The notes beneath the pieces were generated by a model. That model did not search any database. It was not told the DNA's origin and saw only the letters and a program-made list of their open reading frames with translations. Both the position numbers and the translations under genes were made by a program. This document shows positions 1-64,000 of a DNA stretch of 64,000 bases, piece after piece. This DNA comes from Bacteroidales bacterium (lineage in GTDB: Bacteria; Bacteroidota; Bacteroidia; Bacteroidales; VadinHA17). The stretch is taken from positions 3,797 to 67,796 of the forward strand of contig JADGPU010000005.1 in assembly GCA_017882305.1 (NCBI GenBank), in the 5' to 3' direction. Numbering within the stretch: the stretch's first letter is position 1; each line of letters opens with the position of its first letter.

Positions 1-468
1 TACTGCAACACCGGATGTACGTCCCTGCAAAGCATTACTTACGTTTCCGGTAGGCACAGCCGTGAGTTTGGCAGGTTCAACCGTTCCAATGGAACCGGTC
101 AAATCCCTCCTCCGCTGGGTCGTGTAACCTGTGACCACCACTTCCTGGAGGGCACGTACATCTGAAAGAAGAACTACGTCTATCGCTGTTTGAGTTCCAA
201 CGACCACCTGTTTGGTAGAATAACCAATAGATGAAAATAAAAGTACTGATGTCGGGCCCGGTACTTTAATAGTGTATGCACCATTCAGGTCAGTGATCGC
301 TCCGATTACTGTCCCCTGAACTGTAACGTTTACACCAGGCAGAGGTCCTTCGCCTTCGGCAGAGACCTTCCCTGTGATGGTCTTTTCCTGAGCAAAAATA
401 ATGCTCGAAGAAAGCACCATGCTTAGAAAAAACAGCGCAATGCGCCGTACAATTGTAGAAATTTGCAT
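1..468 (-). CDS. SusC/RagA-type TonB-dependent outer-membrane receptor, N-terminal fragment (continues past window start)
   Basis: Not in the ORF track because it is open at the window edge. Own reverse-strand translation from ATG 468-466: MQISTIVRRIALFFLSMVLSSSIIFAQEKTITGKVSAEGEGPLPGVNVTVQGT..GAYTIKV..LQEVVVTGYTTQRRRDLTGS. This is a signal peptide, a carboxypeptidase-regulatory-like domain and the start of the plug, as in SusC N-termini. Confidence 0.8.
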   Translation of the reverse strand, partial: MQISTIVRRIALFFLSMVLSSSIIFAQEKTITGKVSAEGEGPLPGVNVTVQGTVIGAITDLNGAYTIKVPGPTSVLLFSSIGYSTKQVVVGTQTAIDVVLLSDVRALQEVVVTGYTTQRRRDLTGSIGTVEPAKLTAVPTGNVSNALQGRTSGVAV

Positions 469-540
469 AGTCAGTCGTTTTTAAACATGTTAGTTAAAAG
501 GGTTTATAATATAAAACAAGCATTTTCTTTAATTAACGAT

Positions 541-596
541 AGGTTATAGGTTCACGAATAACGAAGGTAAAAATAAAAATAACAATTACAACAACA
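541..596. repeat. Heptad word array (pairs of related 7-mers)
   Basis: AGGTTAT AGGTTCA CGAATAA CGAAGGT AAAAATA AAAATAA CAATTAC AACAACA, read directly. Confidence 0.7.
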
Positions 597-1019
597 AATT
601 CTCATTTTTTATTCTAAACAAAGAAAAAGTTATGAATTATTGCAGACAAAAGATTGTCTTCAAATATTATACATTAAGTAAGATTAACCGCAATCGAGTG
701 AAATTGAATGCAATTTAGACACAAACTAAATAAGAATATTAATTTTTTATAATAAAATACACAAATACCGCAATGACGTAATACCGGGCTATATAATATA
801 ATGGTATATCCAATAAGTATACTTAATGGTTGTTTTATAAGATTGCTTCGTCGCTTCTCTCCTCGCAGATAAGAACGGACTTTTCGATCAACGATCACTT
901 CATTTTGAAGCCAAATAACGTATATTTGCCACATTAAACTTAGACCGGAAAAATGAAAACCCTCAGCAAATGCAGAGGTTATATAATAATAAGGTATTAT
1001 TTTTTTATAACGGAAATCA

Positions 1020-1697
1020 ATGAAAATATTGATTGTTGAAGATGAACGGAAGGTAGCATCATTTATAAAAAAGGGACTTGAAGAAAACAATTACGATACT
1101 GAAATAGTATATGATGGATTGTCTGCTGAAAAACTTGCCCAGCTCTACAAATATGACCTCTTCATACTTGATATCATAATTCCGGGAATAAGCGGTCTCG
1201 ATTTATGTAAAAAACTTAAAAAGTTAAATTCAAACGTACCGGTGCTGATGCTTACCGCACTGGGGACAACAGATGATAAAATTATTGGATTTGAAGCCGG
1301 TGCAAATGATTATCTTGTTAAACCATTTGAATTCAGGGAACTGCTTGCAAGAGTTAAGGTTTTACTGAAGAGCACGAATCAGTCACACGACACAATAAAC
1401 AAGCTTATCGTCGGTGACCTGGAACTTGATCTGGATAAGAAAATTGCCACCCGGGGAAGTTCGCATATTGATCTGACTGCCAAAGAGTTTTCTTTACTTG
1501 AATACTTTATGAGGAATAGCGGCCGGGTATTATCACGGATCGATATTGCTGAAAAGGTCTGGGATATAAAGTTTGATTTCGGTACAAATGTTGTAGATGT
1601 TTATGTCAACTTCTTACGAAAGAAAATTGATAAGGGATTTGATAATAAACTGATCCATACAAGGGTTGGATTTGGCTATGTTTTTGGAGATTTTTAG
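1020..1697 (+). CDS. OmpR/PhoB-family response regulator
   Basis: Receiver domain with acceptor Asp context (DLFILDIIIPG). C-terminal winged helix (LTAKEFSLLEYFMRNSGRVLSR..VDVYVNFLRKKID). Confidence 0.9.
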   Translation: MKILIVEDERKVASFIKKGLEENNYDTEIVYDGLSAEKLAQLYKYDLFILDIIIPGISGLDLCKKLKKLNSNVPVLMLTALGTTDDKIIGFEAGANDYLVKPFEFRELLARVKVLLKSTNQSHDTINKLIVGDLELDLDKKIATRGSSHIDLTAKEFSLLEYFMRNSGRVLSRIDIAEKVWDIKFDFGTNVVDVYVNFLRKKIDKGFDNKLIHTRVGFGYVFGDF

Positions 1698-1698
1698 A

Positions 1699-3069
1699 AT
1701 GCAGATCAGAACCAGATTAGCTTTGCAGTTTCTCCTGCTTGGAGGAATAATTATGATAATCGCATCAATTGCAATCTATTTTTCTTCGGCCAGCTTCAGG
1801 AAGGAAGACTTTTATAACCGCCTCTGGAATAAAGCCAGGAGCACAGCTAATTTATTGTTTAATGCATCTAAAGTTGATGCAAATCGTGTCCTGGGAATCG
1901 AAAAGAATAATATTGCCAGCCTGCAAAATGAAAAAATAATTATTATCAATTTTAATAATGATGTTGTTTACAGCTCAGATGAAAAGAAGGAAATAGAAAT
2001 CAGGAATAACATACTCGAAAGAGTCAGATTAGGATATAAGGTATACTATAAGCAGTATCCCTTTGAAGTTATAGGTACATTATATTTTACAACTTATGAC
2101 AGGTTTGTTATTATTGCTGCAGCTGTTGACACAGAGGGATCCGCTCGTCTGGGAAAATTGGAGATTATTCTGATAATTGTTTGTCTGATCAGCCTTTTAT
2201 TGTTTTTTATTGCAGGATGGTTCTATTCGGGGAGGGCACTCAAACCTATATCAGATGTGGTAAAAAAGGTAGAAGATATCTCCATAACAAGCCTGAATTT
2301 AAGAGTGGTTGAGGGTAATGGAACTGACGAGATCGGAAGGCTTGCAAAAACATTTAATAAAATGCTTGAACGTCTTGAGACATCATTTGCCATGCAAAAG
2401 GATTTTATTGCAAACGCATCGCATGAACTAAGGACGCCGCTTACTTCCATAAACGGACAACTGGAGGTGTTGATAATGAAAGACCGTTCAACGGCAGAAT
2501 ACAAGTCGGCACTGGCTTCTGTTCTTGATGATATTAAATCCCTGATTGACCTCTCAAACAGGTTACTGCTTATTGCCCGCACAAGCGCAGAGGGTCCGGT
2601 GAATTTAAACAATAAGATCAGGATTGATGAAATTCTGTGGCAGGTCCAGGAGGAAATGAAAAAGTTCAATAATGATTACCATATAAATATTTCAATGGAT
2701 AATTCATTAACCGATTCTGACCAGATGATTGTTATTGGAGACGGATATTTGTTAAAGGTTGCTGTTTCAAATATTATAGAAAATGCATGCAAATTTTCAC
2801 CTGACCATACTGTAAATATAAAATTCCAGCATATCGAGAAATGGATTGAAGTGGTATTTACAGATAGCGGTATTGGTATTTCAGAGGAGGATCTGCTAAA
2901 GATTTTTGAACCTTTTTACCGCGGTGCCAATACAATTTCTATTTCGGGTACGGGGATAGGACTTCCACTTGTTAATCAGATAATTAAAAACCATAATGGT
3001 ATAGTAAAACTCTCATCAAAGATTGGCCAAGGAACTGTTGTTACCGTTTTGCTTCCGACAGTGTCGTAA
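1699..3069 (+). CDS. Sensor histidine kinase (HAMP-HisKA-HATPase)
   Basis: Start moved to ATG 1699 (MQIRTRL), 1 nt after the regulator stop. Two TM segments. H-box FIANASHELRTPL, N-box ENACKFS, G-boxes DSGIGI and GTGIGL. Confidence 0.9.
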   Translation: MQIRTRLALQFLLLGGIIMIIASIAIYFSSASFRKEDFYNRLWNKARSTANLLFNASKVDANRVLGIEKNNIASLQNEKIIIINFNNDVVYSSDEKKEIEIRNNILERVRLGYKVYYKQYPFEVIGTLYFTTYDRFVIIAAAVDTEGSARLGKLEIILIIVCLISLLLFFIAGWFYSGRALKPISDVVKKVEDISITSLNLRVVEGNGTDEIGRLAKTFNKMLERLETSFAMQKDFIANASHELRTPLTSINGQLEVLIMKDRSTAEYKSALASVLDDIKSLIDLSNRLLLIARTSAEGPVNLNNKIRIDEILWQVQEEMKKFNNDYHINISMDNSLTDSDQMIVIGDGYLLKVAVSNIIENACKFSPDHTVNIKFQHIEKWIEVVFTDSGIGISEEDLLKIFEPFYRGANTISISGTGIGLPLVNQIIKNHNGIVKLSSKIGQGTVVTVLLPTVS

Positions 3070-3091
3070 AACTATCATTTTTCTACGAATT

Positions 3092-3366
3092 GAATTAAAT
3101 ATTGTGGTGCGCTGCACCTCAGGTTGTTATTATTTACTGCTTTACTACTCCAAATATTTCGCAGCTCTGCTGCTTATTAGAACCTGAAAGTGCACCGTAA
3201 AATCTGTAGATCAGATGGTTATCGAGAAGGTCAAAATTGAAGAGTACTACAATATTTGTAGAATAGATGGGAACCCTAAAGGTTAGAGGTGCAGAGCACC
3301 GAACTATTTGTAGATTATACAGCAATCATTAAAATATAAGGTGCAGAGCACCGCACTATTTGTATT
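3092..3366. repeat. Six copies of a roughly 27-nt unit (5-bp hairpin GGTGC-NNN-GCACC plus A/T-rich tail), two rightward and four leftward, with 52-55 bp phasing
   Basis: Units end at 3118 and 3173 (one orientation) and at 3210, 3262, 3314 and 3366 (other orientation, exact 52-bp period). 3288-3312 and 3340-3364 are 24/25 identical. Outer copies match at 17-20 of 27. Confidence 0.75.
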
Positions 3367-3717
3367 GAACTGGAAAAAAGGGATAACTAAAAACTTTAAT
3401 CCTTTTTTAATTTTATTTTAATCCTCGTTTAATAGCAGTTGCTTACTATTGCTAATGTTAGTTTTTTAATAAAAGGTTTATAATTATCCTGAATTATTTG
3501 CATAGTCAGGATTCGTTTTTAGGGTTACAGGTTAATATTGTTTAGGTTAGTTTTAGCAGGTAAATGAAGTAGTAGGTTTTACAAATCAGGTCGTAATGTT
3601 TAATGGTATATGAAAATTACTATATTTACGGCCTTTTAATTTGTTCAGCCGGTTTTACAATTTGACTGAAAGTATAAAATAAGAACAATATTATATTAAT
3701 AAAAGATAACCCGAACA

Positions 3718-5427
3718 ATGTTTGTAAAAAATAAGTTTTGCAGCAATTCTTATAAATCGAGGTGCTGCGCTTTGCTTTTAATATTTTTGCTGATAATTTC
3801 CGCCTGCCAATCCAATAAAAAATCTTCATCCGGATCACTGAAACAATCTGCTGCAACCGTACCGGCTTCAAATGGTGACTATTTTCAGGAGATCGGGAAA
3901 GAGATCGGTTTGGATTTTGTTCACTCCATCGGCGACAAAGAACTGAGCAACATCGTTGAATCAAGCGGCGCAGGAGCCGCTTTTCTCGATTATGATCAGG
4001 ATGGGTATATTGATTTATATGTCTGTAGTGGCACATGGCTCAAAGGTTTAAGCAGTGGAGAAAAGCCGGCTGAATTGCCTCATAACCATCTTTATCGCAA
4101 CCGCGGAGATGGCACTTTTGAAGATGTCACAAAAAAAGCAGGTGTGGGCGGTCCGTGGTATAGCATGGGAGTTACCGTCGGAGATTATAATAATGATGGA
4201 TATCCCGATTTATTTGTAAGTAATTACGGAACCAACGTACTTTATAAAAATAATGGGGACGGGACATTTACAGATGTTACCAGGCGAGCCAAAGTCGGTG
4301 GAGGAGAAAATGATTTCAGCGTGGGAGCCGTCTGGCTCGATTACGATAATGACGGTTTCCTCGATCTTTATGTAGGCAATTACCTGAATTTTGATCCTAG
4401 TTATAAATACTATTATGCTCCCGATGGATTTCCAGGCCCGTTAGCCTATGATGCCCAGCCGGATGTTCTTTATCATAATAATGGCGATGGCACCTTTGAA
4501 GACGTTACTAAATCCATGGGTATAACAGATCGCGATGGTAGAGCTATGGGCGTGGGAGCAATTGATTATGATGATGATGGTTTCGTTGATATTTATGTAG
4601 CCAATGACCATTCAATGAATTATCTCTGGCATAATAACGGAGGAAAAGGTTTTACAGACATGGGTACACCGTCAGGCACCGCATTCGGTCAGTCAGGAGA
4701 ATCAGCAGTAAGTATGTCAGTGGATTTTGCAGATTACATTGGCAACGGGTTGATGGATATGTTTGTTTCAGATGATAAGTACTGCAGACTCTATGAAAAT
4801 CTGGGAAATGGGATCTTCTCAGATAGGTCATATACATCAGGGATTGCAATGCCGGCTGGACAATATGTAGGTTGGTCATCTTCTTTTATTGACTATAATA
4901 ATGATGGTCTTGTAGATATATATAAAGCCAACGGTGCATTGAAACATCTTTATGGACAGGAAGATCAGTTATTTGAAAACATAGGAAACGGAAAATTTAA
5001 GGATGTTTCAACAGAGAGCGGCAAATATTTCCTTAAAGAACTTGTCGGGCGTGGCGCATGTTTTGGAGATTATGATAATGATGGGGATATTGACGGCTAT
5101 ATTGTGAATCTTAATGACCGGGGAGCTTTCCTGAGAAACAATAAGGGAAATCAGAATAACTGGATCACTTTGAATTTGATCGGAACAACCAGTAACAGGG
5201 ATGGAATAGGTGCAAGAGTAAAAGTGACTTCCGGGGGTAAGGTGCAGACTGCTCAGAAAAAAAGCACAACAGGTTATCTGTCTCAGAATGATCCCAGAAT
5301 GCATTTTGGACTTGCTAAGAATGAAATGATTGAAAAAATTGAGATAAAATGGCCTTCAGGTAAATTACAGGTGCTTGAAAACATCAAGGTCAATCAGATT
5401 CTCTCTGTCAAAGAACCTCCAAAATAA
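3718..5427 (+). CDS. Exported FG-GAP/VCBS-repeat protein with ASPIC/UnbV C-terminal domain (CRTAC1-like), lipoprotein
   Basis: Lipobox LLIISAC. Repeated DYDQDGYIDLYV / DYNNDGYPDLFV / DYDNDGFLDLYV / DYDDDGFVDIYV units. C-terminal NRDGIGARVKV..GYLSQNDPRMHFGL. Confidence 0.85.
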   Translation: MFVKNKFCSNSYKSRCCALLLIFLLIISACQSNKKSSSGSLKQSAATVPASNGDYFQEIGKEIGLDFVHSIGDKELSNIVESSGAGAAFLDYDQDGYIDLYVCSGTWLKGLSSGEKPAELPHNHLYRNRGDGTFEDVTKKAGVGGPWYSMGVTVGDYNNDGYPDLFVSNYGTNVLYKNNGDGTFTDVTRRAKVGGGENDFSVGAVWLDYDNDGFLDLYVGNYLNFDPSYKYYYAPDGFPGPLAYDAQPDVLYHNNGDGTFEDVTKSMGITDRDGRAMGVGAIDYDDDGFVDIYVANDHSMNYLWHNNGGKGFTDMGTPSGTAFGQSGESAVSMSVDFADYIGNGLMDMFVSDDKYCRLYENLGNGIFSDRSYTSGIAMPAGQYVGWSSSFIDYNNDGLVDIYKANGALKHLYGQEDQLFENIGNGKFKDVSTESGKYFLKELVGRGACFGDYDNDGDIDGYIVNLNDRGAFLRNNKGNQNNWITLNLIGTTSNRDGIGARVKVTSGGKVQTAQKKSTTGYLSQNDPRMHFGLAKNEMIEKIEIKWPSGKLQVLENIKVNQILSVKEPPK

Positions 5428-5434
5428 CCTCTTG

Positions 5435-6862
5435 ATGAAAAAACACAGAACGACCATAGTCTCCTCATTTATAATGGCCATTGGCTTTACCTGCGCCTTT
5501 TTTTCATCCTGCAGGGAAAAGAATAAAGAGGGAATGATTATTTTTACCCGGAGTGCAGTAAAATCAAATAGTACTAACTTCGATAAATCTGATTCATGGA
5601 GGTATATTCCTCAGGCTCAGATTTTGAAATTGGACCCTGAAAAACCTGAAGCGTCTGAAAAAGTCCTTACCACTAATTTCTATTCAGCACACTCTCCTGA
5701 AATATCATATGATGGAAAATATCTGCTTTTTGCTGCCCAGCAAAAACAGAATGATCCCTGGCAGATATGGGAAATGGATCTGAATGATCTGAAATCCAGG
5801 CAGGTGACATCTTCAAAGGAAAACTGTACCGATCCGGCTTATCTGCCTCTCGGACGTATTGTATTCAGCAAATACTCCGCTGACGACACATTGAAAGCCG
5901 GACATTCATTATACATCTGTAATACAGATGGAAGTAACATGAAGCGGATTTCTTTTAATCCATTTTCATATTTAGCATCCAATGTATTAAGTGATGGTCG
6001 TATTCTGACAATCGGGCGGCAGGTATTTCCTGAGCAGGGAGTGCCGGTGTATATGGTTTTAAGACCGGATGGCACTAAGTCAGAATTGTTTTATAAGGGC
6101 GTTGAAGGGGGCAGCTTATTCAGCCCCGGATTGGAAACAAATAATGGCAAATTAGTTTTTATTGAATCAGACAAGAGTAACTTTGGAGAAGGAAATCTGA
6201 TTTCAATAAACTATAACAGACCTTTACATTCAAGAGTAAATCTCTCATCAGAAATTAAAGGTGATTTTCACTCTGTCTTTCCACAGAAGTCCGGTAGACT
6301 CCTGGTGTCTTATCGTAAGTCAGAATCTGACAGGTATGCTCTTTACGAATTTGATCCTGAAAAGAAGGTGCTAGGGAAAGCCATTTATAGCAATAATGAC
6401 TATGATGTGCTTGAAGTGGTCATAACAGGAAAACATGAAAGACCAAAGAAACTTCCCAGTGAGGTGGATATGGGAGTAAAAACAGGATTATTGCTTTGCC
6501 AGGATATCAATATCCTGGATATGCGACCATCAGCTACCTTTTCTAAATCTTCAAAAATTAAGATCGTGGGAATAGACTCAACACTCGGATCTGTCGACGT
6601 AGCCGAGGATGGATCTTTCTATTTAAAAGTCAGGGCTGACAAGCCTTTTCAGATTCAGACTGTTGATAAAGATGGCCATATTTTACGCAGCCCATGCGGC
6701 TGGATCTGGTTACGCCCTAACGAGCGTCGCGGATGTGTTGGCTGTCACGAAGATCCTGAGCTGGTGCCGGCGAACAGAGTCCCTCTGTCAGTTAAAAAAT
6801 CGCCGGTTATTATACCGATGCATATAAATAAGGTTGTCGAGAAAAAGGTTTCATTGGAATAG
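5435..6862 (+). CDS. Lipoprotein with TolB/PD40-like propeller region and a C-terminal CXXCH haem motif
   Basis: Start moved to ATG 5435 (MKKHRTTIVSSFIMAIGFTCAFFSSC lipobox). PD40-like SPEISYDGKYLLFAAQ..WQIWEMDL. C-terminal RGCVGCHEDPE. Confidence 0.6.
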   Translation: MKKHRTTIVSSFIMAIGFTCAFFSSCREKNKEGMIIFTRSAVKSNSTNFDKSDSWRYIPQAQILKLDPEKPEASEKVLTTNFYSAHSPEISYDGKYLLFAAQQKQNDPWQIWEMDLNDLKSRQVTSSKENCTDPAYLPLGRIVFSKYSADDTLKAGHSLYICNTDGSNMKRISFNPFSYLASNVLSDGRILTIGRQVFPEQGVPVYMVLRPDGTKSELFYKGVEGGSLFSPGLETNNGKLVFIESDKSNFGEGNLISINYNRPLHSRVNLSSEIKGDFHSVFPQKSGRLLVSYRKSESDRYALYEFDPEKKVLGKAIYSNNDYDVLEVVITGKHERPKKLPSEVDMGVKTGLLLCQDINILDMRPSATFSKSSKIKIVGIDSTLGSVDVAEDGSFYLKVRADKPFQIQTVDKDGHILRSPCGWIWLRPNERRGCVGCHEDPELVPANRVPLSVKKSPVIIPMHINKVVEKKVSLE

Positions 6863-6864
6863 AT

Positions 6865-8889
6865 ATGAAGGCATCAAGAATAATATCGGTAATAGTGTTT
6901 TTATCAGTTCTCGGATTGATTATCTATTTCACGGGAGGAAAATGGGCCAGGACACATGTTAATTATATAACTGCCACTGGGGACCATCCGCTAAATTGTC
7001 TCTCGTGTCATCTTTACACGCAAAAAAGCGGATTTATTTATAAACTGGTTAACAAAAAGTATCTGTCGCCCTTTAATCTGGCTGTTTCGAAAGATGGCAG
7101 CAGGCTGTATGTTGTAGCTCAGGAGGATAATTCCTTATTGGTTGTCGACCCACAAAAACGCAAGGTTCTGAATAGAATAAGTGTAGGCAATCTTCCACAT
7201 AGTGTGATTCTCACCAATGACGGGCAAAAAGCTTATGTAAGCAATCAATGGTCAGATAATGTGTCGGTTATAGACTTAGCTTCAGCGAAAGTAATCGATA
7301 CACTGAATACAGGAAATGGCCCTGCCGGACTTTCTCTGAGCGCAGACGGTAAATTTCTGTATGTCGTCGATTCATACTCTTCAAATATTTCTGTTATTGA
7401 TCTTAATACGGGAGAAGAACGGAAAAGATTTAATTCAGGAAATAATCCTACTGGAGCTGAATTGTCTCCTGATGGAAAGACTTTGTACGTAACGAGCAGG
7501 CGTGCTCTTATTGCACCTTACGGAGAAACTATTGAGACTGAACTAACAGTTGTTGATGAGGGCATACAAAGAATCAGAGATCGCCGTAACATCGAATCAG
7601 CATATATGATGGAAAATGTTGCCTTCACCCCTACCGGTGATATGGCGATGATTACGATGATCAGACCCAAAAACCTGGTACCATCTATCCAGGTAGAACA
7701 AGGTTGGATGATGACTTACGGACTCACTATTATAGAGCAGAAAGAGAATGGCAGGGTAATTCAACTATTACTCGATGAGCCAAATGCTTATTATTCCGAT
7801 CCGTTTGATATAGTTATCACACCCGATGGTAAAAAAGCTTTTATATCTCATTCGGGTGTTAATACAATAAGTGTGGTTAATATCGATTCTGTCAGATCAT
7901 TGATTTCTAAATCCTCACCTGAACAGTTAAATTCCTATTCCAACAATCTGGGAATCAGTAGCAGGTATGTTATTAAGCGCATAAAAACCGGCGCAGATCC
8001 AAAAGGGCTAGCTCTCTCATCTGACGGAAGACTTCTATATGTTGCTGAACAACTTGAGGACAGGATCTCAGTGATAAATACCGAAAGCCTTGAAACTGTT
8101 GGGTCCATCAAGCTCGGTGGTCCGCGGATAGTCACCGTAGCAAGGCAGGGCCGAAGGCTTTTCAATAATTCAGGACACACCTTTCAGAATCAGTTTGACT
8201 GCTATACCTGCCATCCCGATATGCATGAGGATGGGTTGGTATACAATATGGCATCAAAGGACATGGGGCGAAATCTTACAAATACTCAGTCTCTGCGCGA
8301 TATTGGAGATACACCTCCATATAAATGGAATGGTAAAAATCAGACTGTTTATAAACAGGACGGGATGCGTTTTTCCACAGTTCTTACAAGAACAGAACAA
8401 TTTAATTATAAGGATCTTGATGCACTCACTGCCTATATAATTACCGGAATACCTTATCCGCCGAATCTTCAGTATAATCCAAACGGGGAATTAACCGAAT
8501 CACAACTTCGTGGTAAGGCTATGTTTGAACGTACAAAGGATAGCTATGGAAATGTTATCCCTGAAAACAACCGTTGCATAACCTGTCATACACCTCCTTA
8601 TTATACAAATCTGAAAATGGCATATGTTAAAACACTTGCAGTAACTGATGATTCCATGCTGTTTGACACTCCCCACCTTAATAATATATATGCTTCGCCA
8701 CCTTATTTACATGACGGGCGCGCGGCTACTCTCGAAGAGATATGGACAAAGTACGGGACGGAAGATAGGCATGGACGGATCAATGATATGACAAAAAATC
8801 AATTGAATGACCTGGTTGATTATCTGAAATCCCTGAGAGCTCCCACATATGATAATATTGTTACAAAGAAGTTTCATGCTAAAAACTAA
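6865..8889 (+). CDS. Membrane-anchored YVTN beta-propeller fused to a cytochrome c peroxidase/MauG-like di-haem domain (three CXXCH)
   Basis: N-terminal TM helix. CLSCH, CYTCH and CITCH motifs. YVTN-type repeats LYVVAQEDNSLLVVD, AYVSNQWSDNVSVIDL, LYVVDSYSSNISVIDL, LYVAEQLEDRISVIN. CCP-like PPYLHDGRAATLEE. Confidence 0.75.
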   Translation: MKASRIISVIVFLSVLGLIIYFTGGKWARTHVNYITATGDHPLNCLSCHLYTQKSGFIYKLVNKKYLSPFNLAVSKDGSRLYVVAQEDNSLLVVDPQKRKVLNRISVGNLPHSVILTNDGQKAYVSNQWSDNVSVIDLASAKVIDTLNTGNGPAGLSLSADGKFLYVVDSYSSNISVIDLNTGEERKRFNSGNNPTGAELSPDGKTLYVTSRRALIAPYGETIETELTVVDEGIQRIRDRRNIESAYMMENVAFTPTGDMAMITMIRPKNLVPSIQVEQGWMMTYGLTIIEQKENGRVIQLLLDEPNAYYSDPFDIVITPDGKKAFISHSGVNTISVVNIDSVRSLISKSSPEQLNSYSNNLGISSRYVIKRIKTGADPKGLALSSDGRLLYVAEQLEDRISVINTESLETVGSIKLGGPRIVTVARQGRRLFNNSGHTFQNQFDCYTCHPDMHEDGLVYNMASKDMGRNLTNTQSLRDIGDTPPYKWNGKNQTVYKQDGMRFSTVLTRTEQFNYKDLDALTAYIITGIPYPPNLQYNPNGELTESQLRGKAMFERTKDSYGNVIPENNRCITCHTPPYYTNLKMAYVKTLAVTDDSMLFDTPHLNNIYASPPYLHDGRAATLEEIWTKYGTEDRHGRINDMTKNQLNDLVDYLKSLRAPTYDNIVTKKFHAKN

Positions 8890-8909
8890 TCTAATAAAGA
8901 AAGATAATC

Positions 8910-10070
8910 ATGAGAAAAACATTACAAAAGAATAGCTTGCAAAAAGCAGTTGCAGTCATTCTTTGTGGTATTTGTTCCGTTGCAGTTATTAATTCTCAGC
9001 CAATAGCTGAAAAAAGTACTGTCAAGACTAATCCTAAAGATGACATAAAGCCAATGCCTGTTTATGGTCATTGGAAGAATTTCACAACAAAAGAAGGATT
9101 GCCTAACGATCATGCTTATTGCGTTCGTATTGATGGAAAGCGTGTATTAGTGGGAACACATGAGGGTATGGCAGTATATGAGGATGGGAAGTGGACAACC
9201 TATACAACAAAAGACGGATTAGCTCATAACGGAGTTGTTTCAATAGATGTCAGTGAACTTACCGGTGATGTATGGATTGGAACATTGGGAGGACTAAACC
9301 GTTGGTCAGCCGGTAAATTTGAGACTTTTAATCAACTAAACAGTGGTCTGCCTAATGATCTGGTCTATTGCGTTTATTGTGACGGGAAAGATGTTTGGAC
9401 TGCCACAGGAGGTGGCGCTGGTCATTATGATACTTATACAAAACAGTGGGAAATTTTCACAGAAAAGAACGCGCCTATGCATGAACCATGGACTTATGGT
9501 GTCTCTGCCGGTGACGGAAAAATTTTTATTGCAGCATGGGGAGGCGGAGTAATTGAATACACTACTAAAACAAAACAATTCAAGGATTATACCGACCCTG
9601 ATGGTGAAATGGAAATAGATCTTCTTCCCGATGATGGCCCGGTTCATGACATAACAACCGGAACTACTTATGGAGATGGTCTTTTATGGGTATCGACATA
9701 TTTTGGTTTAAGCAGTTACGATGGTACACATTGGAAGGGCTACTTTGACCACGACAGCGGCCTGGCAAGTAATTTTATCAATTTTGTAAGAGCAAAGGGG
9801 CCTGTCGTTTTTATTTGCAGTGACAAGGGATTAAGTAGTACGAATGGAAAAAGCTGGGTAACTTATAAGAAGAATGACAAAAACGGTGATGGTGTGGCTA
9901 TTATAAAAAATTATGGCCGTATTGATGATAGTACAGTCGATAAAACTACCAAAGAACTACCAATGGCCCCATGCGTTGCTCATAATTTTGTAATCGGTGT
10001 CGATGCAGATGATCAGTTCCTCTGGGTTGCAACTGAGGGAGGTGTAAGTCGCGGAGAGTTACTGAAATAG
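8910..10070 (+). CDS. Secreted two-component-regulator-propeller (Reg_prop)-like beta-propeller protein
   Basis: Signal peptide. Repeated GLPNDxxYCV..G..W.GT..G motifs (GLPNDHAYCVRIDGKRVLVGTHEGM, GLAHNGVVSIDV..VWIGTLGGLNRW, GLPNDLVYCVYCDGKDVW). Confidence 0.6.
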   Translation: MRKTLQKNSLQKAVAVILCGICSVAVINSQPIAEKSTVKTNPKDDIKPMPVYGHWKNFTTKEGLPNDHAYCVRIDGKRVLVGTHEGMAVYEDGKWTTYTTKDGLAHNGVVSIDVSELTGDVWIGTLGGLNRWSAGKFETFNQLNSGLPNDLVYCVYCDGKDVWTATGGGAGHYDTYTKQWEIFTEKNAPMHEPWTYGVSAGDGKIFIAAWGGGVIEYTTKTKQFKDYTDPDGEMEIDLLPDDGPVHDITTGTTYGDGLLWVSTYFGLSSYDGTHWKGYFDHDSGLASNFINFVRAKGPVVFICSDKGLSSTNGKSWVTYKKNDKNGDGVAIIKNYGRIDDSTVDKTTKELPMAPCVAHNFVIGVDADDQFLWVATEGGVSRGELLK

Positions 10071-10140
10071 TTGAAATAGTTGACATGTTTAAGAATTGAA
10101 AAAATTGAAATAGTGGAAAGAGTGGAAAGAGTTGAAATAA
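10062..10140 (+). repeat. 9-mer array TKGAAAKAG filling the whole spacer between two genes
   Basis: CTGAAATAG TTGAAATAG (16 nt) TTGAAAAAA TTGAAATAG TGGAAAGAG TGGAAAGAG TTGAAATAA. The first unit contains the upstream stop and the last runs into the ATG at 10140. Confidence 0.85.
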
Positions 10141-10715
10141 TGGATGAAAAGCAATTATTGATAGATCTGTCAAAACTTACTGACGGAGAACGCATTGAGA
10201 TGAAAAAACTTGGGATCTTATCTGATGATAATAAAATTATTGAATCAGTTTATCCTTCAGTTCATAACGACCGGCCTCCGATTGAAAAACATTTGGTGCA
10301 TGCTCCCCAGGTAATTAACGAAGCTTATGATTATCAGAAACCTTCATCCTTTTCCAGGGCATTGCGTCTTGATTTCGGTGGGCATAAAGTACTTCTCATC
10401 TCAGGAACAGCAAGTGTGAATGAAGAAGGCAAAGCAGAGCACGTTGGTGATTTTAAGGCACAGCTCTGGAGAACATACGTCAATATCACAAATCTTCTTG
10501 AAGCTGAAGGCATGACCTGGCATGATGTAGTTAGGACAACAAACTATCTGAGGGATATTGAAAGGGATTATGCAGAATTTAACAAAATACGAACTTCCTT
10601 TTATCAGTGGATGAATCTTGATCCTTTGCCTGCCAGTACCGGAATTCAGGCACGGCTTTGCTGGGAAACTCTCCTTGTTGAAATTGAAGTGTATGCCATC
10701 TGTAAATCAAATTAA
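10140..10715 (+). CDS. RidA/YjgF/L-PSP-family protein with about 65 aa N-terminal extension
   Basis: Start moved to ATG 10140; the track ORF begins at a TTG inside the 9-mer repeat. Core VLLISGTASVNEEGKAEHVGDFKAQLWRTYVNITNLLEAEGMTWHDVVRTTNYLRD is RidA-like. No signal peptide. Confidence 0.7.
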   Translation: MDEKQLLIDLSKLTDGERIEMKKLGILSDDNKIIESVYPSVHNDRPPIEKHLVHAPQVINEAYDYQKPSSFSRALRLDFGGHKVLLISGTASVNEEGKAEHVGDFKAQLWRTYVNITNLLEAEGMTWHDVVRTTNYLRDIERDYAEFNKIRTSFYQWMNLDPLPASTGIQARLCWETLLVEIEVYAICKSN

Positions 10716-10725
10716 AATCAAGATC

Positions 10726-12036
10726 ATGAAACTTAATTGCAGAACATTATTAATTCTTGTACTTATTCTGAGTTCCATTACAAATTTATCTGGCCAGGAT
10801 AAGAAACAAAACTATGGTAAGGCTCCTGATGAAATTTTCCCATATGATAAGTATGCAAAACCATATAAATATCATTTTCTGATACCTCTGGAATTTTATG
10901 GAGCAGGCCGCGAGTTAAAACCTCCGGTAAATCTTAAGGAAGTACGCATAGGTTTTCTTGGACCATTAAGTGGTTCTATAATGGTCACGCAGGGTAAACA
11001 GATGTTGCAGGGAGCTACACTGGCAATGGAAGAGGCAAACAAGCATGGAGGATATAAAGGACTTCCCTTTAAGCTGATGATACATAATGATGTCGGGCAG
11101 TGGGGTGCTGCAGCCAACGAAGTAGTCAAAATGGATGACGAGAAGGTATGGGCATTTTTAGGGTCAATTGATGATATTGTTTCGCACGTAGCCTTGCGAG
11201 CAGCATTAAAACTTGAGATTTTCATGGTGTGTACAGGGGACCCTGATCCTACTTTTACGGAAACAAACATACCCTGGACACTCCGCGTTATCAGTGATGA
11301 TCGTCAGGGCATTTATGCATTAATCAACCAGATTTATAAGAAAGATGGTCACTCCAGGGTAGCAATTATCAGAACCGGAGCCCGGTATGGTCGGGTTGCA
11401 TTCAAGATTTTTTCGGAAAATGCCACACGTGTTGGTCACCCTGTAATTATTGAAGAGAGATTCACTGATGGGGAAACAGATTTTAAAACCCAGCTGGAAA
11501 GAATCATGGTAACAAATCCGGATGCGATACTCATATGGGGGAATGCCAAAGAATCTGCACTTATTTTACAACAGGCGAGGTTGATAGGATTAAAGCAACC
11601 TATCTATGGTTCTGACAGGATGGTTAATCCTGAGTTCCTTAAAATTGCAGGAAATCTGGCTGATGGCATGGTAACAACCTGTCAGTATAACCCTGATAGC
11701 GATAACCCAAAGCTAAAAGCATTTAAAACCAATTATCTGAAAAGATTTGGTCAGGAACCGGATGTATTTGCTGCACATGCTTATGATGGTATGAACCTAC
11801 TTATTGAAGCTATTAATAAGGCGGGCCTGAACCGTGTACTTATCCGCGATTTACTCACCGACCGGAAAACTTTTCAGGGTTATCCGGGGGTTACAGGTAA
11901 CATCGAATTAGATGGGAGCTGGAATGAAATACGAGACATATTTATGGCTAAAGTAAATAAAGGAAAGTTTGAGTTTACAGCGGCCCCTCCTTTGGATATG
12001 AAACAGAAAACAGGCAGTTCAACAGGATATTATTAA
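10726..12036 (+). CDS. Exported type-1 periplasmic binding protein (Leu/Ile/Val-binding-like), no cognate permease or ATPase nearby
   Basis: Start moved to ATG 10726 (MKLNCRTLLILVLILSSITNLSG signal peptide). IGFLGPLSG..GA.LA.EEAN, AHAYDGMNLLIEAINKAG and F.GVTGNIELD are typical of this family. Confidence 0.75.
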   Translation: MKLNCRTLLILVLILSSITNLSGQDKKQNYGKAPDEIFPYDKYAKPYKYHFLIPLEFYGAGRELKPPVNLKEVRIGFLGPLSGSIMVTQGKQMLQGATLAMEEANKHGGYKGLPFKLMIHNDVGQWGAAANEVVKMDDEKVWAFLGSIDDIVSHVALRAALKLEIFMVCTGDPDPTFTETNIPWTLRVISDDRQGIYALINQIYKKDGHSRVAIIRTGARYGRVAFKIFSENATRVGHPVIIEERFTDGETDFKTQLERIMVTNPDAILIWGNAKESALILQQARLIGLKQPIYGSDRMVNPEFLKIAGNLADGMVTTCQYNPDSDNPKLKAFKTNYLKRFGQEPDVFAAHAYDGMNLLIEAINKAGLNRVLIRDLLTDRKTFQGYPGVTGNIELDGSWNEIRDIFMAKVNKGKFEFTAAPPLDMKQKTGSSTGYY

Positions 12037-12052
12037 TCTGAAAAGGAAATAG

Positions 12053-12937
12053 ATGATGGAAACAAATCCATGCAATAAACCCATAAACGGCGAATCTTCC
12101 ATTCCATCAAGAGTGAGTCGAAAGACAAAACCCGATGACACAATAGTGAATGTTAATGGAGTTAAGGTAGGGGGTTCTGAAATTGTGATTATTGCGGGAC
12201 CATGTGCCGTTGAGAGCCATGAACAGCTGTTCGAAACTGCCAGATCAGTAAAGGCAGGCGGGGCAAGGATTTTAAGAGGTGGAGCTTTCAAACCACGCTC
12301 TTCGCCGTATAACTTTCAGGGACTGGGAGAAGAAGGGCTGAAACTTCTTGGTATTATAAGAGTTGAGACAGGTATGCCTGTTGTCACAGAGGTAATGGAT
12401 ACCCGGCAGGTTGAACTCGTGGCTTCATATGCTGATATGATACAGATCGGTTCACGCAATATGCAAAACTATCCGCTTCTTAAGGAGGCGGGTTTGTGCC
12501 GGAAACCGGTTTTGCTGAAGCGGGGTATGATGGCAACTATCGAAGAGTATTTAATGGCAGCTGAATATATCCTAACTCAGGGCAACGAACAGGTTATTCT
12601 ATGTGAGCGGGGTATTCGTACTTTTGAAACATCCACCAGAAATACACTCGATCTGAGCGCCGTTCCTATGTTGAAACGGCTCACTCATCTTCCTGTAATC
12701 GTTGATCCAAGTCACGGAACTGGTCTAAGGTGGATGGTGCCTGCAATGGCAAAGGCTGCTGTAGCTGTAGGTGCAGACGGTCTCATAATGGAGGTTCATT
12801 ATAAACCTGAAGAGGCAATTTGTGACGGTTACCAATCACTTAATCTGGATGAATTCGGACAATTGATGTCGGATCTGAAAAAAATAGCCGTTGCAGTCGG
12901 AAGAAACATTTCACTACAAAAACCTGCTACAGTCTAA
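12053..12937 (+). CDS. aroF: 3-deoxy-7-phosphoheptulonate (DAHP) synthase, type I-beta, with no fused chorismate mutase or ACT domain
   Basis: [70 protein letters not shown]. Confidence 0.9.
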
Positions 12938-12956
12938 TTGCAGATTGTATCATTTG

Positions 12957-14081
12957 ATGAGATTACTGAAACTATTATTACCGGTATGCTCCGTATTAGT
13001 ACTTCTTGTACTTATTACCAGGGATGTGCATGCCATCCAAAAACCTGATGGGTCAGGAACGACGATAAAAATCGGGCTGTTAATCTCTGAAAATAACTCC
13101 CTGGCTGCAAGACACGGTGCTGAAATGGCTATCCTGAAAGCCAATGAAAAGGGAGGGTTAAATGGCAAGCCTTTCCAGTTGGTTGTGCGTTCTATGGAGG
13201 GTCCATGGGGAACTGGCTCAAAGGAAGCAGTAAACCTTATATTTGAAGAAAATGTTTGTGCGATATTGGGTTCTCATGATGGAAGAAATGCCCATCTTGT
13301 TGAACAGGTTACCACCAAAGCACGGATAGTTTTTTTGTCTGCCTGGGCAAGTGACCCTACTCTTTCTCAGGCTTTTGTACCCTGGTATTTCAGCTGTGTA
13401 CCAACCGATCTTCAGCAGGCTGATGCATTAATTGAAGAAATTTACAATAAAAGAAAAATTGGAAAAATAGCAGCTGTTTCAGATAATAGTTACGATTCTA
13501 AACTTGCACTGGAAAGCTACATTAAAAGAACAAAACTAGCTGGCAAAGAAAGTCCATTGCAGTTATTCTATGATAATCCGACACTAGACTTTAATAGTAT
13601 AATTGATCAGATCAGTAAAGCTGGCGTCAGAGGTATTATTCTGTTTGTGAAACCATCAGCTGCATCGAGATTCATTCAGCAATTTGAACAAAGGAAAATG
13701 AATCAACCGGTTTTTGGTACCTTATCTCTTCTAAATGAAGACGAATCTTCAGATCGTGACCTTAAATATTATGAGAATATCGTATCAGTTTCTTTCGGAA
13801 ACATGTCGGGGTCAAAGAGTTTAGCCTTCCGGGAAGAGTTTCAGAAAACCTATAGTCAATTACCAGGTGCAGTTGCAGCATATTCCTTCGATGGCATGAG
13901 TTTACTTATTGATGCAATCAGAAATGCCGGACCTGATCGTGAAAAGATACAAAAAGCCCTGGCAAAAATACATTTTGAAGGCGTCACTGGAGCGATTCAG
14001 TTTGATGATAAAGGAAAACGAATGGGTACTCCCGGTATGATGGAAATAAAAAACGGCATTCCGGTTGCGGTTGAAAGATAA
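12957..14081 (+). CDS. Exported type-1 periplasmic binding protein, paralogue of 10726-12036
   Basis: Start moved to ATG 12957 (MRLLKLLLPVCSVLVLLVLI signal). IGLLISENNSLAARHGAEMAILKANEKGG, AYSFDGMSLLIDAIRNAG, FEGVTGAIQFD. Confidence 0.75.
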   Translation: MRLLKLLLPVCSVLVLLVLITRDVHAIQKPDGSGTTIKIGLLISENNSLAARHGAEMAILKANEKGGLNGKPFQLVVRSMEGPWGTGSKEAVNLIFEENVCAILGSHDGRNAHLVEQVTTKARIVFLSAWASDPTLSQAFVPWYFSCVPTDLQQADALIEEIYNKRKIGKIAAVSDNSYDSKLALESYIKRTKLAGKESPLQLFYDNPTLDFNSIIDQISKAGVRGIILFVKPSAASRFIQQFEQRKMNQPVFGTLSLLNEDESSDRDLKYYENIVSVSFGNMSGSKSLAFREEFQKTYSQLPGAVAAYSFDGMSLLIDAIRNAGPDREKIQKALAKIHFEGVTGAIQFDDKGKRMGTPGMMEIKNGIPVAVER

Positions 14082-14148
14082 AACTACGGTTTAAGTGGCT
14101 TTTATTTCTTAATTTTGATGTAATGAACCTTCCCGAAAAAATTCACTT

Positions 14149-17100
14149 ATGATGAAGAATATTAACATTTTCTTACTGATTGTCCTCTGCTCCTCTTTTC
14201 TGTTTAGTTGTAAGGAAACTGCAAAAGACACCAAGCAAAAATCAATTGAATTAATGACAACCCAAACCATGGGTCTTGCATATCTGGAAGAGTTTAAACT
14301 TGACGAAGCTGAAAAAGAATTTTTAAAATTCATCAAACTCGCACCCCATGAAAAACTTGGATATGCTAACCTGGGATTGGCATACTTAAGAATGGGTAAA
14401 TATCCTGAAGCAAAAAAACAGCTGTTTGAAGCTATTAAGATTGAGCCTAAAGATCCTGATATAAGGTTACTGCTGGCAACAGTTTACCAGATGAATGACG
14501 AACGTGAAAAAGCCATTTCGGAACTCAAAGAGGCTCTAAAATTTGCCCCGGACCATATTAAAATACTATATGATCTGACAGAATTATATTCTGCAGGATC
14601 AGATGAGGAATCTCAACAACAACGAAAGAATTTCCTGCTTCAAATGGTTGAAAAAGCTCCGGGAAATCTTGTCCCACGACTTAGTCTTACCGAGATATAC
14701 ATCCATAACGGAGAGACCGATAAAGCGACGGAACAGTTGGAAATTATTCATAAACAATTTCCGGAATTTCCGAAGGAAGCTATCGATTATTACAATAAAA
14801 CCCTCTCATTACTGAAAAAACCGGATAAGGAAAATGCGATTATTCAATTCACAATTTTCCATAATTATCTTAAGGTCACCTCACCATATCAGGCAGGTAT
14901 TATGGACCTAAAAGGGCCGGGCGGGTCGTTGATTGGTTTTCCTCTTATTACTTATGATCAGCAGCCTACTTCTTCATCAGGCGAAAATAAATCAATCCTT
15001 GATGCAATTAAATTTACCGACGCTACAGCATCTGCCGGTTTAAATATTGTCCCGGCTAACATTGATGATAAGAATACAGAATTCCGATATTCCACCCATG
15101 TGGAAGCAGCAGATTATGATAGTGATGGAGATGTGGATCTCTATGTGGGAAGCTACGATCAGGCAGCCTCAACCTATAAGCATTACCTCCTTAATAATGA
15201 AATGGGCAGGTTTAAAGATGTTTCAGAAGAAGCCGGAATAAAACATTCTGGTAAGGAATCATCGGCGACATTTGCCGATTATGACAACGATGGATTTCTC
15301 GACCTTTATATAGTGAAGGAAGGTGGAGACATATTATACAGAAATGCCGGGAAAGGAGTTTTTGAAGATGTCACCAACAAAGCACAGATTGGCAGCAAAA
15401 CAGGGGGAAACAAAGCTTTATTCTTCGATATGGATCATGACGGAGATCTTGACTTATATGAAACAAGGTCAAATTCAAATCTGATGTTCCGGAACAATGG
15501 TGATGGCACTTTTCAGGAGCAGGCAGAAAAAATGGGATTGTCGTGTAAGAATGCAAATAGCCGTGAAGCAGCTTTTGGCGATTTTGATGACGACGGTGAC
15601 ATTGACCTGTTTGTAGCAAATGAGAATGCCGGCAATAACTTATTTTCAAATCAACGACAGGGATTTTATAAGGATATTACTGAAGAAAGCGGACTTAGAA
15701 GTAACGGAGGTTCCGGTGCAGTAGCCGTGGGAGATTACAATAATGACGGATTTCTTGACCTCTTCATTTCATCAATTAATGGAGGTGACCATGAACTATT
15801 CCGGAATAAGGGTAATGGCAGTTTTGAACCGGTAAAGAATTCAAAAGAGATGTTCTCTGCAATGCAACACATTAAAGCTTATGATGCCAGGTTTTTTGAT
15901 TTTGACAATGATGGATTCCAGGATCTTATTATAGCAGGTGAATCTGAAGAAAAAGGTGGTCGCGGTATATTTCTTTATCATAATGACGGGAAAGGAAATT
16001 TTGAAGATGTATCCAGACTTTTGCCTGAAGAGCCCAAATCAGGGAGACAAATAACTTTATTTGATTATAATGATGACGGTGATCTGGATATGGTGATTGC
16101 CGGTTTACACGGAGGTATTACTCTTTTACGAAATGATGGCGGCAATAATAACCATTATGTAAAGATGAAACTTGTAGGCTTAAGAGCCGGAAGTGCTAAG
16201 AATAATCATTTTGGGATTGGGGCAAAAGTTGAAATGCGCGCAGGTGATCTTTACCAGACGTTAGTGGTAACTGACCAGAATATACATTTCGGGTTGGGAA
16301 ACCGGTCAAAAGCTGATGTAATAAGAATCACCTGGACAAATGGGGTGCCGCAGAATATATTTTCACCTGGTACCGATCAGGCGCTGATTGAGGCACAGAC
16401 ACTGAAAGGATCATGTCCGTTTCTCTTCACATGGAATGGAAATGAATTTGTATTTGTAAAGGATGTAATGTGGAGAAGTGCACTCGGTATGCCACTGGGA
16501 ATTATGGGAGGCAATACTGCATACGCATTCCCTGATGCATCTGATGATTATATAAAAATTCCCGGTGACTTATTGAAACCCAGGAAAGGACTATATTCTG
16601 TTCAGCTGACATCAGAACTATGGGAGACAATGTTCTTCGATAAGGTACAACTTGTTGCTGTAGATCATCCTGATTCAGTTGATATTTTCGTTCCTGAACA
16701 GTTTTCTCCACCACCTTTCCCCGGCAATAAGCTATTCCAGGTTAAAGAAAAACATATCCCGGTAACTGCAAAGGATTCACAGGGAAATGACGTTCTTTCT
16801 TTCATTGTTCTGAAAGATGATAAGTACCTGGCTGATTTCAAACCTGATAAATACCAGGGAGTTACAGAAATGCATGACCTGATTCTTGATCCGGGTGAGG
16901 TGGGTAAAAGTAAAAATTTGTTCCTGTTTTTGAATGGCTGGATATTTCCGACTGATGCCAGTATTAATGTTGCTATCGCACAATCCTCCGGTTTGAAAGT
17001 GATCCGTCCCTTTGTACAGGTAATTAATAGTAAGGGTGAATGGGAAACAGTTATTGATAATCTGGGCTTTCCTATGGGAAAGGATAAAACAGTAATTGCT

Positions 17101-17709
17101 GATCTTTCAGCCAAATTCCTGTCGGGGGATCACAGGATCAGGATCAGGACAAATATGGAGATTTACTGGGATTATATCTTCTTTTCAGATAATATTTCAA
17201 ACGGTCCGGTCATTTCAACTGTACTTAATCCTGTATCCGCTGATTTGCATTACAGGGGATTTTCACACAGCTACAGAAAAGGCGGACGATATGGACCTCA
17301 TTGGTTTGAATATTCAAATGTTGATAAGAGTAAGAAATGGCGCGATTTGTCAGGGAATTATACACGCTATGGTGATGTATTGCCGCTCCTTACTGAATCG
17401 GATAACAAATATATTATATCAAATGCAGGTGATGAAACATCGATTGAGTTTGATTCTAAAATATTACCGGAATTAAAGAGTGGATGGAAAAGAGATTTTC
17501 TTATTCATAGCGTAGGCTGGGTGAAGGATGGCGATATAAACACGGCTCTCGGAAGCACAGTTTTACCGCTTCCGTTCCATGGAATGAAAAGTTATCCTCC
17601 TGCTGAAAATGAGATATATCCTAAAGATGCTGAACACCAGGAGTATCTTAAAGAATATAATACCAGAGTAGTAACGTCAGAGGATTTTCGTAATGCAATA
17701 AAAAAATAG
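14149..17709 (+). CDS. 1186-aa lipoprotein: N-terminal TPR repeats, FG-GAP/VCBS repeats, ASPIC/UnbV domain and about 430 aa of uncharacterised C-terminal region
   Basis: Lipobox FLFSC. TPR-like YANLGLAYLRMGKYPEAKKQLFEAIKIEPKD. Units DYDSDGDVDLYV, DYDNDGFLDLYI, DMDHDGDLDLY, DFDDDGDIDLFV, DYNNDGFLDLFI. HFGIGAKVEM..HFGLG. No motif recognised after GSCPFLFTWNGNEF. Confidence 0.8.
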   Translation: MMKNINIFLLIVLCSSFLFSCKETAKDTKQKSIELMTTQTMGLAYLEEFKLDEAEKEFLKFIKLAPHEKLGYANLGLAYLRMGKYPEAKKQLFEAIKIEPKDPDIRLLLATVYQMNDEREKAISELKEALKFAPDHIKILYDLTELYSAGSDEESQQQRKNFLLQMVEKAPGNLVPRLSLTEIYIHNGETDKATEQLEIIHKQFPEFPKEAIDYYNKTLSLLKKPDKENAIIQFTIFHNYLKVTSPYQAGIMDLKGPGGSLIGFPLITYDQQPTSSSGENKSILDAIKFTDATASAGLNIVPANIDDKNTEFRYSTHVEAADYDSDGDVDLYVGSYDQAASTYKHYLLNNEMGRFKDVSEEAGIKHSGKESSATFADYDNDGFLDLYIVKEGGDILYRNAGKGVFEDVTNKAQIGSKTGGNKALFFDMDHDGDLDLYETRSNSNLMFRNNGDGTFQEQAEKMGLSCKNANSREAAFGDFDDDGDIDLFVANENAGNNLFSNQRQGFYKDITEESGLRSNGGSGAVAVGDYNNDGFLDLFISSINGGDHELFRNKGNGSFEPVKNSKEMFSAMQHIKAYDARFFDFDNDGFQDLIIAGESEEKGGRGIFLYHNDGKGNFEDVSRLLPEEPKSGRQITLFDYNDDGDLDMVIAGLHGGITLLRNDGGNNNHYVKMKLVGLRAGSAKNNHFGIGAKVEMRAGDLYQTLVVTDQNIHFGLGNRSKADVIRITWTNGVPQNIFSPGTDQALIEAQTLKGSCPFLFTWNGNEFVFVKDVMWRSALGMPLGIMGGNTAYAFPDASDDYIKIPGDLLKPRKGLYSVQLTSELWETMFFDKVQLVAVDHPDSVDIFVPEQFSPPPFPGNKLFQVKEKHIPVTAKDSQGNDVLSFIVLKDDKYLADFKPDKYQGVTEMHDLILDPGEVGKSKNLFLFLNGWIFPTDASINVAIAQSSGLKVIRPFVQVINSKGEWETVIDNLGFPMGKDKTVIADLSAKFLSGDHRIRIRTNMEIYWDYIFFSDNISNGPVISTVLNPVSADLHYRGFSHSYRKGGRYGPHWFEYSNVDKSKKWRDLSGNYTRYGDVLPLLTESDNKYIISNAGDETSIEFDSKILPELKSGWKRDFLIHSVGWVKDGDINTALGSTVLPLPFHGMKSYPPAENEIYPKDAEHQEYLKEYNTRVVTSEDFRNAIKK

Positions 17710-17728
17710 TGATTGGAAATCCATTAGC

Positions 17729-17809
17729 TGCAAAGAACGCAAAGTTAAAAATCAGGTAATCATTTCTTTGCGACCTTCGGTTTTAAATCTTTGCGAACTT
17801 TGCGGTTAA
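17729..17809. repeat. CGCAAAG / CTTTGCG word element (copy 1)
   Basis: TGCAAAGAACGCAAAGTTAA .. CTTTGCGACCTTCGG .. CTTTGCGAACTTTGCGGTTAA. The outer arms are 13/15 complementary. Confidence 0.75.
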
Positions 17810-17861
17810 ATAGTTTTCTTAAATCAAAAACTTGATTTAAAATAAAAGAGATACCAAATAA

Positions 17862-19529
17862 ATGATGAAAATGACGTTTACAGGTTTTTTATTTCTCCTG
17901 TTATTGATGTTTGTGACTATTGAATCATCAGCACAGAAAAATAATATAGTATTTACAGATATAACAAAAAAGGCTGGAATTACTTTCAAATATACCTTCG
18001 GAGACGACTCATACAAGAATATAATCGAGAGCAGCGGGTCAGGTATTACAATTTTTGATTATAACAACGATGGGTTAATGGATCTGTACCTTATGAACGG
18101 AACATACCTTGAAGGCATATCTGATCCTGATGGGAAAGTGTATAAAAATTCACATAACGAACTATATAGAAATAACGGCAATGGATCTTTTACGGAGGTT
18201 TCTGCAGTTGCCGGCGTAGGTGGTCACCAATGGAGCATGGCTGCGGGTGCGATTGATCTCGACAACGATGGTTATCAGGATCTTTATGTATTGAATTTTG
18301 GCCCAAATGTTTTCTATCATAACAACGGTAACGGAACATTCAAAGACATTACAACTTCATTAGGTCTTAGCGGACCTGATAAGTTAAATGGGTTTACAAA
18401 GTGGAGCATTGGAGTCTCATTCTGGGACTTTAATATTGATGGAAGACTTGATGCAATGGTCGGCAACTTTCTGGCATTTGACCCGGCATATGTTTCTCCG
18501 TCAGCACCAAATATGATGCCAAGTCCTACAGAGTATAATGGTCAGGCATCAATGCTGTATGAGCAGCAACCGGATGGAAAATTTGTTGATGTCACAAAAA
18601 AAAATAATCTATACTATCCTGATTCAAAATGCATGGGATTAACAGTATTCGATTATAATGATGACGGCAATCTTGATATCTTTCAGGCAAATGATCATCA
18701 GCTGAATTTCCTTTTCAGAAATGACAACGGAATTTATAAGGAAGTTGCCGTGGAAAGTGGGGTGGCTGCAAATAGTCAGGGAAAAGGAACAGGCTCTATG
18801 CATGGATCAATTGGTGATGTTGATGGAGATGGATTGATTGATATCCTTGTTTCAGACCTTGATTACGGAGCTCTTTATAAAAATATGGGTAATGGTTTGT
18901 TTGTTGATATAACTGAGGAAAGTGGTGTTGCAGCTGCTATGGCAGGTAAGAGCAGCTGGGGTGCACAGTTTTTTGATTATGACAACGACGGGGACCTCGA
19001 TATAGTTGCTGCAAATGGAACTGCTGAGGAACTAATACTTCAATATCCTTTATTGCTAGAAAATGATGGGAAAGGGCATTTTAAGAATGTCGGAAAAGAC
19101 CATGGTGCTTATTTCTCAACCAAACGTTCAGGCCGGAGTTTAGCTGTATGGGATTTTGACAATGACGGAGACCTCGATATTATTATTTCTCATCTGGACA
19201 AGAATGGAACACCGGTTCTCCTGAGAAATGATGCGGGAAACAGCAATCATTGGCTTGGATTGACACTTAAAGGGAAGAACGGACCAGCATCTGCAATAGG
19301 GGCAAAAGTGACTATTACATATGGTGGAAAAAAGCAGGTTATGGTAAATCAATGGGCAACAAGCTATCTCTCCAACAATGATCCGAGGATACATTTCGGA
19401 CTGGGTCAGCAAAAACAGATCGACCTTCTTGAGGTCAACTGGTCGGATGGGAATAAGGAAGTATATAAAAATATTGATTGCAACCGTTATATAACAATAT
19501 TAGAGGGAACAGGGATTGTAACAAAATAA
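17862..19529 (+). CDS. Exported FG-GAP/VCBS + ASPIC/UnbV (CRTAC1-like) protein, third paralogue
   Basis: Signal peptide. DYNNDGLMDLYL, DLDNDGYQDLYV, DYNDDGNLDIF, DYDNDGDLDIV, DFDNDGDLDIII. AIGAKVTI..YLSNNDPRIHFGLG. Confidence 0.85.
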   Translation: MMKMTFTGFLFLLLLMFVTIESSAQKNNIVFTDITKKAGITFKYTFGDDSYKNIIESSGSGITIFDYNNDGLMDLYLMNGTYLEGISDPDGKVYKNSHNELYRNNGNGSFTEVSAVAGVGGHQWSMAAGAIDLDNDGYQDLYVLNFGPNVFYHNNGNGTFKDITTSLGLSGPDKLNGFTKWSIGVSFWDFNIDGRLDAMVGNFLAFDPAYVSPSAPNMMPSPTEYNGQASMLYEQQPDGKFVDVTKKNNLYYPDSKCMGLTVFDYNDDGNLDIFQANDHQLNFLFRNDNGIYKEVAVESGVAANSQGKGTGSMHGSIGDVDGDGLIDILVSDLDYGALYKNMGNGLFVDITEESGVAAAMAGKSSWGAQFFDYDNDGDLDIVAANGTAEELILQYPLLLENDGKGHFKNVGKDHGAYFSTKRSGRSLAVWDFDNDGDLDIIISHLDKNGTPVLLRNDAGNSNHWLGLTLKGKNGPASAIGAKVTITYGGKKQVMVNQWATSYLSNNDPRIHFGLGQQKQIDLLEVNWSDGNKEVYKNIDCNRYITILEGTGIVTK

Positions 19530-19537
19530 TATAGCAT

Positions 19538-19580
19538 GTAGATACGCCCAAGTAGAGACGCCCAAGTTGGGCGTCTCTAC
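19538..19580 (+). terminator. 29-nt perfect palindrome preceded by a tandem copy of its left arm
   Basis: GTAGATACGCCCAA + GTAGAGACGCCCAAGTTGGGCGTCTCTAC (14-bp stem), 9 nt after the CRTAC1-like stop. No U-tract follows. Confidence 0.45.
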
Positions 19581-19622
19581 AACAAACAATTTGAAATCAA
19601 TAAAATTTTAAAAACCAATTAT

Positions 19623-20951
19623 ATGAATAATCAATATGTAAGTCAGGTTGTGGATCTCACAAATCCGGAGAAGAATGTCATTTATAATATGACACACGAG
19701 GAAGCCGTCAATATTGTAAGACTGGGTAATGTCGAAGCTATCCGAAAGATTGACGGACAGTTTTCACTTGTTTCGGTCGAAGGTAAAACAATCAGAATGG
19801 CAAGATCAATCGGACGACCAATACGTTATTTCATAGCTAAACGGCCCGCCGGCCCCGAACTCGTTATCGCTGAACGTATTGATGTAATTTATGATTATCT
19901 TAAAAAGGAAGGTCTTGATCATCAGTTTCATCCCTCTTATACAAGGATGGCTCCTGCCCACTACATTACTAAAATTGAACTTCTGGGTTGTCCTGATCCA
20001 AATCCGGTTTATGAGCGCTTCTTCACTCCTGAACGCAACAAACTTTCAAGTGATGATCCGGCACGGATAGGTGAAAAATATATTGGAACTTTGTATAATG
20101 AAATAATAAAGTGGCTGCAGTTCCGTGCTAAATCGGGTCCGGTTGGTGTAACCTTTTCTGCCGGAATTGACAGCGGTTCGGTCTTCTTACTTACCTACCA
20201 TGCACTTAGAGAACTTGGTGAAAGTCCTTCAAGACTCAAAGCTTTTACACTATCAATTGACGGGGATGGAGATGATTTACTCCAGGCCAGAAAATTTCTG
20301 GAAGCGCTGAATCTCGGATTATTCCTTGAACCCATTGAAGTGAATTACTCATCATTGGATTGGAGGAAAGCAGTGAAAGTGGTCGAAGATTATAAAGCTC
20401 TTGATATTCAGTCCGCAACAATGAATTTATCACTTCTGCAGGGAATCCGTTCACGTTACCCGGAATGGAAATATATTATTGATGGAGACGGTGGCGATGA
20501 AAACCTGAAAGATTATCCCATAGAGGAAAATCCTGAATTAACTATTCGAAGTGTACTGAATAATTTGATGTTATATCATGAGGGCTGGGGAGTAGAATCG
20601 ATTAAACATTCTTTAACCTATTCCGGTGGACTTAGCAGAGGATATATGCGAACCTTTGCCACAGGAGATATGATGGGTTTTGAAGGATTCAGCCCTTATA
20701 CTTTACCAAATGTGATAGAAATATCAGAGGGTATTCCCTATATTGATATAACAAAATGGGATCATCAAAAGCTCTATGACCTTAAGGGACAAATAGTTTC
20801 TGCAGGAGTTAAGGCAGTTACCGGAATGGAAATGCCTGTTTTTCAGAAAAGGCGCTTTCAGCATGGTGCAACATCCGATCAGGACTTCAGCAGGCATTTC
20901 CCTGAGAAAGAAATCGCCTACAGGAAAGAGTTTCTTTCAAGCTATGAATGA
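19623..20951 (+). CDS. Asparagine-synthetase-B-like PP-loop adenylating enzyme lacking the N-terminal Cys nucleophile
   Basis: PP-loop GVTFSAGIDSGSV (SxGxDS). Remnant of the AsnB N-domain DGQFSLVSVEGKTIRMARSIGRPIRYF. The N-terminus is MNNQY, not MCG. Confidence 0.7.
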   Translation: MNNQYVSQVVDLTNPEKNVIYNMTHEEAVNIVRLGNVEAIRKIDGQFSLVSVEGKTIRMARSIGRPIRYFIAKRPAGPELVIAERIDVIYDYLKKEGLDHQFHPSYTRMAPAHYITKIELLGCPDPNPVYERFFTPERNKLSSDDPARIGEKYIGTLYNEIIKWLQFRAKSGPVGVTFSAGIDSGSVFLLTYHALRELGESPSRLKAFTLSIDGDGDDLLQARKFLEALNLGLFLEPIEVNYSSLDWRKAVKVVEDYKALDIQSATMNLSLLQGIRSRYPEWKYIIDGDGGDENLKDYPIEENPELTIRSVLNNLMLYHEGWGVESIKHSLTYSGGLSRGYMRTFATGDMMGFEGFSPYTLPNVIEISEGIPYIDITKWDHQKLYDLKGQIVSAGVKAVTGMEMPVFQKRRFQHGATSDQDFSRHFPEKEIAYRKEFLSSYE

Positions 20952-21900
20952 AGATCCAGTTTTACTGACCAATGACCAGTGGATAATCTCCAGGAGGGGA
21001 AACAAAAATATTGTTGACCCTCAAAGGCCCTATGGATGGCTGGTAGAAAAAGAACGAACCACTTCAGGGAAAATTGAAGATACAGGAATCATTTTTCTGA
21101 CTAACAGGGAATGCTCCTTTCATTGCCTGATGTGTGATCTGTGGAAAAACACAACAGATGAATCCGTTGCTATCGGTTCGATTCCAAAACAGATTGGATG
21201 GGCATTGGAACAAATGCCAGATATTAAATATCTTAAACTCTATAACAGCGGAAGTTTCTTTGATGCAAGGGCTATTCCTGAGGACGACTATCAGGAAATT
21301 GCGTCACTCTTAAAAAATCTCGAAACAGTAATCGTTGAATGTCATCCGAGGCTCGTTAACAATAAATGTCTGAATTTCAGGGATATGCTAAAACCTGATT
21401 TGCATGTTGCCATGGGACTGGAAACTGTACATCCTGAGATTCTCCGGAAACTGAATAAGCAGATGACAGTAGGGGATTTCAGGAATTCTGTAAGATTTCT
21501 TTCAAAACATGGCGTACATTCAAGGGCATTTATTCTGCTCAGGCCTCCACTGCTCTCCGAATCAGAAGGCATTTATTGGGCTGAACGTTCAATCGACTTT
21601 GCATTCGATTCCGGGGTTGAGTGTTGCACTATTATTCCTGTCAGGGCAGGAAACGGGGCAATGGATTTTTTAATGGAAAAAGGTGACTTTAGCTTGCCTG
21701 ATATTCACTCTCTTGAAACAGTTCTTGAATACGGAATAGGGTTAAAAACAGGTCGTGTATTTGCAGATGTCTGGGATATGGGTCTATTTTCTTCTTGCAA
21801 AAAATGTATTGATAAAAGAACCAATCGTATAGTCGCGATGAACCAGAGCCAGGAAATAGTCAATGCGGTTGAATGTGAATGCAATCACATATTAAGATAA
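20944..21900 (+). CDS. Radical SAM enzyme, family unassigned
   Basis: Start moved to ATG 20944, giving an 8-nt ATGAATGA overlap with the upstream stop. CX3CX2C in NRECSFHCLMCDLW. LKLYNSGSFFD. C-terminal Cys cluster CKKC..CEC. Confidence 0.8.
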   Translation: MNEDPVLLTNDQWIISRRGNKNIVDPQRPYGWLVEKERTTSGKIEDTGIIFLTNRECSFHCLMCDLWKNTTDESVAIGSIPKQIGWALEQMPDIKYLKLYNSGSFFDARAIPEDDYQEIASLLKNLETVIVECHPRLVNNKCLNFRDMLKPDLHVAMGLETVHPEILRKLNKQMTVGDFRNSVRFLSKHGVHSRAFILLRPPLLSESEGIYWAERSIDFAFDSGVECCTIIPVRAGNGAMDFLMEKGDFSLPDIHSLETVLEYGIGLKTGRVFADVWDMGLFSSCKKCIDKRTNRIVAMNQSQEIVNAVECECNHILR

Positions 21901-21936
21901 AAGATAAAAGTAAAAAGACAAAAGTGAAAAACAACT
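21895..21936 (+). repeat. AAGAYAA heptad element, copy 1
   Basis: AAGATAA AAGATAA AAGTAAA AAGACAA AAGTGAA AAACAAC. The first unit contains the radical-SAM stop codon. Confidence 0.85.
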
Positions 21937-21949
21937 TTTAACATTGACT

Positions 21950-21998
21950 CTAAACGCTAAACGCTTAACTAGTTGACCGGGTACCCAGGACCCAGCAA
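21950..21998. repeat. Further heptad words
   Basis: CTAAACG CTAAACG CTTAACT (21950-21970) and CGGGTAC CCAGGAC CCAGCAA (21978-21998). Confidence 0.6.
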
Positions 21999-22018
21999 CA
22001 TTTGGAATAAATAGAAAC

Positions 22019-22795
22019 TTAGATGTTTATAATGGGTTTTGTTTCGTAGCTGATCTCTTCCTTTTTATAATATACTCTTTCGAGAAAAAGTCCGCTTGGA
22101 GGAGCAGTAAGTTTCGCAGGAAGATCTGTTTTCAGTCTGAAAAATGTGGCAACATCGGCTGGAGAGAGTTTACCTCTTCCGGCTTCAACCAGTACACCAG
22201 TCATACGTCTGACCTGCTTCCATAGAAAATGAGAGCCAACAACGTGAAAAACAAGCATATTACCAAAGTCATTAACTTTTGCGTGTAAAATCTCAACTTT
22301 GGTTGACGACTGTTCTGCATCCTCGTCAGTAAAGTACCTGTAGTCTTTCAGTCCGGGAAAATATTTTGCAGCTTCATTCATCAGATTAATATCAAGCGGA
22401 TCTTTTATCCACCAGACAAATTTCTTTCCGAAAGCAGTACGTCTTCTGCTTATCTGGTAAATATAACTCCTGGCATTTGCATCATGTCGTGCATGAAATT
22501 TCGGATGGGCCTCTTCAACATTGATAATACATATATCAGGTGGCAACCTGTCGTTAATACCGTATTTTATTTTCAATGGCATAAGATCAGTTTCAACATC
22601 CAGGTGTGCAACCTGTCCCGATGCATGAACACCCCCATCAGTTCTCCCTGCCCCGAAAATATCAATCTCTTCATTTTTAAATAATTCTCTGCATGCATCC
22701 AGTATCTCTCCCTGAATTGTTTTACCACCCTTCTGCATCTGCCAGCCCGAGTAACGTGTACCGTCATACTCTATTGTCAATTTGAATCTGCTCAT
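22019..22795 (-). CDS. truA: tRNA pseudouridine(38-40) synthase
   Basis: MSRFKLTIEYDGTRYSGWQMQ..GAGRTDGGVHASGQVAHLD. Confidence 0.9.
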   Translation of the reverse strand: MSRFKLTIEYDGTRYSGWQMQKGGKTIQGEILDACRELFKNEEIDIFGAGRTDGGVHASGQVAHLDVETDLMPLKIKYGINDRLPPDICIINVEEAHPKFHARHDANARSYIYQISRRRTAFGKKFVWWIKDPLDINLMNEAAKYFPGLKDYRYFTDEDAEQSSTKVEILHAKVNDFGNMLVFHVVGSHFLWKQVRRMTGVLVEAGRGKLSPADVATFFRLKTDLPAKLTAPPSGLFLERVYYKKEEISYETKPIINI

Positions 22796-22830
22796 GATAT
22801 CTATATTAGCTGTGTAAATGTAAGAAAAAT

Positions 22831-22900
22831 AGTCTTGGAGTCTTGAAGTCTCTGTGGCCCTCTTTGATTCTTTGTGTATCTCTGTGACAGTTCTTAAAAG
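22831..22900. repeat. 8-mer word array ending in the CTGTG-N-CAGTTCTTAAAA core
   Basis: AGTCTTGG AGTCTTGA AGTCTCTG TGGCCCTC TTTGATTC TTTGTGTA TCTCTGTG ACAGTTCT. Confidence 0.65.
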
Positions 22901-23016
22901 ACCTCCATGGAATTACCTTCTATAATCCGAACATTATTAACATCACACTGTTTGTCTGATAGATTTAGTATTTTTGTGAAGAAAGGAATTACATTAATTA
23001 CCCGATTTCCGGAACA

Positions 23017-23526
23017 ATGAAAAACAAATACATGAATCCTTACATGGCTGGTACTATGTTGGGGATAGTTCTGCTTCTGGCGATGTTCCTTGCTGGCCGG
23101 GGTCTGGGTGCCAGTGGCGGTATCAAATACTGCGTAGTCTCAATTGTCGGAGCTGTTGATCGTCCACACGCAGATGGATCAATCTATTACAGCAAATATT
23201 TTGAAAATGGGAAGAAGCCTTTGAAGAACTGGCTTGCAATAGAAATATTCGGAGTAATTGCAGGAGGTTTTTTATCGGGAGCACTCTCTAAGAGACTTAA
23301 GTTTAAAATTGAAAAATCTCCAAATATTTCGAACACCAGACGATTGATCTTTGCTTTCCTGGGCGGTGTATTTTTTGTGTATGGTGCCCAGCTGGCGCGC
23401 GGATGTACTAGTGGCGCCGCTCTTTCAGGGATGGCAGTTCTTTCTGTTGCCGGATTTGTTACAATGGTTGCAATTTTCGGTTCTGCCTATCTCTTTGCAT
23501 GGTTCTTCAGGAAAAACTGGATATAA
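23017..23526 (+). CDS. YeeE/YedE-family sulfur-compound transporter, half-size subunit 1
   Basis: Polytopic membrane protein with the conserved Cys motif LARGCTSGAALSG. Confidence 0.8.
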   Translation: MKNKYMNPYMAGTMLGIVLLLAMFLAGRGLGASGGIKYCVVSIVGAVDRPHADGSIYYSKYFENGKKPLKNWLAIEIFGVIAGGFLSGALSKRLKFKIEKSPNISNTRRLIFAFLGGVFFVYGAQLARGCTSGAALSGMAVLSVAGFVTMVAIFGSAYLFAWFFRKNWI

Positions 23527-23527
23527 T

Positions 23528-24130
23528 ATGGGACCAATATCATCATTATTCACAATGCCGGAATGGCTTGATTTGCTTATCGCACTGCTGATTGGCATTG
23601 GTTTTGGATTTTCGCTTGAACAAGCTGGTTTCTCTTCAAGCCGTAAACTTGCAGGAATGTTCTATGGATATGATGCCACAGTAATCAAAGTTTTTTTTAC
23701 TGCTGCGATTGTTGCACTTATCGGATCACAGCTGTTGAGTTACTTCGGATTACTTAACCTGAATCTTGTATTTGTTAATGAGTTTTATGTTGCTGCTTCA
23801 ATCGTTGGCGGAATTATAATGGGGGCCGGCTTTATTATGGGTGGATTTTGTCCCGGTACTGGGTTATGTGCACTTTCTATCGGGAAGATTGATGCGATGA
23901 TCTTTTTCCTTGGCGGACTTACCGGTGCATTCCTTTTTGCTGAAACATATCCGTTTATACAGAACCTGGCAAATGGGTCATACAAAGGACCGGTTAAAAT
24001 TAATGAGGTAATGGGTATTTCACCCGGTTTATTTACTTTTCTTCTTATAATTGCAGCAATTGCAATGTTCTGGCTTGCAGAGGTTGCTGAAAAGAAATTT
24101 GCGCGACCCGATATAACCAACGAAATTTAA
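23528..24130 (+). CDS. YeeE/YedE-family sulfur-compound transporter, half-size subunit 2
   Basis: Start moved to ATG 23528, 1 nt after the upstream stop. MGGFCPGTGLCA motif. Polytopic. Confidence 0.8.
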   Translation: MGPISSLFTMPEWLDLLIALLIGIGFGFSLEQAGFSSSRKLAGMFYGYDATVIKVFFTAAIVALIGSQLLSYFGLLNLNLVFVNEFYVAASIVGGIIMGAGFIMGGFCPGTGLCALSIGKIDAMIFFLGGLTGAFLFAETYPFIQNLANGSYKGPVKINEVMGISPGLFTFLLIIAAIAMFWLAEVAEKKFARPDITNEI

Positions 24131-24141
24131 ATATTAAAGAG

Positions 24142-24753
24142 ATGAACAGCAGAGTAAAATTTTCAGTTGGACTTTTAGGTCTGGGGATTATCCTTGCTTT
24201 GTTACCACTTTCCGGAAGCAGGTCTTTTACAGTCAGGCCTCAAAAACTCCTGTCTGAAGTTCTCAATGACAATACTTATTTTACGGCTGATCAGGTAGCA
24301 AGGTTCATAACAGATGAAGATAGTTCTGTTCAGATTATCGATCTCAGAACACCTGAAGAATTCAGAGAGTTGAATATCCCTGGCTCAATAAATGTTCCTT
24401 ATAGTAAACTTCTGGAAAATGACCCTGGTAGTTTTCTTAATAATGGAAAGACCAGAAATATATTCTACTCTAACGGCGACTTTGATTCCAATTATGCACT
24501 TGCAATTGTAAGGGGATTAAATCTTAAAAACACTTTTGTCATGAAAGGTGGTCTGAATGAATGGTTCAACACCGTAATGAACAGCAATTTTACCGGAGAA
24601 AGGATATCAGCAAGAGAAAATGCATTGTTTGAAACCAGGACAAGAGCAAAAAAGATGTTTAATGAAATGAATAGTATGCCGGATAGCCTGAAATTGAAAT
24701 TCATCCGGTCGAAACATACAGCTGCAAAAAAACTCGATGGGGGATGTGAGTAG
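24142..24753 (+). CDS. Membrane-anchored rhodanese-homology-domain protein, apparently Cys-less active-site loop
   Basis: N-terminal TM helix. IIDLRTPEEFRELNIPGSINVPY. The loop where the catalytic Cys is expected reads IFYSNGDFDS. Confidence 0.7.
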   Translation: MNSRVKFSVGLLGLGIILALLPLSGSRSFTVRPQKLLSEVLNDNTYFTADQVARFITDEDSSVQIIDLRTPEEFRELNIPGSINVPYSKLLENDPGSFLNNGKTRNIFYSNGDFDSNYALAIVRGLNLKNTFVMKGGLNEWFNTVMNSNFTGERISARENALFETRTRAKKMFNEMNSMPDSLKLKFIRSKHTAAKKLDGGCE

Positions 24754-24767
24754 GGACGACCGTTAAG

Positions 24768-24787
24768 AAATTGCCCGGGGGCAATTT
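24768..24787 (+). terminator. Hairpin after the rhodanese gene
   Basis: AAATTGCC-CGGG-GGCAATTT: 8-bp stem, tetraloop, T-rich 3' side. Confidence 0.5.
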
Positions 24788-24814
24788 TAGGGAGGAGCCT
24801 GACTGCAGGGTAGG

Positions 24815-24849
24815 CAGAAATCAGAAATCAGGAATCAGGAATAAGAATT
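24815..24849 (+). repeat. Heptad array CAGRAAT x5 abutting a start codon
   Basis: CAGAAAT CAGAAAT CAGGAAT CAGGAAT AAGAATT, then T and ATG 24851. Confidence 0.85.
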
Positions 24850-24850
24850 T

Positions 24851-25309
24851 ATGGAATTAATAAAAAAAAATAAAGTCGTAATAGCCATTTTTCTAATTTT
24901 ATTGGTTCTGATTCTTATCAGATCATCGGGTTTGAACCATTTCAAAAATGATGCAAAAAAATGGGCTGAACCATCCTTAAAACAATCAAATAGAATAACC
25001 CTGGATCAGGCAGGATCACTTTCAGGTAAAAGCCTGATAATCAATCTTGATAAAGATGTCAGCGGGATAAGAGAGCTAACAAGTGATGCACAAAATATAC
25101 CTGCTGATTCAGTTCTGAGTAAAAAACATGTTACTACAATTATGAAACATGATGGTCCGGTAGTGCTATTTTCTTCGGAGCCGGGTTTATCAGCTAGAAT
25201 ATGGATGATACTCAGTCAGATGGGGTGCATGAATATTTATATTCTCACCAATAACGCTGACAATGAGGTCTTTAAATACAAATTCCGGCCAGATACTTTA
25301 TTTAACTGA
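24851..25309 (+). CDS. Small membrane-anchored protein, weak rhodanese-like similarity
   Basis: N-terminal TM helix. VVLFSSEPGLSARIWMILSQMG resembles a rhodanese loop and helix with Ser in place of Cys. Weak call. Confidence 0.45.
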   Translation: MELIKKNKVVIAIFLILLVLILIRSSGLNHFKNDAKKWAEPSLKQSNRITLDQAGSLSGKSLIINLDKDVSGIRELTSDAQNIPADSVLSKKHVTTIMKHDGPVVLFSSEPGLSARIWMILSQMGCMNIYILTNNADNEVFKYKFRPDTLFN

Positions 25310-25342
25310 CCGGAATTATTAGTTTCAGAATAGTCAGAAAGG

Positions 25343-26380
25343 CTATTTTACCACCTCAAAATCATTCACATCTGCCGATGAAAAAGGAAGCCACGATAAC
25401 GAGGTTCTCTGTTTAACCATTTTATTGTACATAAAACCATTGTTACCATATTTCAGTGTATGTGCATCATAACCAAACAGACGCAAATAAGCAGTAGCAA
25501 ATCCTGAGTTGTGACCTGTTCCGCAATAAACTACCACAGGTTTATCAACCGGAATAGAGGCCATCTCATCTGTATATCCCAAAGTACCTTCTGGTTTATA
25601 TCTTACAGATCCGGGTATATGTCCATCCTCATATTTATCTTTCCGGTCCAGATTTATTATATAATACTTTTGGGGATTGCTAAACACCTCATCAGCTGAT
25701 ATCAGGATATCTGTTGTTCCTTCTTCAAACAACCTCCGGAATCTTGCTGCTCCAATCTCAGGTCCTGTCATTAGTCCTGTTTTGAGCTCGGGCATAACAA
25801 GCAAAGAAGGTCTCTCATTTACAGTATTTTCAAGTTTAGTTTCGTACTTTCCGGAAACTCCTTTTAGCCATCCATCCTGGGCATATTTGTTATTCCATAC
25901 GCTCATTCCCCATCGCATAGAATAGACATTACCATATCCCATCAACCTTAACAGGCATGTTGCATAACTCGATACCTGGCCATCTTCACTTACTATAATT
26001 ATCTTGTCATATTCAAATGGTTTAATTCCGGTTTCAAAAAAGGATGGCACTTCCTCAAATTTCTTATTTACTGCACCTTTGATGTGCCCTTCACTAAATT
26101 GTTTTGGAGACCGTATATCTACAACAAGCATATTTTTACCCAGACTTTCATTTACTATTGAGGCTTTGATAAGCGATGGGAATACTTTACTATTTACATA
26201 ATCACCATTCTCCTTAAGATCTTTTAATAATAGTGCAGTCTCATTCCCGATTGCAACAGATTTATTAACCTCCTGAACCACATCATGCTGCTTACTCTCT
26301 GTTTTTTTACCTTTGCATCCGGTGACCAGAAGTATGCAAAGGAGCAGAAAAGAGAATATTGAAAAATAATGTCTCTTCAT
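25343..26380 (-). CDS. Two-domain rhodanese (thiosulfate sulfurtransferase-like) lipoprotein
   Basis: Lipobox LVTGC. Domain 1 VVDIRSPKQFSEGHIKGAVN with loop VSEDGQVSS (inactive type). Domain 2 HIPGSVRY..VVVYCGTGHNSGFA with an intact Cys loop. Confidence 0.8.
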   Translation of the reverse strand: MKRHYFSIFSFLLLCILLVTGCKGKKTESKQHDVVQEVNKSVAIGNETALLLKDLKENGDYVNSKVFPSLIKASIVNESLGKNMLVVDIRSPKQFSEGHIKGAVNKKFEEVPSFFETGIKPFEYDKIIIVSEDGQVSSYATCLLRLMGYGNVYSMRWGMSVWNNKYAQDGWLKGVSGKYETKLENTVNERPSLLVMPELKTGLMTGPEIGAARFRRLFEEGTTDILISADEVFSNPQKYYIINLDRKDKYEDGHIPGSVRYKPEGTLGYTDEMASIPVDKPVVVYCGTGHNSGFATAYLRLFGYDAHTLKYGNNGFMYNKMVKQRTSLSWLPFSSADVNDFEVVK

Positions 26381-26387
26381 ATCAATT

Positions 26388-27464
26388 CTATTTCTTGGCA
26401 GTTAAGTTAACCGCAACTTTGTCCTTGTCGAAGGAAAGGGTTTCGGTACGATTACCGAGATCGTCATATTTGTAAGCAGTAACTGCAACTCCATTATCAG
26501 GACTGTTGATTAAATTCCCGTTTTTATCTATATTTTTAAGTTCAACAATAGCGCCATGACTATCGTATGAAGACTGTGTTACAGGAATCAACTTACCACC
26601 AACATACTCATTATCCTGGTCGAATACCCTTGTTTCAATTAAATAACCATTCTCATCATACTTACTTATGCGTTTTGACCATCCCCAGTAAAGATTTGAC
26701 ATCTGACCTGTAACATTAAAAACTGAAAAGTTTTCAAGGTCACCATACTGATTTGGAGTGAAAGTGAAATAAGAAACTCCGATATCACCGCAGTTTTCTG
26801 CCGTACAGTTATAGAGTGTATCAGCTTTAAAATTTGCCATTCGTGTCGTATATCCTTTGTCATTGTATGTAAACCTGAGTTCATAGAACGGGCAGAAAGG
26901 GTTCATAACAGTTTCTTCTCCTTTAAGATTGTAACGGAGTTCCCTTACCATCCCATCAGGAAGAACGGTCCATGTCCATGAATGGATCTTATTCCTGTTT
27001 TCAATCATTGATCCGTCTTTTCCTAAGAACATTAAGCCTACCCTGTTCCCATTTGAATCGAGTGCATATTCTGCAGCAAATATCCCAGTTGATTCTATCG
27101 GTTCGTTATCCTTATTAAAAAAATGTTTTATCTGCTTACCATTGATATATTCATAGGTAATTTTTGCAGCTCCCTGCATTGAAGAATAACCAAGAAGAAC
27201 ATTATTACGGACAAATTCTACTGATAAAAGGTGCCCTGATTTATCATAGGTAAATTTGTAGCTGTTTATAGTCTTTGCCTGATCGGCAGTTAACAGATGG
27301 GTTCCTTTTTCAATATCATAAGGTGTTTCACTGAATTGGAGGTTCCTGTAATATTCCACACCAGTATGCATGTTTTTATTCTTCGCGTTACCCGTACAGG
27401 AAACAATACCAATCCCAAGCACAATTGTCAGGATTAACGGAATAATCAGTTTGCTTAATTTCAT
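26388..27464 (-). CDS. Hypothetical lipoprotein with YD/RHS-like short repeats
   Basis: Lipobox GIVSC. Recurring YxYDxxGxL-type motifs (FTYDKSGHLLSV, YALDSNGNRVGL, KYDENGYLIET, YKYDDLGNRTETL). Confidence 0.5.
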   Translation of the reverse strand: MKLSKLIIPLILTIVLGIGIVSCTGNAKNKNMHTGVEYYRNLQFSETPYDIEKGTHLLTADQAKTINSYKFTYDKSGHLLSVEFVRNNVLLGYSSMQGAAKITYEYINGKQIKHFFNKDNEPIESTGIFAAEYALDSNGNRVGLMFLGKDGSMIENRNKIHSWTWTVLPDGMVRELRYNLKGEETVMNPFCPFYELRFTYNDKGYTTRMANFKADTLYNCTAENCGDIGVSYFTFTPNQYGDLENFSVFNVTGQMSNLYWGWSKRISKYDENGYLIETRVFDQDNEYVGGKLIPVTQSSYDSHGAIVELKNIDKNGNLINSPDNGVAVTAYKYDDLGNRTETLSFDKDKVAVNLTAKK

Positions 27465-27574
27465 ATTCTTAACTTTTTTGGTTTAAATTAATTATCAAAA
27501 TTATTGATTATTTGAATCTGGATTATGATTCCAATAGACAATTTAACAAATAAAATGAGTAAATGTTTAAAATT

Positions 27575-27644
27575 GGTACGCGGTGCACGGCATGCAATAC
27601 ACGGTAAAGGGTACCGCAAACCGCAAGCCACACACCATATACCG
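27575..27644. repeat. Ten GG/CC-phased heptads around a central GGTACC
   Basis: GGTACGC GGTGCAC GGCATGC AATACAC GGTAAAG GGTACCG CAAACCG CAAGCCA CACACCA TATACCG. Confidence 0.7.
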
Positions 27645-27685
27645 CTGTTATGACTATATTTGTTTAATATTAGTAAAATTCTAAA

Positions 27686-28786
27686 ATGAAAAAGGTCCTT
27701 CGTACTGTTCTGGTTATTGCCGGAAGCATTCTCTTTCTGCTGGCAGTGCTTTTAATTACTGTTCTGATTAATAGTCCTGGTGAGCCCAGTCCATTTCTGG
27801 ATCTGAATGGTAAAAAAATTCCCGGAAGTATTGCTGCAATTGAAACTGTGAACATAAATGGACTGAATCAGAGAATGATAATACGTGGAAGAGATACCAC
27901 AAAACCGGTATTGTTGTATCTTCATGGCGGACCAGGGGATCCGGAGTATCCATTTGTAAGACAGTTTAATTCAAGTATTGAGGATCTGTTTGTTGTTTGT
28001 TACTGGGATCAGCGTGGCGCAGGCCTGTCATATTCAAAAGATATTCCTGCTGAGACAATGACTCTTAAACAATTTGTTGAAGATGCCGGAAAGGTTTCAG
28101 AATATCTTATCCAAAAATTTAATCGAAAAAAAATATATCTCCTGGGACATTCCTGGGGAACTATGCTGGGTTCATTTACTGCTAACAAATATCCTGAATA
28201 CTATTATGCATTTATATCTGTCGGACAAGTTGGGGATCAGGTCCGTTCAGAAAATATTTCGTATAATTTTGTTCTGTCCCGGGCAAAGGAATTAAAGGAC
28301 AGTAAAGCAATCCGGATTCTCGAAAAAATAGGGCCTCCTCCATATTCAGATCCAAGGGAGGCTATCAACAAAATGCTTATAGAAAGAAAGTACGTCATAA
28401 GGTATGGAGGGGCCATTAAAAAAGGGAAATTTTACCAGGAAGCAGTAAAACCCCTATTTTTTTGCAAGGAATATACTTTAAAAGATAAGATTAACTATTT
28501 AAAAGGGATGAAGTTTACAAAAGACTATTTATGGGATGTAATAATGAAGACAAATCTCTTTAAAGCTATTCCATCTCAAAAGATTCCTGTCTACATATTA
28601 CAAGGCACGTCTGATTACCAGACCTCCTATATCATAGCAAAAGAGTACTTTGATACACTTCAGGCACCTGTGAAGATGTTCTACTCTTTTGAAAATTCAG
28701 CTCATTCCCCGATATTTGAAGAACCTGAAAAATTTGAAATGATATTAAAGGAAATTCTTTTGGAACAACAAAAGGATGGAAAGTAA
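27686..28786 (+). CDS. Alpha/beta hydrolase, proline-iminopeptidase-like
   Basis: N-terminal TM/signal segment. LYLHGGPG oxyanion motif. Nucleophile elbow LLGHSWGT. Confidence 0.8.
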   Translation: MKKVLRTVLVIAGSILFLLAVLLITVLINSPGEPSPFLDLNGKKIPGSIAAIETVNINGLNQRMIIRGRDTTKPVLLYLHGGPGDPEYPFVRQFNSSIEDLFVVCYWDQRGAGLSYSKDIPAETMTLKQFVEDAGKVSEYLIQKFNRKKIYLLGHSWGTMLGSFTANKYPEYYYAFISVGQVGDQVRSENISYNFVLSRAKELKDSKAIRILEKIGPPPYSDPREAINKMLIERKYVIRYGGAIKKGKFYQEAVKPLFFCKEYTLKDKINYLKGMKFTKDYLWDVIMKTNLFKAIPSQKIPVYILQGTSDYQTSYIIAKEYFDTLQAPVKMFYSFENSAHSPIFEEPEKFEMILKEILLEQQKDGK

Positions 28787-28824
28787 TAATGTCTAAATTT
28801 GCAATCATTTAAAATTATTACTTC

Positions 28825-29751
28825 ATGGATCAGTTCAACAATCACCCTCTTTACCGCAGACATAATATTGACAGTGCTATGAACTCATTATGGGAGTTTT
28901 ATAAAAAGAAATTCCTATCATTATTCATTATGTCACTTGTAATGTCTCTCATAATTCAATATACTTCAACCCTGGTAAATATGAAGGAACTTTCTTCAAT
29001 CACTGATCCGATGGTTTTGCTCGGAAAAATTAAGGGTTTTCTCCTCCCGATTCTGTTAATCTCTCTGATAAATCTTCTCTTTGCAACTATACTTCAGTAC
29101 TATGTAATATTCAACCCGATAAACAATGAGAATACGATTTTTACTTCAATAGTTAAATCCCTGAAGTATTTTATCCCGTATCTTATTATGATGGTGCTCC
29201 TGGCATTCGCAGGTTCCATAGCTATTATTCTGGGGATATTTGTACTCATCGTCGGTGCATTCTTTGCGATGTTATATGTAGTGACCCTTTATCTTTTCAT
29301 ATTACCTGTAATGATGGTTGAAGAAACAAATATTGGCTCTACTATCACCAGAATAATAAAACTTACTCATAAAAACTTCTGGTCGAATATAGGCTGGGTA
29401 AGCGTTTTTATTGTAATTATGTTAGTTATATCTGTAATCTTCTCCGGAATTATACTAATTCCTTTTACTGGGAGTTTTATAAAGACAATTGTAAATCCGG
29501 AGGACGCCTCTAAACTGGTTGATGTTACGACAAAGCCTATGTTCATCATCCTGTCTTCAATAATAAGTGCTCTAACGCTTCCCATAATGCCAATATTTGC
29601 CTGTATTCTGTATTTCCGTGGGAAGGCAGGAGAAGAGCAAATCCAGTCGATCCCAACTTTAGATCCTGAAGATAGCAGAGTCAAAGTTGAAGACTTGTAC
29701 GCTAAACCATATTCAGATGATCATCCGGATAATCCGGAAAAGAAAGACTAA
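28825..29751 (+). CDS. Polytopic membrane protein, unknown function
   Basis: Several long hydrophobic segments and an acidic C-terminal tail. No motif recognised. Confidence 0.6.
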   Translation: MDQFNNHPLYRRHNIDSAMNSLWEFYKKKFLSLFIMSLVMSLIIQYTSTLVNMKELSSITDPMVLLGKIKGFLLPILLISLINLLFATILQYYVIFNPINNENTIFTSIVKSLKYFIPYLIMMVLLAFAGSIAIILGIFVLIVGAFFAMLYVVTLYLFILPVMMVEETNIGSTITRIIKLTHKNFWSNIGWVSVFIVIMLVISVIFSGIILIPFTGSFIKTIVNPEDASKLVDVTTKPMFIILSSIISALTLPIMPIFACILYFRGKAGEEQIQSIPTLDPEDSRVKVEDLYAKPYSDDHPDNPEKKD

Positions 29752-29780
29752 TTGTCTTGCGACCTGGGGCCACTAGACAA

Positions 29781-30575
29781 TTATAGGTCGTTCTCCCCCT
29801 TCACATACCCGAAATTCGCGAGTATTCCTCCATCTACATATAAGATATGTCCATTAACAAAATTACTGGCTTTGGAAGCCAGGAATAGTGCTGCATTAGC
29901 CACATCCTCTGGTTCTCCCCATCTGCCTGCCGGTGTGCGGGTCATTACAAGATCATTAAAAGGGTGCCCGTTTTCACGTAATGGAGCTGTTAGTGAAGTT
30001 GCAATATAACCCGGACCAATACCATTGATCTGAATATTATATTTTGCCCATTCACAGGTCATATTCTGAGTCAGAAGCTTCAGGCCTCCTTTGGCCGAAG
30101 CATATGCTGATACTGTATTCCTTCCATATACACTCATCATGGAACACATATTAATGATCTTTCCGCTGTGCTTGTCAATCATCTTAGGCACAACCCGTTT
30201 GGAAACTATTAAAGGAGCAATAAGGTCAACATCAATTATCTGCTTGAATTCAGATATAGTCATATCCAGTATTGGTATCCTCTTAATGATCCCTGCATTA
30301 TTTACAAGTATATCAACCGAACCAATACTTTTTTCGATCAAAGAAATTCCTTTATCTACTTCATGCTCATCGGTAACATTGAATTTCAGGGTAAAAACAT
30401 CCAACCCTTCATTTTTAAATGCCTCCTTACAACTGTGAAGCTTTTCATCATGGTGATCATTGACACATACTTTCGCACCCGCTCTGGCCAATAATATACC
30501 TATCGCGAGTCCAATCCCATGTGTACCGCCTGTGACAAGTGCAACTTTTCCGGTAAGATCGAATAAATCTTTCAT
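29781..30575 (-). CDS. SDR oxidoreductase, gluconate 5-dehydrogenase / KduD-like
   Basis: MKDLFDLTGKVALVTGGTHGIGLAIG. SxxxYxASK context (YASAKGG). Sits directly downstream of kduI. Confidence 0.8.
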   Translation of the reverse strand: MKDLFDLTGKVALVTGGTHGIGLAIGILLARAGAKVCVNDHHDEKLHSCKEAFKNEGLDVFTLKFNVTDEHEVDKGISLIEKSIGSVDILVNNAGIIKRIPILDMTISEFKQIIDVDLIAPLIVSKRVVPKMIDKHSGKIINMCSMMSVYGRNTVSAYASAKGGLKLLTQNMTCEWAKYNIQINGIGPGYIATSLTAPLRENGHPFNDLVMTRTPAGRWGEPEDVANAALFLASKASNFVNGHILYVDGGILANFGYVKGENDL

Positions 30576-30598
30576 AGCAAAATTTTATTATATTTCTT

Positions 30599-30700
30599 TC
30601 TCTGTGACTCTCTGTGTCTTCTCTGTGTAACTCTGTGTAACTGATTTTTAAAGAACTTACACAGAGTTACATTGAGGTTTCACAGAGTTGCACAGAGGTT
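30599..30700. repeat. CTCTGTG word element with an internal 15-bp perfect hairpin
   Basis: CTCTGTGTAA x2. Stem 30626-30640 TGTAACTCTGTGTAA pairs with 30657-30671 TTACACAGAGTTACA (16-nt loop). Then CACAGAGTTGCACAGAGG. Confidence 0.8.
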
Positions 30701-30703
30701 AAA

Positions 30704-31540
30704 CTATTTAAGAGTATCAGGTTGATGGACATCCATATCCCCGTAATCAAGATTCTCCCCTGCCATGCCCCATATAAATGTATAATTAGATGTTCCTGCT
30801 GCGCTGTGAATACTCCATGATGGCGAAAGGACAGCCTGTTCATTCTTCATCCATATATGTCTGGTTTCATCAGGAACACCCATGAAATGACATATAGTCT
30901 GTTTTTCAGCCAGATCAAAGTAGAAATAAGCTTCCATCCTTCGGTTATGCGTATGAACGGGCATAGTGTTCCAAACGCTGCCTGTCTTAAGTTCTGTCAT
31001 TCCCATCTGAAGCTGACAAGACTCTATGACACTGTTTACCAGCAACTTATTAACTGTCCGGTGATTTGAAGACTCCATAGTTCCCAGAACAACTACATCT
31101 GCATCAGTGAGTGTAAGCTTCCTGGAAGGATATGCATGATGCGCAGGTGCTGAATTAATATATAGTTTAGCTGGTTTATCCCGATCCGGCGACTTAAAAA
31201 CGACATCATGAGAACCTTTGCCAAGGTACAAAGCCTCTTTGAATCCGATTTTATAGATCTCACCACTCGCATTAATCACCGCGTCTCCTCCAACATTGAT
31301 AATTCCCATCTCCCTTCTGTCAAGGAAATTTTCCGATTTAAGTTCATCTGTGCTCTCAAGCATTAACTTATTCTTAACCGGCATAGCACCTCCGACCATA
31401 TAACGATCGTACATCGAATAGACCAGAGTTATCTCATCTGGCAAAAAGATATTTTCTATAAGAAACTCTTTACGAAGTCTCTCTGTATCATATTTTTTTA
31501 CATCGATCGGATGAGCTGCGTACCTAAGTTCTACTTTCAT
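30704..31540 (-). CDS. kduI: 5-dehydro-4-deoxy-D-glucuronate isomerase
   Basis: 278 aa. MKVELRYAAHPIDVKKYDTERLRKEFLIENIF and the cupin region HTHNRRMEAYFYF are typical of KduI. Confidence 0.9.
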   Translation of the reverse strand: MKVELRYAAHPIDVKKYDTERLRKEFLIENIFLPDEITLVYSMYDRYMVGGAMPVKNKLMLESTDELKSENFLDRREMGIINVGGDAVINASGEIYKIGFKEALYLGKGSHDVVFKSPDRDKPAKLYINSAPAHHAYPSRKLTLTDADVVVLGTMESSNHRTVNKLLVNSVIESCQLQMGMTELKTGSVWNTMPVHTHNRRMEAYFYFDLAEKQTICHFMGVPDETRHIWMKNEQAVLSPSWSIHSAAGTSNYTFIWGMAGENLDYGDMDVHQPDTLK

Positions 31541-31577
31541 AATTTCCTGATTAAGATAATTCTCTTATTAATTTAAA

Positions 31578-31633
31578 GGCGCCAGGCTTGAGGCGTGAGG
31601 CGTGAGGCGTGAGGCGTGAGGCAAGTGGGGTCA
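31578..31633. repeat. Heptad array GGCGTGA (4 perfect and 4 degenerate units)
   Basis: GGCGCCA GGCTTGA (GGCGTGA)x4 GGCAAGT GGGGTCA. Confidence 0.9.
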
Positions 31634-31651
31634 AGTGTAAGTTATTAACAT

Positions 31652-31700
31652 AATGCCCGATGCCTGATGCCTGATGCCTGATGCCTGATGCCCTATGCCT
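31652..31700. repeat. Heptad array GATGCCT (4 perfect and 3 degenerate units), overlapping the GH5 stop codon
   Basis: AATGCCC (GATGCCT)x4 GATGCCC TATGCCT. The stop codon of the minus-strand GH5 gene is 31699-31701. Confidence 0.9.
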
Positions 31701-32919
31701 ATTTCTTCCCAAACAATGCCTCTACCACTCCATTATTAATTTTACAGTTTTCAAATTTCACATTTTCCGCTAATTCCATGAATGTAGCTTTTGCCTCTTC
31801 AACAGTTGGTTTTGGTCCCTTTCCAGCCCAGTAATCAATGATTTTCTGATAGCCCAATGGTTTTGTAATAGTCATTAAACTACTCTCCGACCCTATTTTT
31901 TTGATCGTCCACCATGACCAGCCGATGTTATTTGTTTCAAACAAATTCACGGCAGCTCTAAACCATTCATTAGTGTTTTCACCCGATTCGCCCATCCAAA
32001 CCGGCACATTATATTTCTCTCTCATATCAAGATACTTTTGAATTGTCTCAACAGTTGTCGGATTCCAGTATTTATGAAAACTATAAACCATATTATTGTC
32101 CCAAGGGGGTGTCAGACCCGTATAATCATTTGCAAACTGGTTACCCTCAATGAAAATAATATGCTTTTTATCAACTTCACGAACCTTCCGGGTAATTGCT
32201 GAAAAGAGTTTTTTCAGAGATTCATTACCCTCAAGTTTATAGTTAGTTTCGTTGATAAGGTCATATCCACCGATCCACTCTTCATCTTTATAGCTCTCTG
32301 CGAGTTTCTTCCATAAAGCGATGGATTTTTCCTGATTTGCCTCACTCTCCCAGAGCCTGGGTTTAAGTGTATCTATGTCTGCAATTGGCCTGTCATTTCC
32401 CTGTCCGCCCGGTGCGGCATGGAGATCAAGAATCAGGTACATTTTGTTTTTCTTACACCATGAAAGAAGGTCATCAGTCAATTTAAACCCTGTAGTTAAC
32501 CACGTATTTTGTCCTATAACAGGCTCTTTATCAATTGGCAGAGTAAAAAGATTGTAATGCATTGGCAGCCTTATTGAATTAAACCCCCATTTTTTGAGTG
32601 CATCAATATCTTTCTCTGTTATCATATTATTAAGATAACGTGTGTAGAATTCCTCACAATTCTTCTGCCCGATTAAACTGGTGATCCTAGCTTTTATTTC
32701 AGTCTGGGTGCCTGCTACATCAGATAACTGAAACATATATGGTTCCTGAAGCATCCAGCCACCAAGACCTATTCCCCTGAGTAAGACATTTTCGCCTTTT
32801 TCATTTACGATCTTTTTTCCTTCAGACTTGAGGAATCCTTGGCTAAACACAACGTCTCCAGAAATGATTAGATAAACACCTATAACAAGAGTAAAAATGT
32901 AGTTTTTCATGTTTATCAC
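31699..32919 (-). CDS. Glycoside hydrolase family 5
   Basis: Signal peptide. GFNSIRLP, acid/base LINETNY, nucleophile WMGESGEN. Confidence 0.8.
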   Translation of the reverse strand: MINMKNYIFTLVIGVYLIISGDVVFSQGFLKSEGKKIVNEKGENVLLRGIGLGGWMLQEPYMFQLSDVAGTQTEIKARITSLIGQKNCEEFYTRYLNNMITEKDIDALKKWGFNSIRLPMHYNLFTLPIDKEPVIGQNTWLTTGFKLTDDLLSWCKKNKMYLILDLHAAPGGQGNDRPIADIDTLKPRLWESEANQEKSIALWKKLAESYKDEEWIGGYDLINETNYKLEGNESLKKLFSAITRKVREVDKKHIIFIEGNQFANDYTGLTPPWDNNMVYSFHKYWNPTTVETIQKYLDMREKYNVPVWMGESGENTNEWFRAAVNLFETNNIGWSWWTIKKIGSESSLMTITKPLGYQKIIDYWAGKGPKPTVEEAKATFMELAENVKFENCKINNGVVEALFGKK

Positions 32920-33004
32920 GAATTAATAATTTATATTTTTTTTTAAACGATTTGCGCCTCCGCCTAAAACTGTGCTCCTCTGTGTCTTTCTGTGTCAGTT
33001 CTTT

Positions 33005-33032
33005 AAAATGGACATGCCATGGCATGTCCCTA
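33005..33032 (-). terminator. 20-bp perfect palindrome followed by a U-rich run, after GH105
   Basis: GGACATGCCATGGCATGTCC (33010-33029). On the minus strand it is followed by ATTTTAAAG. It starts 3 nt after the GH105 stop. Confidence 0.6.
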
Positions 33033-34181
33033 CTATAAAATTCCGTTATCAATCAACCTTGTTATCTCCGTACCTGCCATCAGGAATCCGCCGACACCAT
33101 AGACTTCAGTCATTTCCCTGGTGACACTTTTGGGATCAGCTCCAATAGGTTGGATAAATCCCACCTTCCCGTCGGGCCAAACAGATGTAACCATAGATTT
33201 CCATCCTTTTACTATATACGGAAGATACGTGGCTTTGTCAAGATAACCATTGTTTATACCCCAGGCGATGCCATAAACAAAAAATGCTGTTGCGCTCATT
33301 TCCGGATTTGGATAACTCGCAGGATCCAGAAGGCTTGCATGCCAGAATCCGTCAGCAGATTGTAATTTTAGAAGTTTTGCAGCCATCTTCTTATATATAG
33401 TCACAAAATAATCCTTATGCTCATATGTAGCAGGAAGCTCTCTTATGATAATTGGCAACCCGGCAAACACCCATCCATTGCCCCGGCCCCAGAATACTTT
33501 TGCTCCATTTGCCTCTTTTCTTGTGAAATAATTGGAGTCCCTGAAATAGAGATCTTCATCTTTATCATAAAGATAATCTGTGGTTGCCTTATATTCCTTA
33601 TACATAAAATCAAGGTACTTTTTCTTGCCCGTTACGTTGGCCATTTTTGCCCAAACTGTCGGTCCCATGAAAAGAGCATCGCACCACGACCATCGCTGGG
33701 TTGACCAGTAATTCTCCGTATTTTCAAATTTAAGATCCCCGGTTGCCGGGTCCTTAATTATCTGATCAAGATATGCTTTAATGGGTTTTATCATCTTCTT
33801 ATCCTTATATTTACGATAAAGTTCAATATAAGTCTGACCTATGCAATAATCATCAGCATGATATCTTTGAAGAGGATTCTCTCTGACAAGGTACGACCAG
33901 CCGGTTTTTTCCGATATTCGTTTCAGCCAATCATAATATGAATTATCGCCTGCTATTCCAGCCCACTCAATCATACCAGCGTAAAGTGCGCCATTTGTCC
34001 AGTCAGCCAGATCATGAGTAAGAGGAGTTCTGATCTGCCGGTCGGCAACTGCTTTCAATACAGTTTTGATATCAGATTTATTTATATCTGATTTAAAAGC
34101 AGGTGTTGTTTGCTCCTGTGAAAAAACTAAACTTGAGCAGATTATTAAAATGATTGTCAAAATACTTTTACTGGTTTTCAT
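33033..34181 (-). CDS. Unsaturated rhamnogalacturonyl hydrolase (GH105, YteR/YesR-like)
   Basis: Signal peptide. RWSWCDALFMGP, FWGRGNGWVFAG, ATAFFVYG. Confidence 0.85.
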   Translation of the reverse strand: MKTSKSILTIILIICSSLVFSQEQTTPAFKSDINKSDIKTVLKAVADRQIRTPLTHDLADWTNGALYAGMIEWAGIAGDNSYYDWLKRISEKTGWSYLVRENPLQRYHADDYCIGQTYIELYRKYKDKKMIKPIKAYLDQIIKDPATGDLKFENTENYWSTQRWSWCDALFMGPTVWAKMANVTGKKKYLDFMYKEYKATTDYLYDKDEDLYFRDSNYFTRKEANGAKVFWGRGNGWVFAGLPIIIRELPATYEHKDYFVTIYKKMAAKLLKLQSADGFWHASLLDPASYPNPEMSATAFFVYGIAWGINNGYLDKATYLPYIVKGWKSMVTSVWPDGKVGFIQPIGADPKSVTREMTEVYGVGGFLMAGTEITRLIDNGIL

Positions 34182-34210
34182 TTATCATTATTTTTATCGG
34201 ATCCAGGGTT

Positions 34211-34274
34211 TCCCATCATTCCATTATTCCATTATTCCATCATTCCATTTTTCCCTTTTTCATTTCTCCTTTTA
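34211..34274. repeat. 8-mer array TTCCATTA
   Basis: TTCCATTA TTCCATTA TTCCATCA TTCCATTT TTCCCTTT TTCATTTC TCCTTTTA, in the divergent GH105/uxaC spacer. Confidence 0.8.
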
Positions 34275-34321
34275 CCTTAAATCTTTTTATATTTCTTGAT
34301 TAATTGATTTGGAATTCATAA

Positions 34322-34351
34322 TTTCGTGATCGTTAACGAAACATTAATGTT
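34322..34351. promoter_or_regulatory. Candidate operator: two adjacent palindromes upstream of uxaC
   Basis: TTTCGT-gatcgtta-ACGAAA (34322-34341) and the perfect AACATTAATGTT (34340-34351), 36-65 nt upstream of ATG 34387. The 11-mer TTAACGAAACA recurs at 41482-41492 upstream of gnd. Confidence 0.3.
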
Positions 34352-34386
34352 CAAATTTAAAAAATTTTATAATCCCTTTTAAAGAT

Positions 34387-35784
34387 ATGAAACCATTTAT
34401 TCATAAGAATTTTCTTTTGGGGAATAAAACAGGAAAAAAACTTTATCATAAATATTCTGAGAATCAGCCTATTGTAGATTTCCACTGCCACCTTTCACCT
34501 GCAATGATAGCCGGGGACCGTCAATTTGCCAATCTTACCCAGGCCTGGATGGAAGGCGATCATTATAAATGGAGAGCTATGCGAACAAATGGTATCCACG
34601 AAAAATTTTGTACAGGGAATGCTACGGACATAGAAAAATTTAAGAAATGGGCAGAAACAGTCCCAGCCACAGCAGGAAATCCGCTTTATCATTGGACGCA
34701 TCTCGAACTTACCAGATATTTCAATATAACTGAACTTCTTTCTCCCTCAACAGCTACCATGATCTATGAAAAAGCTTCTTCCCTGCTCGATACGAAGGAG
34801 TTCAGTACCAGATCAATAATACGGAAAATGAAAGTAGATGTAGTCTGTACTACTGATGATCCTACAGATAATCTTGAACATCATCTGAAACTGAAAGACT
34901 CTTTCGAAATCAAAGTTCTGCCAACTTTCCGGCCCGATAATATAATTAAAACAGAGGACCCTGAGAAATTCAAGTTGTACATTCAGAAACTAAAACTGGC
35001 AAGTGGAAATGAGATAAGGAACTTTGATGATCTTCTTGAAGCATTAGATAAAAGACACAAGTTCTTTCATGAAATGGGAGGCAGATTATCTGATCATGGT
35101 CTTGACCATTTTTATTTTGCCACTTTTACTTCATCTGAAATTGACAGAATTTTTAAGAATCTGCTCAAAGGAAAGATCATTTCATCCGAGGAGACTGAAA
35201 AATATAAAACAGCTGTGTTGCTAGAACTCTGCAGACTGAATCATAAAAGAGGCTGGGCTCAGCAGTTTCACGTCGGGGCAATGAGAAATAATAATTCAAG
35301 GATGTTCAGACAAATGGGGGCTGATACAGGCTGGGATTCAATCGGCAATGCCCAGGATGTATTGAAAATATCTAAATTTCTTAACGAACTTGATAATAAT
35401 GACCAACTTACGAAGACGATACTCTATGATCTGAATCCTTCTGATAATGAAATGATGATAACCATGGCCGGGAATTTCAATGACGGTTTATCACCAGCGA
35501 AAGTACAATATGGAGCAGCATGGTGGTTCCTCGATCAGAAATGTGCTATGGAAAAGCATCTGAAGGATATTGCAGCTTTAGGACTATTAAGAAGGTTTAT
35601 CGGAATGGTCACCGATTCACGCAGCTTCCTCTCCTACCCGCGTCACGAATATTTCAGACGTATTGTATGTAATTATGTTGGAGAAGAGGTTGAAAAGGGT
35701 CATATACCTGACGAAGAAGAACTTTTGAAACCAATAATTGAAGGAATCTCATACAGGAATGCGAAGGAGTATTTTGGGTTCTGA
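34387..35784 (+). CDS. uxaC: Glucuronate isomerase
   Basis: MKPFIHKNFLL..PIVDFHCHLSP..DHYKWRAMR..GNPLYHWTHLEL. Confidence 0.92.
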   Translation: MKPFIHKNFLLGNKTGKKLYHKYSENQPIVDFHCHLSPAMIAGDRQFANLTQAWMEGDHYKWRAMRTNGIHEKFCTGNATDIEKFKKWAETVPATAGNPLYHWTHLELTRYFNITELLSPSTATMIYEKASSLLDTKEFSTRSIIRKMKVDVVCTTDDPTDNLEHHLKLKDSFEIKVLPTFRPDNIIKTEDPEKFKLYIQKLKLASGNEIRNFDDLLEALDKRHKFFHEMGGRLSDHGLDHFYFATFTSSEIDRIFKNLLKGKIISSEETEKYKTAVLLELCRLNHKRGWAQQFHVGAMRNNNSRMFRQMGADTGWDSIGNAQDVLKISKFLNELDNNDQLTKTILYDLNPSDNEMMITMAGNFNDGLSPAKVQYGAAWWFLDQKCAMEKHLKDIAALGLLRRFIGMVTDSRSFLSYPRHEYFRRIVCNYVGEEVEKGHIPDEEELLKPIIEGISYRNAKEYFGF

Positions 35785-35814
35785 CCCGATAAACTGATAT
35801 CTAACACATTATAT

Positions 35815-36657
35815 ATGAATGATTTAAATTTAAAAGATAAAATAGCGGTTTTAACTGGCGGGGCAGGAATTATCTGCTCTGCAATGGCTAGATCACTTGC
35901 CGCATATGGTGTTAAAACTGTAATCCTCGACCTCAACAAAGATGCGGCAACTGATGTTGCGAAACAGATTGAAAAAGAGTTTAATACACCATCCATTGGC
36001 GTTTATGCCAGTGTTCTCGACAAAGCCTCCCTGGAGTCAGCAAGAAAAGATATTCATGAGAAGTTCGGACCTGTTGACATACTGGTAAACGGAGCCGGCG
36101 GCAACTCTCCTGCCGCTACTACCGGGGTCGAAAAAATGAATGGCACTGAAGACGAAAACCTTGAAGAAACATTTTTCGGACTTCAGATTGAAGGATTTGA
36201 TAGGGTATTTGACCTCAACTTTAAGGGCACACTTATCCCATCTATGGTTTTCGCAAATGACATGGTAAGGAAAAAATCAGGAGTAATAATTAACATTTCT
36301 TCAATGAACTCATACAGACCCCTGACTAAGATTGCCGCTTATTCTGCGGCAAAAGCAGCTGTTAATAATTTCACACAATGGCTGGCGGTTCATTTTTCAA
36401 AAACAGGTGTGCGGGTTAATGCAATTGCTCCGGGATTCCTTATGACAAATCAGAACAGATTCCTCTTAATTGATGAAAAAACCGGAGACCACACACCAAG
36501 AGGAATGAAAATAATAAATGGCACACCGATGGAACGATATTGTATACCTGAAGAATTAACAGGCACACTTCTCTATCTTGTCTCTGACTTGTCAAAGTTT
36601 GTTACAGGTGTTGTTATACCGGTTGATGGGGGGTTTAGTGCGTATGGTGGTGTATGA
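35815..36657 (+). CDS. SDR-type D-mannonate oxidoreductase / fructuronate reductase (YjmF/UxuB-like)
   Basis: LTGGAGIICSAMA; NGAGGNSPAATT insertion; YSAAKAAV. Confidence 0.7.
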   Translation: MNDLNLKDKIAVLTGGAGIICSAMARSLAAYGVKTVILDLNKDAATDVAKQIEKEFNTPSIGVYASVLDKASLESARKDIHEKFGPVDILVNGAGGNSPAATTGVEKMNGTEDENLEETFFGLQIEGFDRVFDLNFKGTLIPSMVFANDMVRKKSGVIINISSMNSYRPLTKIAAYSAAKAAVNNFTQWLAVHFSKTGVRVNAIAPGFLMTNQNRFLLIDEKTGDHTPRGMKIINGTPMERYCIPEELTGTLLYLVSDLSKFVTGVVIPVDGGFSAYGGV

Positions 36658-36778
36658 GGGATCAGGAGTTCGGCGAAGCCAAACCCGGCAAAGCGGGGAT
36701 AAAAGTATACAGATGGAAATAAACGAGAAAACATATTCTGAATAAGACGAATCAAAGACTAATTACAATATTTAGTAA

Positions 36779-38083
36779 ATGGTAAATGTTATGGTAAAAA
36801 ACGTAATAGTGGCCCAGTCAGGCGGACCCTCGCCGGTTATCAATAGTTCATTACGGGGGATAATTGAAACCTGCCGGATGTTCCCGGACAAATTTGGAAA
36901 GGTATTTGGAGGATGGCACGGCATTGAAGGGGTTTTGAATGAGGAGCTTCTTGATCTGTCAGCTCAGAATGAGCAGGAAATTGCCCTGTTAAGAAACACG
37001 CCTGCAGCCGGAAGTATAGGTACCTGTCGCTATAAGCTTAAAGATAATCAGCAAAAAGATTTCCTGAGGATAATGAAGGTTTTTAAGGTTCATAATATTG
37101 GATACTTTTTCTATATAGGTGGTAATGATTCACAACATACAGCTTTCAAAGTGAGTGAAATGGCAGAGACCAGAGGACTTGACCTTATTGCTGTAGGAGT
37201 GCCAAAAACAATTGATAATGATTTGGGTGACAATGAATTCAAACTTATTGATCACACTCCGGGATATGGAAGTGTTGCCAGGTACTGGTCGCATATTATT
37301 CAGAATGCCAATGAAGAGAATATGGGCTCCGCTCCTGCTGATCCTGTATTGGTCATCCAGGCAATGGGACGGAAAATAGGTTATATTCCTGCTGCTGCAA
37401 GACTTGCAGATCCGGATAGAAATATGCCACTGCAGATCTATATGGCCGAATCAAAGATATCCATCGATAATCTGGTTGATAATGTCAATGATCAGCTGAA
37501 AAAGGATGGAAGATGTATTGTAGTTATAAGCGAGGGGTTTGATGTTGGAAATATCGGAGATGTAAAAGATGCTTTTGATCATACCTCTTTCGGATCGAGT
37601 AAGAATTCTGTATTCCAGATTGTCGTGAATTATCTTAACAGTAAAGGTTTGAAAGCCAAAGGTGCAGCCAGGGGTCAGGTCATGGGGACGGATCAACGGG
37701 ATACAACGGTCTATGCTTCAATCGTCGATCTCGATGAAGCATATAAGGTAGGACAGAAAGCAGTTGAGATAGCTTTATATGAGGGTAATGGCTGGATGGC
37801 CACTATTCTGAGAGAACCTGGTTTTATATATAATGTCAGGTATGATAAGGTCCCCTTAGAGAAAGTTGCACTTTCCGAAAGGACTTTTCCGGAACAATGG
37901 ATTTCTAAAAGCCGTTACGATGTTACAGATGATTTTCTTGCTTACGCCCGACCTCTTATTGGTGAAGACTGGCCTTCAGTCCCAATGATAAACGGGAGAC
38001 AGCGATTTGCGAGGTTCGAAATGAAATTTGCCGGTAAGAAATTGGCTGAATATAAACCTGAAGCATATGAAAAAAGTAAGTAA
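36779..38083 (+). CDS. PfkA-family phosphofructokinase-like kinase (about 430 aa clade, atypical GGNDS motif)
   Basis: VAQSGGPSPVIN, YIGGNDSQ, GVPKTIDNDL, QAMGRKIGYIPA. ATG 36791 is an alternative start. Confidence 0.8.
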   Translation: MVNVMVKNVIVAQSGGPSPVINSSLRGIIETCRMFPDKFGKVFGGWHGIEGVLNEELLDLSAQNEQEIALLRNTPAAGSIGTCRYKLKDNQQKDFLRIMKVFKVHNIGYFFYIGGNDSQHTAFKVSEMAETRGLDLIAVGVPKTIDNDLGDNEFKLIDHTPGYGSVARYWSHIIQNANEENMGSAPADPVLVIQAMGRKIGYIPAAARLADPDRNMPLQIYMAESKISIDNLVDNVNDQLKKDGRCIVVISEGFDVGNIGDVKDAFDHTSFGSSKNSVFQIVVNYLNSKGLKAKGAARGQVMGTDQRDTTVYASIVDLDEAYKVGQKAVEIALYEGNGWMATILREPGFIYNVRYDKVPLEKVALSERTFPEQWISKSRYDVTDDFLAYARPLIGEDWPSVPMINGRQRFARFEMKFAGKKLAEYKPEAYEKSK

Positions 38084-38088
38084 ATAAT

Positions 38089-38970
38089 ATGAACCCTCAA
38101 GAACAATTACTGGCATTAAGGCCTGAGAAAGAGTTTTTCATAGGGATAGATTCCGATGGTTGTGCTTTTGACACCATGGAGATAAAACAGAAAGAGTGTT
38201 TCTGCCCTAACTTCATAAAGTACTTCAGGATGCAGCCCGTTTCAAAATATGCCCGTGAGACCTGGGAATTTGTGAATCTATATTCAACCAACAGGGGATG
38301 CAATCGGTTCCTTGCAGTAAATGAGACTCTCAGACTTCTGGCAACCCGTCCCGAAATAAAAGCCAGGAATTTCACAGTTCCTTCTGCTGCCCCGCTTGTA
38401 GAATGGACAAAGAAGGAGACGAAACTTGGAAATCCGACACTTAAAAAATATGCAACCGAAATAAATGATCCTTTCATTACAATGACACTCGAATGGTCTC
38501 TGAAGGTAAATGAGGATATCAGTAAAATGGTATTCGGAATAACTCCCTTCCCTTTCGTTAAAGAGTGCCTGGAGAAAATAAAGTCGACTACGGATGTCAT
38601 GGTAGTTTCACAGACACCATATGAAGCACTAAAACGTGAATGGGAAGAAAACAGAATCGACCATTTTTTGAGGATGATTGCAGGACAGGAACATGGAACT
38701 AAAGCAGAACATCTTAAATATGCTGCCAAGGGTAAGTACCCTGATGAAAAGATACTGATGATCGGTGATGCAAATGGTGATCTGACGGCGGCCAAATCAA
38801 ACGGAGTCCTCTTCTTCCCGATTAATCCGGGAAAAGAAGAAGAATCGTGGGAAAAGCTTTATAAAGAAGGTCTGGACAGGTTCTTTACAGGAAAATTTAA
38901 AGGCGATTATGAAGAGGAACTGATCAGGGAATTTGAGACTTTTCTACCGGAGCAGCCACATTGGAAATAG
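38089..38970 (+). CDS. HAD-superfamily hydrolase (phosphatase-like)
   Basis: Motif I FIGIDSDGCAFD. Motif IV MIGDANGDLTAA. Confidence 0.75.
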   Translation: MNPQEQLLALRPEKEFFIGIDSDGCAFDTMEIKQKECFCPNFIKYFRMQPVSKYARETWEFVNLYSTNRGCNRFLAVNETLRLLATRPEIKARNFTVPSAAPLVEWTKKETKLGNPTLKKYATEINDPFITMTLEWSLKVNEDISKMVFGITPFPFVKECLEKIKSTTDVMVVSQTPYEALKREWEENRIDHFLRMIAGQEHGTKAEHLKYAAKGKYPDEKILMIGDANGDLTAAKSNGVLFFPINPGKEEESWEKLYKEGLDRFFTGKFKGDYEEELIREFETFLPEQPHWK

Positions 38971-39057
38971 GCGACGGGTTGCAGGCGACAGGTGACAGGA
39001 AAACCTAACCTGTTGCCTGACAACTGACGCCTGACGCCTAAAGCCCGACGCCTATTA
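38969..39057. repeat. Opposed heptad arms AGGCGAC / CCTGACG starting in the HAD stop codon
   Basis: (T)AGGCGAC GGGTTGC AGGCGAC AGGTGAC AGG - aaaacctaa - CCTGTTG CCTGACA ACTGACG CCTGACG CCTAAAG CCCGACG CCT. Confidence 0.85.
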
Positions 39058-39102
39058 AATCAGGTCAGGGAGTTTAAAACAAAACTGAAATTTATATTAG
39101 CA

Positions 39103-40374
39103 ATGATATATTTCAAATCTGGTTCGGAAAATACAGTTCTTGACTCAAAAGATCTTGAATCCGGAATTTTTTCTGCGTTGGAAAAACTTGGAGTCAGAAA
39201 GAAAGTACTTGTTGTTCCTCCCGACTGTACCCGTTTTCATTCAAGAGCCGGTGAACTTACTTCTTATATTTACCGGTATTATAAGGATAGCCTGAAAGAT
39301 ATCCTTCCTGCTCTTGGTACTCACTCTCCCATGACTTACACTCAACTTGACAAAATGTACAAAGGAGTTCCAAAGTCACTCTTTCGAATACATGACTGGA
39401 GAAAGGATGTGGTAACAACAGGTACGATACCTGGTGAATTTGTATCTGATATTACTTCCGGAGCTTTGAACTATTCATGGCCCGCCCAGCTTAACAGACT
39501 TGTTTTCAATGGGGGACACGACCTTATACTATCAGTAGGACAGGTTGTCCCTCATGAAGTTATAGGTATGGCAAACTATAATAAGAACCTTTTTATAGGG
39601 ACGGGTGGACCTGAAGGTATAAATAAGAGTCATTTTATCGGAGCGGTCTATGGCATGGAACGCATTATGGGAAAAGCTGATAATCCTGTCAGATCTCTGC
39701 TTAACTATGCCTCCGCAAATTTTACCAGTCATTTGCCCGTTGTTTATATACATACAGTCATAGGCCGCAATGAAGAAGGAAAGCTTGTGGCAAGAGGACT
39801 TTTTATAGGTGATGATGAAGAAGTTTTCAGACTTGCGGCAGATCTTTCACTGAAGGTTAATTTCAATGTACTTGAAAAACCACTGAAAAAAGTTGTTGTA
39901 TATCTTGATCCTGCAGAGTTCAAAAGCACCTGGCTGGGGAACAAAAGCATTTACAGGACACGCATGGCAATGTCTGATAATGGGGAGTTGATTGTTCTGG
40001 CTCCAGGATTAAAAGAGTTTGGTGAGGACAATGAGATAGACCGACTGATCAGGAAATATGGTTATCGCGGAACGCAGGCTACATTGAAATATCTGAAGGA
40101 GAATGAAGAACTTAATAATAATCTGAGTGCAGCTGCCCATCTGATTCATGGAAGTTCTGAAGGAAGATTCACAATAACTTATTGTCCCGGATATCTCACA
40201 AGGGAAGAGATAGAATCAGTAAATTTTAAATATCATGAACTTAATGATATGTTGAAGAAATTCAATCCAAAAAACCTGAAGGATGGTTTTAATAAAATGG
40301 ATGATGGGGAGGAAATCTACTTTATCTCAAATCCTGCACTTGGACTATGGACGTCTAAGAAACGGTTGGCATAA
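39103..40374 (+). CDS. LarA-like (DUF2088) putative nickel-pincer-dependent 2-hydroxyacid racemase/epimerase
   Basis: VVPPDCTRFHS, ALGTHSPMT and VGQVVPHEVIGMANYNKNLFIGTGG align by eye with the LarA motifs DxTRP, TGxH and PH..G.SGG.K. Confidence 0.65.
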   Translation: MIYFKSGSENTVLDSKDLESGIFSALEKLGVRKKVLVVPPDCTRFHSRAGELTSYIYRYYKDSLKDILPALGTHSPMTYTQLDKMYKGVPKSLFRIHDWRKDVVTTGTIPGEFVSDITSGALNYSWPAQLNRLVFNGGHDLILSVGQVVPHEVIGMANYNKNLFIGTGGPEGINKSHFIGAVYGMERIMGKADNPVRSLLNYASANFTSHLPVVYIHTVIGRNEEGKLVARGLFIGDDEEVFRLAADLSLKVNFNVLEKPLKKVVVYLDPAEFKSTWLGNKSIYRTRMAMSDNGELIVLAPGLKEFGEDNEIDRLIRKYGYRGTQATLKYLKENEELNNNLSAAAHLIHGSSEGRFTITYCPGYLTREEIESVNFKYHELNDMLKKFNPKNLKDGFNKMDDGEEIYFISNPALGLWTSKKRLA

Positions 40375-40396
40375 AAAATATTATTAAATTCATAAT

Positions 40397-41389
40397 ATGA
40401 TAAACTGGGGAATAATTGGATGTGGTAACGTCACAGAAGTAAAAAGTGGTCCGGCATTTAATAAAGTCAGGGACTCACAACTGATTGCCGTTATGCGCCG
40501 AGACGCCTTCCTGGCTGAAGATTATGCCCGGCGACATAATGTTCCAAAATTTTATTCAAAGGCTTCGGATCTCATTAATGACAAGGATATCAATGCAGTA
40601 TATATTGCCACTCCCCCGGAAAGCCATGCTGAATATGCCATTGAAGTGATAAAAGCTCGCAAGCCGGTTTATATTGAGAAACCAATGGCTGTCAGCTACT
40701 CCGAATGCCTTAAAATAAACAAAGCAGCTGAAAAATATCAGGTTCCGGTTTTTGTAGCATATTACAGAAGAGCGCTTCCCGGGTTCCTCCTGGTTAAAGA
40801 TCTTATTGAAAACGGAGGTATTGGAAAAGTACGTTTTTTGCTGATACAGTTATTCAAGGCTCCTTCTACAGATGAAAAGGCCGGAAAACCATCATGGCGG
40901 GTTGATCCTAAAATGTCAGGCGGAGGACATTTCTTCGATCTGGCCTCCCATCAGCTTGATTATCTTGATTTTCTCTTCGGTCCAATTCAGAAAGTCAAAT
41001 CGATAGCGATAAATCATGCAGGGCTTTATAAAGCTGAAGATTTTGTTTCAGCAGAGTTTATTTTTTATAATAATATTGTTGGAACCGGTACATGGTGTTT
41101 CAGCGTATCACCTGATTGCGATCGGGATACTATCGAGATTATTGGAGACAAAGGGTCCATTAAATTCACAACCTTTAGTTTTGAACCAATTGTTCTTACA
41201 AATGAAAATGGACGTCAGGAGTTTATCAATGAACGTCCTGAGCACGTTCAGTACTATCTTATTGAAAAAATAGTTCAATCACTCAATGGGAACGGTGCCT
41301 CTCCGAGTACTGGAATATCAGGAGCCAGAACAAGTAAGATTATGGATGATATTGTGGCGGGATATTATAAAGACAAAAGACAAAAGTAA
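40397..41389 (+). CDS. Gfo/Idh/MocA-family NAD(P) oxidoreductase
   Basis: INWGIIGCGNV Rossmann start; VYIEKPMA motif. The last codons (KDKRQK-stop) lie inside the AAGAYAA repeat. Confidence 0.85.
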   Translation: MINWGIIGCGNVTEVKSGPAFNKVRDSQLIAVMRRDAFLAEDYARRHNVPKFYSKASDLINDKDINAVYIATPPESHAEYAIEVIKARKPVYIEKPMAVSYSECLKINKAAEKYQVPVFVAYYRRALPGFLLVKDLIENGGIGKVRFLLIQLFKAPSTDEKAGKPSWRVDPKMSGGGHFFDLASHQLDYLDFLFGPIQKVKSIAINHAGLYKAEDFVSAEFIFYNNIVGTGTWCFSVSPDCDRDTIEIIGDKGSIKFTTFSFEPIVLTNENGRQEFINERPEHVQYYLIEKIVQSLNGNGASPSTGISGARTSKIMDDIVAGYYKDKRQK

Positions 41390-41404
41390 AAAGACAAAAG
41401 TGAA
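41370..41404 (+). repeat. AAGAYAA heptad element, copy 2
   Basis: AAGACAA AAGACAA AAGTAAA AAGACAA AAGTGAA. The TAA of unit 3 is the stop codon of the Gfo/Idh/MocA gene. Confidence 0.85.
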
Positions 41405-41515
41405 TATACTAATATAGAGAGAATTAGTCCCGCCTGGCGGGATCGGGGGGCAAAAACCAGCCAAGACGAAATGAGCAATATTTAACGAAACAGTTATAAA
41501 TTCAATCTTTTAGTT

Positions 41516-42970
41516 ATGAGCAAATTATCAGATATCGGATTAATAGGTCTGGCAGTAATGGGCGAGAACCTTGTCCTTAATATGGAAAGCAAGGGATTCA
41601 CTGTTTCTGTTTTCAACAGGTCGACACAGAAAGTTGATGATTTCCTCGCTGGAAGAGCCAGTGGAAAAAAAATTATTGGCACTCATTCTATTAAGGAGCT
41701 TGTGGGATCTCTTGAACGTCCAAGAAAGGTAATGCTAATGATCAAAGCCGGAAGTGCAGTTGATGAGATGATAAATACACTCATCCCCTATCTTGATCCC
41801 GGAGATATTATTATTGACGGTGGTAACACTCATTTTCCAGACACCAACAGAAGAACAGCCCTCGTAGAAAGTAAAGGACTTCTATATGTCGGTACCGGGG
41901 TTTCCGGTGGTGAAGAGGGAGCACTACTCGGACCATCAATCATGCCCGGTGGATCAAAAGCGGCATGGCAATTTGTGAAACCAATCTTTCAGGCAATTGC
42001 GGCAAAGGTCGAAGATGGCACTCCATGCTGTGACTGGGTTGGAGAAAACGGTGCCGGTCATTTTGTAAAGATGGTTCACAATGGTATCGAGTATGGTGAT
42101 ATGCAGCTTATTACCGAGGCTTACCAGATTATGAGAGATCTCTTACATATGACTGCAGATGAGATGCACCTCATTTTTAAAGAATGGAATGAAGGAGAAC
42201 TTGACAGTTATCTCATTGAAATAACCCGCGACATACTTGCATATAAAGATTCAGATGGAAAACCCCTCGTGGATAAAATCCTTGACACTGCAGGGCAGAA
42301 AGGAACCGGCAAATGGACTGCTGTTACTGCCCTCGATCTTGGTATTCCACTTACTTTAATCGGAGAAGCTGTCTTTTCAAGGTGTCTTTCTGCATTAAAG
42401 CGCGAAAGAGTGGAGGCATCAAAAATATTGCACGGTCCTGCTCCTGAATTTAATGGAGACAAGGTCAGATTCATTAATGACATAAAAGAGGCCCTCTATG
42501 CATCAAAAATTGTTTCATATGCTCAGGGTTACTCCTTGATGAAAGCTTCCGCCGAAGAATATAAATGGAAACTTAACTATGGAGGTATAGCTCTTATGTG
42601 GCGTGGGGGATGTATAATAAGATCGGCATTCCTGGATAAAATAAAAGAGGCATTTGATAATAATCCTTCCATAACGAACCTCCTACTCGATCCATTCTTC
42701 AAAGATAAAGTTGGAAAAGCGCAGAATGGCTGGAGAAATGTGGTATCTGCTGCTGCAATCAATGGTATCGCTGTTCCATGTATATCAGCGGCACTGGGCT
42801 ATTTTGACGGCTACCGTTGTGAAAAGCTGCCAGCCAATCTCTTACAGGCACAACGAGACTATTTTGGTGCACATACCTACGAAAGGACAGATAAACCAAG
42901 GGGTGAATTCTTCCATACAAACTGGACAGGTCGTGGAGGAACAACAGCTTCTTCAACATATAATGTATGA
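41516..42970 (+). CDS. gnd: 6-phosphogluconate dehydrogenase (decarboxylating)
   Basis: IGLIGLAVMGENLVLN, GGNTHF, GAGHFVKMVHNGIEYGDMQLI, RDYFGAHTYER. Confidence 0.92.
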   Translation: MSKLSDIGLIGLAVMGENLVLNMESKGFTVSVFNRSTQKVDDFLAGRASGKKIIGTHSIKELVGSLERPRKVMLMIKAGSAVDEMINTLIPYLDPGDIIIDGGNTHFPDTNRRTALVESKGLLYVGTGVSGGEEGALLGPSIMPGGSKAAWQFVKPIFQAIAAKVEDGTPCCDWVGENGAGHFVKMVHNGIEYGDMQLITEAYQIMRDLLHMTADEMHLIFKEWNEGELDSYLIEITRDILAYKDSDGKPLVDKILDTAGQKGTGKWTAVTALDLGIPLTLIGEAVFSRCLSALKRERVEASKILHGPAPEFNGDKVRFINDIKEALYASKIVSYAQGYSLMKASAEEYKWKLNYGGIALMWRGGCIIRSAFLDKIKEAFDNNPSITNLLLDPFFKDKVGKAQNGWRNVVSAAAINGIAVPCISAALGYFDGYRCEKLPANLLQAQRDYFGAHTYERTDKPRGEFFHTNWTGRGGTTASSTYNV

Positions 42971-42998
42971 TATCTTTTACTACTAATTAACACTGAAC

Positions 42999-44297
42999 AT
43001 GTCAGAAACTAAGACCGCAGGTAATTACAGATGGACAGTCTGTGCCCTTATCTTTTTTGCAACCACTATAAACTATCTCGACAGACAAGTGATCGGTATT
43101 CTTAAACCATTGCTTGAAAGCGATCTCAATATCGGAGAAGTTGAGTACGGAAATATTGTTACAATTTTCCAATTGTTTTATGGTTTTTCGATGTTACTGG
43201 CAGGACGCCTCATAGATAAATTCGGGACGAAGATCGGTTACGGAATATCGGTTCTACTATGGAGTATTGCAGCAATGGGACATTCACTCGCAAAAGGGGT
43301 TATAGGCTTTGGATTCTGGAGAGGTTTATTAGGTATCAGCGAATCAGGAAACTTTCCTGCTGCAATAAGAACAATTGCCGAATGGTTTCCCAAGAGAGAG
43401 AGAGCACTGGCGACAGGCATCTTTAATTCAGGTGCGAATGTAGGAGCAATAGTCGCCCCTCTTGCAGTTCCGGCAATCGTAATCGCATGGGGCTGGCAGG
43501 CGGCATTTATCATTACAGGTGCTATCGGAATCGTATGGATCATCCTGTGGTTTATCTTTTATGAGTTACCTGAAAAGAAAAGAAAACTTTCATCAGGAGA
43601 ACTTGAATTAATCAAAAGCGATTTGGATGAAAAAAATGAAAGTGAGAAACTTATTCAATGGATTCAGCTTCTCAGATACCGTCAAACATGGATTTTCTTT
43701 ATAGGAAAAGCGTTGACAGATCCTATCTGGTGGTTTTACCTGTTCTGGATTCCCGGGTGGCTCTCAACAGTGAGAGGTGCAGGTCTTGATATTAAATCAT
43801 TTGGACTTCCACTGGTAGTCATTTATTCATCCACAACTATAGGAAGCATAGGCGGAGGCTGGCTTTCATCATATATGATAAGAAAAGGAATGTCACCATT
43901 TAATGCACGAAAATATACAATGTTAATATTTGCTTTACTTGTTTGCCCTGTATTCTTTGCTCAGTCAAACGGGGTAAGTACCTGGGGAGCTGTAGCTCTG
44001 ATAAGTCTTGCAGCTTCTTCACATCAGGCATGGTCGGCTAATATTTTTACTACGGTTTCAGATGCATTTCCTAAAAGAGCTATCAGTTCAGTCACCGGCA
44101 TCGGAGGAATGGCTGGTGCCGTTGGTGGTGCTTTTATTTCAGTTTTTGCAGGGCATATTCTTAACTTCTTTAAAAAGGCCGGTCATGTTGAAACAGGATA
44201 TACCGTTATGTTTACAATTGCTTCCTGCGCTTACATTCTGGCCTGGATCATTATGTATGTATTTGCACCTAAAGTTAAAAAAGTGGTAATTGATTAG
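42999..44297 (+). CDS. MFS transporter, hexuronate (ExuT/ACS-family)-like
   Basis: 12-TM profile. YLDRQVIGILKP and GRLIDKFGTK motifs. Confidence 0.85.
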   Translation: MSETKTAGNYRWTVCALIFFATTINYLDRQVIGILKPLLESDLNIGEVEYGNIVTIFQLFYGFSMLLAGRLIDKFGTKIGYGISVLLWSIAAMGHSLAKGVIGFGFWRGLLGISESGNFPAAIRTIAEWFPKRERALATGIFNSGANVGAIVAPLAVPAIVIAWGWQAAFIITGAIGIVWIILWFIFYELPEKKRKLSSGELELIKSDLDEKNESEKLIQWIQLLRYRQTWIFFIGKALTDPIWWFYLFWIPGWLSTVRGAGLDIKSFGLPLVVIYSSTTIGSIGGGWLSSYMIRKGMSPFNARKYTMLIFALLVCPVFFAQSNGVSTWGAVALISLAASSHQAWSANIFTTVSDAFPKRAISSVTGIGGMAGAVGGAFISVFAGHILNFFKKAGHVETGYTVMFTIASCAYILAWIIMYVFAPKVKKVVID

Positions 44298-44321
44298 TAT
44301 AAGCATTAAGGATTATAATTT

Positions 44322-45377
44322 ATGCCTCTAAAAAAGTCAAGGATAAAGGATATCGCGAGGATGGCTGGTGTTTCTATAGGTACGGTAGACCGCGTAATAC
44401 ATGACAGAGGTGAGGTATCAGAAAAAACCAGGCTGAAGGTTCAGAGAATTCTGAAAGAGACCAATTACTCCCCTAATGTATTGGCACAGGTATTGAAATC
44501 AAAAAAACGATTTCATCTTGTTTCACTTCTTCCTGCACCAACCGAAGACAATTCTTTCTGGAAAAAGCATCCACTAGGTATGATCAGGGCTATTGAAGAA
44601 CTCGATCCCTTTCCTGTTACACTCAGTCAGGTAACATTTGATATGCAGAGCGAAGATGATTTTCAAAAGAAAACCAGTATCGTTTTAGATCTCAAGCCTG
44701 ATGGAGTACTTCTTGCACCTATATTCAAGTCAGAATCTGTTGCATTTTGTTCACGGCTTCAGAAAGAAAAGGTTCCTGTTGTTTTTATCGACGGTTATAT
44801 TGAAAATACTGATTTTCTGGCATATATCGGTGAAGATATCTTCCAGAGCGGAAGAGTTGCCGGACAACTTATCGATATGGTAACTCCCGAAGAAAGTGAT
44901 ATACTCGTTGTAACAATCGCAAGAAATATCCGGAATGTCCATCACCTTACCAACCGCACTGAGGGATTTCTGAGTTATTTCCGTAAATCAGGTAAAAACA
45001 AAGGCAGGAAGATTATCCTTAATATTCCTGACCACTCTACCGATGGTGTAAAAAGGGTCATCGATACGGTGTTTCTTGAAAATCCCGGAATAGGTTCAAT
45101 TTTTATTACAGGGTCAAAATCATACCTCATTGCTTTATACCTGGAAAATAAAGGTTTAAAATCAATCAATCTTATCGGATATGATCTTCTGGATTCAAAT
45201 GTCAGGTTTTTAAAATCTGGGACCACCAGGTTTCTGATCGGTCAGCGACCTGAGGAACAATCATATAAGGGGATAAAGAAATTATTTGAATACCTCTCAC
45301 TTCATAAAATTCCCGACAAAATCGAATACCTTCCTGTTGATATAGTAACATCTGAAAATGTCGACTTTTTTTTATAA
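44322..45377 (+). CDS. LacI-family transcriptional regulator
   Basis: N-terminal HTH IKDIARMAGVSIGTVDRVIH plus a periplasmic-binding-like sugar domain. Confidence 0.9.
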   Translation: MPLKKSRIKDIARMAGVSIGTVDRVIHDRGEVSEKTRLKVQRILKETNYSPNVLAQVLKSKKRFHLVSLLPAPTEDNSFWKKHPLGMIRAIEELDPFPVTLSQVTFDMQSEDDFQKKTSIVLDLKPDGVLLAPIFKSESVAFCSRLQKEKVPVVFIDGYIENTDFLAYIGEDIFQSGRVAGQLIDMVTPEESDILVVTIARNIRNVHHLTNRTEGFLSYFRKSGKNKGRKIILNIPDHSTDGVKRVIDTVFLENPGIGSIFITGSKSYLIALYLENKGLKSINLIGYDLLDSNVRFLKSGTTRFLIGQRPEEQSYKGIKKLFEYLSLHKIPDKIEYLPVDIVTSENVDFFL

Positions 45378-45380
45378 ATT

Positions 45381-46634
45381 ATGAAAATTCTTGGTAAATA
45401 TTCGATTGGCCTGGGTGACAGATTCGGTCACCAGGGAAGTGCTCAATTAAAAGCAATTATTACAGCATCTGAAAAAGGCATCGACATTACACCTGTCTGG
45501 AATAAGTCAAATCGTGAACATATTATAATAGGCTCCCACCCTCTTGATGTCAGGAATGAAGCAGATTCGGCAATAAGAAGCGCAGGATTTAAAAAACCCT
45601 ATTTTGTTGATGCTGATCATATAAACATTGATACAGTTGATCGTTTTATAGAATGCTCCGATTTTTTTACAATTGATGTTGCATCTTATATTGGGAAGAA
45701 AGCCGATGAGGAAGAGGTCGTTGAATTCCTGTCAGATGTTGAGAAGTACACAGGTGAGCTGAAAATCACCAGAACAAAATTGTCATTCAAAACTTCAAAA
45801 TCTCAGATAAAACAAATTGCAGAAAAGTACCTTTTTGCTATAATAAAGGCACGGGAAATATACAGAAAAATTGAAAAGGCTAAGGGAATTGGAAATTTTA
45901 TCACTGAGGTTTCAATAGATGAAGTGGCTCAACCCCAGACTCCTATGGAACTCTTTTTCATCCTTAGAATGCTGGCTTCTGAAAATATACCTGTACAGAC
46001 AATTGCTCCGAAGTTTTCAGGAAAGTTCAATAAAGGAGTTGATTATGTTGGTGATCCTCTGTTGTTTGCTAAGGAATTTGAATCTGACATTCTGGTTATT
46101 GACTATGCTGTTAAGGAATTTAATCTGCCTGATAACCTGAAGATGAGCATTCATTCAGGATCGGATAAGTTCGCTCTTTACCCGCACATAGGTTCAATAA
46201 TTAAAAGATATGACAAGGGAATACATCTGAAAACTGCCGGTACCACCTGGCTCGAAGAGGTGATCGGTCTTGCCGAATCAGGTGGTGAAGGTCTCGATTT
46301 TGTCAAAGAGATTTATATTAAATCGCTGGAAAAAATCGAAGAGTTATGTGCTCTATATGCCGATGTGATTGACATTAAAGTGTCTTTACTCCCTGCAAAA
46401 CAGGAAGTTTCTGAATGGACCAGCGATAAGTTTTCAGGTTCAATAAAGCATATACCTGGAAATTCTGATTATAATCCAAACATAAGGCAATTGATACATG
46501 TTGCGTATAAGCTTGCAGCTTTACAGATGAAGGATTATTTCAGGTTACTTGAAAATAATGAGCAAGCCGTTTCGAAGTGCGTTTATGAAAACATCTATGG
46601 CAGACATATCTGCCCGTTATTCGATATAAAATAA
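45381..46634 (+). CDS. Tagaturonate/fructuronate epimerase-like protein (UxaE-like)
   Basis: SIGLGDRFGHQG, WNKSNREH and FVDADHIN match what I recall as the UxaE signature (GDRxG, S.RE, DADH). Called from memory, not from a search. Confidence 0.55.
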   Translation: MKILGKYSIGLGDRFGHQGSAQLKAIITASEKGIDITPVWNKSNREHIIIGSHPLDVRNEADSAIRSAGFKKPYFVDADHINIDTVDRFIECSDFFTIDVASYIGKKADEEEVVEFLSDVEKYTGELKITRTKLSFKTSKSQIKQIAEKYLFAIIKAREIYRKIEKAKGIGNFITEVSIDEVAQPQTPMELFFILRMLASENIPVQTIAPKFSGKFNKGVDYVGDPLLFAKEFESDILVIDYAVKEFNLPDNLKMSIHSGSDKFALYPHIGSIIKRYDKGIHLKTAGTTWLEEVIGLAESGGEGLDFVKEIYIKSLEKIEELCALYADVIDIKVSLLPAKQEVSEWTSDKFSGSIKHIPGNSDYNPNIRQLIHVAYKLAALQMKDYFRLLENNEQAVSKCVYENIYGRHICPLFDIK

Positions 46635-46640
46635 GGATCA

Positions 46641-48470
46641 TTACTCCAGAGTTTTTGAGCCGGTGATAGGTTTTGCTTCAGTCTGATGCAAATCAAATAC
46701 CATGATTTCGTTCATTCCTTCTCTTAGCCAGGGGGAAGGACAATAAAGTCTTTTTTGCGGTCCGATATTCCAGTAACGTCCAAGATTATGTCCATTAACC
46801 CAAACAATTCCTTTGGTGTAGTTTGAAACATCAATAAAAGTGTCAGAATATAAATTTCCTTCTGCTCTTGAAAGAACAAAATTGCCCTTGAAAAATACCC
46901 CCGGTTTCTTAAGTGATTTTCCTGAGGATCGGAGGTCCCAGATAAATTTTTTGTCCATCGGAAGATTATATACCTGCCAGTTCACTAATGTTGTTCCGTT
47001 AAGGGTCACACTGTCAGTAATACCTTTTCTGTCAATAAGATTCTTTCCAAAATTTATATGTCCCATCGCTTCAGCTAAAATCTCAAGCACAGGTGCTTCC
47101 ACATTGCTCTCTGGTACATCAATTGAGTTTATTCCCTCTCTTCTGTCGAGTTTACCGATATAATTGCCATTCAGAAAAACCGTTGCATAATCATGAATAT
47201 CAGTTATGGTAAGCTTCCCGTTTTTAATTCCGGTAAGCTCAGTTTTATATAAAATGAAACCATGGTACTGACCATAAGCTTCAAATGATTTAGGTTGAAC
47301 TGAGCTGACAGGTTGAGGCAGATTATCCCACACAGTAGTAAAAGGTTGCATTTCCACCGGTGTGATTTTAATTGCAGGAACCGAATCCGGAATTGGGGGA
47401 AGCATTTTCCCTTTAGGAAGATATGAGGCAATAAGTCTCCTGAGAGCAAAATACTTTGGAGTAGGTTGACCCTGTTCATTAACAGGAGCATCGTAGTCGT
47501 AACTAGTGACATCAGGTTCGTAACCTTTACCCCCGGAATTGGCACCTGCCGTATATTCGAAATTAGTTCCACCATGAATAACATAAAAATTAAACGACTT
47601 CTTGTTATCCATCAGGAATTTCACCTCTTTTAACAATTGTACAGAGTCGGGTTTTGCCCACTTCTCACCCCAGTGAGTAAGCCAACCGGGGTATGTCTCA
47701 CTGCTGAAAACAGGTACTCCTGGATTTATCTTATTAGCAAGTGCAAAATCATCTGAAGAACTTCCGGAATCAAGACCTACAGCACTCCCCGGAAGAGATC
47801 CGGTTTCCAGCATCTTTGTTGTCGGACCATCACCTGTGAATGTTGGTACATTAATACCATTGGAAGCCCAGACTTCTCTTAACCTTAACATGTAATTCCT
47901 GTCATTTCCGAAACTGCCATACTCATTTTCAATCTGTAACATCAGTAAAGGTCCGCCCCTTGTTATAAGATAAGGTTTAATCACTTCAGACAGTTTTGCT
48001 ATATATCGTTCTGCAGCAGCCATATATCGTGGATCCATACATCGTAATTTAATATCCGGGATTCGTAACAGGTAAGGAGGAATTCCACCAAGATCCCATT
48101 CAGCACAAACATACGGACCTGGTCTGAGGATTAGCCACATCCCCTCTTCCTGCAAAATTTTAAAAAATTCGCCCAGATTATGATTCCCCGTACTGAAATC
48201 GTAAATTCCCTCTTCAGATTCATGGTAATTCCAAAAAATATAAGCCGCTATTGTATTGCAGCCCATGGCTTTTGCCATTTGAATTCTGTGTCGCCAGTAT
48301 TCAACAGGTATCCTTGCAGGATGCATTTCACCGCTTATTATCTGAAATGGCTGCCCGTCAAGAAGGAATTCTGATGTTCCTAATTTGAAAGTATGCTTTG
48401 GTTTCTGAGCCTGAGCTGGGAAAGTGGTAATTATAAGAAATCCAATGAATAAACTTAAAATATTCCGCAT
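46641..48470 (-). CDS. Beta-galactosidase, glycoside hydrolase family 35
   Basis: Signal peptide. RPGPYVCAEWDLGGIPPYL, QIENEYGSFG. Confidence 0.9.
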   Translation of the reverse strand: MRNILSLFIGFLIITTFPAQAQKPKHTFKLGTSEFLLDGQPFQIISGEMHPARIPVEYWRHRIQMAKAMGCNTIAAYIFWNYHESEEGIYDFSTGNHNLGEFFKILQEEGMWLILRPGPYVCAEWDLGGIPPYLLRIPDIKLRCMDPRYMAAAERYIAKLSEVIKPYLITRGGPLLMLQIENEYGSFGNDRNYMLRLREVWASNGINVPTFTGDGPTTKMLETGSLPGSAVGLDSGSSSDDFALANKINPGVPVFSSETYPGWLTHWGEKWAKPDSVQLLKEVKFLMDNKKSFNFYVIHGGTNFEYTAGANSGGKGYEPDVTSYDYDAPVNEQGQPTPKYFALRRLIASYLPKGKMLPPIPDSVPAIKITPVEMQPFTTVWDNLPQPVSSVQPKSFEAYGQYHGFILYKTELTGIKNGKLTITDIHDYATVFLNGNYIGKLDRREGINSIDVPESNVEAPVLEILAEAMGHINFGKNLIDRKGITDSVTLNGTTLVNWQVYNLPMDKKFIWDLRSSGKSLKKPGVFFKGNFVLSRAEGNLYSDTFIDVSNYTKGIVWVNGHNLGRYWNIGPQKRLYCPSPWLREGMNEIMVFDLHQTEAKPITGSKTLE

Positions 48471-48573
48471 AATAATTTAGTATTTTATAAACCTTAAAAA
48501 TCGACTTCAACAAAATTGTACTAATACTTTTTTCCAATTACAATTTAGATTTTTGTTTTTAAAATAATTCTAA

Positions 48574-48650
48574 TTACCCCCTTCCCAACCTTCCCACAAG
48601 GGGGAAGGAGCAATCCATTTCCCCCGTGGGGGAAATAAGAAAGGGGGTAA
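48574..48650. repeat. C-run/G-run element with predicted three-helix fold, copy 1
   Basis: Outer stem TTACCCCCTT/AAGGGGGTAA. Inner hairpins CCTTCCC..GGGAAGG and ATTTCCCC-CGTG-GGGGAAAT. Confidence 0.7.
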
Positions 48651-48672
48651 GAATAAAACTTTTGTTCAATAT

Positions 48673-50493
48673 TCAGATAGCCTGAAAACTATGTAGTTTC
48701 CGGTAGACTCCATCCTGTTTCTTCATCAATTCAGTATGTGTACCTGTCTCAACAATCCTGCCTTCATCGATGACAACTATAAGATCAGCATGTTGTATAG
48801 TTGAGAGCCGGTGTGCAATTACCAATGAAGTCCTGTTTTTCATCAGCTTAAGTATTGCATCCTGAACAAGCCTTTCCGATTCGGTATCGAGAGCAGATGT
48901 TGCTTCATCGAGAATAAGTATCGGCGGATTAGCCATTATAGCCCTGGCAATGCTTATTCTTTGCCTTTGCCCGCCACTGAGTTTATTGCCTGATTCACCA
49001 ACATAGTTCTCATAACCCTGTTCGGTTTCCATAATGAACTCGTGTGCATTTGCAATGCGTGAGGCATTTTCGACTTTTTCCATCTCAGCTGTTTCTACAC
49101 CGAAAGCTATATTCTCTTTGAATGAGGTATTAAACAGGATAGGTTGCTGGCTGACTATACCCATAAGATACCTCAGGTCCTTTATCTTCAGATCTCGGAT
49201 ATCAACACCGTCAATCAGAATATAACCCTGATCGCTGTCCATAAACCTTGGAAGAAGATCTGCAAGGGTGGATTTGCCGGCTCCGGATTTGCCAACAATG
49301 GCAACAGTCTGACCTTTTTTTATTTTCAGGTTGATATCTCTTAGTACAGGTTCGTTGTTATAGGCATACCATACTCCTTTGAATTCAATTGAATCATTAA
49401 ATCCGGTAACAGCGATTGCATTCTTCTTTTCTGTGATAGTCTCCTCAGCATCAAGTACCTGGTCGATCCTGTCAATTGATGCCATCCCTTTCTGAATAGC
49501 GAAATATGCTGTTGTAATGTTCTTTGCAGGTTGAATAATCTGGGAAAAAACAACCAGATATGCAATAAGGCTATCAGGTGTCATCTTACCTGATCCATGA
49601 ATAACAAGGTTGCCACCAACATACATAAGAACCATTACCACTATTGTTGCAAGAAATTCACTGATAGGCGAAGCAAGGTAAGCTTTACGTATAACCCTTT
49701 TGAAAACTTTTGCATATCTTTCATTTGACTCTGCAAACTGAGCCTTCATTTTTTCTTCAGCATTGAAACCCTTGACGATTCTTAAACCTGTTAGCGTCTC
49801 CTCCACAACAGAAAGAAGACGTCCAAGGTTTTGTTGCCCAAGAAGTGAAGATGATCTAAGAGTACGGCCTGCACGGCCAATCAACCAGCCACTTACAGGA
49901 AGAAGCACAAGTGCAAAAAGTGTTAACTCATAACTCGATACAAAAAGATATATCACATAAATTAAAATGTAGATGGGATCTCTAAACATCATTGTAAGAG
50001 AAGACATTACAGAGATTTCAACTTCCTGAACATCGTTGGATATTCTGGTCATAACATCACCTTTCCTGGCATCGGTAAAAAATGACAGAGGAAGTCTAAG
50101 AACCTTGTGATAAAGTTTTCTCCTAAGGTCTCGCACTGTACTTGCTCTGATAAATGCCATACAGTTGTTAGCCAGAAATATAAACCCGTTCTTAAAGAGG
50201 CTGGCACCAATTACGATCAGAACCACTAATAGTAAAGCACCTGATTGTCCATATTTATCAATAAAGTCTGAAAGATAGTATTTGCTATAAGCTCCAAGAT
50301 ATTCCGCATTTAGCTGAAAGTGACCGGGATTCGCGACTGTCTCAACTCTATTGAAGAGTACTGTTAAAAAAGGTTTTACCAGAGTAAAAGTGAAAAGTGC
50401 AAAAAGGGCACTTAAAATATTATATAAAATGTTTTTTACTGCCGACCATTTATATGGTGCAAAATATTTAAGCAGCAATCTAATGTTCTTCAT
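48673..50493 (-). CDS. ABC exporter, fused permease/ATPase (MsbA-like)
   Basis: Six-TM N-domain. Walker A GKSGAGKST, signature LSGGQRQR, Walker B ILILDEATSALD. Confidence 0.9.
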   Translation of the reverse strand: MKNIRLLLKYFAPYKWSAVKNILYNILSALFALFTFTLVKPFLTVLFNRVETVANPGHFQLNAEYLGAYSKYYLSDFIDKYGQSGALLLVVLIVIGASLFKNGFIFLANNCMAFIRASTVRDLRRKLYHKVLRLPLSFFTDARKGDVMTRISNDVQEVEISVMSSLTMMFRDPIYILIYVIYLFVSSYELTLFALVLLPVSGWLIGRAGRTLRSSSLLGQQNLGRLLSVVEETLTGLRIVKGFNAEEKMKAQFAESNERYAKVFKRVIRKAYLASPISEFLATIVVMVLMYVGGNLVIHGSGKMTPDSLIAYLVVFSQIIQPAKNITTAYFAIQKGMASIDRIDQVLDAEETITEKKNAIAVTGFNDSIEFKGVWYAYNNEPVLRDINLKIKKGQTVAIVGKSGAGKSTLADLLPRFMDSDQGYILIDGVDIRDLKIKDLRYLMGIVSQQPILFNTSFKENIAFGVETAEMEKVENASRIANAHEFIMETEQGYENYVGESGNKLSGGQRQRISIARAIMANPPILILDEATSALDTESERLVQDAILKLMKNRTSLVIAHRLSTIQHADLIVVIDEGRIVETGTHTELMKKQDGVYRKLHSFQAI

Positions 50494-50508
50494 CTAAAAA
50501 AAAATTGA

Positions 50509-51852
50509 TTAAAAACCTGTATAATTGAAGGGAGTGATGGCCTTTAGTTCGGCTTTCACAGTTTCGTTAAGGTCCAGGTTTTCAATAAACTGTGTTATTG
50601 ATTCAAAAGTGATTTTCTGATTAGTCCGGGTAAGGTCGAGAAGTACTTCATAGGGATTTGGATAACCCTCTCTTCGCAGTATTGTCTGGATAGCTTCTGC
50701 TACAACAGCCCAGTTATTTTCCAGATCGCTTTTTATCTTATCATTATTCACAATCAGCTTATTAAGACCTTTCAACAAAGATTTAAAGGCTATCAATGAA
50801 TGACCAATCGGAACACCGATATTCCTTAACACTGTGGAATCGGAAAGGTCGCGTTGAAGTCTCGATATTGGTAATTTCATTGAAAGATGTTCAAAAATAG
50901 CGTTGGCATATCCAAGGTTACCTTCACCGTTTTCAAAATCGATAGGATTTACTTTATGGGGCATTGCTGAGGATCCGATCTCCCCTTTTTTTATCTTTTG
51001 CCTGAAATAATCGATTGAAATATATAACCAGAAGTCACGGGCCATATCAATAAGTATAACATTGATCCTGCGCATATTATCAAATAATGCAGCAAGATTA
51101 TCATAATGCTCTATCTGCGTTGTAGGTTGAGAGCGTTCCAGTCCAAGTTCTTCATTTACAAAATTATTGGCAAATGAGAGCCAGTCAATTTCGGGATAAG
51201 CAACTTTATGTGCATTAAAATTACCTGTTGAACCACCAAATTTAGCCGAATATGGAATTTGTCCAAAGTACCTGGACTGACCATCTATCCTCGCAATAAA
51301 TACTTCAATCTCTTTCCCCAGCCTGGTAGGAGTAGCAGGTTGACCATGTGTCCTTGCAAGCATCGGAATATCCTTCCACTCATCTGCAAAAGCAGCCAGT
51401 GTCTCTCTCAACTCATAAAGAACAGGGAAATAGACATTTATCATTGCATCTTTAAAAGATAAGGGTATTGCAGTGTTGTTTATATCCTGCGATGTGAGCC
51501 CGAAATGAATAAATTCGCTCCACTTTCCCCAGCCAGACTGGAAAAACTTTTCTTTCAGGAAATATTCGATTGCCTTAATATCATGATTTGTGATTTTCTC
51601 CCTTTCTTTTATTTTTTCAGCATCGGTTAAGTCAAAGTCTTCATAAATTGACCTTAAAACCTTGAAATTATCTTTTTTAAAATCAAGCAGTTGAGGAAGC
51701 GGGATATCGCAAAGGGCAATGAAATATTCTATTTCCACCATCAGACGATATCTGATCAACCCGAATTCAGAAAAATACAGGTCGAGTTCATCAACTTTTT
51801 GTCTGTATCTTCCGTCTAAGGGAGATATGGCAGTAAGAAAATTTAATTCCAT
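50509..51852 (-). CDS. purB: Adenylosuccinate lyase
   Basis: MELNFLTAISPLDGRYRQKV..GSSAMPHKVNP. Confidence 0.92.
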   Translation of the reverse strand: MELNFLTAISPLDGRYRQKVDELDLYFSEFGLIRYRLMVEIEYFIALCDIPLPQLLDFKKDNFKVLRSIYEDFDLTDAEKIKEREKITNHDIKAIEYFLKEKFFQSGWGKWSEFIHFGLTSQDINNTAIPLSFKDAMINVYFPVLYELRETLAAFADEWKDIPMLARTHGQPATPTRLGKEIEVFIARIDGQSRYFGQIPYSAKFGGSTGNFNAHKVAYPEIDWLSFANNFVNEELGLERSQPTTQIEHYDNLAALFDNMRRINVILIDMARDFWLYISIDYFRQKIKKGEIGSSAMPHKVNPIDFENGEGNLGYANAIFEHLSMKLPISRLQRDLSDSTVLRNIGVPIGHSLIAFKSLLKGLNKLIVNNDKIKSDLENNWAVVAEAIQTILRREGYPNPYEVLLDLTRTNQKITFESITQFIENLDLNETVKAELKAITPFNYTGF

Positions 51853-51927
51853 TATTTATCAGATTGGGTTTTCACTTGTTATAGTATATCTACAAAAGTA
51901 GTATTTTAGATGTTGTAAAAAAAAAGT

Positions 51928-52683
51928 ATGGACAAAATCAGAATTTCAGCCGTCAAATATGCAAACACATATCCATTTATATATGGATTACTTGAAAGCG
52001 GTTTTGAAAAAAGAGTAGTTCTTGAAACTGACCACCCTGCTGATTGCGCTGCAAAACTGATTAGTGGAAGAGTTGATATCGGCCTTATTCCGGTAGCCGC
52101 TCTTCCTCTGGTTAAGGACCATCATATCATAAGTGATTATTGTATTGGTGCAAACGGGAATGTCAGAACTGTTATGCTGTTAAGCAATTCTCCTTTTGAG
52201 GAAATAAGGAATATATACCTCGATTACCGCTCACTGTCATCGGTTAACCTCACAAAAGTACTGGCAAAAAACAGTTGGAAAAGAAAATTCAATTGGATGA
52301 ACACCTCAAAAGCATTCGATTTCCTGAATATAAGCCTAAATGAAGCTGTGGTACTAATAGGCGATCAGTGTTTTGAATTTGAGAACAGCTTCCGATACAA
52401 AATTGATCTTGCAATGGAATGGAAGAAATTTTCCGGACTTCCATTTGTTTTCGCATGTTGGACATCCAATAAACATCTTGATAATATGTTTATTAAAGAA
52501 TTTAACCAGGCTTTGAGGCTGGGAGTAAATAATATTGATGCCGTGGCAGATAAATTTGGTCAAACAGGAACTATTACCGGTGAAATTTTAAGGACTTACC
52601 TTATTGAAAATATTGATTTCAATTTCAATGATGAGAAGAAAACAGGACTAAAGTTATTTCTTGATTTAATGTCGGAGCTTTGA
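51928..52683 (+). CDS. mqnA: Chorismate dehydratase (futalosine-pathway MqnA)
   Basis: IRISAVKYANTYPFIYGL..DIGLIPVAA..CIGANGNVRTVML. Confidence 0.8.
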   Translation: MDKIRISAVKYANTYPFIYGLLESGFEKRVVLETDHPADCAAKLISGRVDIGLIPVAALPLVKDHHIISDYCIGANGNVRTVMLLSNSPFEEIRNIYLDYRSLSSVNLTKVLAKNSWKRKFNWMNTSKAFDFLNISLNEAVVLIGDQCFEFENSFRYKIDLAMEWKKFSGLPFVFACWTSNKHLDNMFIKEFNQALRLGVNNIDAVADKFGQTGTITGEILRTYLIENIDFNFNDEKKTGLKLFLDLMSEL

Positions 52684-52759
52684 CCCCCCTGTCCCCTCAT
52701 TTGGGGGATCAAAAACCGAGAAGACAAAGCCCCCCATTTTGGGGGGTTGGGGGTAAGAA
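52683..52759. repeat. C-run/G-run element, copy 2
   Basis: Outer ACCCCC/GGGGGT. Inner TCCCC-tcatttg-GGGGA and CCCCCC-atttt-GGGGGG. Shares the 3' 11-mer GGGGGTAAGAA with copy 1. Confidence 0.7.
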
Positions 52760-52782
52760 AACATGGGACAAATAAATTTATT

Positions 52783-53235
52783 ATGGATAACACAGACTTA
52801 CATAATGACCTGATAATAAGGGATTATAAGGAAGATGATTATGATGAAATAGTTAAATTCTGGTATTTGACTGACATGGGGAATCCGGAAAGAGGTGATT
52901 CGAAAGATACAATTAAAAGAACCCTTGAATTAGGAGGAAAACTTCTTGTTATGGAGACAAAATCTTCAAGACAGGTATGCGGTACCTCATGGATGACATA
53001 TGATGGGAGAAGGATTCTGCTTCATCATTTTGGAATTCTTCCTGAATACCAGGGCAAAGGACTTTCAAAAATTCTATTAAAAGAGTCACTTCAGTTTGTC
53101 AAAAGCATAGGTGCACAGGTTAAATTGGAAGTTCATTCCACTAATTTAAAAGCTGCAAATCTTTACAAGAAATTCGGATTTGTACATCTGGGCGAATATA
53201 ATGTTTACATAATAAGAGATGTTTCAAATTTGTAA
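52783..53235 (+). CDS. GNAT-family N-acetyltransferase
   Basis: Start moved to ATG 52783; the track ORF starts at a TTG inside the C/G-run repeat. LPEYQGKGLSKILL acetyl-CoA motif. Confidence 0.75.
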   Translation: MDNTDLHNDLIIRDYKEDDYDEIVKFWYLTDMGNPERGDSKDTIKRTLELGGKLLVMETKSSRQVCGTSWMTYDGRRILLHHFGILPEYQGKGLSKILLKESLQFVKSIGAQVKLEVHSTNLKAANLYKKFGFVHLGEYNVYIIRDVSNL

Positions 53236-53323
53236 AAATGTTATTCAAGTTGTCTATTTAATGTTTAACTTTGGGGATTGTTGAGATTTAAACAAGTTTA
53301 TTGACAAACTAAGCAAAAATATC

Positions 53324-53569
53324 ATGGCTAAAACTATCACTTTTAACGAACTACGGAAAATTAAAGACCAGTTACCCTCCGGTAGTATGAGACAGATTGC
53401 TGAAAAACTGGATTTGAATGAAGAGACAGTTAGAAACTACTTCGGAGGGAGAAATTTTGACAAGGGCCAAAGTGTTGGAATCCATTTTGAACAGGGACCA
53501 GATGGAGGTATAGTTACAATAGACGATACGACCATACTTGATCTGGCACAGAAAATGATCAACTACTAA
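53324..53569 (+). CDS. Small hypothetical protein (81 aa), possible HTH
   Basis: MRQIAEKLDLNEETVRNYF resembles an HTH. Followed by a strong hairpin with a T-run. Confidence 0.5.
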   Translation: MAKTITFNELRKIKDQLPSGSMRQIAEKLDLNEETVRNYFGGRNFDKGQSVGIHFEQGPDGGIVTIDDTTILDLAQKMINY

Positions 53570-53591
53570 TTCATTATCCGACAGCCTGTTC

Positions 53592-53626
53592 AAAAGCAAA
53601 AGGCTATGTCTTTTGCTTTTTTATTT
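53592..53626 (+). terminator. Rho-independent terminator after the 81-aa gene
   Basis: AAAAGCAAAAG-gctatgt-CTTTTGCTTTT: 11-bp stem followed by TTATTTATT. Confidence 0.75.
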
Positions 53627-53629
53627 ATT

Positions 53630-54460
53630 ATGAACCTTTCCGGAACAATAGAATCTGCAGAAAAACAGTTTAAACAGATCCTTGAAGATTTTTTCATTTC
53701 TGTATATAATGAAAAATCTCTCTCTTCACATGGAATTGATCATCACAGGAGAGTATGGAACTATTCAAAGGAGTTACTGAAAATAATTCCTTTTAAGAAC
53801 TCCGTTCAAATTTCACAACTCGTTTCTGAACTGATAATTGCAAGTTACCTGCACGATATCGGTATGTCAGTTGATCAGGGTGTCAGGCATGGAAAACATA
53901 GCAGAAATTTATGCACCCAGTTTTTAGTTAAGAATAATCTTCCGCAAAATGATTGGCAGGTTGTCCTGGAAACCATTGAAAATCATGATAATAAAGATTA
54001 TACCGACAAAACATACATGAATGAATTGCTCACAATTCTTTCAGTTGCTGATGATCTTGATGCCTTTGGATTCACAGGAATATTCAGGTACTCAGAAATT
54101 TATCTTACCAGGGGAATAGATCCGGAAGAAATCGGTTATCTGATCAGGGAAAATGCTGAAAAAAGGTTTGAAAACTTTGTAAAAACTTTCGGATCAGAAA
54201 GCGAGATTGTTCAGAAACACAGAATGAGATTTAATATCCTTGATAGTTTCTTTCTAAGTTACAATGAACAGATTCCCTCCTATCATTTTGGAACTAATAA
54301 TCCTACAGGTTTTTGCGGAGTGATTGAAATTATTCTCTCAATAATGAATGATAAGCTGAATCTCAAGAATTTCATTATGGATTCTGATAAATATTCAAAT
54401 GATAGGGTGATTAGATGGTTTTTTACTGAATTAGAAAAAGAATTATTCTTCCTCCGATAA
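53630..54460 (+). CDS. HD-domain phosphohydrolase-like protein
   Basis: Start moved to ATG 53630; the first 24 nt of the track ORF are the terminator stem. HGIDHHRRV .. YLHDIGMS. Confidence 0.7.
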   Translation: MNLSGTIESAEKQFKQILEDFFISVYNEKSLSSHGIDHHRRVWNYSKELLKIIPFKNSVQISQLVSELIIASYLHDIGMSVDQGVRHGKHSRNLCTQFLVKNNLPQNDWQVVLETIENHDNKDYTDKTYMNELLTILSVADDLDAFGFTGIFRYSEIYLTRGIDPEEIGYLIRENAEKRFENFVKTFGSESEIVQKHRMRFNILDSFFLSYNEQIPSYHFGTNNPTGFCGVIEIILSIMNDKLNLKNFIMDSDKYSNDRVIRWFFTELEKELFFLR

Positions 54461-54463
54461 TTC

Positions 54464-54571
54464 ATTAACCGCAAAGGTCGCAAAGGTTTAATACCTAAGG
54501 CCGCAAAGAAATTCATGACATGATTATAACTTTGCGTTCTTTGCGCCTACTTTGAGTACTTTGCGGTTAAT
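54464..54571. repeat. CGCAAAG / CTTTGCG word element (copy 2) with 13-bp perfect terminal inverted repeats
   Basis: ATTAACCGCAAAG (54464-54476) and CTTTGCGGTTAAT (54559-54571). The interior is made of CGCAAAG words on the left and CTTTGCG words on the right. Confidence 0.8.
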
Positions 54572-54605
54572 AAAGGTATTTTAGCTATCATAAAAAAACT
54601 TGGAT

Positions 54606-56069
54606 ATGACTAAATCTAAATCAAAAATACCATCTCCCTTCAATCCTGAGGTTTTCAGAAAAGAGGGGCACATTTTAGTTGATACATTATCGGAGTACCT
54701 GGAAAGAGCTTTATCAGGAAAAGAAATGGCTGTTTTGCCATGGAATGATCCCGATCATCTGGCAGAAACTTTTTCATTCGATTCAGCCGGCAGTGAGGAA
54801 GAGTCGTTGGATGCCTTCATTAAAAGGATCATTGATAATTCTATCCATATACATCATCCGCACTATATAGGTCACCAGGTTACATCTCCTCTTCCCGCCG
54901 CAGTGCTTGTTCAGTTCTGTACTACTCTCTTAAACAATGGTGCAGCAATTTACGAGATGGGGCCGGTAAATATGGCTATGGAACGAAATGTGATAAAAAG
55001 GTTTGGATCACTTATTGGCTATATACCCGGATTCGATGGCATATTTACTCATGGTGGGACAGCAGGAAATCTCACGGCAATGCTGGCTGCAAGACAGGTA
55101 AAAACAGATTATAATATATGGGAGGATGGTGTCAGAGAAATGAATAGACCTGGCTACATAATATCAGAACAGGCTCATTACAGTGTCGCCAGAAATGTTA
55201 AAATAATGGGCCTTGGTGACGAATCGATAGTTAAAGTACCGGTTGACAGACATTTCAGGATGAGAACCGATCGTCTGGAAGAAATAAAAACTGCCGCAGA
55301 GAAAAAAGGTATCCGGATTATTTCAGTGGTTGCCAGTTCATGCTCCACAGCAACAGGTTCTTATGATGATCTGGAAGCTGTTGCCGATTTCTGTGAAAAA
55401 CATGAGTTATGGATGCATGTTGACGGGGCGCACGGTATGGGTGTTCTTTTCTCCGAAAAATATAAGGATCGCTTAAAGGGCATAGAAAGAGCCGATTCAG
55501 TAGTGATTGATTTCCACAAGATGCTGCTCGTACCTGCGCTAAACACACTGGTTATGTTCAGAAATGGAGAGAGGTCGTTTGAGACTTTTGCACAGAAAGC
55601 ATCATACTTGTTTCAGAAATCACAGGAAAATGTCTGGTACAACAGCGCCATCAGGACCATTGAATGCACCAAAAGTGCATTGGGAATCATTGCTTATACC
55701 GCATTAAAATACTATGGAAATGGTTATTACAGGAATTATATCGACAGCAGGTATGATCTGGCAGTTACTTTTTCACTGATGATCAAATCTGACAGCAAAC
55801 TTCAGCTTGCGGTAGAACCTGAAAGTAATATAATATGTTTCAGGTTCGCACCTGAAGGATATAATGACCTTGCTCTTAATCAGATAAATGCTGAAATCAG
55901 GAGCAGGATTATAAAAGAGGGATCTTTTTATATTGTCCAGACTGAACTTGAAGGAAAGATCTGGTTAAGACTGACAATAATTAATCCGGTTACTTCGAAG
56001 GATGATCTTAAAGCTCTATTAAAGATAGTTTCAGAGATTGGAAAGGAAGAAGTCAGAAAGATGGCATGA
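54606..56069 (+). CDS. Group II pyridoxal-phosphate-dependent amino-acid decarboxylase
   Basis: Start moved to ATG 54606. HPHYIGHQ, THGGTAGNL, MHVDGAHG, DFHKMLLVP (PLP lysine). Confidence 0.85.
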   Translation: MTKSKSKIPSPFNPEVFRKEGHILVDTLSEYLERALSGKEMAVLPWNDPDHLAETFSFDSAGSEEESLDAFIKRIIDNSIHIHHPHYIGHQVTSPLPAAVLVQFCTTLLNNGAAIYEMGPVNMAMERNVIKRFGSLIGYIPGFDGIFTHGGTAGNLTAMLAARQVKTDYNIWEDGVREMNRPGYIISEQAHYSVARNVKIMGLGDESIVKVPVDRHFRMRTDRLEEIKTAAEKKGIRIISVVASSCSTATGSYDDLEAVADFCEKHELWMHVDGAHGMGVLFSEKYKDRLKGIERADSVVIDFHKMLLVPALNTLVMFRNGERSFETFAQKASYLFQKSQENVWYNSAIRTIECTKSALGIIAYTALKYYGNGYYRNYIDSRYDLAVTFSLMIKSDSKLQLAVEPESNIICFRFAPEGYNDLALNQINAEIRSRIIKEGSFYIVQTELEGKIWLRLTIINPVTSKDDLKALLKIVSEIGKEEVRKMA

Positions 56070-56071
56070 AT

Positions 56072-56158
56072 GTCTTGTGGTCATTCAGTCATGCAGTAGT
56101 GCAGGCTTGAAGTCTTGATGTCTGATAGCTCCTTTTGACTTTTGACTTTTGTCTTAAG
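56072..56158. repeat. 8-mer GTC-word array plus a reverse-oriented AAGACAA element (copy 4)
   Basis: GTCTTGTG GTCATTCA GTCATGCA GTAGTGCA GGCTTGAA GTCTTGAT GTCTGATA. Then TTTTGAC TTTTGAC TTTTGTC, which on the minus strand reads AAGACAA AAGTCAA AAGTCAA right after the Rrf2 stop. Confidence 0.8.
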
Positions 56159-56161
56159 AGT

Positions 56162-56578
56162 TTAGGTTTTTATCAATTCTTTAAGAGTAGTTTTGGACAG
56201 AATACCATATGTAGTATCACGAATTTCTTTAAATACCTTTCTTATCTGACATGTTGTTTCATCCTTGCAAAATTCGCAAGGACGATAAGAATTTTCTGAA
56301 ACACAGTACATTAATGAAATTGTCCCCTCAAAATGACGAACAACATCAGCCAGGGTAACATCTTCTGGTTTTTTTAACAGATAGTATCCGCCAGATTTAC
56401 CGAGATTGCTTCCCAGGATACCAATTTTCCTTAAATCTAGCAGGATATTTTCAAGAAAACTCTGTGGTATCTTTTCTGCTTCAGCTATTTCGCGTATCTG
56501 CATTGGTCCTTTGCCATATTCCCTGGCTAGTCTCGTAAGCGCTACAATTGCATATCGGGTCTTTTTTGATAATATCAT
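56162..56578 (-). CDS. Rrf2-family transcriptional regulator (IscR/CymR-like) with Cys cluster
   Basis: MILSKKTRYAIVALTRLA..IREIAEAEKIPQSFLENIL. Cys-rich segment YCVSENSYRPCEFCKDETTC. Confidence 0.9.
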   Translation of the reverse strand: MILSKKTRYAIVALTRLAREYGKGPMQIREIAEAEKIPQSFLENILLDLRKIGILGSNLGKSGGYYLLKKPEDVTLADVVRHFEGTISLMYCVSENSYRPCEFCKDETTCQIRKVFKEIRDTTYGILSKTTLKELIKT

Positions 56579-56650
56579 AGGATTAGCTGAATATATTTGA
56601 TAAAGTTAAGTATTAATACCTAACCATTTGTGGTTTTTATGCCAATTATA

Positions 56651-56665
56651 ACCATTATAAATGGT
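56651..56665. promoter_or_regulatory. Candidate Rrf2 operator palindrome in the divergent spacer
   Basis: ACCATT-ATA-AATGGT between the Rrf2 gene and the porin operon. Confidence 0.25.
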
Positions 56666-56696
56666 ATTATATTTGTTCACAAAATCGGTAGACATT

Positions 56697-57818
56697 ATGA
56701 GACTTGTGCTTTCACTTTCATTTTTCCTGTTGTTTCTGGTAGATTCACTTTCACAATCAACAAATGACATCCTGAACCTGCTAATCTCAAATAAAACAAT
56801 TAGTCAGATCCAGGCTGATTCGGTCAGAGCCCAAGCAGCATTGCTTCAGCAACAAACTGATGCTTCACGTAAATCATTTTTTATAACTGCAACAAGGCAG
56901 ATACAGCTTACCGGATACTCTCAAGTAAGATATCAGACCTTTCAGGAGTCCGGTAAACATAATAGTTTCGACATTCGTCGTGCCAGAGTTGATTTAAAGG
57001 GTTCTGTAACACCATTTTTCTCTTACAGGTTGCAGGCTGATTTGGTCGATAAACCAAAAATTATAGATGCATATGGCGAGATAAAACTGGCCGACTACTT
57101 TTCACTTACAGCCGGTCAGTTTAAAATTCCTTTTTCAATGGAGAATCTAACATCTTCAAATAAGCTTGAAATGATAGATCGTTCACAGGTTGTTGAAGCT
57201 ATGGTCGCACGTAGCAAGGATGTAATAGGAAACCAGAACGGACGCGACATCGGCATTCAGGCAGGTGGAACATTCCTAAAAGTCAAAGATATTCCTGTTA
57301 TTGAATATAGGTTAGGGGTCTTTAATGGTTCCGGAATAAATGTTGCAGATACTGCCAATAATGAGAAAGATATTACCGGACGTCTCATTTTCACCCCAAT
57401 AAAAGGTTTGTCATTTGGAGGAGGATTTTATAAAGGTTGGGATAAGGCCATAAAACCTGATGTACCCGGCAAAAGTCAGACCAGAAACAGGTTCGGTGCC
57501 GAATTCTGTTATGTTTTGTCGCGGTTTTCTTTAAAAGGTGAATACATCGCAGGAAAAGATGGCAAGACAAGCAGAGCAGGTTGGTACGTTCAATCCGGAT
57601 ATTTTGTAATTCCTCAGAAATTTCAGGTTCTAGGTAAATATGACTCTTATGATCCTAATACATCAACTTCTGACAACATTTCTACAAACTATGTAATTGG
57701 GGCAAATTACAATTTTAACAACTGGTCGCGCTTACAGGCATTTTACACTATCCGTCAGGAAGAGGGTACTGCAATAAAAAATAATTTTCTTTCTGTTCAA
57801 TACCAGATCGGTTTCTGA
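56697..57818 (+). CDS. Phosphate-selective porin O/P-family anion porin
   Basis: Start moved to ATG 56697 (signal MRLVLSLSFFLLFLVDSLSQ). FDIRRARVDLKG, alternating beta-strand pattern, terminal YQIGF. Confidence 0.7.
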   Translation: MRLVLSLSFFLLFLVDSLSQSTNDILNLLISNKTISQIQADSVRAQAALLQQQTDASRKSFFITATRQIQLTGYSQVRYQTFQESGKHNSFDIRRARVDLKGSVTPFFSYRLQADLVDKPKIIDAYGEIKLADYFSLTAGQFKIPFSMENLTSSNKLEMIDRSQVVEAMVARSKDVIGNQNGRDIGIQAGGTFLKVKDIPVIEYRLGVFNGSGINVADTANNEKDITGRLIFTPIKGLSFGGGFYKGWDKAIKPDVPGKSQTRNRFGAEFCYVLSRFSLKGEYIAGKDGKTSRAGWYVQSGYFVIPQKFQVLGKYDSYDPNTSTSDNISTNYVIGANYNFNNWSRLQAFYTIRQEEGTAIKNNFLSVQYQIGF

Positions 57819-57836
57819 TAATTTAAAAGATATAAA

Positions 57837-58790
57837 ATGAAAATATTAATCAAGTCCTTTTTAATCATCGCTATTCTTTTTTCCTCCTTAACAGTTCCAA
57901 AATCTTATAGCCAGGAAAAGAGTTCAGGGCAGATAAGTATCTCCGGCGCCTTTGCACTCTATCCGATGGTAATAAGGTGGGCAGATGAATACAAAAAAAT
58001 TAATCCCGGAGTGCGATTTGATATATCAGCCGGTGGCGCAGGTAAGGGTATTTCAGATGCTCTTAACGGAATGGTTGAAATAGGTATGGTATCACGTGAA
58101 ATATACCCTGAAGAACTTAAAAAGGGTGCTTTCCCGATTGCAGTTACAAAAGATGCGGTTGTTGCAGTTGTAAGTGAGTCTAATCCTGTGCTTAACGACA
58201 TTATGACAAAGGGATTAAAGAAAGATGCCGGAAATAATATCTGGATAACGGGCAGATATACAACCTGGACACAGGCATTTGGGACAAAATCATCTTCTCC
58301 TATCCATATTTATACGCGATCTGATGCGTGCGGCGCTGCCGAGATGTGGGCTAAATATTTTGGTAAGAAACAAGAAGATCTGTTAGGTGTCGGAGTGTTT
58401 GGGGACCCCGGATTGGCTCAGGCTGTTAAAAAAGATCCCCTTGGAATAGGATATAATAATATTGGCTACGCCTATGATGCCACAACCAGGCAGCAGATTA
58501 AAGGGCTGAAAGTTGTTCCTATCGATCTGAATAATAATGGGAAGATTGATAGTGATGAGGATTTTTATAATTCGATGAATGATTTAATTGCTGCTATAGC
58601 TTCCGGAAAATATCCCTCTCCGCCTTCCAGGGAATTATTTTTCGTCATGAAAGGAAGTCCAAAAAATAGTAAGGTACTGACTGACTTTATCAGATGGGTA
58701 CTGACTGATGGACAAAAATATGTTAATGAAGCAGGCTATATATCTCTTCCAAAAGAAAGGATTGAATCGGAACAAAAGAAACTACAATAA
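57837..58790 (+). CDS. pstS: PstS-family ABC substrate-binding protein
   Basis: Signal peptide. ISISGAFALYPMV..ISAGGAGKGISDALNGMVEIGMVSRE. Confidence 0.8.
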   Translation: MKILIKSFLIIAILFSSLTVPKSYSQEKSSGQISISGAFALYPMVIRWADEYKKINPGVRFDISAGGAGKGISDALNGMVEIGMVSREIYPEELKKGAFPIAVTKDAVVAVVSESNPVLNDIMTKGLKKDAGNNIWITGRYTTWTQAFGTKSSSPIHIYTRSDACGAAEMWAKYFGKKQEDLLGVGVFGDPGLAQAVKKDPLGIGYNNIGYAYDATTRQQIKGLKVVPIDLNNNGKIDSDEDFYNSMNDLIAAIASGKYPSPPSRELFFVMKGSPKNSKVLTDFIRWVLTDGQKYVNEAGYISLPKERIESEQKKLQ

Positions 58791-58796
58791 ATTAAA

Positions 58797-59696
58797 ATGC
58801 GCCGCCTGAGAGCTGCTAAAGACAAGATTGCCCGGTATTTAATGCTGGGCATTGCCATTTTTACGATACTTTTTCTCCTCGTTATCGGGTTAAGCCTGTT
58901 TTTCAAAGCTTTACCAATAATGAGGGCGAAAAACCTGTGGGTATTGCTTTCCTCCGCAAACTGGAAACCATTCAAGGGGGATTTCGGTTTTCTCCCATTT
59001 ATACTCAGCACTTTCTACGTTTCGCTTATAGCCATAATTATTGCTCTGCCGTTTTCCATTCTTACAAGTATTTATCTCAATTCTTATGCATCAAAGAATG
59101 TTAGACGTTTTTTTGAACCGGTTGTAGACCTGCTTTCAGGCATTCCTCCGATAATATACGGTGTATGGGGAACATTAACGATCGTTCCGTTAATAGCCAA
59201 TAAGATAGCTCCCAGATTTGTGGAGTTTTCTACCGGTTATACAGTTCTTGCAGGAGGTATTGTCCTTGCAGTCATGATCATCCCTCTGTTGATAAGTATT
59301 ACGCTGGAAGTATTTCGTTCTATTCCAAAAGAGATGACCGATGCTTCGTTGTCTATGGGAGCAACCAAATGGCAGACAGTTAAGAAAGTTATTCTGAGGA
59401 AATCAATATCAGGGATTATTGCCGCAACCGTGCTGGCTTTATCAAGAGCCTTTGGTGAAACAATGGCTGTTTTAATGGTTTGTGGTAACATAACACAACT
59501 TCCACATTCAATTTTTGATGCCTGTTATCCGCTCCCGGCATTAATTGCAAATAATTATGGAGAGATGCTCTCAATGCCAAATTATGAATCAGCCCTGATG
59601 TTCTCAGCTTTCCTCCTGTTCATTATTGTGGTCTTATTTAACGGTATTTCGAGATTTACACTGAATCAAATTGAAAGAAGATATCAATTCTCATAA
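58797..59696 (+). CDS. pstC: Phosphate-type ABC transporter permease
   Basis: Six-TM profile. EAA-like loop SLSMGATKWQTVKKVILR. Confidence 0.85.
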   Translation: MRRLRAAKDKIARYLMLGIAIFTILFLLVIGLSLFFKALPIMRAKNLWVLLSSANWKPFKGDFGFLPFILSTFYVSLIAIIIALPFSILTSIYLNSYASKNVRRFFEPVVDLLSGIPPIIYGVWGTLTIVPLIANKIAPRFVEFSTGYTVLAGGIVLAVMIIPLLISITLEVFRSIPKEMTDASLSMGATKWQTVKKVILRKSISGIIAATVLALSRAFGETMAVLMVCGNITQLPHSIFDACYPLPALIANNYGEMLSMPNYESALMFSAFLLFIIVVLFNGISRFTLNQIERRYQFS

Positions 59697-59721
59697 CCAA
59701 TAATATGATTTACAGTTGATT

Positions 59722-60561
59722 ATGAAACAACTAGAAGAAAAAATATTTAAGATAATCATGATCTGCTCTGCAATGATCATCCTTGGCGTTCTTGTTTATA
59801 TAATTGCTACCGTTTTTTACAGAGGTCTACCCGCTCTTACGCTCGACATGATAACAAAACTTCCCGGAGGTGGATTTTATCTAGGGAAGGAAGGAGGAGT
59901 ATTAAATGCAATTGTGGGTTCCATATATATAATAATCGGATCACTTGCGATCAGTATGTTTATTAGTGTACCACTTGTGATGTACATTAATTTTTATCTT
60001 CCAGCAAAGTCAGTTTTTTCATCCCTCATCCGGTTTTCACTAGACATTCTTTTCGGAATACCATCAATAGTCTATGGAGCCTTCGGTTTTGCTCTTATGA
60101 TCTTCCTTGGAGTGCGGGCATCACTACTAGGAGGAATACTGACAGTTGCTATGCTCATAATGCCTATTATGATGAGATCCTTTGATGAAATAACCAGGCT
60201 GTTGTCCCGTGAACTGCCAGATGCCTTATTATCCCTTGGTGCAACAAAATATGAGATGGTAAAAGTCATACTAAGGCAACTTATGCCCGGATTAGTGACA
60301 GCCATTTTGCTTGCTATCGGCAGAGGCATCGGAGATGCAGCTACCGTTCTGTTTACGGCAGGATATACTGACAATATACCAAATTCACTTAATCAACCTG
60401 CTGCAACTTTGCCTCTTTCAATTTTCTTTCAACTTGGAAGTCCTGTTGAAGAAGTACAGAACCGTGCTTACGCTTCAGCAATAATCCTTACTGTAATTAT
60501 ACTTATACTGAGTTTTTCGGCACGATATTTCAGTTCAAAATTTTCAAAAAATAAGATATGA
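59722..60561 (+). CDS. pstA: Phosphate-type ABC transporter permease
   Basis: Start moved to ATG 59722. LLSLGATKYEMVKVILRQ loop. Confidence 0.85.
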   Translation: MKQLEEKIFKIIMICSAMIILGVLVYIIATVFYRGLPALTLDMITKLPGGGFYLGKEGGVLNAIVGSIYIIIGSLAISMFISVPLVMYINFYLPAKSVFSSLIRFSLDILFGIPSIVYGAFGFALMIFLGVRASLLGGILTVAMLIMPIMMRSFDEITRLLSRELPDALLSLGATKYEMVKVILRQLMPGLVTAILLAIGRGIGDAATVLFTAGYTDNIPNSLNQPAATLPLSIFFQLGSPVEEVQNRAYASAIILTVIILILSFSARYFSSKFSKNKI

Positions 60562-61400
60562 TCTCAACAAATCAATTTCTGGCAAAAAGCGACCATAATT
60601 CATTTATTGGAATGAATGAGCCTATCATTTTAAAAAAACTGGTCACTAATCAGTCGATAAGAATCGAAAACCTCGATGTATATATTGAGAATCAGCATAT
60701 TCTAAAGGATATGAACCTTACAATTCCTGAAAAAAGCATCACCTGCATTATCGGGCCGTCGGGATGCGGCAAGTCAACTTTCCTGAAAACGCTGAACCGG
60801 ATGCATGATGAATCGCCTGAAGTAAAGATCAGTGGCAAAGTATTTGTCGACGATGAGAATATTTATGGTCCGCACGTGAATGTGATTGATACCCGGAAAA
60901 AGATGGGTTTACTGGCTCAGCGACCATGTCCCCTGCCAATGTCGATATTTGAAAATGTTGCATATGGACCTCGGATACATGGGATAAAGAAAAGGAAAGC
61001 AGTAAATCAGACCGTAATCCAATATCTGCAGTATGTTGGTCTGTGGGATGAAGTCAGGGACAGAGTTCGAACATCTGCTACCCGATTATCCATCGGACAG
61101 CAACAGAGGTTATGTCTTGCCAGAGGGCTGGCAATAGAGCCTGAATATATTCTTGGAGATGAGGCAACTTCTGCACTGGATCCGCTTTCAACAAAAAAAA
61201 TTGAAGAGCTTTTTGTAAAACTGAAAGAAAAATATACCATCATCCTTGTTACTCACACGCTAAGACAGGCTAAACGAATCGCCGACCATATAATATTTAT
61301 GTACCTGGGTAAAATAATAGAAGCTGGACCAACTGAAGAGTTCTTTAATAATCCCAAAAAACAATTAACAAGGGATTATCTCTCCGGGAGTTTCAGTTAG
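60558..61400 (+). CDS. pstB: Phosphate-type ABC transporter ATPase
   Basis: ATGA overlap with pstA. IGPSGCGKSTFLKTLNRM, QQQRLCLARG (PstB hallmark). Atypical LSIGQ and GDEATSALD. Confidence 0.9.
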   Translation: MISTNQFLAKSDHNSFIGMNEPIILKKLVTNQSIRIENLDVYIENQHILKDMNLTIPEKSITCIIGPSGCGKSTFLKTLNRMHDESPEVKISGKVFVDDENIYGPHVNVIDTRKKMGLLAQRPCPLPMSIFENVAYGPRIHGIKKRKAVNQTVIQYLQYVGLWDEVRDRVRTSATRLSIGQQQRLCLARGLAIEPEYILGDEATSALDPLSTKKIEELFVKLKEKYTIILVTHTLRQAKRIADHIIFMYLGKIIEAGPTEEFFNNPKKQLTRDYLSGSFS

Positions 61401-61448
61401 TCGATTTGACCTGACCATTTTTGAGAAAAAGAAAATAATTAAGATGAT

Positions 61449-62144
61449 ATGCAAATACAGGATTTAAAAAATCAACTTAACGGGATTTCAATAGAGCATC
61501 AGTTAAATAAGCTGGTTTCTCTGTTCCCGGAAAAGATTATATTTACTACAAGTCTGGGAATTGAAGATCAGGTCATAACCCATAAAATATTCAAAAACAA
61601 CCTGGCTATTAAAATAGCGACACTCGACACCGGCAGGCTATTTCCTCAGACATATGATGTTCTCTCCAATACAGTAATCAGGTATAACAAAACAATAGAT
61701 ATCTATTTTCCTGAATATGAAGCTGTTGAAAAAATGGTAACAGAAAAGGGGCCACTTAGTTTTTACCAGTCAGTAGAGAATAGGAAAGAGTGTTGCAGAC
61801 TTAGAAAAGTCGTTCCCTTAAACAGGGCTCTGGCAGGCGTGAAGTGCTGGATATCCGGGATCAGGGCAGATCAGTCAGATGACCGTAACCAGATGGATTG
61901 GCTGGAATATGATGAGGCCAAAAATCTTTATAAATTTTATCCTCTTTTTAACTGGTCATTTGATGAGGTAAAGAACTTTATAAAAGAAAATAATGTCCCA
62001 TACAATTCACTGCACGACAAAGGATATGTCAGCATCGGATGTGAACCATGTACCAGGGCTGTAAAACCAGGTGGAGATTTCCGATCAGGAAGATGGTGGT
62101 GGGAGAACGACGGAGCAAAAGAATGTGGTTTACATATTAAATAA
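61449..62144 (+). CDS. cysH: Adenylyl-/phosphoadenylyl-sulfate reductase (Fe-S type CysH)
   Basis: C-terminal KECGLH signature. A CC pair (KECCRLRK) plus CEPC, typical of the Fe-S (APS-preferring) subclass. Confidence 0.9.
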   Translation: MQIQDLKNQLNGISIEHQLNKLVSLFPEKIIFTTSLGIEDQVITHKIFKNNLAIKIATLDTGRLFPQTYDVLSNTVIRYNKTIDIYFPEYEAVEKMVTEKGPLSFYQSVENRKECCRLRKVVPLNRALAGVKCWISGIRADQSDDRNQMDWLEYDEAKNLYKFYPLFNWSFDEVKNFIKENNVPYNSLHDKGYVSIGCEPCTRAVKPGGDFRSGRWWWENDGAKECGLHIK

Positions 62145-62287
62145 AGGCTAAGGCTAAGGCTAAGGCAAAAGGAAGGAAAGTTGCTGGTTACTCGTTGCTG
62201 GTCGCTGGTTTTGATCTCCAAATAGCAACAAGCAACAAGCAACAAGCAACAAGCAACAAGCAACAAGTAACGAGCAACAAGCAACAA
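62144..62287. repeat. Three consecutive word arrays after cysH
   Basis: AAGGCT x3 or more (62144-62169). GTTGCTG GTTACTC GTTGCTG GTCGCTG GTTTTGA (62180-62214). GCAACAA x6, GTAACGA, GCAACAA x2 (62225-62287). Confidence 0.9.
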
Positions 62288-62300
62288 AAAAAGCAATGAA

Positions 62301-63206
62301 ATGAAAAACATAAATGACGAACATCTTAAAGAACTTGAAGCTGAAGCGATCTTTGTTATGCGGGAGGTCGCTGCTCAGTTTGAGAACAAAGTATTATTGT
62401 TTTCAGGAGGAAAGGATTCGATTGTGCTTGTACATCTTGCAAGGAAAGCATTCTGGCCTGCCAGGATACCATTTAGTCTGATGCATATCGATACCGGTCA
62501 CAATTTTGAAGAGACCTTAAAGTTCCGCGATGATCTTGCAAAAGAATTCGGGGCAGAACTTCTTGTCAGGTATGTTCAGGATTCAATAAATATCGGAAGA
62601 GTGGTTGAAGAACAGGGTGTTAATGCAAGCCGTAACAAAGCACAGTCAATTACCCTTCTGGATGCCATCGAAGAACTCAAAATCGATGTGGCAATTGGAG
62701 GCGGCCGGCGTGACGAGGAGAAGGCCCGGGCTAAAGAGAGGTTTTTCTCACATAGAAATGAATTTGGTCAATGGGACCCTAAGAACCAGCGTCCTGAACT
62801 TTGGAACATATTTAACGGCCGGAAGCATTCCGGAGAACATTTCAGAGTATTCCCGATAAGCAACTGGACTGAATTGGATGTCTGGCAATATATTCTGAAT
62901 GAAAATATTAAACTTCCTGAATTGTACTATACCCATAAACGAAAGATATTCAGTCGTAATGGCGTTTATCTGGCCTGGGCCCCTTTCATGCAGCTTAAAC
63001 CAAGTGAACATGTATTTGAGTCTGATGTGCGTTGCCGGACAATCGGAGATATAACCTGTACAGGGGTAACACTCTCGAAGGCAGAATCACTTGAAGAAAT
63101 AATATCCGAAATAGCAGCCACGAGAGTCACTGAAAGAGGGGGAAGATACGATGATAAAAGATCAGAAGCAGCGATGGAGGACCGGAAGAAGGAAGGCTAT
63201 TTCTGA
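62301..63206 (+). CDS. cysD: Sulfate adenylyltransferase subunit 2
   Basis: HLKELEAEAIFVMREV..LFSGGKDS..HIDTGHNF..RGGRYDDK. Confidence 0.92.
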   Translation: MKNINDEHLKELEAEAIFVMREVAAQFENKVLLFSGGKDSIVLVHLARKAFWPARIPFSLMHIDTGHNFEETLKFRDDLAKEFGAELLVRYVQDSINIGRVVEEQGVNASRNKAQSITLLDAIEELKIDVAIGGGRRDEEKARAKERFFSHRNEFGQWDPKNQRPELWNIFNGRKHSGEHFRVFPISNWTELDVWQYILNENIKLPELYYTHKRKIFSRNGVYLAWAPFMQLKPSEHVFESDVRCRTIGDITCTGVTLSKAESLEEIISEIAATRVTERGGRYDDKRSEAAMEDRKKEGYF

Positions 63207-63208
63207 TT

Positions 63209-63262
63209 AAGACAAAAGATAAAAGTAAAAAGACAAAAGTAGGTACATGCCGTGGCATGTCC
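63209..63262 (+). repeat. AAGAYAA heptad element copy 3, fused to an ACATGCC-GT-GGCATGT palindrome
   Basis: AAGACAA AAGATAA AAGTAAA AAGACAA AAGTAGG, then GGTACATGCCGTGGCATGTCC. Lies between cysD and cysN. Confidence 0.85.
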
Positions 63263-63286
63263 ATTGTTCATAACAAGTCGCTTTAA

Positions 63287-64000
63287 ATGAAAATAAACGG
63301 AAAGCCTGAGAATAAGAGTCTGCTGAGATTCACAACAGCAGGCAGTGTTGATGACGGGAAAAGCACGCTGATCGGACGGCTTCTTTATGACAGTAAATCG
63401 ATCTTCGAGGACCAGATGGAGCATATTGTCCAATCAGGAAAACGATTGGGAAGACAAGATCTTGATTTGTCTCTTCTTACTGATGGTTTGAGAGCTGAAA
63501 GGGAACAGGGTATAACAATTGACGTGGCTTACAGATACTTCGCAACTCCTGCCAGAAAGTTTATAATAGCCGACACTCCGGGACACCTTCAATATACTCG
63601 GAACATGGTTACAGGTGCCAGTACTGCTGATCTTGCCGTAATACTAATCGATGCCCGTAAAGGTGTCCTGGAACAGACTGTAAGGCACACATATATAGCC
63701 TCTTTACTTGATATTCGACATATAATATTCTGTATCAACAAGATGGATATGATCAACTATTCCGAGACTGTTTTCCGGAATATCAGGGTTGACATTGAAA
63801 GACTTGTAAAAAAACTGGAGATTGAGGATTCACATTACATTCCAATCAGTGCTAAGTATGGCGATAACGTGGTCGACTATTCGGAGAATATGAATTGGTA
63901 TACCGGGAAAACCTTTCTGAATCTGATAGAAACTATTGAAATCAGTAAAAATAAAAATACTGATAATCAGCGTTTCCCGGTCCAGACAATTATCAGGCCA
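63287..64000 (+). CDS. cysN: Sulfate adenylyltransferase subunit 1 (GTPase), 5' part; continues past window end
   Basis: Not in the ORF track because it is open at the edge. Own translation from ATG 63287: [63 protein letters not shown]. Confidence 0.9.

Follow-up and report, generated by a model that had tools for sequence, protein, structure and literature searches.

The short tandem arrays that occupy the spacers of this DNA, a window of 64,000 nt from a Bacteroidales bacterium, are probably long-unit microsatellites (units of 6-10 nt, mode 7), made in place by slippage and saturating the intergenic DNA of their lineage. A first-pass annotation had listed 16 arrays, mostly of 7-nt words, as an STRR-like landscape. 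At the period claimed, every one of the 16 showed more self-match than 500 shuffles, 15 of them at p<=0.002, the exception being the weak array at the left end of the window (Table 1). TRF recovered the listed arrays independently and found 21 arrays in the window's spacers, against 1.8 in dinucleotide shuffles (maximum 6). Of the 307 bases covered in a strict array scan, 306 were non-coding (4.6 kb in all) and one lay in the 59 kb of coding sequence, bearing out the impression that nothing comparable exists within genes. That nearly every spacer is built in this way was an overstatement of a strong excess: a scored array was present in 15 of the 31 spacers of at least 30 nt, or roughly 20 of the 31 if the annotation's degenerate arrays are counted too.

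An excess of arrays, over both shuffled and coding DNA, was found in the spacers of the clade as well as in those of the window. Clade spacers held 112 arrays against 14.7 +/- 2.7 in dinucleotide shuffles, 69 of them at period 7 or 14 (2.3 in shuffles), in counts that include orthologous junctions, so that not all arrays are independent; at independent loci the proportion was 16 of 32. Array density was 4.3 per kb of spacer and 0.34 per kb of coding DNA, and arrays took up about 13% of clade spacer DNA (3548 of 26339 nt). Thirty syntenic relatives, all uncultured Bacteroidales MAGs, had 3.7-4.3 arrays per kb of spacer, with 50-60% at period 7 or 14, whereas other Bacteroidota had 1.4-1.8 per kb and a flat period spectrum (1.35 per kb for the other lineages in the comparison that gave 4.3 for the clade). 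An independent metagenome set replicated this contrast (3.74 per kb in the clade, 1.83 in others). The excess over chance, the heptamer mode and the restriction to non-coding DNA and to one lineage are direct observations, and it is an uncultured lineage of fen/peat Bacteroidales to which the landscape is specific. An assembly artefact can be discounted, as the same arrays recur in six contigs that come from five independent metagenome samples (Logan SRR10489830; JGI 2124908028, 2124908038 and 3300086394; ENA ERZ27256624).

Table 1. Arrays and hairpin elements of the window, with the evidence for each
Feature	Position	Strand	Evidence and remarks
Weak degenerate array, period 6-7, upstream of minus-strand gene	541-597	.	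p=0.012, best period 6 (500 shuffles); weakest claimed array
TGAAATAGT x8.8, fills whole spacer	10063-10139	+	TRF; self-match vs shuffles; stop TAG (10068-10070) inside first unit, runs to ATG at 10141; no secondary structure (fold z=+0.4)
Family b copy, CGCAAAG/CTTTGCG words, ends in CTTTGCGGTTAA	17721-17814	+	nhmmer E=7e-20; fold z=-4.5
14-nt duplication GTAGAGACGCCCAA x2.1 of 5' arm, perfect 13-bp hairpin	19538-19580	+	TRF; fold z=-6.6; no U-tract after hairpin
Convergent spacer, three arrays	21894-21998	.	TRF; self-match vs shuffles; AAAAGNN array overlapping stop TAA of plus-strand gene, CTAAACG x2.9, GGGTACC/CAGGACC beside minus-strand stop at 22019
AGTCTTGA x2.6, then family a half copy (CTCTGTG words + CAGTTCTTAAAA), divergent spacer	22831-22899	.	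TRF; self-match vs shuffles; nhmmer E=8.5e-6
CAGAAAT/CAGGAAT x4.7, ends 1 nt before ATG at 24851	24815-24849	+	TRF; self-match vs shuffles; 12 units in orthologous spacer of L006
Opposed degenerate heptamer arms GGTNCNC / ACCGCAA, divergent spacer	27575-27644	.	Self-match vs shuffles; minus-strand fold z=-4.4
Family a hairpin between kduD and kduI	30594-30703	-	Fold z=-9 to -10; four CTCTGTG and four CACAGAG cores at 10-11-nt spacing around GTTCTTTAAAA loop
AGGCGTG x5.6 + ATGCCTG x6.9, opposed arms	31577-31700	-	TRF; fold; sense (minus) strand array CAGGCAT starts at stop TAG of GH5 gene
Family a half copy, then hairpin GGACATGCCATGGCATGTCC	32955-33029	-	nhmmer E=0.007
CCATTATT x5-7 beside start of minus-strand GH88 gene, divergent spacer	34211-34278	.	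TRF; self-match vs shuffles; no secondary structure
AGGCGAC words from within stop TAG of HAD gene, paired with GCCTGAC arm	38969-39057	+	TRF; fold z=-8; GGTGTGA arrays in their place in L004 and L005
AAAGACA/AAAAGTA array	41369-41404	+	TRF; array supplies the final six codons (KDKRQK*) of gene 40397-41389 and runs on beyond the stop; orthologous arrays in L009 and L011 do likewise
Family b full copy (TTAACCGCAAAG...CTTTGCGGTTAA)	54462-54575	+	nhmmer E=1e-26; fold z=-5.8; identical in strain contig L084
Convergent spacer, degenerate 8-mers GTCNTGNN after plus-strand gene	56072-56155	.	TRF; self-match vs shuffles; also AAAAGNN array, sense orientation, past stop of minus-strand Rrf2 gene
cysH-cysD spacer filled by three arrays	62144-62287	+	TRF; self-match vs shuffles; fold; (T)AAGGC x4 starting in stop TAA, GTTGCTG arm, AGCAACA x9.1
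AAAAGNN array 2 nt past cysD stop, then hairpin GGTACATGCCGTGGCATGTCC	63209-63261	+	TRF

The comparison drawn by the annotation was with the STRR repeats of heterocystous cyanobacteria; their words, STRR1 (CCCCAGT), STRR2 (TTGGTCA) and STRR3 (CAACAGT), were reportedly described by Mazel et al. in 1990. The likeness holds in that both consist of tandem heptamers in intergenic DNA, each genome having several families of words, and the arrays described here are mostly heptameric, non-coding, different between spacers and lineage-specific. However, no array of an STRR1, STRR2 or STRR3 word was found in 1.8 Mb (window plus loci), making these arrays an analogue of that family and not a member of it; the phylum is different and the word repertoire here is much larger. 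Nor do the arrays resemble phase-variation repeats, which lie within the coding region or between the promoter elements of a surface or variable gene: the strict scan gave none in coding DNA, and the neighbouring genes are housekeeping or catabolic. The annotation had known of no equivalent description for a Bacteroidota-type genome, but earlier ones exist. Direct repeats of TAACTGA and of other heptamers were reported by MacGregor 2015 from five Bacteroidetes, one of which, Paludibacter, belongs to the Bacteroidales (PMC4679880), and the same anatomy has been described elsewhere (PMC4692102; see below). The TAACTGA repeats are likewise intergenic, with other heptamers in the spacers of Gramella and Aequorivita, and close relatives have shorter spacers free of repeats (PMC4679880). 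Their sets lie just upstream of start codons (PMC4679880), whereas the arrays studied here are anchored at stops; boundaries within 5 nt of a start numbered 9 against 10 expected, and no TAACTGA array was present in the same 1.8 Mb.

The arrays have the properties of long simple sequence repeats, being composed of 5-11-nt units placed head-to-tail above composition expectation, with heptamers the commonest class and units that are not a multiple of three kept out of coding DNA. Heptamers are the commonest class of such repeats in prokaryotes, and slippage has been proposed as their cause (Mrazek 2007, as cited in PMC4679880). Genomes rich in 5-11-nt repeats have been reported from Burkholderia, cyanobacteria, actinobacteria, Xanthomonas and some archaea (Mrazek, Guo and Shah 2007, via PMC4679880 and PMC4060949). 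As summarised in those two papers, the long repeats resemble the present ones in being tandem, mostly heptameric, non-coding, sporadic across lineages and attributed to poorly repaired slippage. The fen/peat clade, with the share of spacer DNA given above, is not among the rich genomes that these accounts name.

Comparison of orthologous spacers, which the annotation had proposed for detecting copy-number variation, revealed changes of word, copy number and presence. An array was present in 56 of 94 orthologous spacers and the top word differed among genomes, while the shortest co-directional junction measured 12 nt and lacked an array and the longest measured 297 nt, of which 227 nt were array. 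Differences of a single unit were observed directly in two cases only, both next to identical coding sequence in near-identical strains: AAGGCT is present three times instead of four in the cysH-cysD spacer of L081, and the AGGCGTG array of L083 is one unit shorter. Degenerate arrays were unchanged between strain contigs, and the spacer at 56072-56155 was nearly unchanged in three of them. We propose that a short local word would be duplicated through replication slippage and that the array would then gain or lose whole units, since mismatch repair deals poorly with loops of at least 4 nt (PMC4060949). New variants would spread along the array and older arrays would decay by point mutation. 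A step of 7 nt would put a gene out of frame, which would explain the absence of arrays from coding sequence; and because arrays would persist only where nothing is selected, they would extend through unconstrained DNA as far as the stop codon, often entering it, but would end before promoters and leaders are reached at the opposite end of the spacer.

As the annotation had noticed, arrays start at or inside stop codons, at 10068 (TAG), 21898, 31699-31701 (minus strand), 38968 and 41387, and they do so also at 62142. Array boundaries lay within 5 nt of a stop 35 times against 12 expected. These stop-abutting arrays were G-rich and C-poor on the sense (mRNA) strand in 33 instances against 2, a count that includes orthologues and rests on about 16 distinct junctions. 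With those positions of the unit that fall on the stop codon left out, their GC skew was still +0.36; at independent loci it was positive in 9 of 10 arrays. TAG was enriched beside arrays (17 of 37 array-adjacent stops, 68 of 256 overall). This anatomy was already known in 2015 from the stop-abutting, inverted-paired and hypervariable heptamers GGGAATC of Xanthomonas and GGGGA(T/C)T of Nostoc (Rehm 2015; PMC4692102); the pattern has precedents in both cyanobacteria and Xanthomonas. There too the coding strand is G-rich when the repeat overlaps a stop or lies within 50 bp of one, convergent pairs are frequent, coding and divergent regions rarely carry the repeats, and length and sequence vary among close relatives (PMC4692102). 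In contrast, the antisense preference upstream of ORFs reported there (PMC4692102) is not seen here (10:10), and in place of one dominant quadruplex-forming word there are dozens of unrelated words, most of them unable to form that structure. Our addition is that, in a fen/peat Bacteroidales lineage, nearly all repeats touching a stop have their G-rich strand as the mRNA strand. That polarity, together with G3-containing units in a few relatives (for example CAGGGTG x9 in L012), is what would favour G-quadruplex-forming repeats acting through four-stranded DNA or RNA, of the kind of Xanthomonas GGGAATC. We judge this extremely improbable, given that no window array has a three-G run in every unit or contains four or more units with such a run, and that most words (AAGGCT, AAAAGAC, AGGCGTG, TGAAATAGT, CAGAAAT) cannot form a canonical quadruplex.

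Of 113 arrays, 14 had an inverted partner (2-3 in controls). Opposed arms, which the annotation had noted for several arrays, folded with z of -4 to -10 at 17728, 19530, 27570, 30590, 31572, 38965 and 54461, and of about -3 at 62145; simple arrays had z near 0. Two dispersed palindromic families belong to the hairpin class, family a (CTCTGTG/CACAGAG) and family b (CGCAAAG/CTTTGCG), both forming long imperfect hairpins of 7-bp helices with 3-4-nt loops between them. Family a has one full and two half copies in the window, and its copy at the kdu junction is conserved in L005, L007, L009, L088, L090, L092 and L096. Family b occupies at least six non-orthologous sites (17721 and 54462 in the window, the kduI-kduD junction of L001/L003/L010, and L090, L097 and L076); the TTAA at both of its ends is part of the palindrome and so is uninformative on target-site duplication. 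Core identity in family a is 92% and linker identity 55%. Since the paired cores are conserved and the linkers are not, the hairpin or the word would appear to be under selection. REP/BIME of Enterobacteria are imperfect palindromes of ~100 nt that lack U-tracts and are scattered through spacers, some of them inside operons. Families a and b share each of these features as well as presence or absence between relatives, and intercistronic elements of this type are most likely their closest comparison, although the arms here are built of repeated 7-nt cores at 10-11-nt spacing and copy number is low in the sampled DNA. The dispersal of both families, their presence, absence and mutual replacement at the kduI-kduD junction, and the occurrence of family b in another Bacteroidales lineage (L076) might suggest that all arrays are insertions of small MITE- or REP-like mobile elements, already repeated on arrival. 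This is highly improbable: most words occur at a single junction of a single genome, strains differ by single-unit gains and losses, arrays incorporate the local stop codon, simple arrays lack flanking target-site duplications and terminal repeats, and no plasmid record matches either hairpin family.

Among the options that the annotation had left open (terminators, RNA-protein platforms, slippage), the evidence favours slippage, with an RNA role conceivable for the stop-abutting subset or the hairpin elements. A general version of that role would hold that the arrays exist to serve in RNA, either as platforms in 3' UTRs or between cistrons, where each heptamer would take one RNA-binding protein in the manner of cold-shock or S1-type domains, or as hairpins for protection or processing, with slippage only their mode of variation. 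The stop-codon polarity, replicated in independent loci, would fit, as would the almost invariable sense orientation of AAAAGNN arrays after stops, the drift of family a linkers around conserved cores, and the arrays inside the likely operons kduI-kduD and cysH-cysD-cysN, where they are probably transcribed; MacGregor 2015 raised binding by cold-shock and S1 proteins for heptamers (PMC4679880). We nevertheless regard it as unlikely. Arrays are dispensable at operon junctions, sister genomes managing the same junction with 6-20 nt and no array, and words at one junction are unrelated between genomes, which leaves no common binding motif. Some arrays (22831, 27575) are found in divergent spacers, where they precede probable promoters, and polarity is lost in those more than 5 nt from a stop. 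None of 27 family a base pairs shows a compensatory change (there is little variation in the cores, and such substitutions as are seen break pairs), and the hairpin at 31572-31700 folds far better antisense (-68.7 vs -43.5 kcal/mol).

Slippage alone does not predict the 33:2 polarity or the TAG enrichment at stops, nor the recurrence of the word families AAAAGNN, AGGCNNN and ACCCAGN at unrelated junctions across the clade. The polarity implies that the sequence allowed after a stop is subject to a strand-specific filter, and our guess is that C-rich untranslated RNA would be avoided because of loading of the Rho termination factor inside operons. It is rather unlikely, though conceivable, that the arrays as a whole are more than debris of slippage and reflect a process or filter that is strand-specific and tied to gene 3' ends, with the hairpins of words being protein-recognised modules and not passive palindromes. 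If so, only G-rich, C-poor words would be amplified or tolerated directly after a stop, perhaps keeping untranslated RNA free of Rho inside operons or reflecting array growth coupled to transcription, and the modules would be 7-bp cores at one-helical-turn spacing, conserved in the cores and free in the linkers.

The position of many arrays just after stops and the strong hairpins in eight window spacers also bear on a reading of the arrays as intrinsic terminators, or replacements for them, built from repeated words. We consider this very unlikely, and canonical terminators are unsupported: the array hairpins lack the U-tract that directly follows the G+C-rich stem-loop of an intrinsic terminator, half of the arrays have no secondary structure, and several lie in probable operons or in divergent spacers with probable promoters. 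Terminator-like sites were not enriched (12 vs 14.9 and 13 vs 15.6 in shuffles) and none coincided with an array. A conventional hairpin with a U-tract stands separately at 24768-24790, adjoining an array.

Tandem Repeats Finder recovered essentially every one of the tandem word arrays that a first-pass annotation had read in the intergenic spacers, and all 16 stretches matched themselves at the claimed period better than 500 shuffles (p<=0.002 in 15). The array at 541-596, described there as heptameric, did beat its shuffles, though weakly (p=0.012) and with a best period of 6. As had been claimed, the arrays are non-coding: of 307 bases covered in a strict scan, 306 fell within the non-coding DNA (4.6 kb) and a single one within the coding DNA (59 kb). 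The spacers of the window hold 21 arrays, compared with 1.8 in dinucleotide-preserving shuffles (maximum 6). The statement that nearly every spacer is so built was too strong, as of 31 spacers 30 nt or longer, 15 have a scored array, or about 20 when degenerate arrays from that annotation are counted. An assembly artefact, a possibility it had raised, is ruled out, since five independent metagenome samples yielded six short contigs with the same arrays, and other projects yielded contigs of relatives, as long as 1.66 Mb, that have arrays too. Three of the six (L081, L082 and L083, short-read metagenome contigs with proteins identical to those of the window) end inside AAGGCT and AGGCGTG arrays, indicating that the repeats are break points of short-read assemblies.

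Positions in the window of arrays, hairpins and other spacer features
Feature	Position	Description
Array starts in or at stop codons	10068; 21898; 31699-31701 (minus strand); 38968; 41387; 62142	
Opposed arms	17728; 19530; 27570; 30590; 31572; 38965; 54461	very stable hairpins, fold z -4 to -10
Opposed arms, weaker	62145	
Plain arrays	10060; 21901; 22825; 24754; 34205; 56070; 63207	folding no better than chance
Spacers array-free or with other repeats	14082; 28787; 35785; 42971; 48471; 51853; 52684; 56579; 61401	
Family a	30594-30703	four CTCTGTG and four CACAGAG cores, 10-11-nt spacing, around a GTTCTTTAAAA loop
Family a half copies	22845-22899; 32955-33007	
Family b	17721; 54462	TTAACCGCAAAG...CTTTGCGGTTAA, about 110 nt
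52-nt tandem repeat	3253-3364	2.2 copies, hairpin GGTGCAGAGCACC in each; 648-nt spacer upstream of FG-GAP/ASPIC gene 3718-5427
11-nt repeat	3395-3433	follows the 52-nt tandem repeat
C5/G5-run short hairpins	48571-48650; 52684-52746; 41425-41452	e.g. CCCCCCATTTTGGGGGG
Near-identical hairpins	33010-33029; 63241-63261	GGACATGCCATGGCATGTCC, GGTACATGCCGTGGCATGTCC; two unrelated gene ends, each adjoining a word array
Palindrome	about 34318-34340	TTTCGTGATCGTTAACGAAA; divergent GH88/uxaC spacer
Small ORF	53320-53562	81 codons, starts ATGGCTAAAACTATC...; inside a 370-nt spacer of the 100-aa ORF list; probably an unlisted small gene

The host lineage consists of uncultured Bacteroidales represented by MAGs from fen, peat, lake and soil (top protein identities 86-89%). 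Its genes in the window are ordinary, comprising hexuronate and pectin catabolism (GH88, GH5, kduI, kduD, uxaC, uxaE and a LacI-family regulator), a sulfate-assimilation operon (porin, sbp, cysTWA, PAPS reductase, cysD, cysN), two-component systems and FG-GAP/ASPIC proteins. Among 50 window proteins annotated with Pfam, none for replication, repair or reverse transcription that might account for the arrays was found, and an Rfam search of the window gave no hit to an RNA family at gathering threshold. Together with 14 syntenic relatives, the window carries 4.3 arrays per kb of spacer and 0.34 per kb of coding DNA, with period 7 or 14 in 70 of 117; the 62 other loci from the same search (Bacteroidota, Calditrichota, Ignavibacteria) carry 1.35 per kb of spacer and have a flat period spectrum. 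An independent set gave 3.74 per kb of spacer for KduI loci at >=72% identity, about half at period 7 or 14, and 1.83 for the remaining KduI loci, about a quarter at those periods. Measured against shuffled spacers, this fen and peat clade holds 112 arrays vs 14.7 +/- 2.7 expected, and 69 vs 2.3 at period 7 or 14. The trait also occurs in a few unrelated Bacteroidia loci (L040, L042, L076).

We compared 11 gene junctions, each in as many as 15 genomes, with 70-95% identity between the flanking proteins. An array is present in 56 of 94 orthologous spacers, and the top word varies by genome. The junction after the HAD gene, for example, carries a GGCGACA/GCCTGAC hairpin in the window and in relatives L006 and L009, seven to 13 copies of GGTGTGA in L004 and L005, and 14-40 nt without an array in L002 and L012. 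Co-directional, operon-like junctions are between 12 nt (array-free) and 297 nt long (227 nt of array), and the arrays are thus add-ons dispensable to the operon. Between near-identical strains sharing the same flanking protein, whole units are gained or lost in perfect arrays (AAGGCT three vs four times; AGGCGTG by one unit fewer), and degenerate arrays are constant except for point differences. Population copy-number data are thin, as exact-protein look-ups for strain contigs left three of seven without a match and a metagenome scan for close strains returned nothing closer than 84%. This is how microsatellites behave: they arise in place, lengthen and shorten by units, acquire variants that spread along the array, and then decay.

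Array boundaries lie within 5 nt of a stop codon in 35 cases vs 12 expected from random placement within the spacer, and within 5 nt of a start codon in nine vs 10 expected. Offsets of -2, -1 and 0 to the stop predominate, and the first unit often includes the stop codon. The last six codons of a GFO/IDH/MocA oxidoreductase (40397-41389), the C-terminal tail KxKRQK*, are encoded by A-rich heptamers of an array; this tail is conserved in three genomes (window 41369-41389; L009 1392-1425; L011 2162-2180). On the simplest reading, arrays would fill all unconstrained DNA: nothing directly 3' of a stop codon would be under selection, and the start side would be shielded by promoters and leaders.

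Arrays abutting stop codons are G-rich and C-poor on the sense strand of the preceding gene, with a mean GC skew of +0.39 to +0.48 and 33 positive vs two negative cases. The signs are 18:18 for arrays 6-50 nt from the stop and 10:10 near start codons. General post-stop composition is ruled out as the cause, since the skew in ordinary DNA after stop codons is -0.01. Seeding by stop codons, which lack C, is mostly rejected: with the three stop-coincident unit positions removed, the skew is still +0.36 (26 vs 5). TAG is enriched among array-adjacent stops (17/37 vs 68/256 overall; OR 2.8, p=0.008). Purine-richness, considered as an RNA signal, is weak (0.62 vs 0.59 background). About 16 distinct junctions contribute to the polarity, often with unrelated words at one junction, so it is not one inherited array counted repeatedly, and it was replicated in the independent metagenome loci (9 of 10 arrays positive). 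Slippage does not predict this polarity. We would guess at a transcript-level filter on those arrays that are certainly carried by the upstream mRNA, where C-rich, G-poor untranslated RNA might be avoided because Rho loads onto such RNA.

Canonical terminators were rejected as an explanation of the arrays. Sites combining a hairpin with a T-run are not enriched (12 vs 14.9 and 13 vs 15.6 in shuffles), none of these terminator-like sites coincides with an array, array hairpins lack T-runs, and arrays are found in divergent spacers as well. The opposed arms that had been read in several arrays do form hairpins, and an inverted partner is present for 14 of 113 arrays vs 2-3 in controls. The hairpin at 31572-31700 folds at -68.7 kcal/mol on the strand antisense to the flanking genes vs -43.5 on the sense strand, which argues against mRNA-level selection in that case. 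Template switching within quasi-palindromes could expand both arms alike without selection.

Two hairpin families stand out. At least eight genomes have family a at the kduI-kduD junction; family b, a palindromic element with CGCAAAG/CTTTGCG words, is there instead in L001, L003 and L010, and just 6-36 nt remain in L002, L004, L008, L011 and L012. Pairwise identity in family a is 92% in cores and 55% in linkers, and the paired words are therefore constrained; a covariation test of a putative RNA structure, in cores that hardly vary, found zero pairs with compensatory change, and the observed changes disrupt pairing. Family b recurs in relatives, at several sites that are not orthologous, and in one further lineage of Bacteroidales; it behaves as a small dispersed palindromic element. 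A plasmid search with both families gave no match.

Among the long simple sequence repeats of prokaryotes, heptamers are the commonest, and slippage has been proposed as their origin (Mrazek 2007, as summarised in PMC4679880). In the spacers of certain genomes, 6-11-nt repeats are extremely over-represented, and loops of at least 4 nt are poorly handled by mismatch repair (PMC4060949). The first-pass annotation had likened the landscape to cyanobacterial STRRs, which is right in kind, although the STRR words are absent as arrays; neither these nor TAACTGA words occur in clade arrays. Its suggestion that Bacteroidota offer no comparable description was wrong. MacGregor 2015 reported TAACTGA arrays in five Bacteroidetes, Paludibacter among them, as well as "other heptamer direct repeats" in spacers of Gramella and Aequorivita, repeats that close relatives lack (PMC4679880). 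Rehm 2015 described GGGAATC in Xanthomonas and GGGGAYT in Nostoc, with the coding strand as the G-rich one where the repeat overlaps a stop codon or lies no more than 50 bp from it, many convergent inverted pairs, few repeats in coding and divergent regions, and variation between close relatives (PMC4692102). The Bacteroidales arrays have almost the same anatomy. Unlike Xanthomonas, with one dominant word, this clade uses many unrelated words; in contrast to both systems, most of its words are incapable of forming quadruplexes, and its arrays lack an antisense preference upstream of genes. The host is also a new clade, and we found no published account of such arrays in environmental Bacteroidales.

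Slippage in place, acting on long units in DNA free of constraint, is the likeliest mechanism. Superimposed on it are two hairpin families that are selected or mobile and, at stop codons, an unexplained strand filter. An environmentally abundant uncultured Bacteroidales clade of fen, peat and lake sediment joins the few prokaryotes with heptamer-dominated spacers. Many unrelated words per genome make word-specific explanations, such as quadruplexes, separable from general ones. With this clade, stop-codon polarity is seen in three phyla that are not related, which makes it worthwhile to test for a shared cause, and its occurrence in the third with many different words most deserves follow-up. 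The arrays also inflate and vary spacer length within operons, provide ready-made hypervariable markers for strain tracking in metagenomes and disrupt short-read assembly.

Other features were seen in the same spacers. Relatives L005 and L006 have an extra gene of ~200 codons between the RHS-repeat and hydrolase genes, in the spacer orthologous to 27465-27685; only its last ~60-90 nt are left in the window, L001 and L007, which looks like recent gene loss. A dispersed hairpin, GATTGCTTCGCT(C/T)CGCTCGCAATGAC, is missing from the window and occurs in several spacers of L003, L005 and L007 (orthologous to 22796-23016, 24754-24850 and 34182-34386). The separate C5/G5-run hairpins recur in many clade spacers, including L006, L009, L011, L012, L017 and L018. 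The palindrome TTTCGTGATCGTTAACGAAA is conserved in the clade, the rest of its spacer is not, and it probably serves the LacI-family regulator encoded at 44322-45377 as operator.

Follow-up and report, generated by a model that had tools for sequence, protein, structure and literature searches.

A predicted hexuronate operon of an uncultured Bacteroidales bacterium combines a putative hexonate 2-epimerase, gnd and a PFK-like gene

RESULTS

Gene content and regulation of the locus

We analyzed a 64-kb stretch of DNA, hereafter the window, from an uncultured peat/permafrost Bacteroidales bacterium that is mesophilic or psychrotolerant, and scanned every open reading frame (ORF) of at least 150 aa within it. 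Ten co-directional genes run from uxaC to uxaE with intergenic gaps of 3–132 bp (Table 1), and a search for intergenic terminator-like sites within the run found none. By its sequence, the run appears to be a LacI-controlled hexuronate utilisation operon. Its gene order is identical in six close relatives and its core is repeated across phyla, so the arrangement is not a product of chance. The original prediction for this locus had named seven of the genes (uxaC, a YjmF-type SDR, a LarA-like protein, gnd, an MFS transporter, a LacI regulator and a UxaE-like protein), and profile matches confirm the identity and position of each; its gene list nevertheless missed three members of the same run, namely the PFK-family, HAD and Gfo/Idh/MocA genes.

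Table 1. Positions, strands and supporting matches of features in and around the ten-gene run
Feature	Position	Strand	Support
KduD/gluconate-5-dehydrogenase-type SDR	29781-30575	-	PRK07097, 425 bits (cut-off 369); KduD models, 218-249 bits
kduI	30704-31540	-	NF002091, 430 bits
GH5	31699-32919	-	PF00150
GH88/GH105-family unsaturated uronyl hydrolase, divergent from uxaC	33033-34181	-	PF07470, 307 bits
Imperfect palindrome TTTCGTGATCGTTAACGAAA	34322-34341	.	46 bp 5′ of uxaC, in the GH88/uxaC spacer
uxaC, glucuronate/galacturonate isomerase	34387-35784	+	NF002794, 607 bits (cut-off 387); PF02614, 670 bits
SDR-type fructuronate reductase (D-mannonate oxidoreductase, YjmF/UxuB type)	35815-36657	+	PRK08277, 385 bits (cut-off 281)
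PFK (PfkA)-family gene with PPi-type signature (PFKl)	36779-38083	+	PRK14072 'PPi-PFK' subfamily, 367 bits; PF00365
HAD_2 hydrolase, divergent	38089-38970	+	PF13419, E = 5e-8
Intergenic hairpin, HAD gene/LarA homologue	38966-39056	+	-45.2 kcal/mol, z = -7.2
LarA homologue, group 18	39103-40374	+	NF052594 'nickel-dependent putative hexonate epimerase', 657 bits (cut-off 500)
Gfo/Idh/MocA NAD(P) oxidoreductase	40397-41389	+	PF01408, PF22725, PF02894
gnd, decarboxylating 6-phosphogluconate dehydrogenase	41516-42970	+	TIGR00873, 779 bits (cut-off 427)
MFS transporter, anionic-sugar (ACS; ExuT/DgoT) family	42999-44297	+	TIGR00893, 238 bits (under cut-off); PF07690
LacI-family regulator	44322-45377	+	PF00356, PF13407
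UxaE, tagaturonate/fructuronate 3-epimerase	45381-46634	+	PF16257, 192 bits, profile positions 80-472
GH35 beta-galactosidase, convergent with uxaE	46641-48470	-	PF01301, 346 bits

The palindrome upstream of uxaC is the sole match to TTCGT-N8-ACGAA within the window, and identical or near-identical palindromes lie 40–72 bp 5′ of uxaC in 11 related loci. We consider it a candidate operator that the LacI regulator of the locus may bind. The hairpin that precedes the LarA homologue is very stable and is built of inverted heptamer repeats, with tandem 7-nt and 14-nt repeats, and no U-tract follows it. UxaE matches the solved Cohnella UxaE (6IL9; E = 2e-25) and is a short form without some 80–90 N-terminal residues; proteins of its related cluster have a median of 416 aa. 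For the Gfo/Idh/MocA protein, the top named matches, IolG and 1,5-anhydrofructose reductase, fall far under their cut-offs.

The original prediction overlooked the opposite strand upstream, where genes for the GH88/GH105 hydrolase, KduI and a KduD-type SDR are located. Their profile matches identify kduI and the KduD-like gene as a predicted KDG-producing branch for unsaturated uronates; because these genes would yield KDG, the genome should also encode a KDG kinase and an aldolase elsewhere. Among the ORFs of at least 150 aa in the window, we found no UxuA, UxaA, KdgK, Eda, GntK, LarB, LarC or LarE, which upholds the earlier claims that mannonate and altronate dehydratases, KDG kinase, KDPG aldolase and larB/larC/larE are absent; a proven hexonate kinase is likewise absent from the window. 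The larB, larC and larE genes are required for the LarA cofactor. The GH35 gene beyond uxaE has counterparts beside seven related loci.

A group-18 LarA homologue linked to gnd

The LarA homologue belongs to group 18 of Desguin and is a putative nickel-pincer-dependent hexonate 2-epimerase of the GntE type, as judged from its sequence. Its signature residues are those of the group-18 row of Desguin 2020, and H74, H151, K161 and H177 have the spacing of LarA H108, H174, K184 and H200. It is 60–67% identical to group-18 members of Tannerella forsythia and Melioribacter roseus and 55% identical to a diatom member, and its closest solved relative is 4NAR (E = 1e-37, local alignment). It thus falls, as had been suggested, in the clade of tested D-mannonate/D-gluconate 2-epimerases. 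This activity was measured for a eukaryotic group-18 member, LarAH15 of Phytophthora nicotianae, which epimerises D-mannonate with a Km of 9.4 mM and a kcat of 111 s-1 (PMC11770544); its cloning primer encodes MATLLFAEG, matching the P. infestans group-18 sequence MTLLFAEGS. Within the group-18 lineage, LarAH15 alone has been assayed; it is eukaryotic and shares its LarA subgroup and identical signature residues with the bacterial protein in the window. GntE1 and GntE2, which represent sister groups 19 and 20, show this epimerase activity too (PMC7583248). Desguin et al. labelled group 18 only as 'putative hexonate epimerase'. Because the tested relatives have millimolar Km values for mannonate, the native substrate of the LarA homologue could differ.

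To quantify gene linkage, we surveyed 80 loci, each from a genome with a group-18 epimerase, covering at least five phyla (Bacteroidota, Ignavibacteriota, Verrucomicrobiota, Planctomycetota and Acidobacteriota). A UxuB-type SDR is found near the epimerase in 57 loci, gnd in 53, uxaE in 36, uxaC in 32 and a LacI-family regulator in 28, and a Gfo/Idh/MocA gene follows the LarA homologue in 23. In all 53 cases gnd is no more than 10 kb from the LarA homologue (32 such cases among the 44 loci whose flanks are complete), typically one to three genes 3′ of it and in the same direction. GntK is absent from all 80 loci, and a PfkB kinase directly adjoins the epimerase in 35. The usual partner kinase is a KdgK-like PfkB paralogue that forms a clade separate from eda-adjacent KdgK (about 30% identity). 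Both the absence of GntK and this partnership are new observations.

A PFK-like gene and a HAD gene at the kinase position

The original prediction saw no candidate for the kinase step. There is indeed no GntK in the window, but PFKl had been ignored: it is the sole kinase-fold gene in the locus and, besides one histidine kinase, in the window. PFKl carries GGND and PKTIDND (Asp104/Lys124), a PPi-type signature, and retains D127, D129, MGR, E222, R243 and R252. With its closest solved structures, the short PPi-PFKs 3K2Q and 3HNO (E = 2e-72), it has the fold, signature and catalytic residues in common; in contrast to them, it is part of a compact subfamily that shares no more than 42% identity with the rest and has its own insertions, a 'NEEN' motif close to the sugar-binding region and a fixed association with a HAD gene and gnd. 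Methanotroph enzymes are also among the comparison systems for PPi-PFKs. Across 42 PFKl-subfamily loci on metagenome contigs, the HAD gene accompanies PFKl in 17, gnd in 16, an SDR in 13 and a LarA homologue in 12, whereas none of 38 generic PFK loci contains any of these four.

The HAD gene starts 5 bp past the PFK gene and is probably translationally coupled to it. Its product is predicted to be a divergent phosphatase or phosphomutase of HAD-superfamily subfamily I with a long helical cap; all four motifs (DSDGC, S174, K205 and GDxxGD) are invariant in the alignment. A search for sequence relatives in the PDB found none; the top entry, 2HSZ, scored E = 0.06 when the single sequence was the query and 0.011 when the alignment profile was used. 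The AF2 model has a core pLDDT of 80–98 and a poorly modelled cap, and Foldseek returns generic HAD-IA matches only. The JGI label is 'phosphoglycolate phosphatase-like'. Together, PFKl and HAD fill the slot between the SDR gene and the LarA homologue that elsewhere holds the LarA-adjacent PfkB. This conserved pair at the kinase position in this lineage, which accompanies gnd even without the epimerase, is also new.

DISCUSSION

We consider it probable that the locus is a LacI-controlled operon encoding a 'GntE shunt' from the isomerase pathway to the oxidative pentose-phosphate pathway. Glucuronate or galacturonate would be taken up by the MFS carrier and converted by UxaC to fructuronate or tagaturonate; UxaE would turn tagaturonate into fructuronate, and the SDR would reduce fructuronate to D-mannonate. 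With its nickel-pincer cofactor, the group-18 LarA homologue would invert C2, yielding gluconate from mannonate or 6-phosphogluconate from 6-phosphomannonate, a kinase step would add the 6-phosphate, and Gnd would decarboxylate 6-phosphogluconate to ribulose-5-P. The uronate's original carboxyl carbon would be lost as CO2, while the reductant that the SDR consumes would be recovered. Epimerisation could precede phosphorylation, or follow it as in Lactobacillus suebicus extracts. The flow from hexuronate through mannonate and (phospho)gluconate to ribulose-5-P is well supported by the group-18 activity and the linkage of the epimerase in 80 genomes; what we infer is which substrates are used, whether phosphorylation or epimerisation comes first, and which protein is the kinase. 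This simple scheme does not account for the Gfo/Idh/MocA, HAD and PFKl genes.

The route is no new pathway: it is the GntE route of Thermotoga (2012) or the phospho-variant of L. suebicus (2020). The Thermotoga route was proposed by Rodionova et al. 2012, as summarised in PMC6978723 and PMC7583248. The precedent that the original prediction named is real, and its wiring of hexuronates through gluconate to Gnd gains support from the linkage of the epimerase with gnd, SDR, uxaE and uxaC in many phyla, but was already a published proposal. The Thermotoga maritima cluster comprises UxaC, UxaE, fructuronate reductase, GntE (LarAH20), GntK and Gnd, and GntE2 activity was shown in PMC7583248. It shares with our locus the logic, the enzyme families of UxaC, UxaE, the reductase, the LarA-type 2-epimerase and Gnd, and the clustered, co-directional layout; its epimerase, however, is of group 20 (4NAR), and our locus lacks an FGGY-type GntK, has the additional PFK-like, HAD and Gfo/Idh/MocA genes and a LacI-type regulator, and comes from a mesophilic or psychrotolerant host. 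L. suebicus shares the upper pathway (UxaC, UxaE, UxuB), the Gnd exit and a redox-neutral conversion of uronate to ribulose-5-P. There, the order (mannonate to 6-P-mannonate to 6-P-gluconate) was measured in extracts with the genes unassigned, and a phosphoketolase acts downstream (PMC6978723), whereas here the genes are visible and either order is conceivable.

For PFKl and HAD, the better-placed reading, to which we give a little under even weight, is that PFKl is an ordinary reversible PPi-dependent F6P/S7P kinase, that HAD is a proofreading phosphatase for 4-phosphoerythronate, a potent Gnd inhibitor, and that the hexonate kinase is encoded elsewhere. Co-regulation with gnd would then pull ribulose-5-P through the pentose-phosphate pathway's non-oxidative branch into glycolysis, and PFKl could provide a sedoheptulose-bisphosphate bypass of transaldolase. 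The intact PPi-type signature and catalytic and phosphate-binding residues agree with this, as do the nearest solved and curated relatives, which are PPi-PFKs. Modules of PFKl, HAD and gnd also occur together with zwf where a LarA homologue is missing; there, glucose-6-P supplies 6-P-gluconate, so that a hexonate kinase is not needed. In clostridia and Entamoeba, PPi-PFKs stand in for transaldolase by acting as S7P kinases (PMC7029132, PMC12203962), and HAD-type and other phosphatases shield 6-P-gluconate dehydrogenase from 4-phosphoerythronate (PMC6449344). The JGI name of HAD fits such a role, and pdxB, whose product consumes 4-phosphoerythronate, adjoins LarA or gnd in 27 of the 80 loci. 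Under this reading, however, no gene in the window accounts for the phosphorylation step, the frequent direct adjacency of HAD and LarA genes (eight loci) is left unexplained, and HAD is assigned a purely conjectural substrate where the fold search gave only generic matches. A kinase encoded elsewhere would be normal, since the same operon has no kinase gene in six close relatives.

More tentatively, PFKl may be the missing PPi-dependent sugar-acid kinase, acting on D-mannonate or D-gluconate at C6 or on D-fructuronate at C1, with the LarA homologue acting either on the phosphorylated acid or immediately before it. The carboxylate analogue of fructose-6-P is fructuronate, and on fructose-6-P the PfkA and PfkB families substitute for each other. 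The uniqueness of its kinase fold, its slot, the gene associations and insertions of its subfamily and the absence of GntK from the LarA loci all favour this assignment. The known substrates of the PfkA family, however, are sugar phosphates only (F6P and S7P; PMC12203962), and PFKl keeps Arg243 and Arg252, the residues that bind F6P at its 6-phosphate; the kinase-free operons and the zwf-bearing modules also argue against it.

The classical Ashwell isomerase pathway consists of UxaC, UxaB/UxaA or UxuB/UxuA, KdgK and KdgA/Eda. As found in E. coli, Bacillus and Bacteroides, it shares with our locus UxaC, the fructuronate reductase step, an ExuT-like carrier and neighbouring KduI/KduD, but it uses a dehydratase, KDG kinase and KDPG aldolase that the window lacks, and carbon exits as pyruvate and glyceraldehyde-3-P rather than, as predicted here, CO2 and pentose-P. 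That this route (UxuA, KdgK, Eda) carries the hexuronate flux, with gnd a housekeeping bystander and the LarA homologue serving another hexonate (gluconate/mannonate salvage, or epimerisation of an idonate-, altronate- or galactonate-type acid), is improbable: the neighbouring kduI and kduD-like genes call for a KdgK and an Eda encoded in the genome, a sizeable minority of the 80 loci have eda (13), a KdgK-clade PfkB (15) or uxuA (7) no more than 10 kb from the LarA–gnd core, and the millimolar Km of tested GntE enzymes and the cautious group-18 label would fit, but the linkage of gnd to the epimerase across at least five phyla goes far beyond housekeeping coincidence, UxaE and the mannonate-forming SDR, without UxaB/UxaA, would channel both uronates to mannonate, a tested GntE substrate, and uxuA is absent from the window.

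The original prediction's 'rather than the classical KDG route' does not follow from these data. Because kduI and kduD-like genes lie next to the operon and uxuA, kdgK and eda are often present in homologous loci (eight examples), replacement of the KDG route cannot be concluded, and the GntE-type route probably runs alongside it. Overall, the earlier observation is partly confirmed and its interpretation partly supported. If PFKl is the kinase, genes would thereby be assigned to activities that are still orphans in L. suebicus, 'mannonate kinase / 6-phosphomannonate 2-epimerase'.

Organization of the hexuronate locus

Between 34387 and 46634 the forward strand carries ten consecutive co-directional genes, separated by gaps of 3–132 bp, and a scan of every ORF of at least 150 aa in the 64-kb window with curated models assigned each of them to a family (see the table of features). 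The original prediction had correctly listed seven of the ten, namely uxaC, a UxaE, a YjmF-type SDR, a LarA-like protein, gnd, an MFS carrier and a LacI regulator, and had missed the genes for a phosphofructokinase-like (PFK-like) protein, a HAD hydrolase and a Gfo/Idh/MocA oxidoreductase. Among the same ORFs, no mannonate or altronate dehydratase, KDG kinase, KDPG aldolase or gluconate kinase was found, nor any larB, larC or larE gene for nickel-pincer cofactor synthesis; the absences that had been reported for the dehydratases, the KDG enzymes and larBCE thus held. Upstream of uxaC, and divergent from it, lie genes for a GH88/105-family hydrolase, a GH5 protein, KduI (430 bits) and an SDR of the KduD/gluconate-5-dehydrogenase type, and a convergent GH35 gene lies downstream of uxaE. 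A phosphate-selective porin is likewise encoded in the window. Bacteroidales MAGs are the closest relatives of the window, and its DNA is present in permafrost, peat, wetland and soil metagenomes.

Features of the window, with positions and the profile evidence for each
Feature	Position	Strand	Evidence or description
uxaC	34387-35784	+	607 bits
UxuB/YjmF-type SDR	35815-36657	+	'D-mannonate oxidoreductase', 385 bits
PFK-family protein (PFK-like)	36779-38083	+	PRK14072 'PPi-PFK' subfamily, 367 bits vs 273; PF00365, 125 bits
HAD_2 hydrolase	38089-38970	+	PF13419
LarA homologue	39103-40374	+	NF052594 'nickel-dependent putative hexonate epimerase', 657 bits vs cut-off 500; PF09861, 28.1 vs 23.3 bits
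Gfo/Idh/MocA oxidoreductase	40397-41389	+	PF01408, PF22725, PF02894
gnd	41516-42970	+	779 bits
ExuT/DgoT-family MFS carrier	42999-44297	+	TIGR00893, below cut-off
LacI regulator	44322-45377	+	PF00356, PF13407
Short UxaE	45381-46634	+	PF16257, 192 bits; E 2e-25 to solved Cohnella UxaE
SDR beside kduI	29781-30575		425 vs 369 (NCBIfam 'gluconate 5-dehydrogenase' equivalog cut-off); KduD models, 218-249 bits
GH5	31699-32919		between kduI and the GH88-family gene
Imperfect palindrome	34322-34341		TTTCGTGATCGTTAACGAAA, 46 bp upstream of uxaC
Heptamer blocks with inverted copies	38966-39056, 30598-30700, 31577-31700		intergenic
Short 7-nt tandem repeats	62224-62287, 24815-24847, 21894-21934, 41369-41400, 63209-63241		in spacers; e.g. 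AGCAACA x9, AAAGACA-type
FG-GAP/ASPIC gene set	3718-19529		three CRTAC1-like proteins, one of 1186 aa with TPR repeats
YeeE/YedE ORF pair	23017-24130		overlapping; profile positions 174-309 and 10-158

Several features outside the ten-gene run were recorded alongside it. The SDR beside kduI scores above the gluconate 5-dehydrogenase cut-off, but its genomic context says KduD. The GH5 gene is shared with one related locus (L086) and absent from four otherwise syntenic ones (L001–L004), a small insertion/deletion difference between close relatives. Interleaved with the FG-GAP/ASPIC set are genes for a hydrazine-synthase-alpha-like domain protein, a beta-propeller/di-haem cytochrome c peroxidase-like protein and periplasmic binding proteins. 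The two ORFs matching halves of the YeeE/YedE sulphur-transport family, which are followed by rhodanese genes, represent either a split gene or a frameshift.

The LarA homologue is a predicted hexonate 2-epimerase

The LarA homologue exceeds both curated thresholds for the superfamily and retains the residues that LarA requires: two catalytic His, the cofactor-tethering Lys, the nickel-ligating His and the Asp/Arg of the carboxylate site. Six positions (D41, R44, H74, H151, K161 and H177) are invariant in the group-18 alignment, and the spacing of H151, K161 and H177 (10 and 16 residues) equals that of LarA H174, K184 and H200, which in lactate racemase serve in catalysis, tether the cofactor and bind nickel, respectively. 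In the nearest solved structure, 4NAR (E 1e-37), the aligned positions hold His, Lys and His as well. An exact look-up of the protein sequence returned no record. Identity to ten listed group-18 members ranges from 43 to 67% (Melioribacter roseus 67%, Tannerella forsythia 60%, the eight others 43–60%), a diatom member is 55% identical, and the signature string is the same as in the group-18 rows of Desguin et al. 2020.

Relatives of the protein, LarAH15, GntE1 and GntE2, have measured 2-epimerase activity (PMC7583248, PMC11770544), and LarAH15 from Phytophthora nicotianae was characterized in a 2024 follow-up as a D-mannonate/D-gluconate 2-epimerase with a Km of 9.4 mM and a kcat of 111 s-1 (PMC11770544). 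Because the LarAH15 cloning primer encodes MATLLFAEG, which matches the group-18 protein of P. infestans (…MTLLFAEGS…), the group-18 lineage now has one assayed member. From its sequence, the window protein is a putative nickel-pincer-dependent hexonate 2-epimerase of the group 18/GntE branch, an epimerase family that is already named in NCBIfam. All GntE enzymes that have been tested show millimolar Km values for free mannonate, which is compatible with a phosphorylated acid as the true substrate.

The epimerase is linked to gnd across phyla

We surveyed the neighborhood of the epimerase gene by scanning a genome collection, with one genome per species, calling ORFs, matching them to the window's proteins and clustering the rest. 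The resulting 80 loci belong to Bacteroidota, Ignavibacteriota, Verrucomicrobiota, Planctomycetota and Acidobacteriota, with some from other groups. Within 10 kb of the epimerase, the UxuB-type SDR is present in 57 of the 80, gnd in 53 (and in 32 of the 44 loci with full flanks), a PfkB-family kinase in 47, uxaE in 36, uxaC in 32, LacI in 28, PdxB in 27, Gfo/Idh/MocA in 23, eda in 13 and uxuA in 7. Most often the genes stand in the order SDR, PfkB, LarA homologue, (Gfo), (PdxB), gnd. The epimerase-gnd core is therefore widespread in the five named phyla, and its strong linkage supports 6-phosphogluconate as the end product.

A 4-phosphoerythronate dehydrogenase (PdxB; 453 bits against a cut-off of 434) immediately follows the LarA homologue or precedes gnd in the 27 loci, which come from several phyla (among them L029, L033, L037, L040, L042, L047-L049, L053, L054, L057, L058, L060-L062, L064, L066, L068, L070-L072, L075, L077, L080, L081 and L084), and its link to the LarA homologue is kept even where gnd is not adjacent. 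PdxB may protect Gnd from 4-phosphoerythronate, or may signal phosphorylated 2-hydroxyacid intermediates.

With gene identities, catalytic residues and cross-phylum linkage observed directly, the following route can be proposed. Uronates would enter through the MFS carrier and be funneled to fructuronate by UxaC and UxaE, from which the SDR would make D-mannonate; the epimerase would then invert C2, a kinase would add the 6-phosphate and Gnd would yield ribulose-5-P and CO2. The linkage and the residues indicate that the path first predicted for the locus, from hexuronate through mannonate and gluconate to the pentose-phosphate pathway, is largely right, but it is a published proposal and not a new one: it is either the route proposed in 2012 for Thermotoga maritima or the variant found in Lactobacillus suebicus. 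The core of the Thermotoga-type cluster (uxaC, uxaE, reductase, LarA-type epimerase and gnd) is present in one co-directional run; its gntK is not among the window's ORFs of at least 150 aa, in either the FGGY or the P-loop form. In L. suebicus extracts, studied in 2020, mannonate is phosphorylated first and 6-phosphomannonate is then epimerised, by a kinase for mannonate and an epimerase for 6-phosphomannonate that are orphan activities without assigned genes (PMC6978723). We found no later papers on 6-phosphomannonate in the literature searched.

Candidates for the kinase step

No FGGY or P-loop gluconate kinase was seen among the neighbors in the 80 related loci either. Unlabelled neighboring ORFs of about 480–510 aa had been considered as candidates, and those checked are transporters or unrelated proteins. 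Instead, a PfkB gene directly adjoins the epimerase gene in 35 loci, and in verrucomicrobial genomes just this pair is kept. These LarA-adjacent PfkB clades are about 30% identical to the eda-linked PfkB of the same loci, and against the KDG-kinase portion of a curated model they score 173–244 bits, compared with 505 bits for the eda-linked protein. Together with the absence of GntK from every locus, this makes a KdgK-like PfkB paralogue, and not GntK, the candidate partner kinase of group-18 epimerases.

PFK-like and HAD genes take the place of PfkB, between the SDR and the epimerase, in the window, its close relatives (L001-L005, L009, L085 and L086) and locus L027; at L018, where the start of the locus is cut off, only the HAD gene is visible. 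The statement that the gluconate kinase step has no obvious candidate is thus borne out for GntK, but it overlooked the PFK-like gene. Either a PfkB paralogue located elsewhere or this locus's own PFK-like gene is a candidate for the kinase.

The PFK-like protein has its closest counterparts in 3K2Q and 3HNO, two structural-genomics 'PPi-PFKs', and carries the catalytic Asp127, Asp129 and Thr125 together with the PPi-type Asp104 and Lys124. Its fructose-6-phosphate (F6P)-binding residues M169, G170, R171, E222, R243 and R252 are kept, R162 is replaced by Pro and H249 by Thr, and positions 162 and 249 vary across the whole short-PFK family; we accordingly rejected the Arg162-to-Pro change as a sign of a non-phosphorylated substrate. 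In a search of 1.8 billion representatives, the subfamily proved compact, its full-length members being 50–65% identical to the window protein and all else at most 42%.

A metagenome scan seeded with this subfamily yielded 42 loci of the subfamily and 38 of generic PFKs. HAD, gnd, UxuB-like SDR and LarA-homologue neighbors occur in 17, 16, 13 and 12 of the 42, respectively, counts that are underestimates because many of the contigs are short, and none of the four occurs in any of the 38. Several recurring 'clusters' in high-GC metagenome contigs were discarded as antisense artefacts. Orders such as PFK-like, HAD, gnd, (SDR), zwf exist without any LarA homologue, so that PFK-like-HAD-gnd is conserved as a module of its own. 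Among the LarA homologues in the subfamily loci, some form a sister clade that reaches only 160–190 bits on the group-18 model. Members of this clade (at L087, L098, L103, L110-L112, L120 and L123) are 26–31% identical to the window protein and are likewise flanked by HAD, gnd, PFK-like and UxuB-like SDR genes.

The HAD protein has intact motifs I–IV (D21-S-D23, S174, K205 and G226-D227-x-x-G-D231), invariant in ten homologues from three phyla. An AlphaFold model from a shallow alignment gives a Rossmannoid core with pLDDT 80–98 and a poor cap, which is predicted to be long and helical; a single-sequence model reached pLDDT 33. Sequence and profile searches of the PDB found no relative better than E 0.01, and Foldseek returned generic HAD-IA matches only (query-length-normalised TM-scores 0.34–0.51), which allow no inference of substrate.

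Two readings of the PFK-like gene may be weighed. It is quite possible, at somewhat below an even chance, that the protein is a PPi-dependent kinase of F6P and sedoheptulose-7-phosphate (S7P) that carries pentose-phosphate products onward, while the HAD protein would dispose of 4-phosphoerythronate, which is known to inhibit Gnd (PMC6449344). Such kinases have precedent in clostridia and Entamoeba (PMC7029132, PMC12203962), and the frequent neighbor PdxB, which consumes 4-phosphoerythronate, fits this role for HAD; the hexonate kinase, however, is then left outside the window. We consider it doubtful that the PFK-like protein is itself the missing hexonate kinase. Its position between SDR and epimerase, its subfamily-specific features, the absence of GntK everywhere surveyed and its standing as the only kinase-fold protein besides a histidine kinase among the window's ORFs of at least 150 aa all speak for it, but PfkA-family enzymes are known only on sugar phosphates (PMC12203962), the phosphate-binding Arg243 and Arg252 are retained, several sister genomes have the operon without any kinase, and the PFK-like-HAD-gnd module is also found with zwf. 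The boldest reading of the locus, in which the protein would be the first PfkA-type sugar-acid kinase using PPi (on mannonate, gluconate, or fructuronate as a carboxylate mimic of F6P), the LarA homologue physiologically a 6-phosphomannonate 2-epimerase and the HAD protein a phosphatase or mutase dedicated to this pathway, strikes us as improbable; if true, the PFK-like and LarA genes, with the KdgK-like PfkB paralogues of other phyla, would be the genes for both orphan L. suebicus activities.

Regulation and intergenic elements

None of the intergenic gaps of the ten-gene run, which is read as a single regulated unit, contains a terminator-like site. In relatives both close and moderately distant, the imperfect palindrome TTTCGTGATCGTTAACGAAA recurs, identical or nearly so, 40–72 bp upstream of uxaC. 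It is a plausible candidate operator for the locus's LacI, which would bind there. Bacteroidota use a promoter type other than the sigma-70 consensus, and a sigma-70 scan was uninformative as promoter evidence (40 sites against 36 expected).

At three intergenic positions, tandem heptamer blocks are followed by inverted copies, and the hairpins that result are very stable. Two of them have folding energies of -45 and -46 kcal/mol with z of about -7 to -8, and the third has a z of -3.5; no U-tract follows any of the three, and they look like REP-like elements or unusual terminator or stabiliser structures. Shorter 7-nt tandem repeats occur in many other spacers, and seem to be a genome-wide habit.

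Probable coexistence with the KDG route

The original prediction set the epimerase/Gnd route in place of the KDG route, and this part of it is not supported. The adjoining kduI and kduD-like genes lead to KDG, and KdgK and Eda should accordingly be encoded elsewhere in the genome, where the mannonate and altronate dehydratases, KDG kinase and KDPG aldolase may be located. In a sizeable minority of the homologous loci, uxuA, kdgK and eda lie beside the same epimerase-gnd core. The two routes most likely coexist.

Significance

Three points are genuinely new: GntK is absent both from the window and from each of the 80 related loci examined, a dedicated PfkB paralogue adjoins the epimerase, and PFK-like, HAD and gnd form a module. 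With them, the orphan steps of kinase and epimerase can be put directly to the test, and the survey provides cloneable candidates for the kinase of mannonate and the epimerase of 6-phosphomannonate, in the LarA-adjacent PfkB paralogue and the PFK-like/HAD pair; both activities are of interest to those who engineer pectin fermentation. In the habitat of this organism, peat and thawing permafrost, a large pool of carbon consists of uronic acids derived from pectin, hemicellulose and microbial exopolymers. The KDG route leads to pyruvate and triose-P, whereas the redox-neutral epimerase/Gnd route ends in pentose-P and gives off the carboxyl carbon directly as CO2, and the choice between them consequently alters fermentation balances and CO2 yield.

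Follow-up and report, generated by a model that had tools for sequence, protein, structure and literature searches.

A Pst-type ABC importer encoded in a sulfate-assimilation operon of a Bacteroidales bacterium, probably adapted to a sulfur oxyanion

The locus described here compares most directly with E. coli PstSCAB (PhoT family, TC 3.A.1.7; PDB 1IXH, 9K3S/9K3X; PMC12976172), whose four-component architecture and gene order it shares, and with the S-type phosphate-binding proteins, e.g. C. perfringens PBP-1 (PDB 4GD5/4Q8R; PMC5381212), which are the best sequence matches of its binding protein among solved structures (E = 5e-20) and have the same short PBP_like_2 architecture. PBP-1 holds phosphate by 14 hydrogen bonds and uses seven hydroxyl side chains to do so, those of S11, T12, S13, S41, S59, S129 and T131 (PMC5381212). 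The job that we propose for the locus, namely to supply the cys regulon with sulfate by high-affinity ABC import, is that of CysPTWA / Sbp (SulT family, TC 3.A.1.6), which nevertheless belong to a different transporter family: on the permeases of the locus the CysT and CysW models reach 30-44 bits against cut-offs of 246-329. The recruitment of a phosphate-transporter family member for sulfate has a precedent in Bacillus subtilis, where CysP, a PiT-family sulfate permease, is encoded in the cysH operon beside cysH and the sulfate-activation genes; CysP, however, is a secondary carrier and not an ABC system. On the regulatory side, CymR (cysteine metabolism) and IscR (Fe-S assembly) have in common with the regulator of the locus an Rrf2 winged-helix domain, a divergent placement and a palindromic operator, the latter a candidate in our case. 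We found no published description of such a sulfate-linked Pst-type system in the literature.

The locus occupies positions 56162-64000 of a 64,000-nt stretch of DNA (the window) from a Bacteroidales bacterium from peat, and its genes were called by Pfam and NCBIfam profile searches of the window. These searches bore out the preliminary description of this DNA, which had placed a divergent Rrf2 gene before a porin, a pstS-like gene, pstC, pstA, pstB, cysH, cysD and cysN, with phoU missing, cysH directly 3' of pstB and no canonical sulfate transporter nearby. The first gene on the plus strand encodes a Porin_O_P family outer-membrane porin of predicted anion selectivity (56697..57818; PF07396 92.7 bits against a gathering score of 20.9). 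Its ORF spans 56661-57818, ATG 56697 being the likely true start of a 374-aa protein with a signal-peptide-like N-terminus; in other loci an Alginate_exp-like barrel takes its position or the porin is missing. There follow, on the same strand, genes for a PstS-fold periplasmic binding protein (PBP_like_2 / PstS-like, 57837..58790), a PstC-type permease (58797..59696), a PstA-type permease (59716..60561) and a PstB-type ATPase (60558..61400, overlapping pstA by 4 nt), and then for a CysH of the thioredoxin-dependent APS-reductase type (61449..62144; TIGR02055 244.3, cut-off 235.3; NF002537 257), CysD, the small subunit of sulfate adenylyltransferase (62301..63206; TIGR02039 404.9, cut-off 396.6), and CysN, its GTPase subunit (63287..64000, continuing beyond the window; TIGR02034 359 on the 238 aa within it). 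All three sulfur enzymes score above their cut-offs, and the complete CysN ORF (422 aa, L012:8084-9352) carries no APS-kinase fusion.

The layout is that of a tight, terminator-free operon. The pstB-cysH spacer (61401..61448, plus strand) measures exactly 48 nt, as had been stated, and contains neither a significant fold (z = +0.92) nor a terminator-like site; terminator-like matches across the region number 6 against 5.8 expected, i.e. chance level. The cysH-cysD spacer (62145..62300, plus strand) is filled with AAGGCT and GCAACAA repeat arrays, which fold into an imperfect hairpin (z = -3.2) with no U-run behind it. Since this spacer is only ~40 nt long in the relatives L020, L021 and L024, it is a variable insertion rather than a conserved terminator.

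PstC exceeds its equivalog cut-off (TIGR02138 273.8 vs 196.45), and PstA (TIGR00974 183.4 vs 193.45) and PstB (TIGR00972 336.5 vs 343.2) fall slightly below theirs. Equivalents of the E. coli channel residues PstC R237/E241 and PstA R220 are retained in 60/60 members of the clade to which the locus belongs, whereas PstA E224 is replaced by Asp and S130 by Gly, again in 60/60. Because the PstC/PstA arginines are unchanged, the channel gives no evidence for or against sulfate. Walker A of PstB is intact and its signature reads LSIGQ, within an LSIGQQQR motif that 59 of the 62 clade PstB proteins share, in place of the LSGGQ of E. coli PstB and of the canonical PstB of the same genome.

The binding protein, by contrast, falls far short of the PstS cut-offs (TIGR02136 120 vs 206.6; TIGR00975 72.9 vs 205; NF008171 29 vs 339). 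Judged from an AF2 model (pLDDT 94.8), for which the Foldseek PDB matches are phosphate-binding proteins down to about rank 40 (TM up to 0.74), its fold is of the PstS type. The preliminary description had recommended an inspection of the pocket on a structural model; carried out by alignment to solved structures at ~21-24% identity, it showed that the phosphate hydroxyl ligands are largely replaced. The seven PBP-1 ligands align, in the order given above, with A38, F39, A40, A68, S86, C165 and A167, six of the seven thus being exchanged for Ala, Phe, Ala, Ala, Cys and Ala, and PBP-1 Ser59, R125 and G130 are retained as S86, R161 and G166; K70 and D163 also line the pocket. E. coli PstS T10, S38, S139 and T141 are likewise replaced by Ala, Phe or Cys, and Arg135 and Asp137 are kept. 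In PstS, sulfate is excluded by an acceptor that hydrogen-bonds to the proton carried by phosphate, and the sulfate-binding protein offers donors only; the proposed acceptor of this proton is among the side chains lost from the present pocket. The replacements are themselves conserved, as the signature GA(F/W)ALYP / GAGK / RSDACGAA is invariant or almost so in 74 clade members of 50-100% identity. Canonical PstS proteins of the same genus retain the Ser/Thr ligands, and the two groups are separate in the tree (support 97). On the strength of the alignment, these changes are expected to disfavour phosphate.

We consider it probable that genes 57837-61400 encode a Pst / PhoT-derived ABC importer whose binding protein has been remodelled to bind a sulfur oxyanion in its fully ionised form, sulfate being the most likely. 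This was one of two readings put forward in the preliminary description, and it is supported by the altered pocket, by a separate canonical Pst and a PiT-DUF47 pair in the genome, by the linkage to cysHDN, cysK, sulfite reductase and siroheme genes without PhoU and by the strong enrichment of CysD/CysH in genomes that carry the clade. Across 80 related loci, the cassette is accompanied by Rrf2 in 50, by cysHDN in 25 and by cysK/metY/cysE in 18; in about a quarter of the loci the neighbours, among them hydrogenase and housekeeping genes, are uninformative. A search for sulfate permeases, also suggested at that stage, found no SulP, Sbp/CysP (TIGR00971 had no match), DASS or CysZ by profiles in the 92%-complete genome. 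Sulfate would cross the outer membrane via the operon's own anion porin and be captured by the PstS-fold protein, whose pocket still offers the Arg-Asp pair and backbone amides, the Ser/Thr hydroxyls and the proposed acceptor of the proton having disappeared. It would then pass inward through the PstC/PstA-type channel with its paired arginines, at the expense of ATP hydrolysed by the PstB-type ATPase with its LSIGQ signature, and enzymes made from the same transcript would turn sulfate into APS (CysDN) and APS into sulfite (CysH).

The pocket changes do not identify the bound anion, and another oxyanion, tetrahedral or sulfur-containing (thiosulfate, sulfite, selenate, molybdate or tungstate), has to be weighed: E. 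coli takes up sulfate and thiosulfate with a pair of sister binding proteins, the porin weakly matches the ExtI selenite/tellurite-operon porin in a profile search, and the conserved pocket residue Cys165 is unusual for a sulfate site. We nevertheless find such a substrate unlikely, given that the linked enzymes begin with CysDN, whose substrate is sulfate, and that genes related to molybdenum, tungsten or selenium do not recur in the 80 related loci. In G029 (locus L124), a single co-directional cluster contains pstB, a sulfite reductase, the binding protein (with the pocket signature of the clade), pstC, pstA, hemC/cobA/hemD, hemB, cysD, cysN, cysH and the N-terminal part of cysG, and so leads from the activation of sulfate through to a siroheme sulfite reductase.

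The second reading of the preliminary description was that phosphate and sulfate uptake are co-regulated, i.e. that the operon encodes a genuine high-affinity phosphate importer co-transcribed with cysHDN (ATP sulfurylase chemistry, for example, uses ATP and GTP). The PstC score, the nearly sufficient PstA and PstB scores, the PstS fold and the channel arginines are all compatible with phosphate, and the porin family is named after phosphate porins, but nothing speaks specifically for this reading and we regard it as improbable. Six of the seven hydroxyl ligands, the proposed proton acceptor among them, are replaced by conserved residues in a protein that scores poorly as PstS. A search for a second Pst system, as had been advised, uncovered a canonical pstC-pstA-pstB set (406 bits) beside phoU-phoB-phoR on contig C20, and the only PiT gene of the genome also lies elsewhere, paired with a DUF47/PhoU-like gene. 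The cassette itself has no link to PhoBR, and a search with the PhoU of this genome found PhoU in none of the 80 related loci. The redundancy argument fails in some genomes, however, because the cassette is the sole Pst-type system in 16 of 50 carriers.

The distribution among 150 Bacteroidales genomes (about one per genus) also bears on the substrate. CysD or CysH is present in 49 of the 50 clade carriers vs 66 of the 100 non-carriers (odds ratio 25), whereas the association of canonical PstB with CysD is not significant in the same 150 genomes; related genomes, in these statistics, are not independent samples. It is thus this clade, and not canonical PstB, that tracks CysD. Canonical Pst is also commoner in clade carriers (odds ratio 4.8), so that a shared free-living lifestyle could inflate the CysD association.

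A recent chance juxtaposition without functional meaning, with pstB and cysH transcribed independently, can be given hardly any credence: the 48-nt gap does hold weak sigma-70-like matches, but at chance frequency and to a consensus that, to our knowledge, is not used by Bacteroidota, no terminator was found between the two genes, cysHDN directly follow pstB in ~24 loci that fall into three or more subclades of the tree, and the linkage survives rearrangement of the gene order in L076, L124 and L125.

Returning to the sulfur-oxyanion importer, we lean towards a broader view in which a large unrecognised clade of the PhoT family, called phosphate transporters wherever they have been named, consists of sulfate importers that are common in anaerobic Bacteroidota and, in many lineages, controlled by a dedicated four-cysteine Rrf2 sensor. 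Many of the "pstS" genes of environmental genomes may then be mislabelled and, if this view is true, metagenomic pstS counts from peat, sediment and gut, which serve as markers of phosphorus limitation, include a sulfur gene as a contaminant.

The pathway to be fed by the importer is incomplete as currently understood, because no siroheme sulfite reductase (PF01077) was matched in this genome or in five genomes of its genus that are 99-100% complete. G029 and G042 do have this enzyme, encoded in a cluster with the cassette, and in G161 it lies near the cassette on the opposite strand. The cysH-carrying Bacteroidales would for the most part be without a known sulfite reductase, and this would point to a step still missing from their sulfur assimilation.

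The Rrf2-family regulator (56162..56578, minus strand; 138 aa; PF02082 123.4 bits; TIGR00738 116.4, cut-off 73.3) does contain the cysteine cluster claimed for it: Cys92, Cys101, Cys104 and Cys110, spaced C-x8-C-x2-C-x5-C and retained in 50 of 51 orthologues. It reaches no named subfamily, remaining below the equivalog cut-offs of CymR (82 vs 195), IscR (72 vs 207), RirA, NsrR and the SUF regulator. The spacing of its cysteines differs from that of IscR, and CymR has no cluster cysteines; Cys92 and Cys104 bear the residue numbers of two IscR cluster ligands. Either an Fe-S cluster or thiol sensitivity is probable for this protein. Its candidate operator is a 16-bp palindrome, TAAGTATT|AATACCTA (56608..56623; inverted repeat I4), and in 34 of 36 collected sites, that of the window included, the matching sequence stands ~22 nt away from the start of the Rrf2 gene. 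As the candidate is the only strong match genome-wide (score 32.1; next 20.6), the regulon appears to be a single locus. By binding this palindrome next to its own promoter, the regulator would tie expression to sulfur or Fe-S status; the site abuts a -7-like box for the Rrf2 gene on the minus strand, read by eye as TAACTTTA or TAACTTTG. A Bacteroidota-type -7 box, TATATTTG (TAnnTTTG; 56669..56676, plus strand), is predicted for the operon and we infer that it is the operon promoter: the related loci whose retrieved intergenic region extends that far also show TAnnTTTG, with TTCAC..AATCGGTAGACATTATG behind it, at a constant spacing from their first gene.

Profile searches of the window recovered all nine genes named in the preliminary description, with unchanged coordinates: the Rrf2 regulator gene (56162-56578, minus strand), followed by genes for a Porin_O_P protein, a PBP_like_2 / PstS-like binding protein (57837-58790), PstC, PstA, PstB, an APS-reductase-type CysH, CysD and CysN, the last of which extends past the window end and reaches 422 aa on the contig, without an APS-kinase fusion. 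From the porin gene to cysN, the spacing fits a single transcript: 18 nt separate the porin and binding protein genes, 6 nt the latter and pstC, and 19 nt pstC and pstA; pstA and pstB overlap by 4 nt, and gaps of 48, 156 and 80 nt precede cysH, cysD and cysN, respectively. As first described, the pstB-cysH gap lacks a hairpin, its fold being no more stable than those of shuffled sequences (z = +0.92), and the search for a terminator there found none in any plus-strand intergenic gap of the region, where terminator-like sites occur at chance frequency. The cysH-cysD spacer (62145-62300) consists of AAGGCT (x4) and GCAACAA (x10)-like arrays; their pairing with a GTTGCTGGT-rich arm further upstream gives an imperfect hairpin (z = -3.2) that is not followed by a U-run. 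Since this spacer is only ~40 nt long in close relatives, the hairpin belongs to a variable insertion and does not qualify as a conserved terminator, and since it ranges from 40 to about 210 nt among relatives, the spacer as a whole behaves like an inserted repeat element.

By descent, the cassette formed by the binding protein, pstC, pstA and pstB (57837-61400) belongs to the PhoT (Pst) ABC family and lies outside the SulT (CysPTWA) family. Its permeases and ATPase are clear Pst-type proteins: PstC exceeds its equivalog cut-off (273.8 vs 196.45), while PstA (183.4 vs 193.45) and PstB (336.5 vs 343.2) fall slightly under theirs. In a 2026 cryo-EM study, the membrane-domain phosphate site consists of PstA Arg220 and PstC Arg237/Glu241 (PMC12976172). 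The equivalents of these residues are kept in the window proteins and in 60/60 members of what we call the clade, that is, the relatives of the window binding protein that share its altered pocket signature. Other positions changed clade-wide, namely Glu224 to Asp and Ser130 to Gly in PstA. In the window PstB (60558-61400), LSIGQQQR and YILGDEATSALD take the place of the canonical LSGGQQQR and ILLMDEPASALD; because LSIGQ replaces LSGGQ in 59 of 62 clade PstB proteins, this variant is a marker of the whole clade and no local oddity.

The binding protein, which is small, soluble and confidently modelled, scores far lower (120 bits vs a PstS-family cut-off of 206.6; 72.9 vs an equivalog cut-off of 205). 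Its AlphaFold model (73 homologues, pLDDT 94.8) has phosphate-binding proteins as best PDB matches to about rank 40, and its closest solved relative in sequence is PBP-1 of C. perfringens. PBP-1 contacts phosphate through the hydroxyls of Ser11, Thr12, Ser13, Ser41, Ser59, Ser129 and Thr131, the Arg125 guanidinium and several backbone amides including that of Gly130, Ser13 being the proposed phosphate-proton acceptor (PMC5381212). In an ungapped HMMER alignment the hydroxyl positions correspond to Ala38, Phe39, Ala40, Ala68, Ser86, Cys165 and Ala167, and Arg125 and Gly130 are kept as Arg161 and Gly166. A separate MAFFT alignment, including E. coli PstS and six canonical PstS of the same genus, agrees with this mapping: Thr10, Ser38, Ser139 and Thr141 of the E. 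coli protein are all replaced, and the canonical Bacteroidales proteins retain Ser/Thr at the pocket positions. The motifs GA(F/W)ALYP, GAGK and RSDACGAA vary little or not at all among 74 proteins of 50-100% identity, and dozens of representatives of 50%-identity clusters have them too; in the tree, the clade stands apart from canonical PstS with a support of 97.

The layout of the operon, the family to which each protein belongs, the pocket replacements, the conserved neighbourhood and the distribution are direct observations; judging the ligand from sequence, we consider it probable that the cassette imports a sulfur oxyanion and, with somewhat less assurance, that this is sulfate specifically, which we prefer to thiosulfate or sulfite since ATP sulfurylase is the first of the linked enzymes. 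The pocket would lack two things that phosphate needs, a hydroxyl network and a proton acceptor, and would remain positive and of the donor type (Arg161, Lys70, backbone amides and the aromatic residue at position 39), which would fit an anion without a donatable proton, such as sulfate. At physiological pH, sulfate has no proton to donate. The Pst-type channel and ATPase would then move sulfate inward, and CysDN and CysH, made from the same message, would process it. The closest functional analogy is CysP of Bacillus subtilis, a PiT-family sulfate carrier encoded with cysH. Some other oxyanion as the ligand is unlikely; the conserved Cys165 is unusual for a sulfate site.

The distribution of the clade was assessed in 150 Bacteroidales genomes, drawn evenly at about one per genus, using Fisher tests on counts that include related genomes and hence non-independent samples. 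CysD is present in 46/50 carriers, the genomes having a clade member, vs 57/100 others (odds ratio 8.7, p 5e-6), CysD or CysH in 49/50 vs 66/100 (odds ratio 25, p 3e-6), and NIR_SIR, the siroheme sulfite reductase domain PF01077, in 8/50 vs 3/100 (odds ratio 6.2, p 0.007). Canonical PstB is not significantly associated with CysD (46/59 vs 57/91, odds ratio 2.1, p 0.07), nor is it among non-carriers (16/27 vs 41/73, odds ratio 1.1, p 0.82). Canonical Pst is also commoner among carriers (odds ratio 4.8), so that a shared lifestyle may add to the clade-CysD association; for 16 of the 50 carriers, the clade system is the sole Pst-type system. SulP was considered as the sulfate carrier of the relatives and rejected, since it does not track CysD (41/64 vs 62/86, odds ratio 0.69, p 0.37). 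A scan of one genome per species yielded 80 loci, nearly all of them from Bacteroidales or other Bacteroidia MAGs, whose content was called by ORF clustering and tblastn; with the genome's own PhoU as query, no PhoU was detected in any of them. A true phosphate importer co-regulated with sulfur genes is quite improbable: it must bind phosphate without six of the seven usual hydroxyl ligands, and it leaves the missing phoU and the specific association with CysD unexplained. By function, the cassette probably is not a phosphate transporter.

The 92%-complete genome of the window has separate systems for phosphate uptake. The proposed search for a second, canonical Pst led to contig C20, where a pstC truncated at the contig edge, pstA and a pstB of 406 bits (above cut-off) are transcribed divergently from phoU, a phoB of the Bacteroidetes type and phoR. 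The genome's own canonical PstS probably lies beyond the contig break; five genomes of the same genus have one above cut-off. Together with a PiT transporter gene paired with a DUF47/PhoU_div gene, recognised systems thus cover phosphate uptake twice. The companion search for sulfate permeases found no SulP, Sbp/CysP, DASS or CysZ in this assembly, which makes the cassette the only recognised sulfate-uptake candidate; of a TauE-type gene, only half is present. CysH (61449-62144) is an intact APS reductase. Two candidate sinks for its sulfite were sought: neither this genome nor any of five congeneric ones (99-100% complete) gave a hit for siroheme sulfite reductase (PF01077), and the cysteate synthase of the sulfonolipid route (TIGR03844) was not found. 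Order-wide, CysH occurs in 98/151 genomes and NIR_SIR in only 11, with no NIR_SIR found in 88 of the 98 CysH-positive genomes.

Among the 80 loci, 50 contain an Rrf2 gene, 25 contain cysH/cysD/cysN (straight after pstB in about 24; upstream and in changed order in locus L076), and 18 contain a cysteine synthase, O-acetylhomoserine sulfhydrylase or serine-acetyltransferase-like gene. The cysHDN linkage is spread over at least three subclades of the tree; this repeated and rearranged linkage contradicts a chance adjacency of pstB and cysH, which we regard as very improbable. The outer-membrane component differs among loci: some have a Porin_O_P protein, some an Alginate_exp-like barrel, and others no such component. 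The most informative single context is locus L124 of genome G029 (G029:C1:652000-671500), in which eleven co-directional genes (3285-15632, minus strand), separated by gaps of at most 41 nt with one exception of 212 nt, encode in order PstB (LSIGQ), a sulfite reductase of 700 aa that has two NIR_SIR modules, the binding protein (RSDACGAA), PstC, PstA, a hemC/cobA/hemD fusion, HemB, CysD, CysN, CysH and the NAD-binding N-terminal portion of siroheme synthase. The cluster covers the activation of sulfate, both subsequent reductions (of APS and of sulfite) and the synthesis of siroheme, a complete sulfate-to-sulfide pathway with its cofactor, and its only transporter is the Pst-like system. Genome G042 has the same arrangement. 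In a subgroup of 50-58% identity (L080, L082, L083, L086 and L088), a cassette with the same pocket signature follows NuoE/NuoF-like and [FeFe]-hydrogenase large-subunit genes, with a second hydrogenase-family gene 3' of pstB in three loci and neither Rrf2 nor cys genes in any of the five. The neighbours in this subgroup ([FeFe]-hydrogenase, MoxR, SurA and a sigma factor) were uninformative as a ligand clue.

If the clade imports sulfate, it supplies a transporter to many Bacteroidales in which cysDN and cysH are present and a recognised ABC system for sulfate is lacking, and offers a natural example of a phosphate pocket converted into a phosphate-rejecting one. Among the 120 closest relatives listed, every source-given name is 'phosphate transport system substrate-binding protein'; an entire branch of genes annotated as phosphate ABC transporters would then be mislabelled, and phosphorus-cycling readouts of peatland, sediment and gut metagenomes would be biased. 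A literature search on Bacteroidota, directed at sulfate importers of the Pst type and sulfate operons under Rrf2 control, brought up no pertinent description.

The Rrf2 protein meets the superfamily model only and falls under the CymR, IscR, NsrR and RirA models. The cysteine cluster noticed earlier is borne out (Cys92, 101, 104 and 110; C-x8-C-x2-C-x5-C) and is kept in 50/51 orthologues. A candidate operator, the 16-bp palindrome TAAGTATT|AATACCTA (56608-56623), lies in the Rrf2-porin intergenic region, and a matching palindrome is found ~22 nt from the Rrf2 start in 34/36 sites collected, the window's included. It abuts a -7-like box of the Rrf2 gene, which makes autoregulation likely, and is followed about 50 bp further on by a conserved TAnnTTTG box (56669-56676) 5' of the porin gene. 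The longest porin ORF starts at 56661; the ATG at 56697 is probably the real start, because the protein then begins with a signal peptide and the conserved promoter block is left upstream of the gene, the stretch in question being 56661-56696. Matches to sigma-70 promoters, whose consensus is unsuited to Bacteroidota, were at chance level and were discarded. A weight-matrix scan of the genome returned a single strong operator site, at the Rrf2-porin locus, and none upstream of cysE-cysK (contig C131); the regulon thus seems local, and a wide CymR-like regulon was dropped. A second conserved block, ACCATTTGTGGTTTTTATGCCAAT (56622-56646), directly follows the palindrome in most related loci and is a candidate -33 region or candidate site for a second regulator. 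Some loci have a Crp/Fnr-family gene beside Rrf2.

Past the window end, cysN is followed (L012:9448-11009, contig C34) by genes for a 242-aa CCG-domain / dicluster-like protein and an HYC_CC_PP family protein and by another ORF; in relatives an RND pump comes after these, and their conservation downstream of cysN is confined to the closest relatives. As they yielded no sulfur link, these genes were set aside as a sulfur clue. On the other flank, a convergent gene for a group-II PLP-dependent decarboxylase (54600-56069) adjoins Rrf2 and is kept in six close relatives; it resembles PanP / diaminobutyrate-decarboxylase, under both cut-offs, and may be connected with the metabolism of sulfur amino acids. 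Two orphan PstS-like genes (G000:C146:38516-39496, i.e. L014:8517-9497, and G000:C66:2164-3240, in L015) each adjoin a gene for a large TPR protein and lack permease genes nearby. The C146 orphan, 34% identical to the window binding protein, is sister to the clade in the tree and shares an RxDxSGAA-type motif in which Ser replaces Cys.
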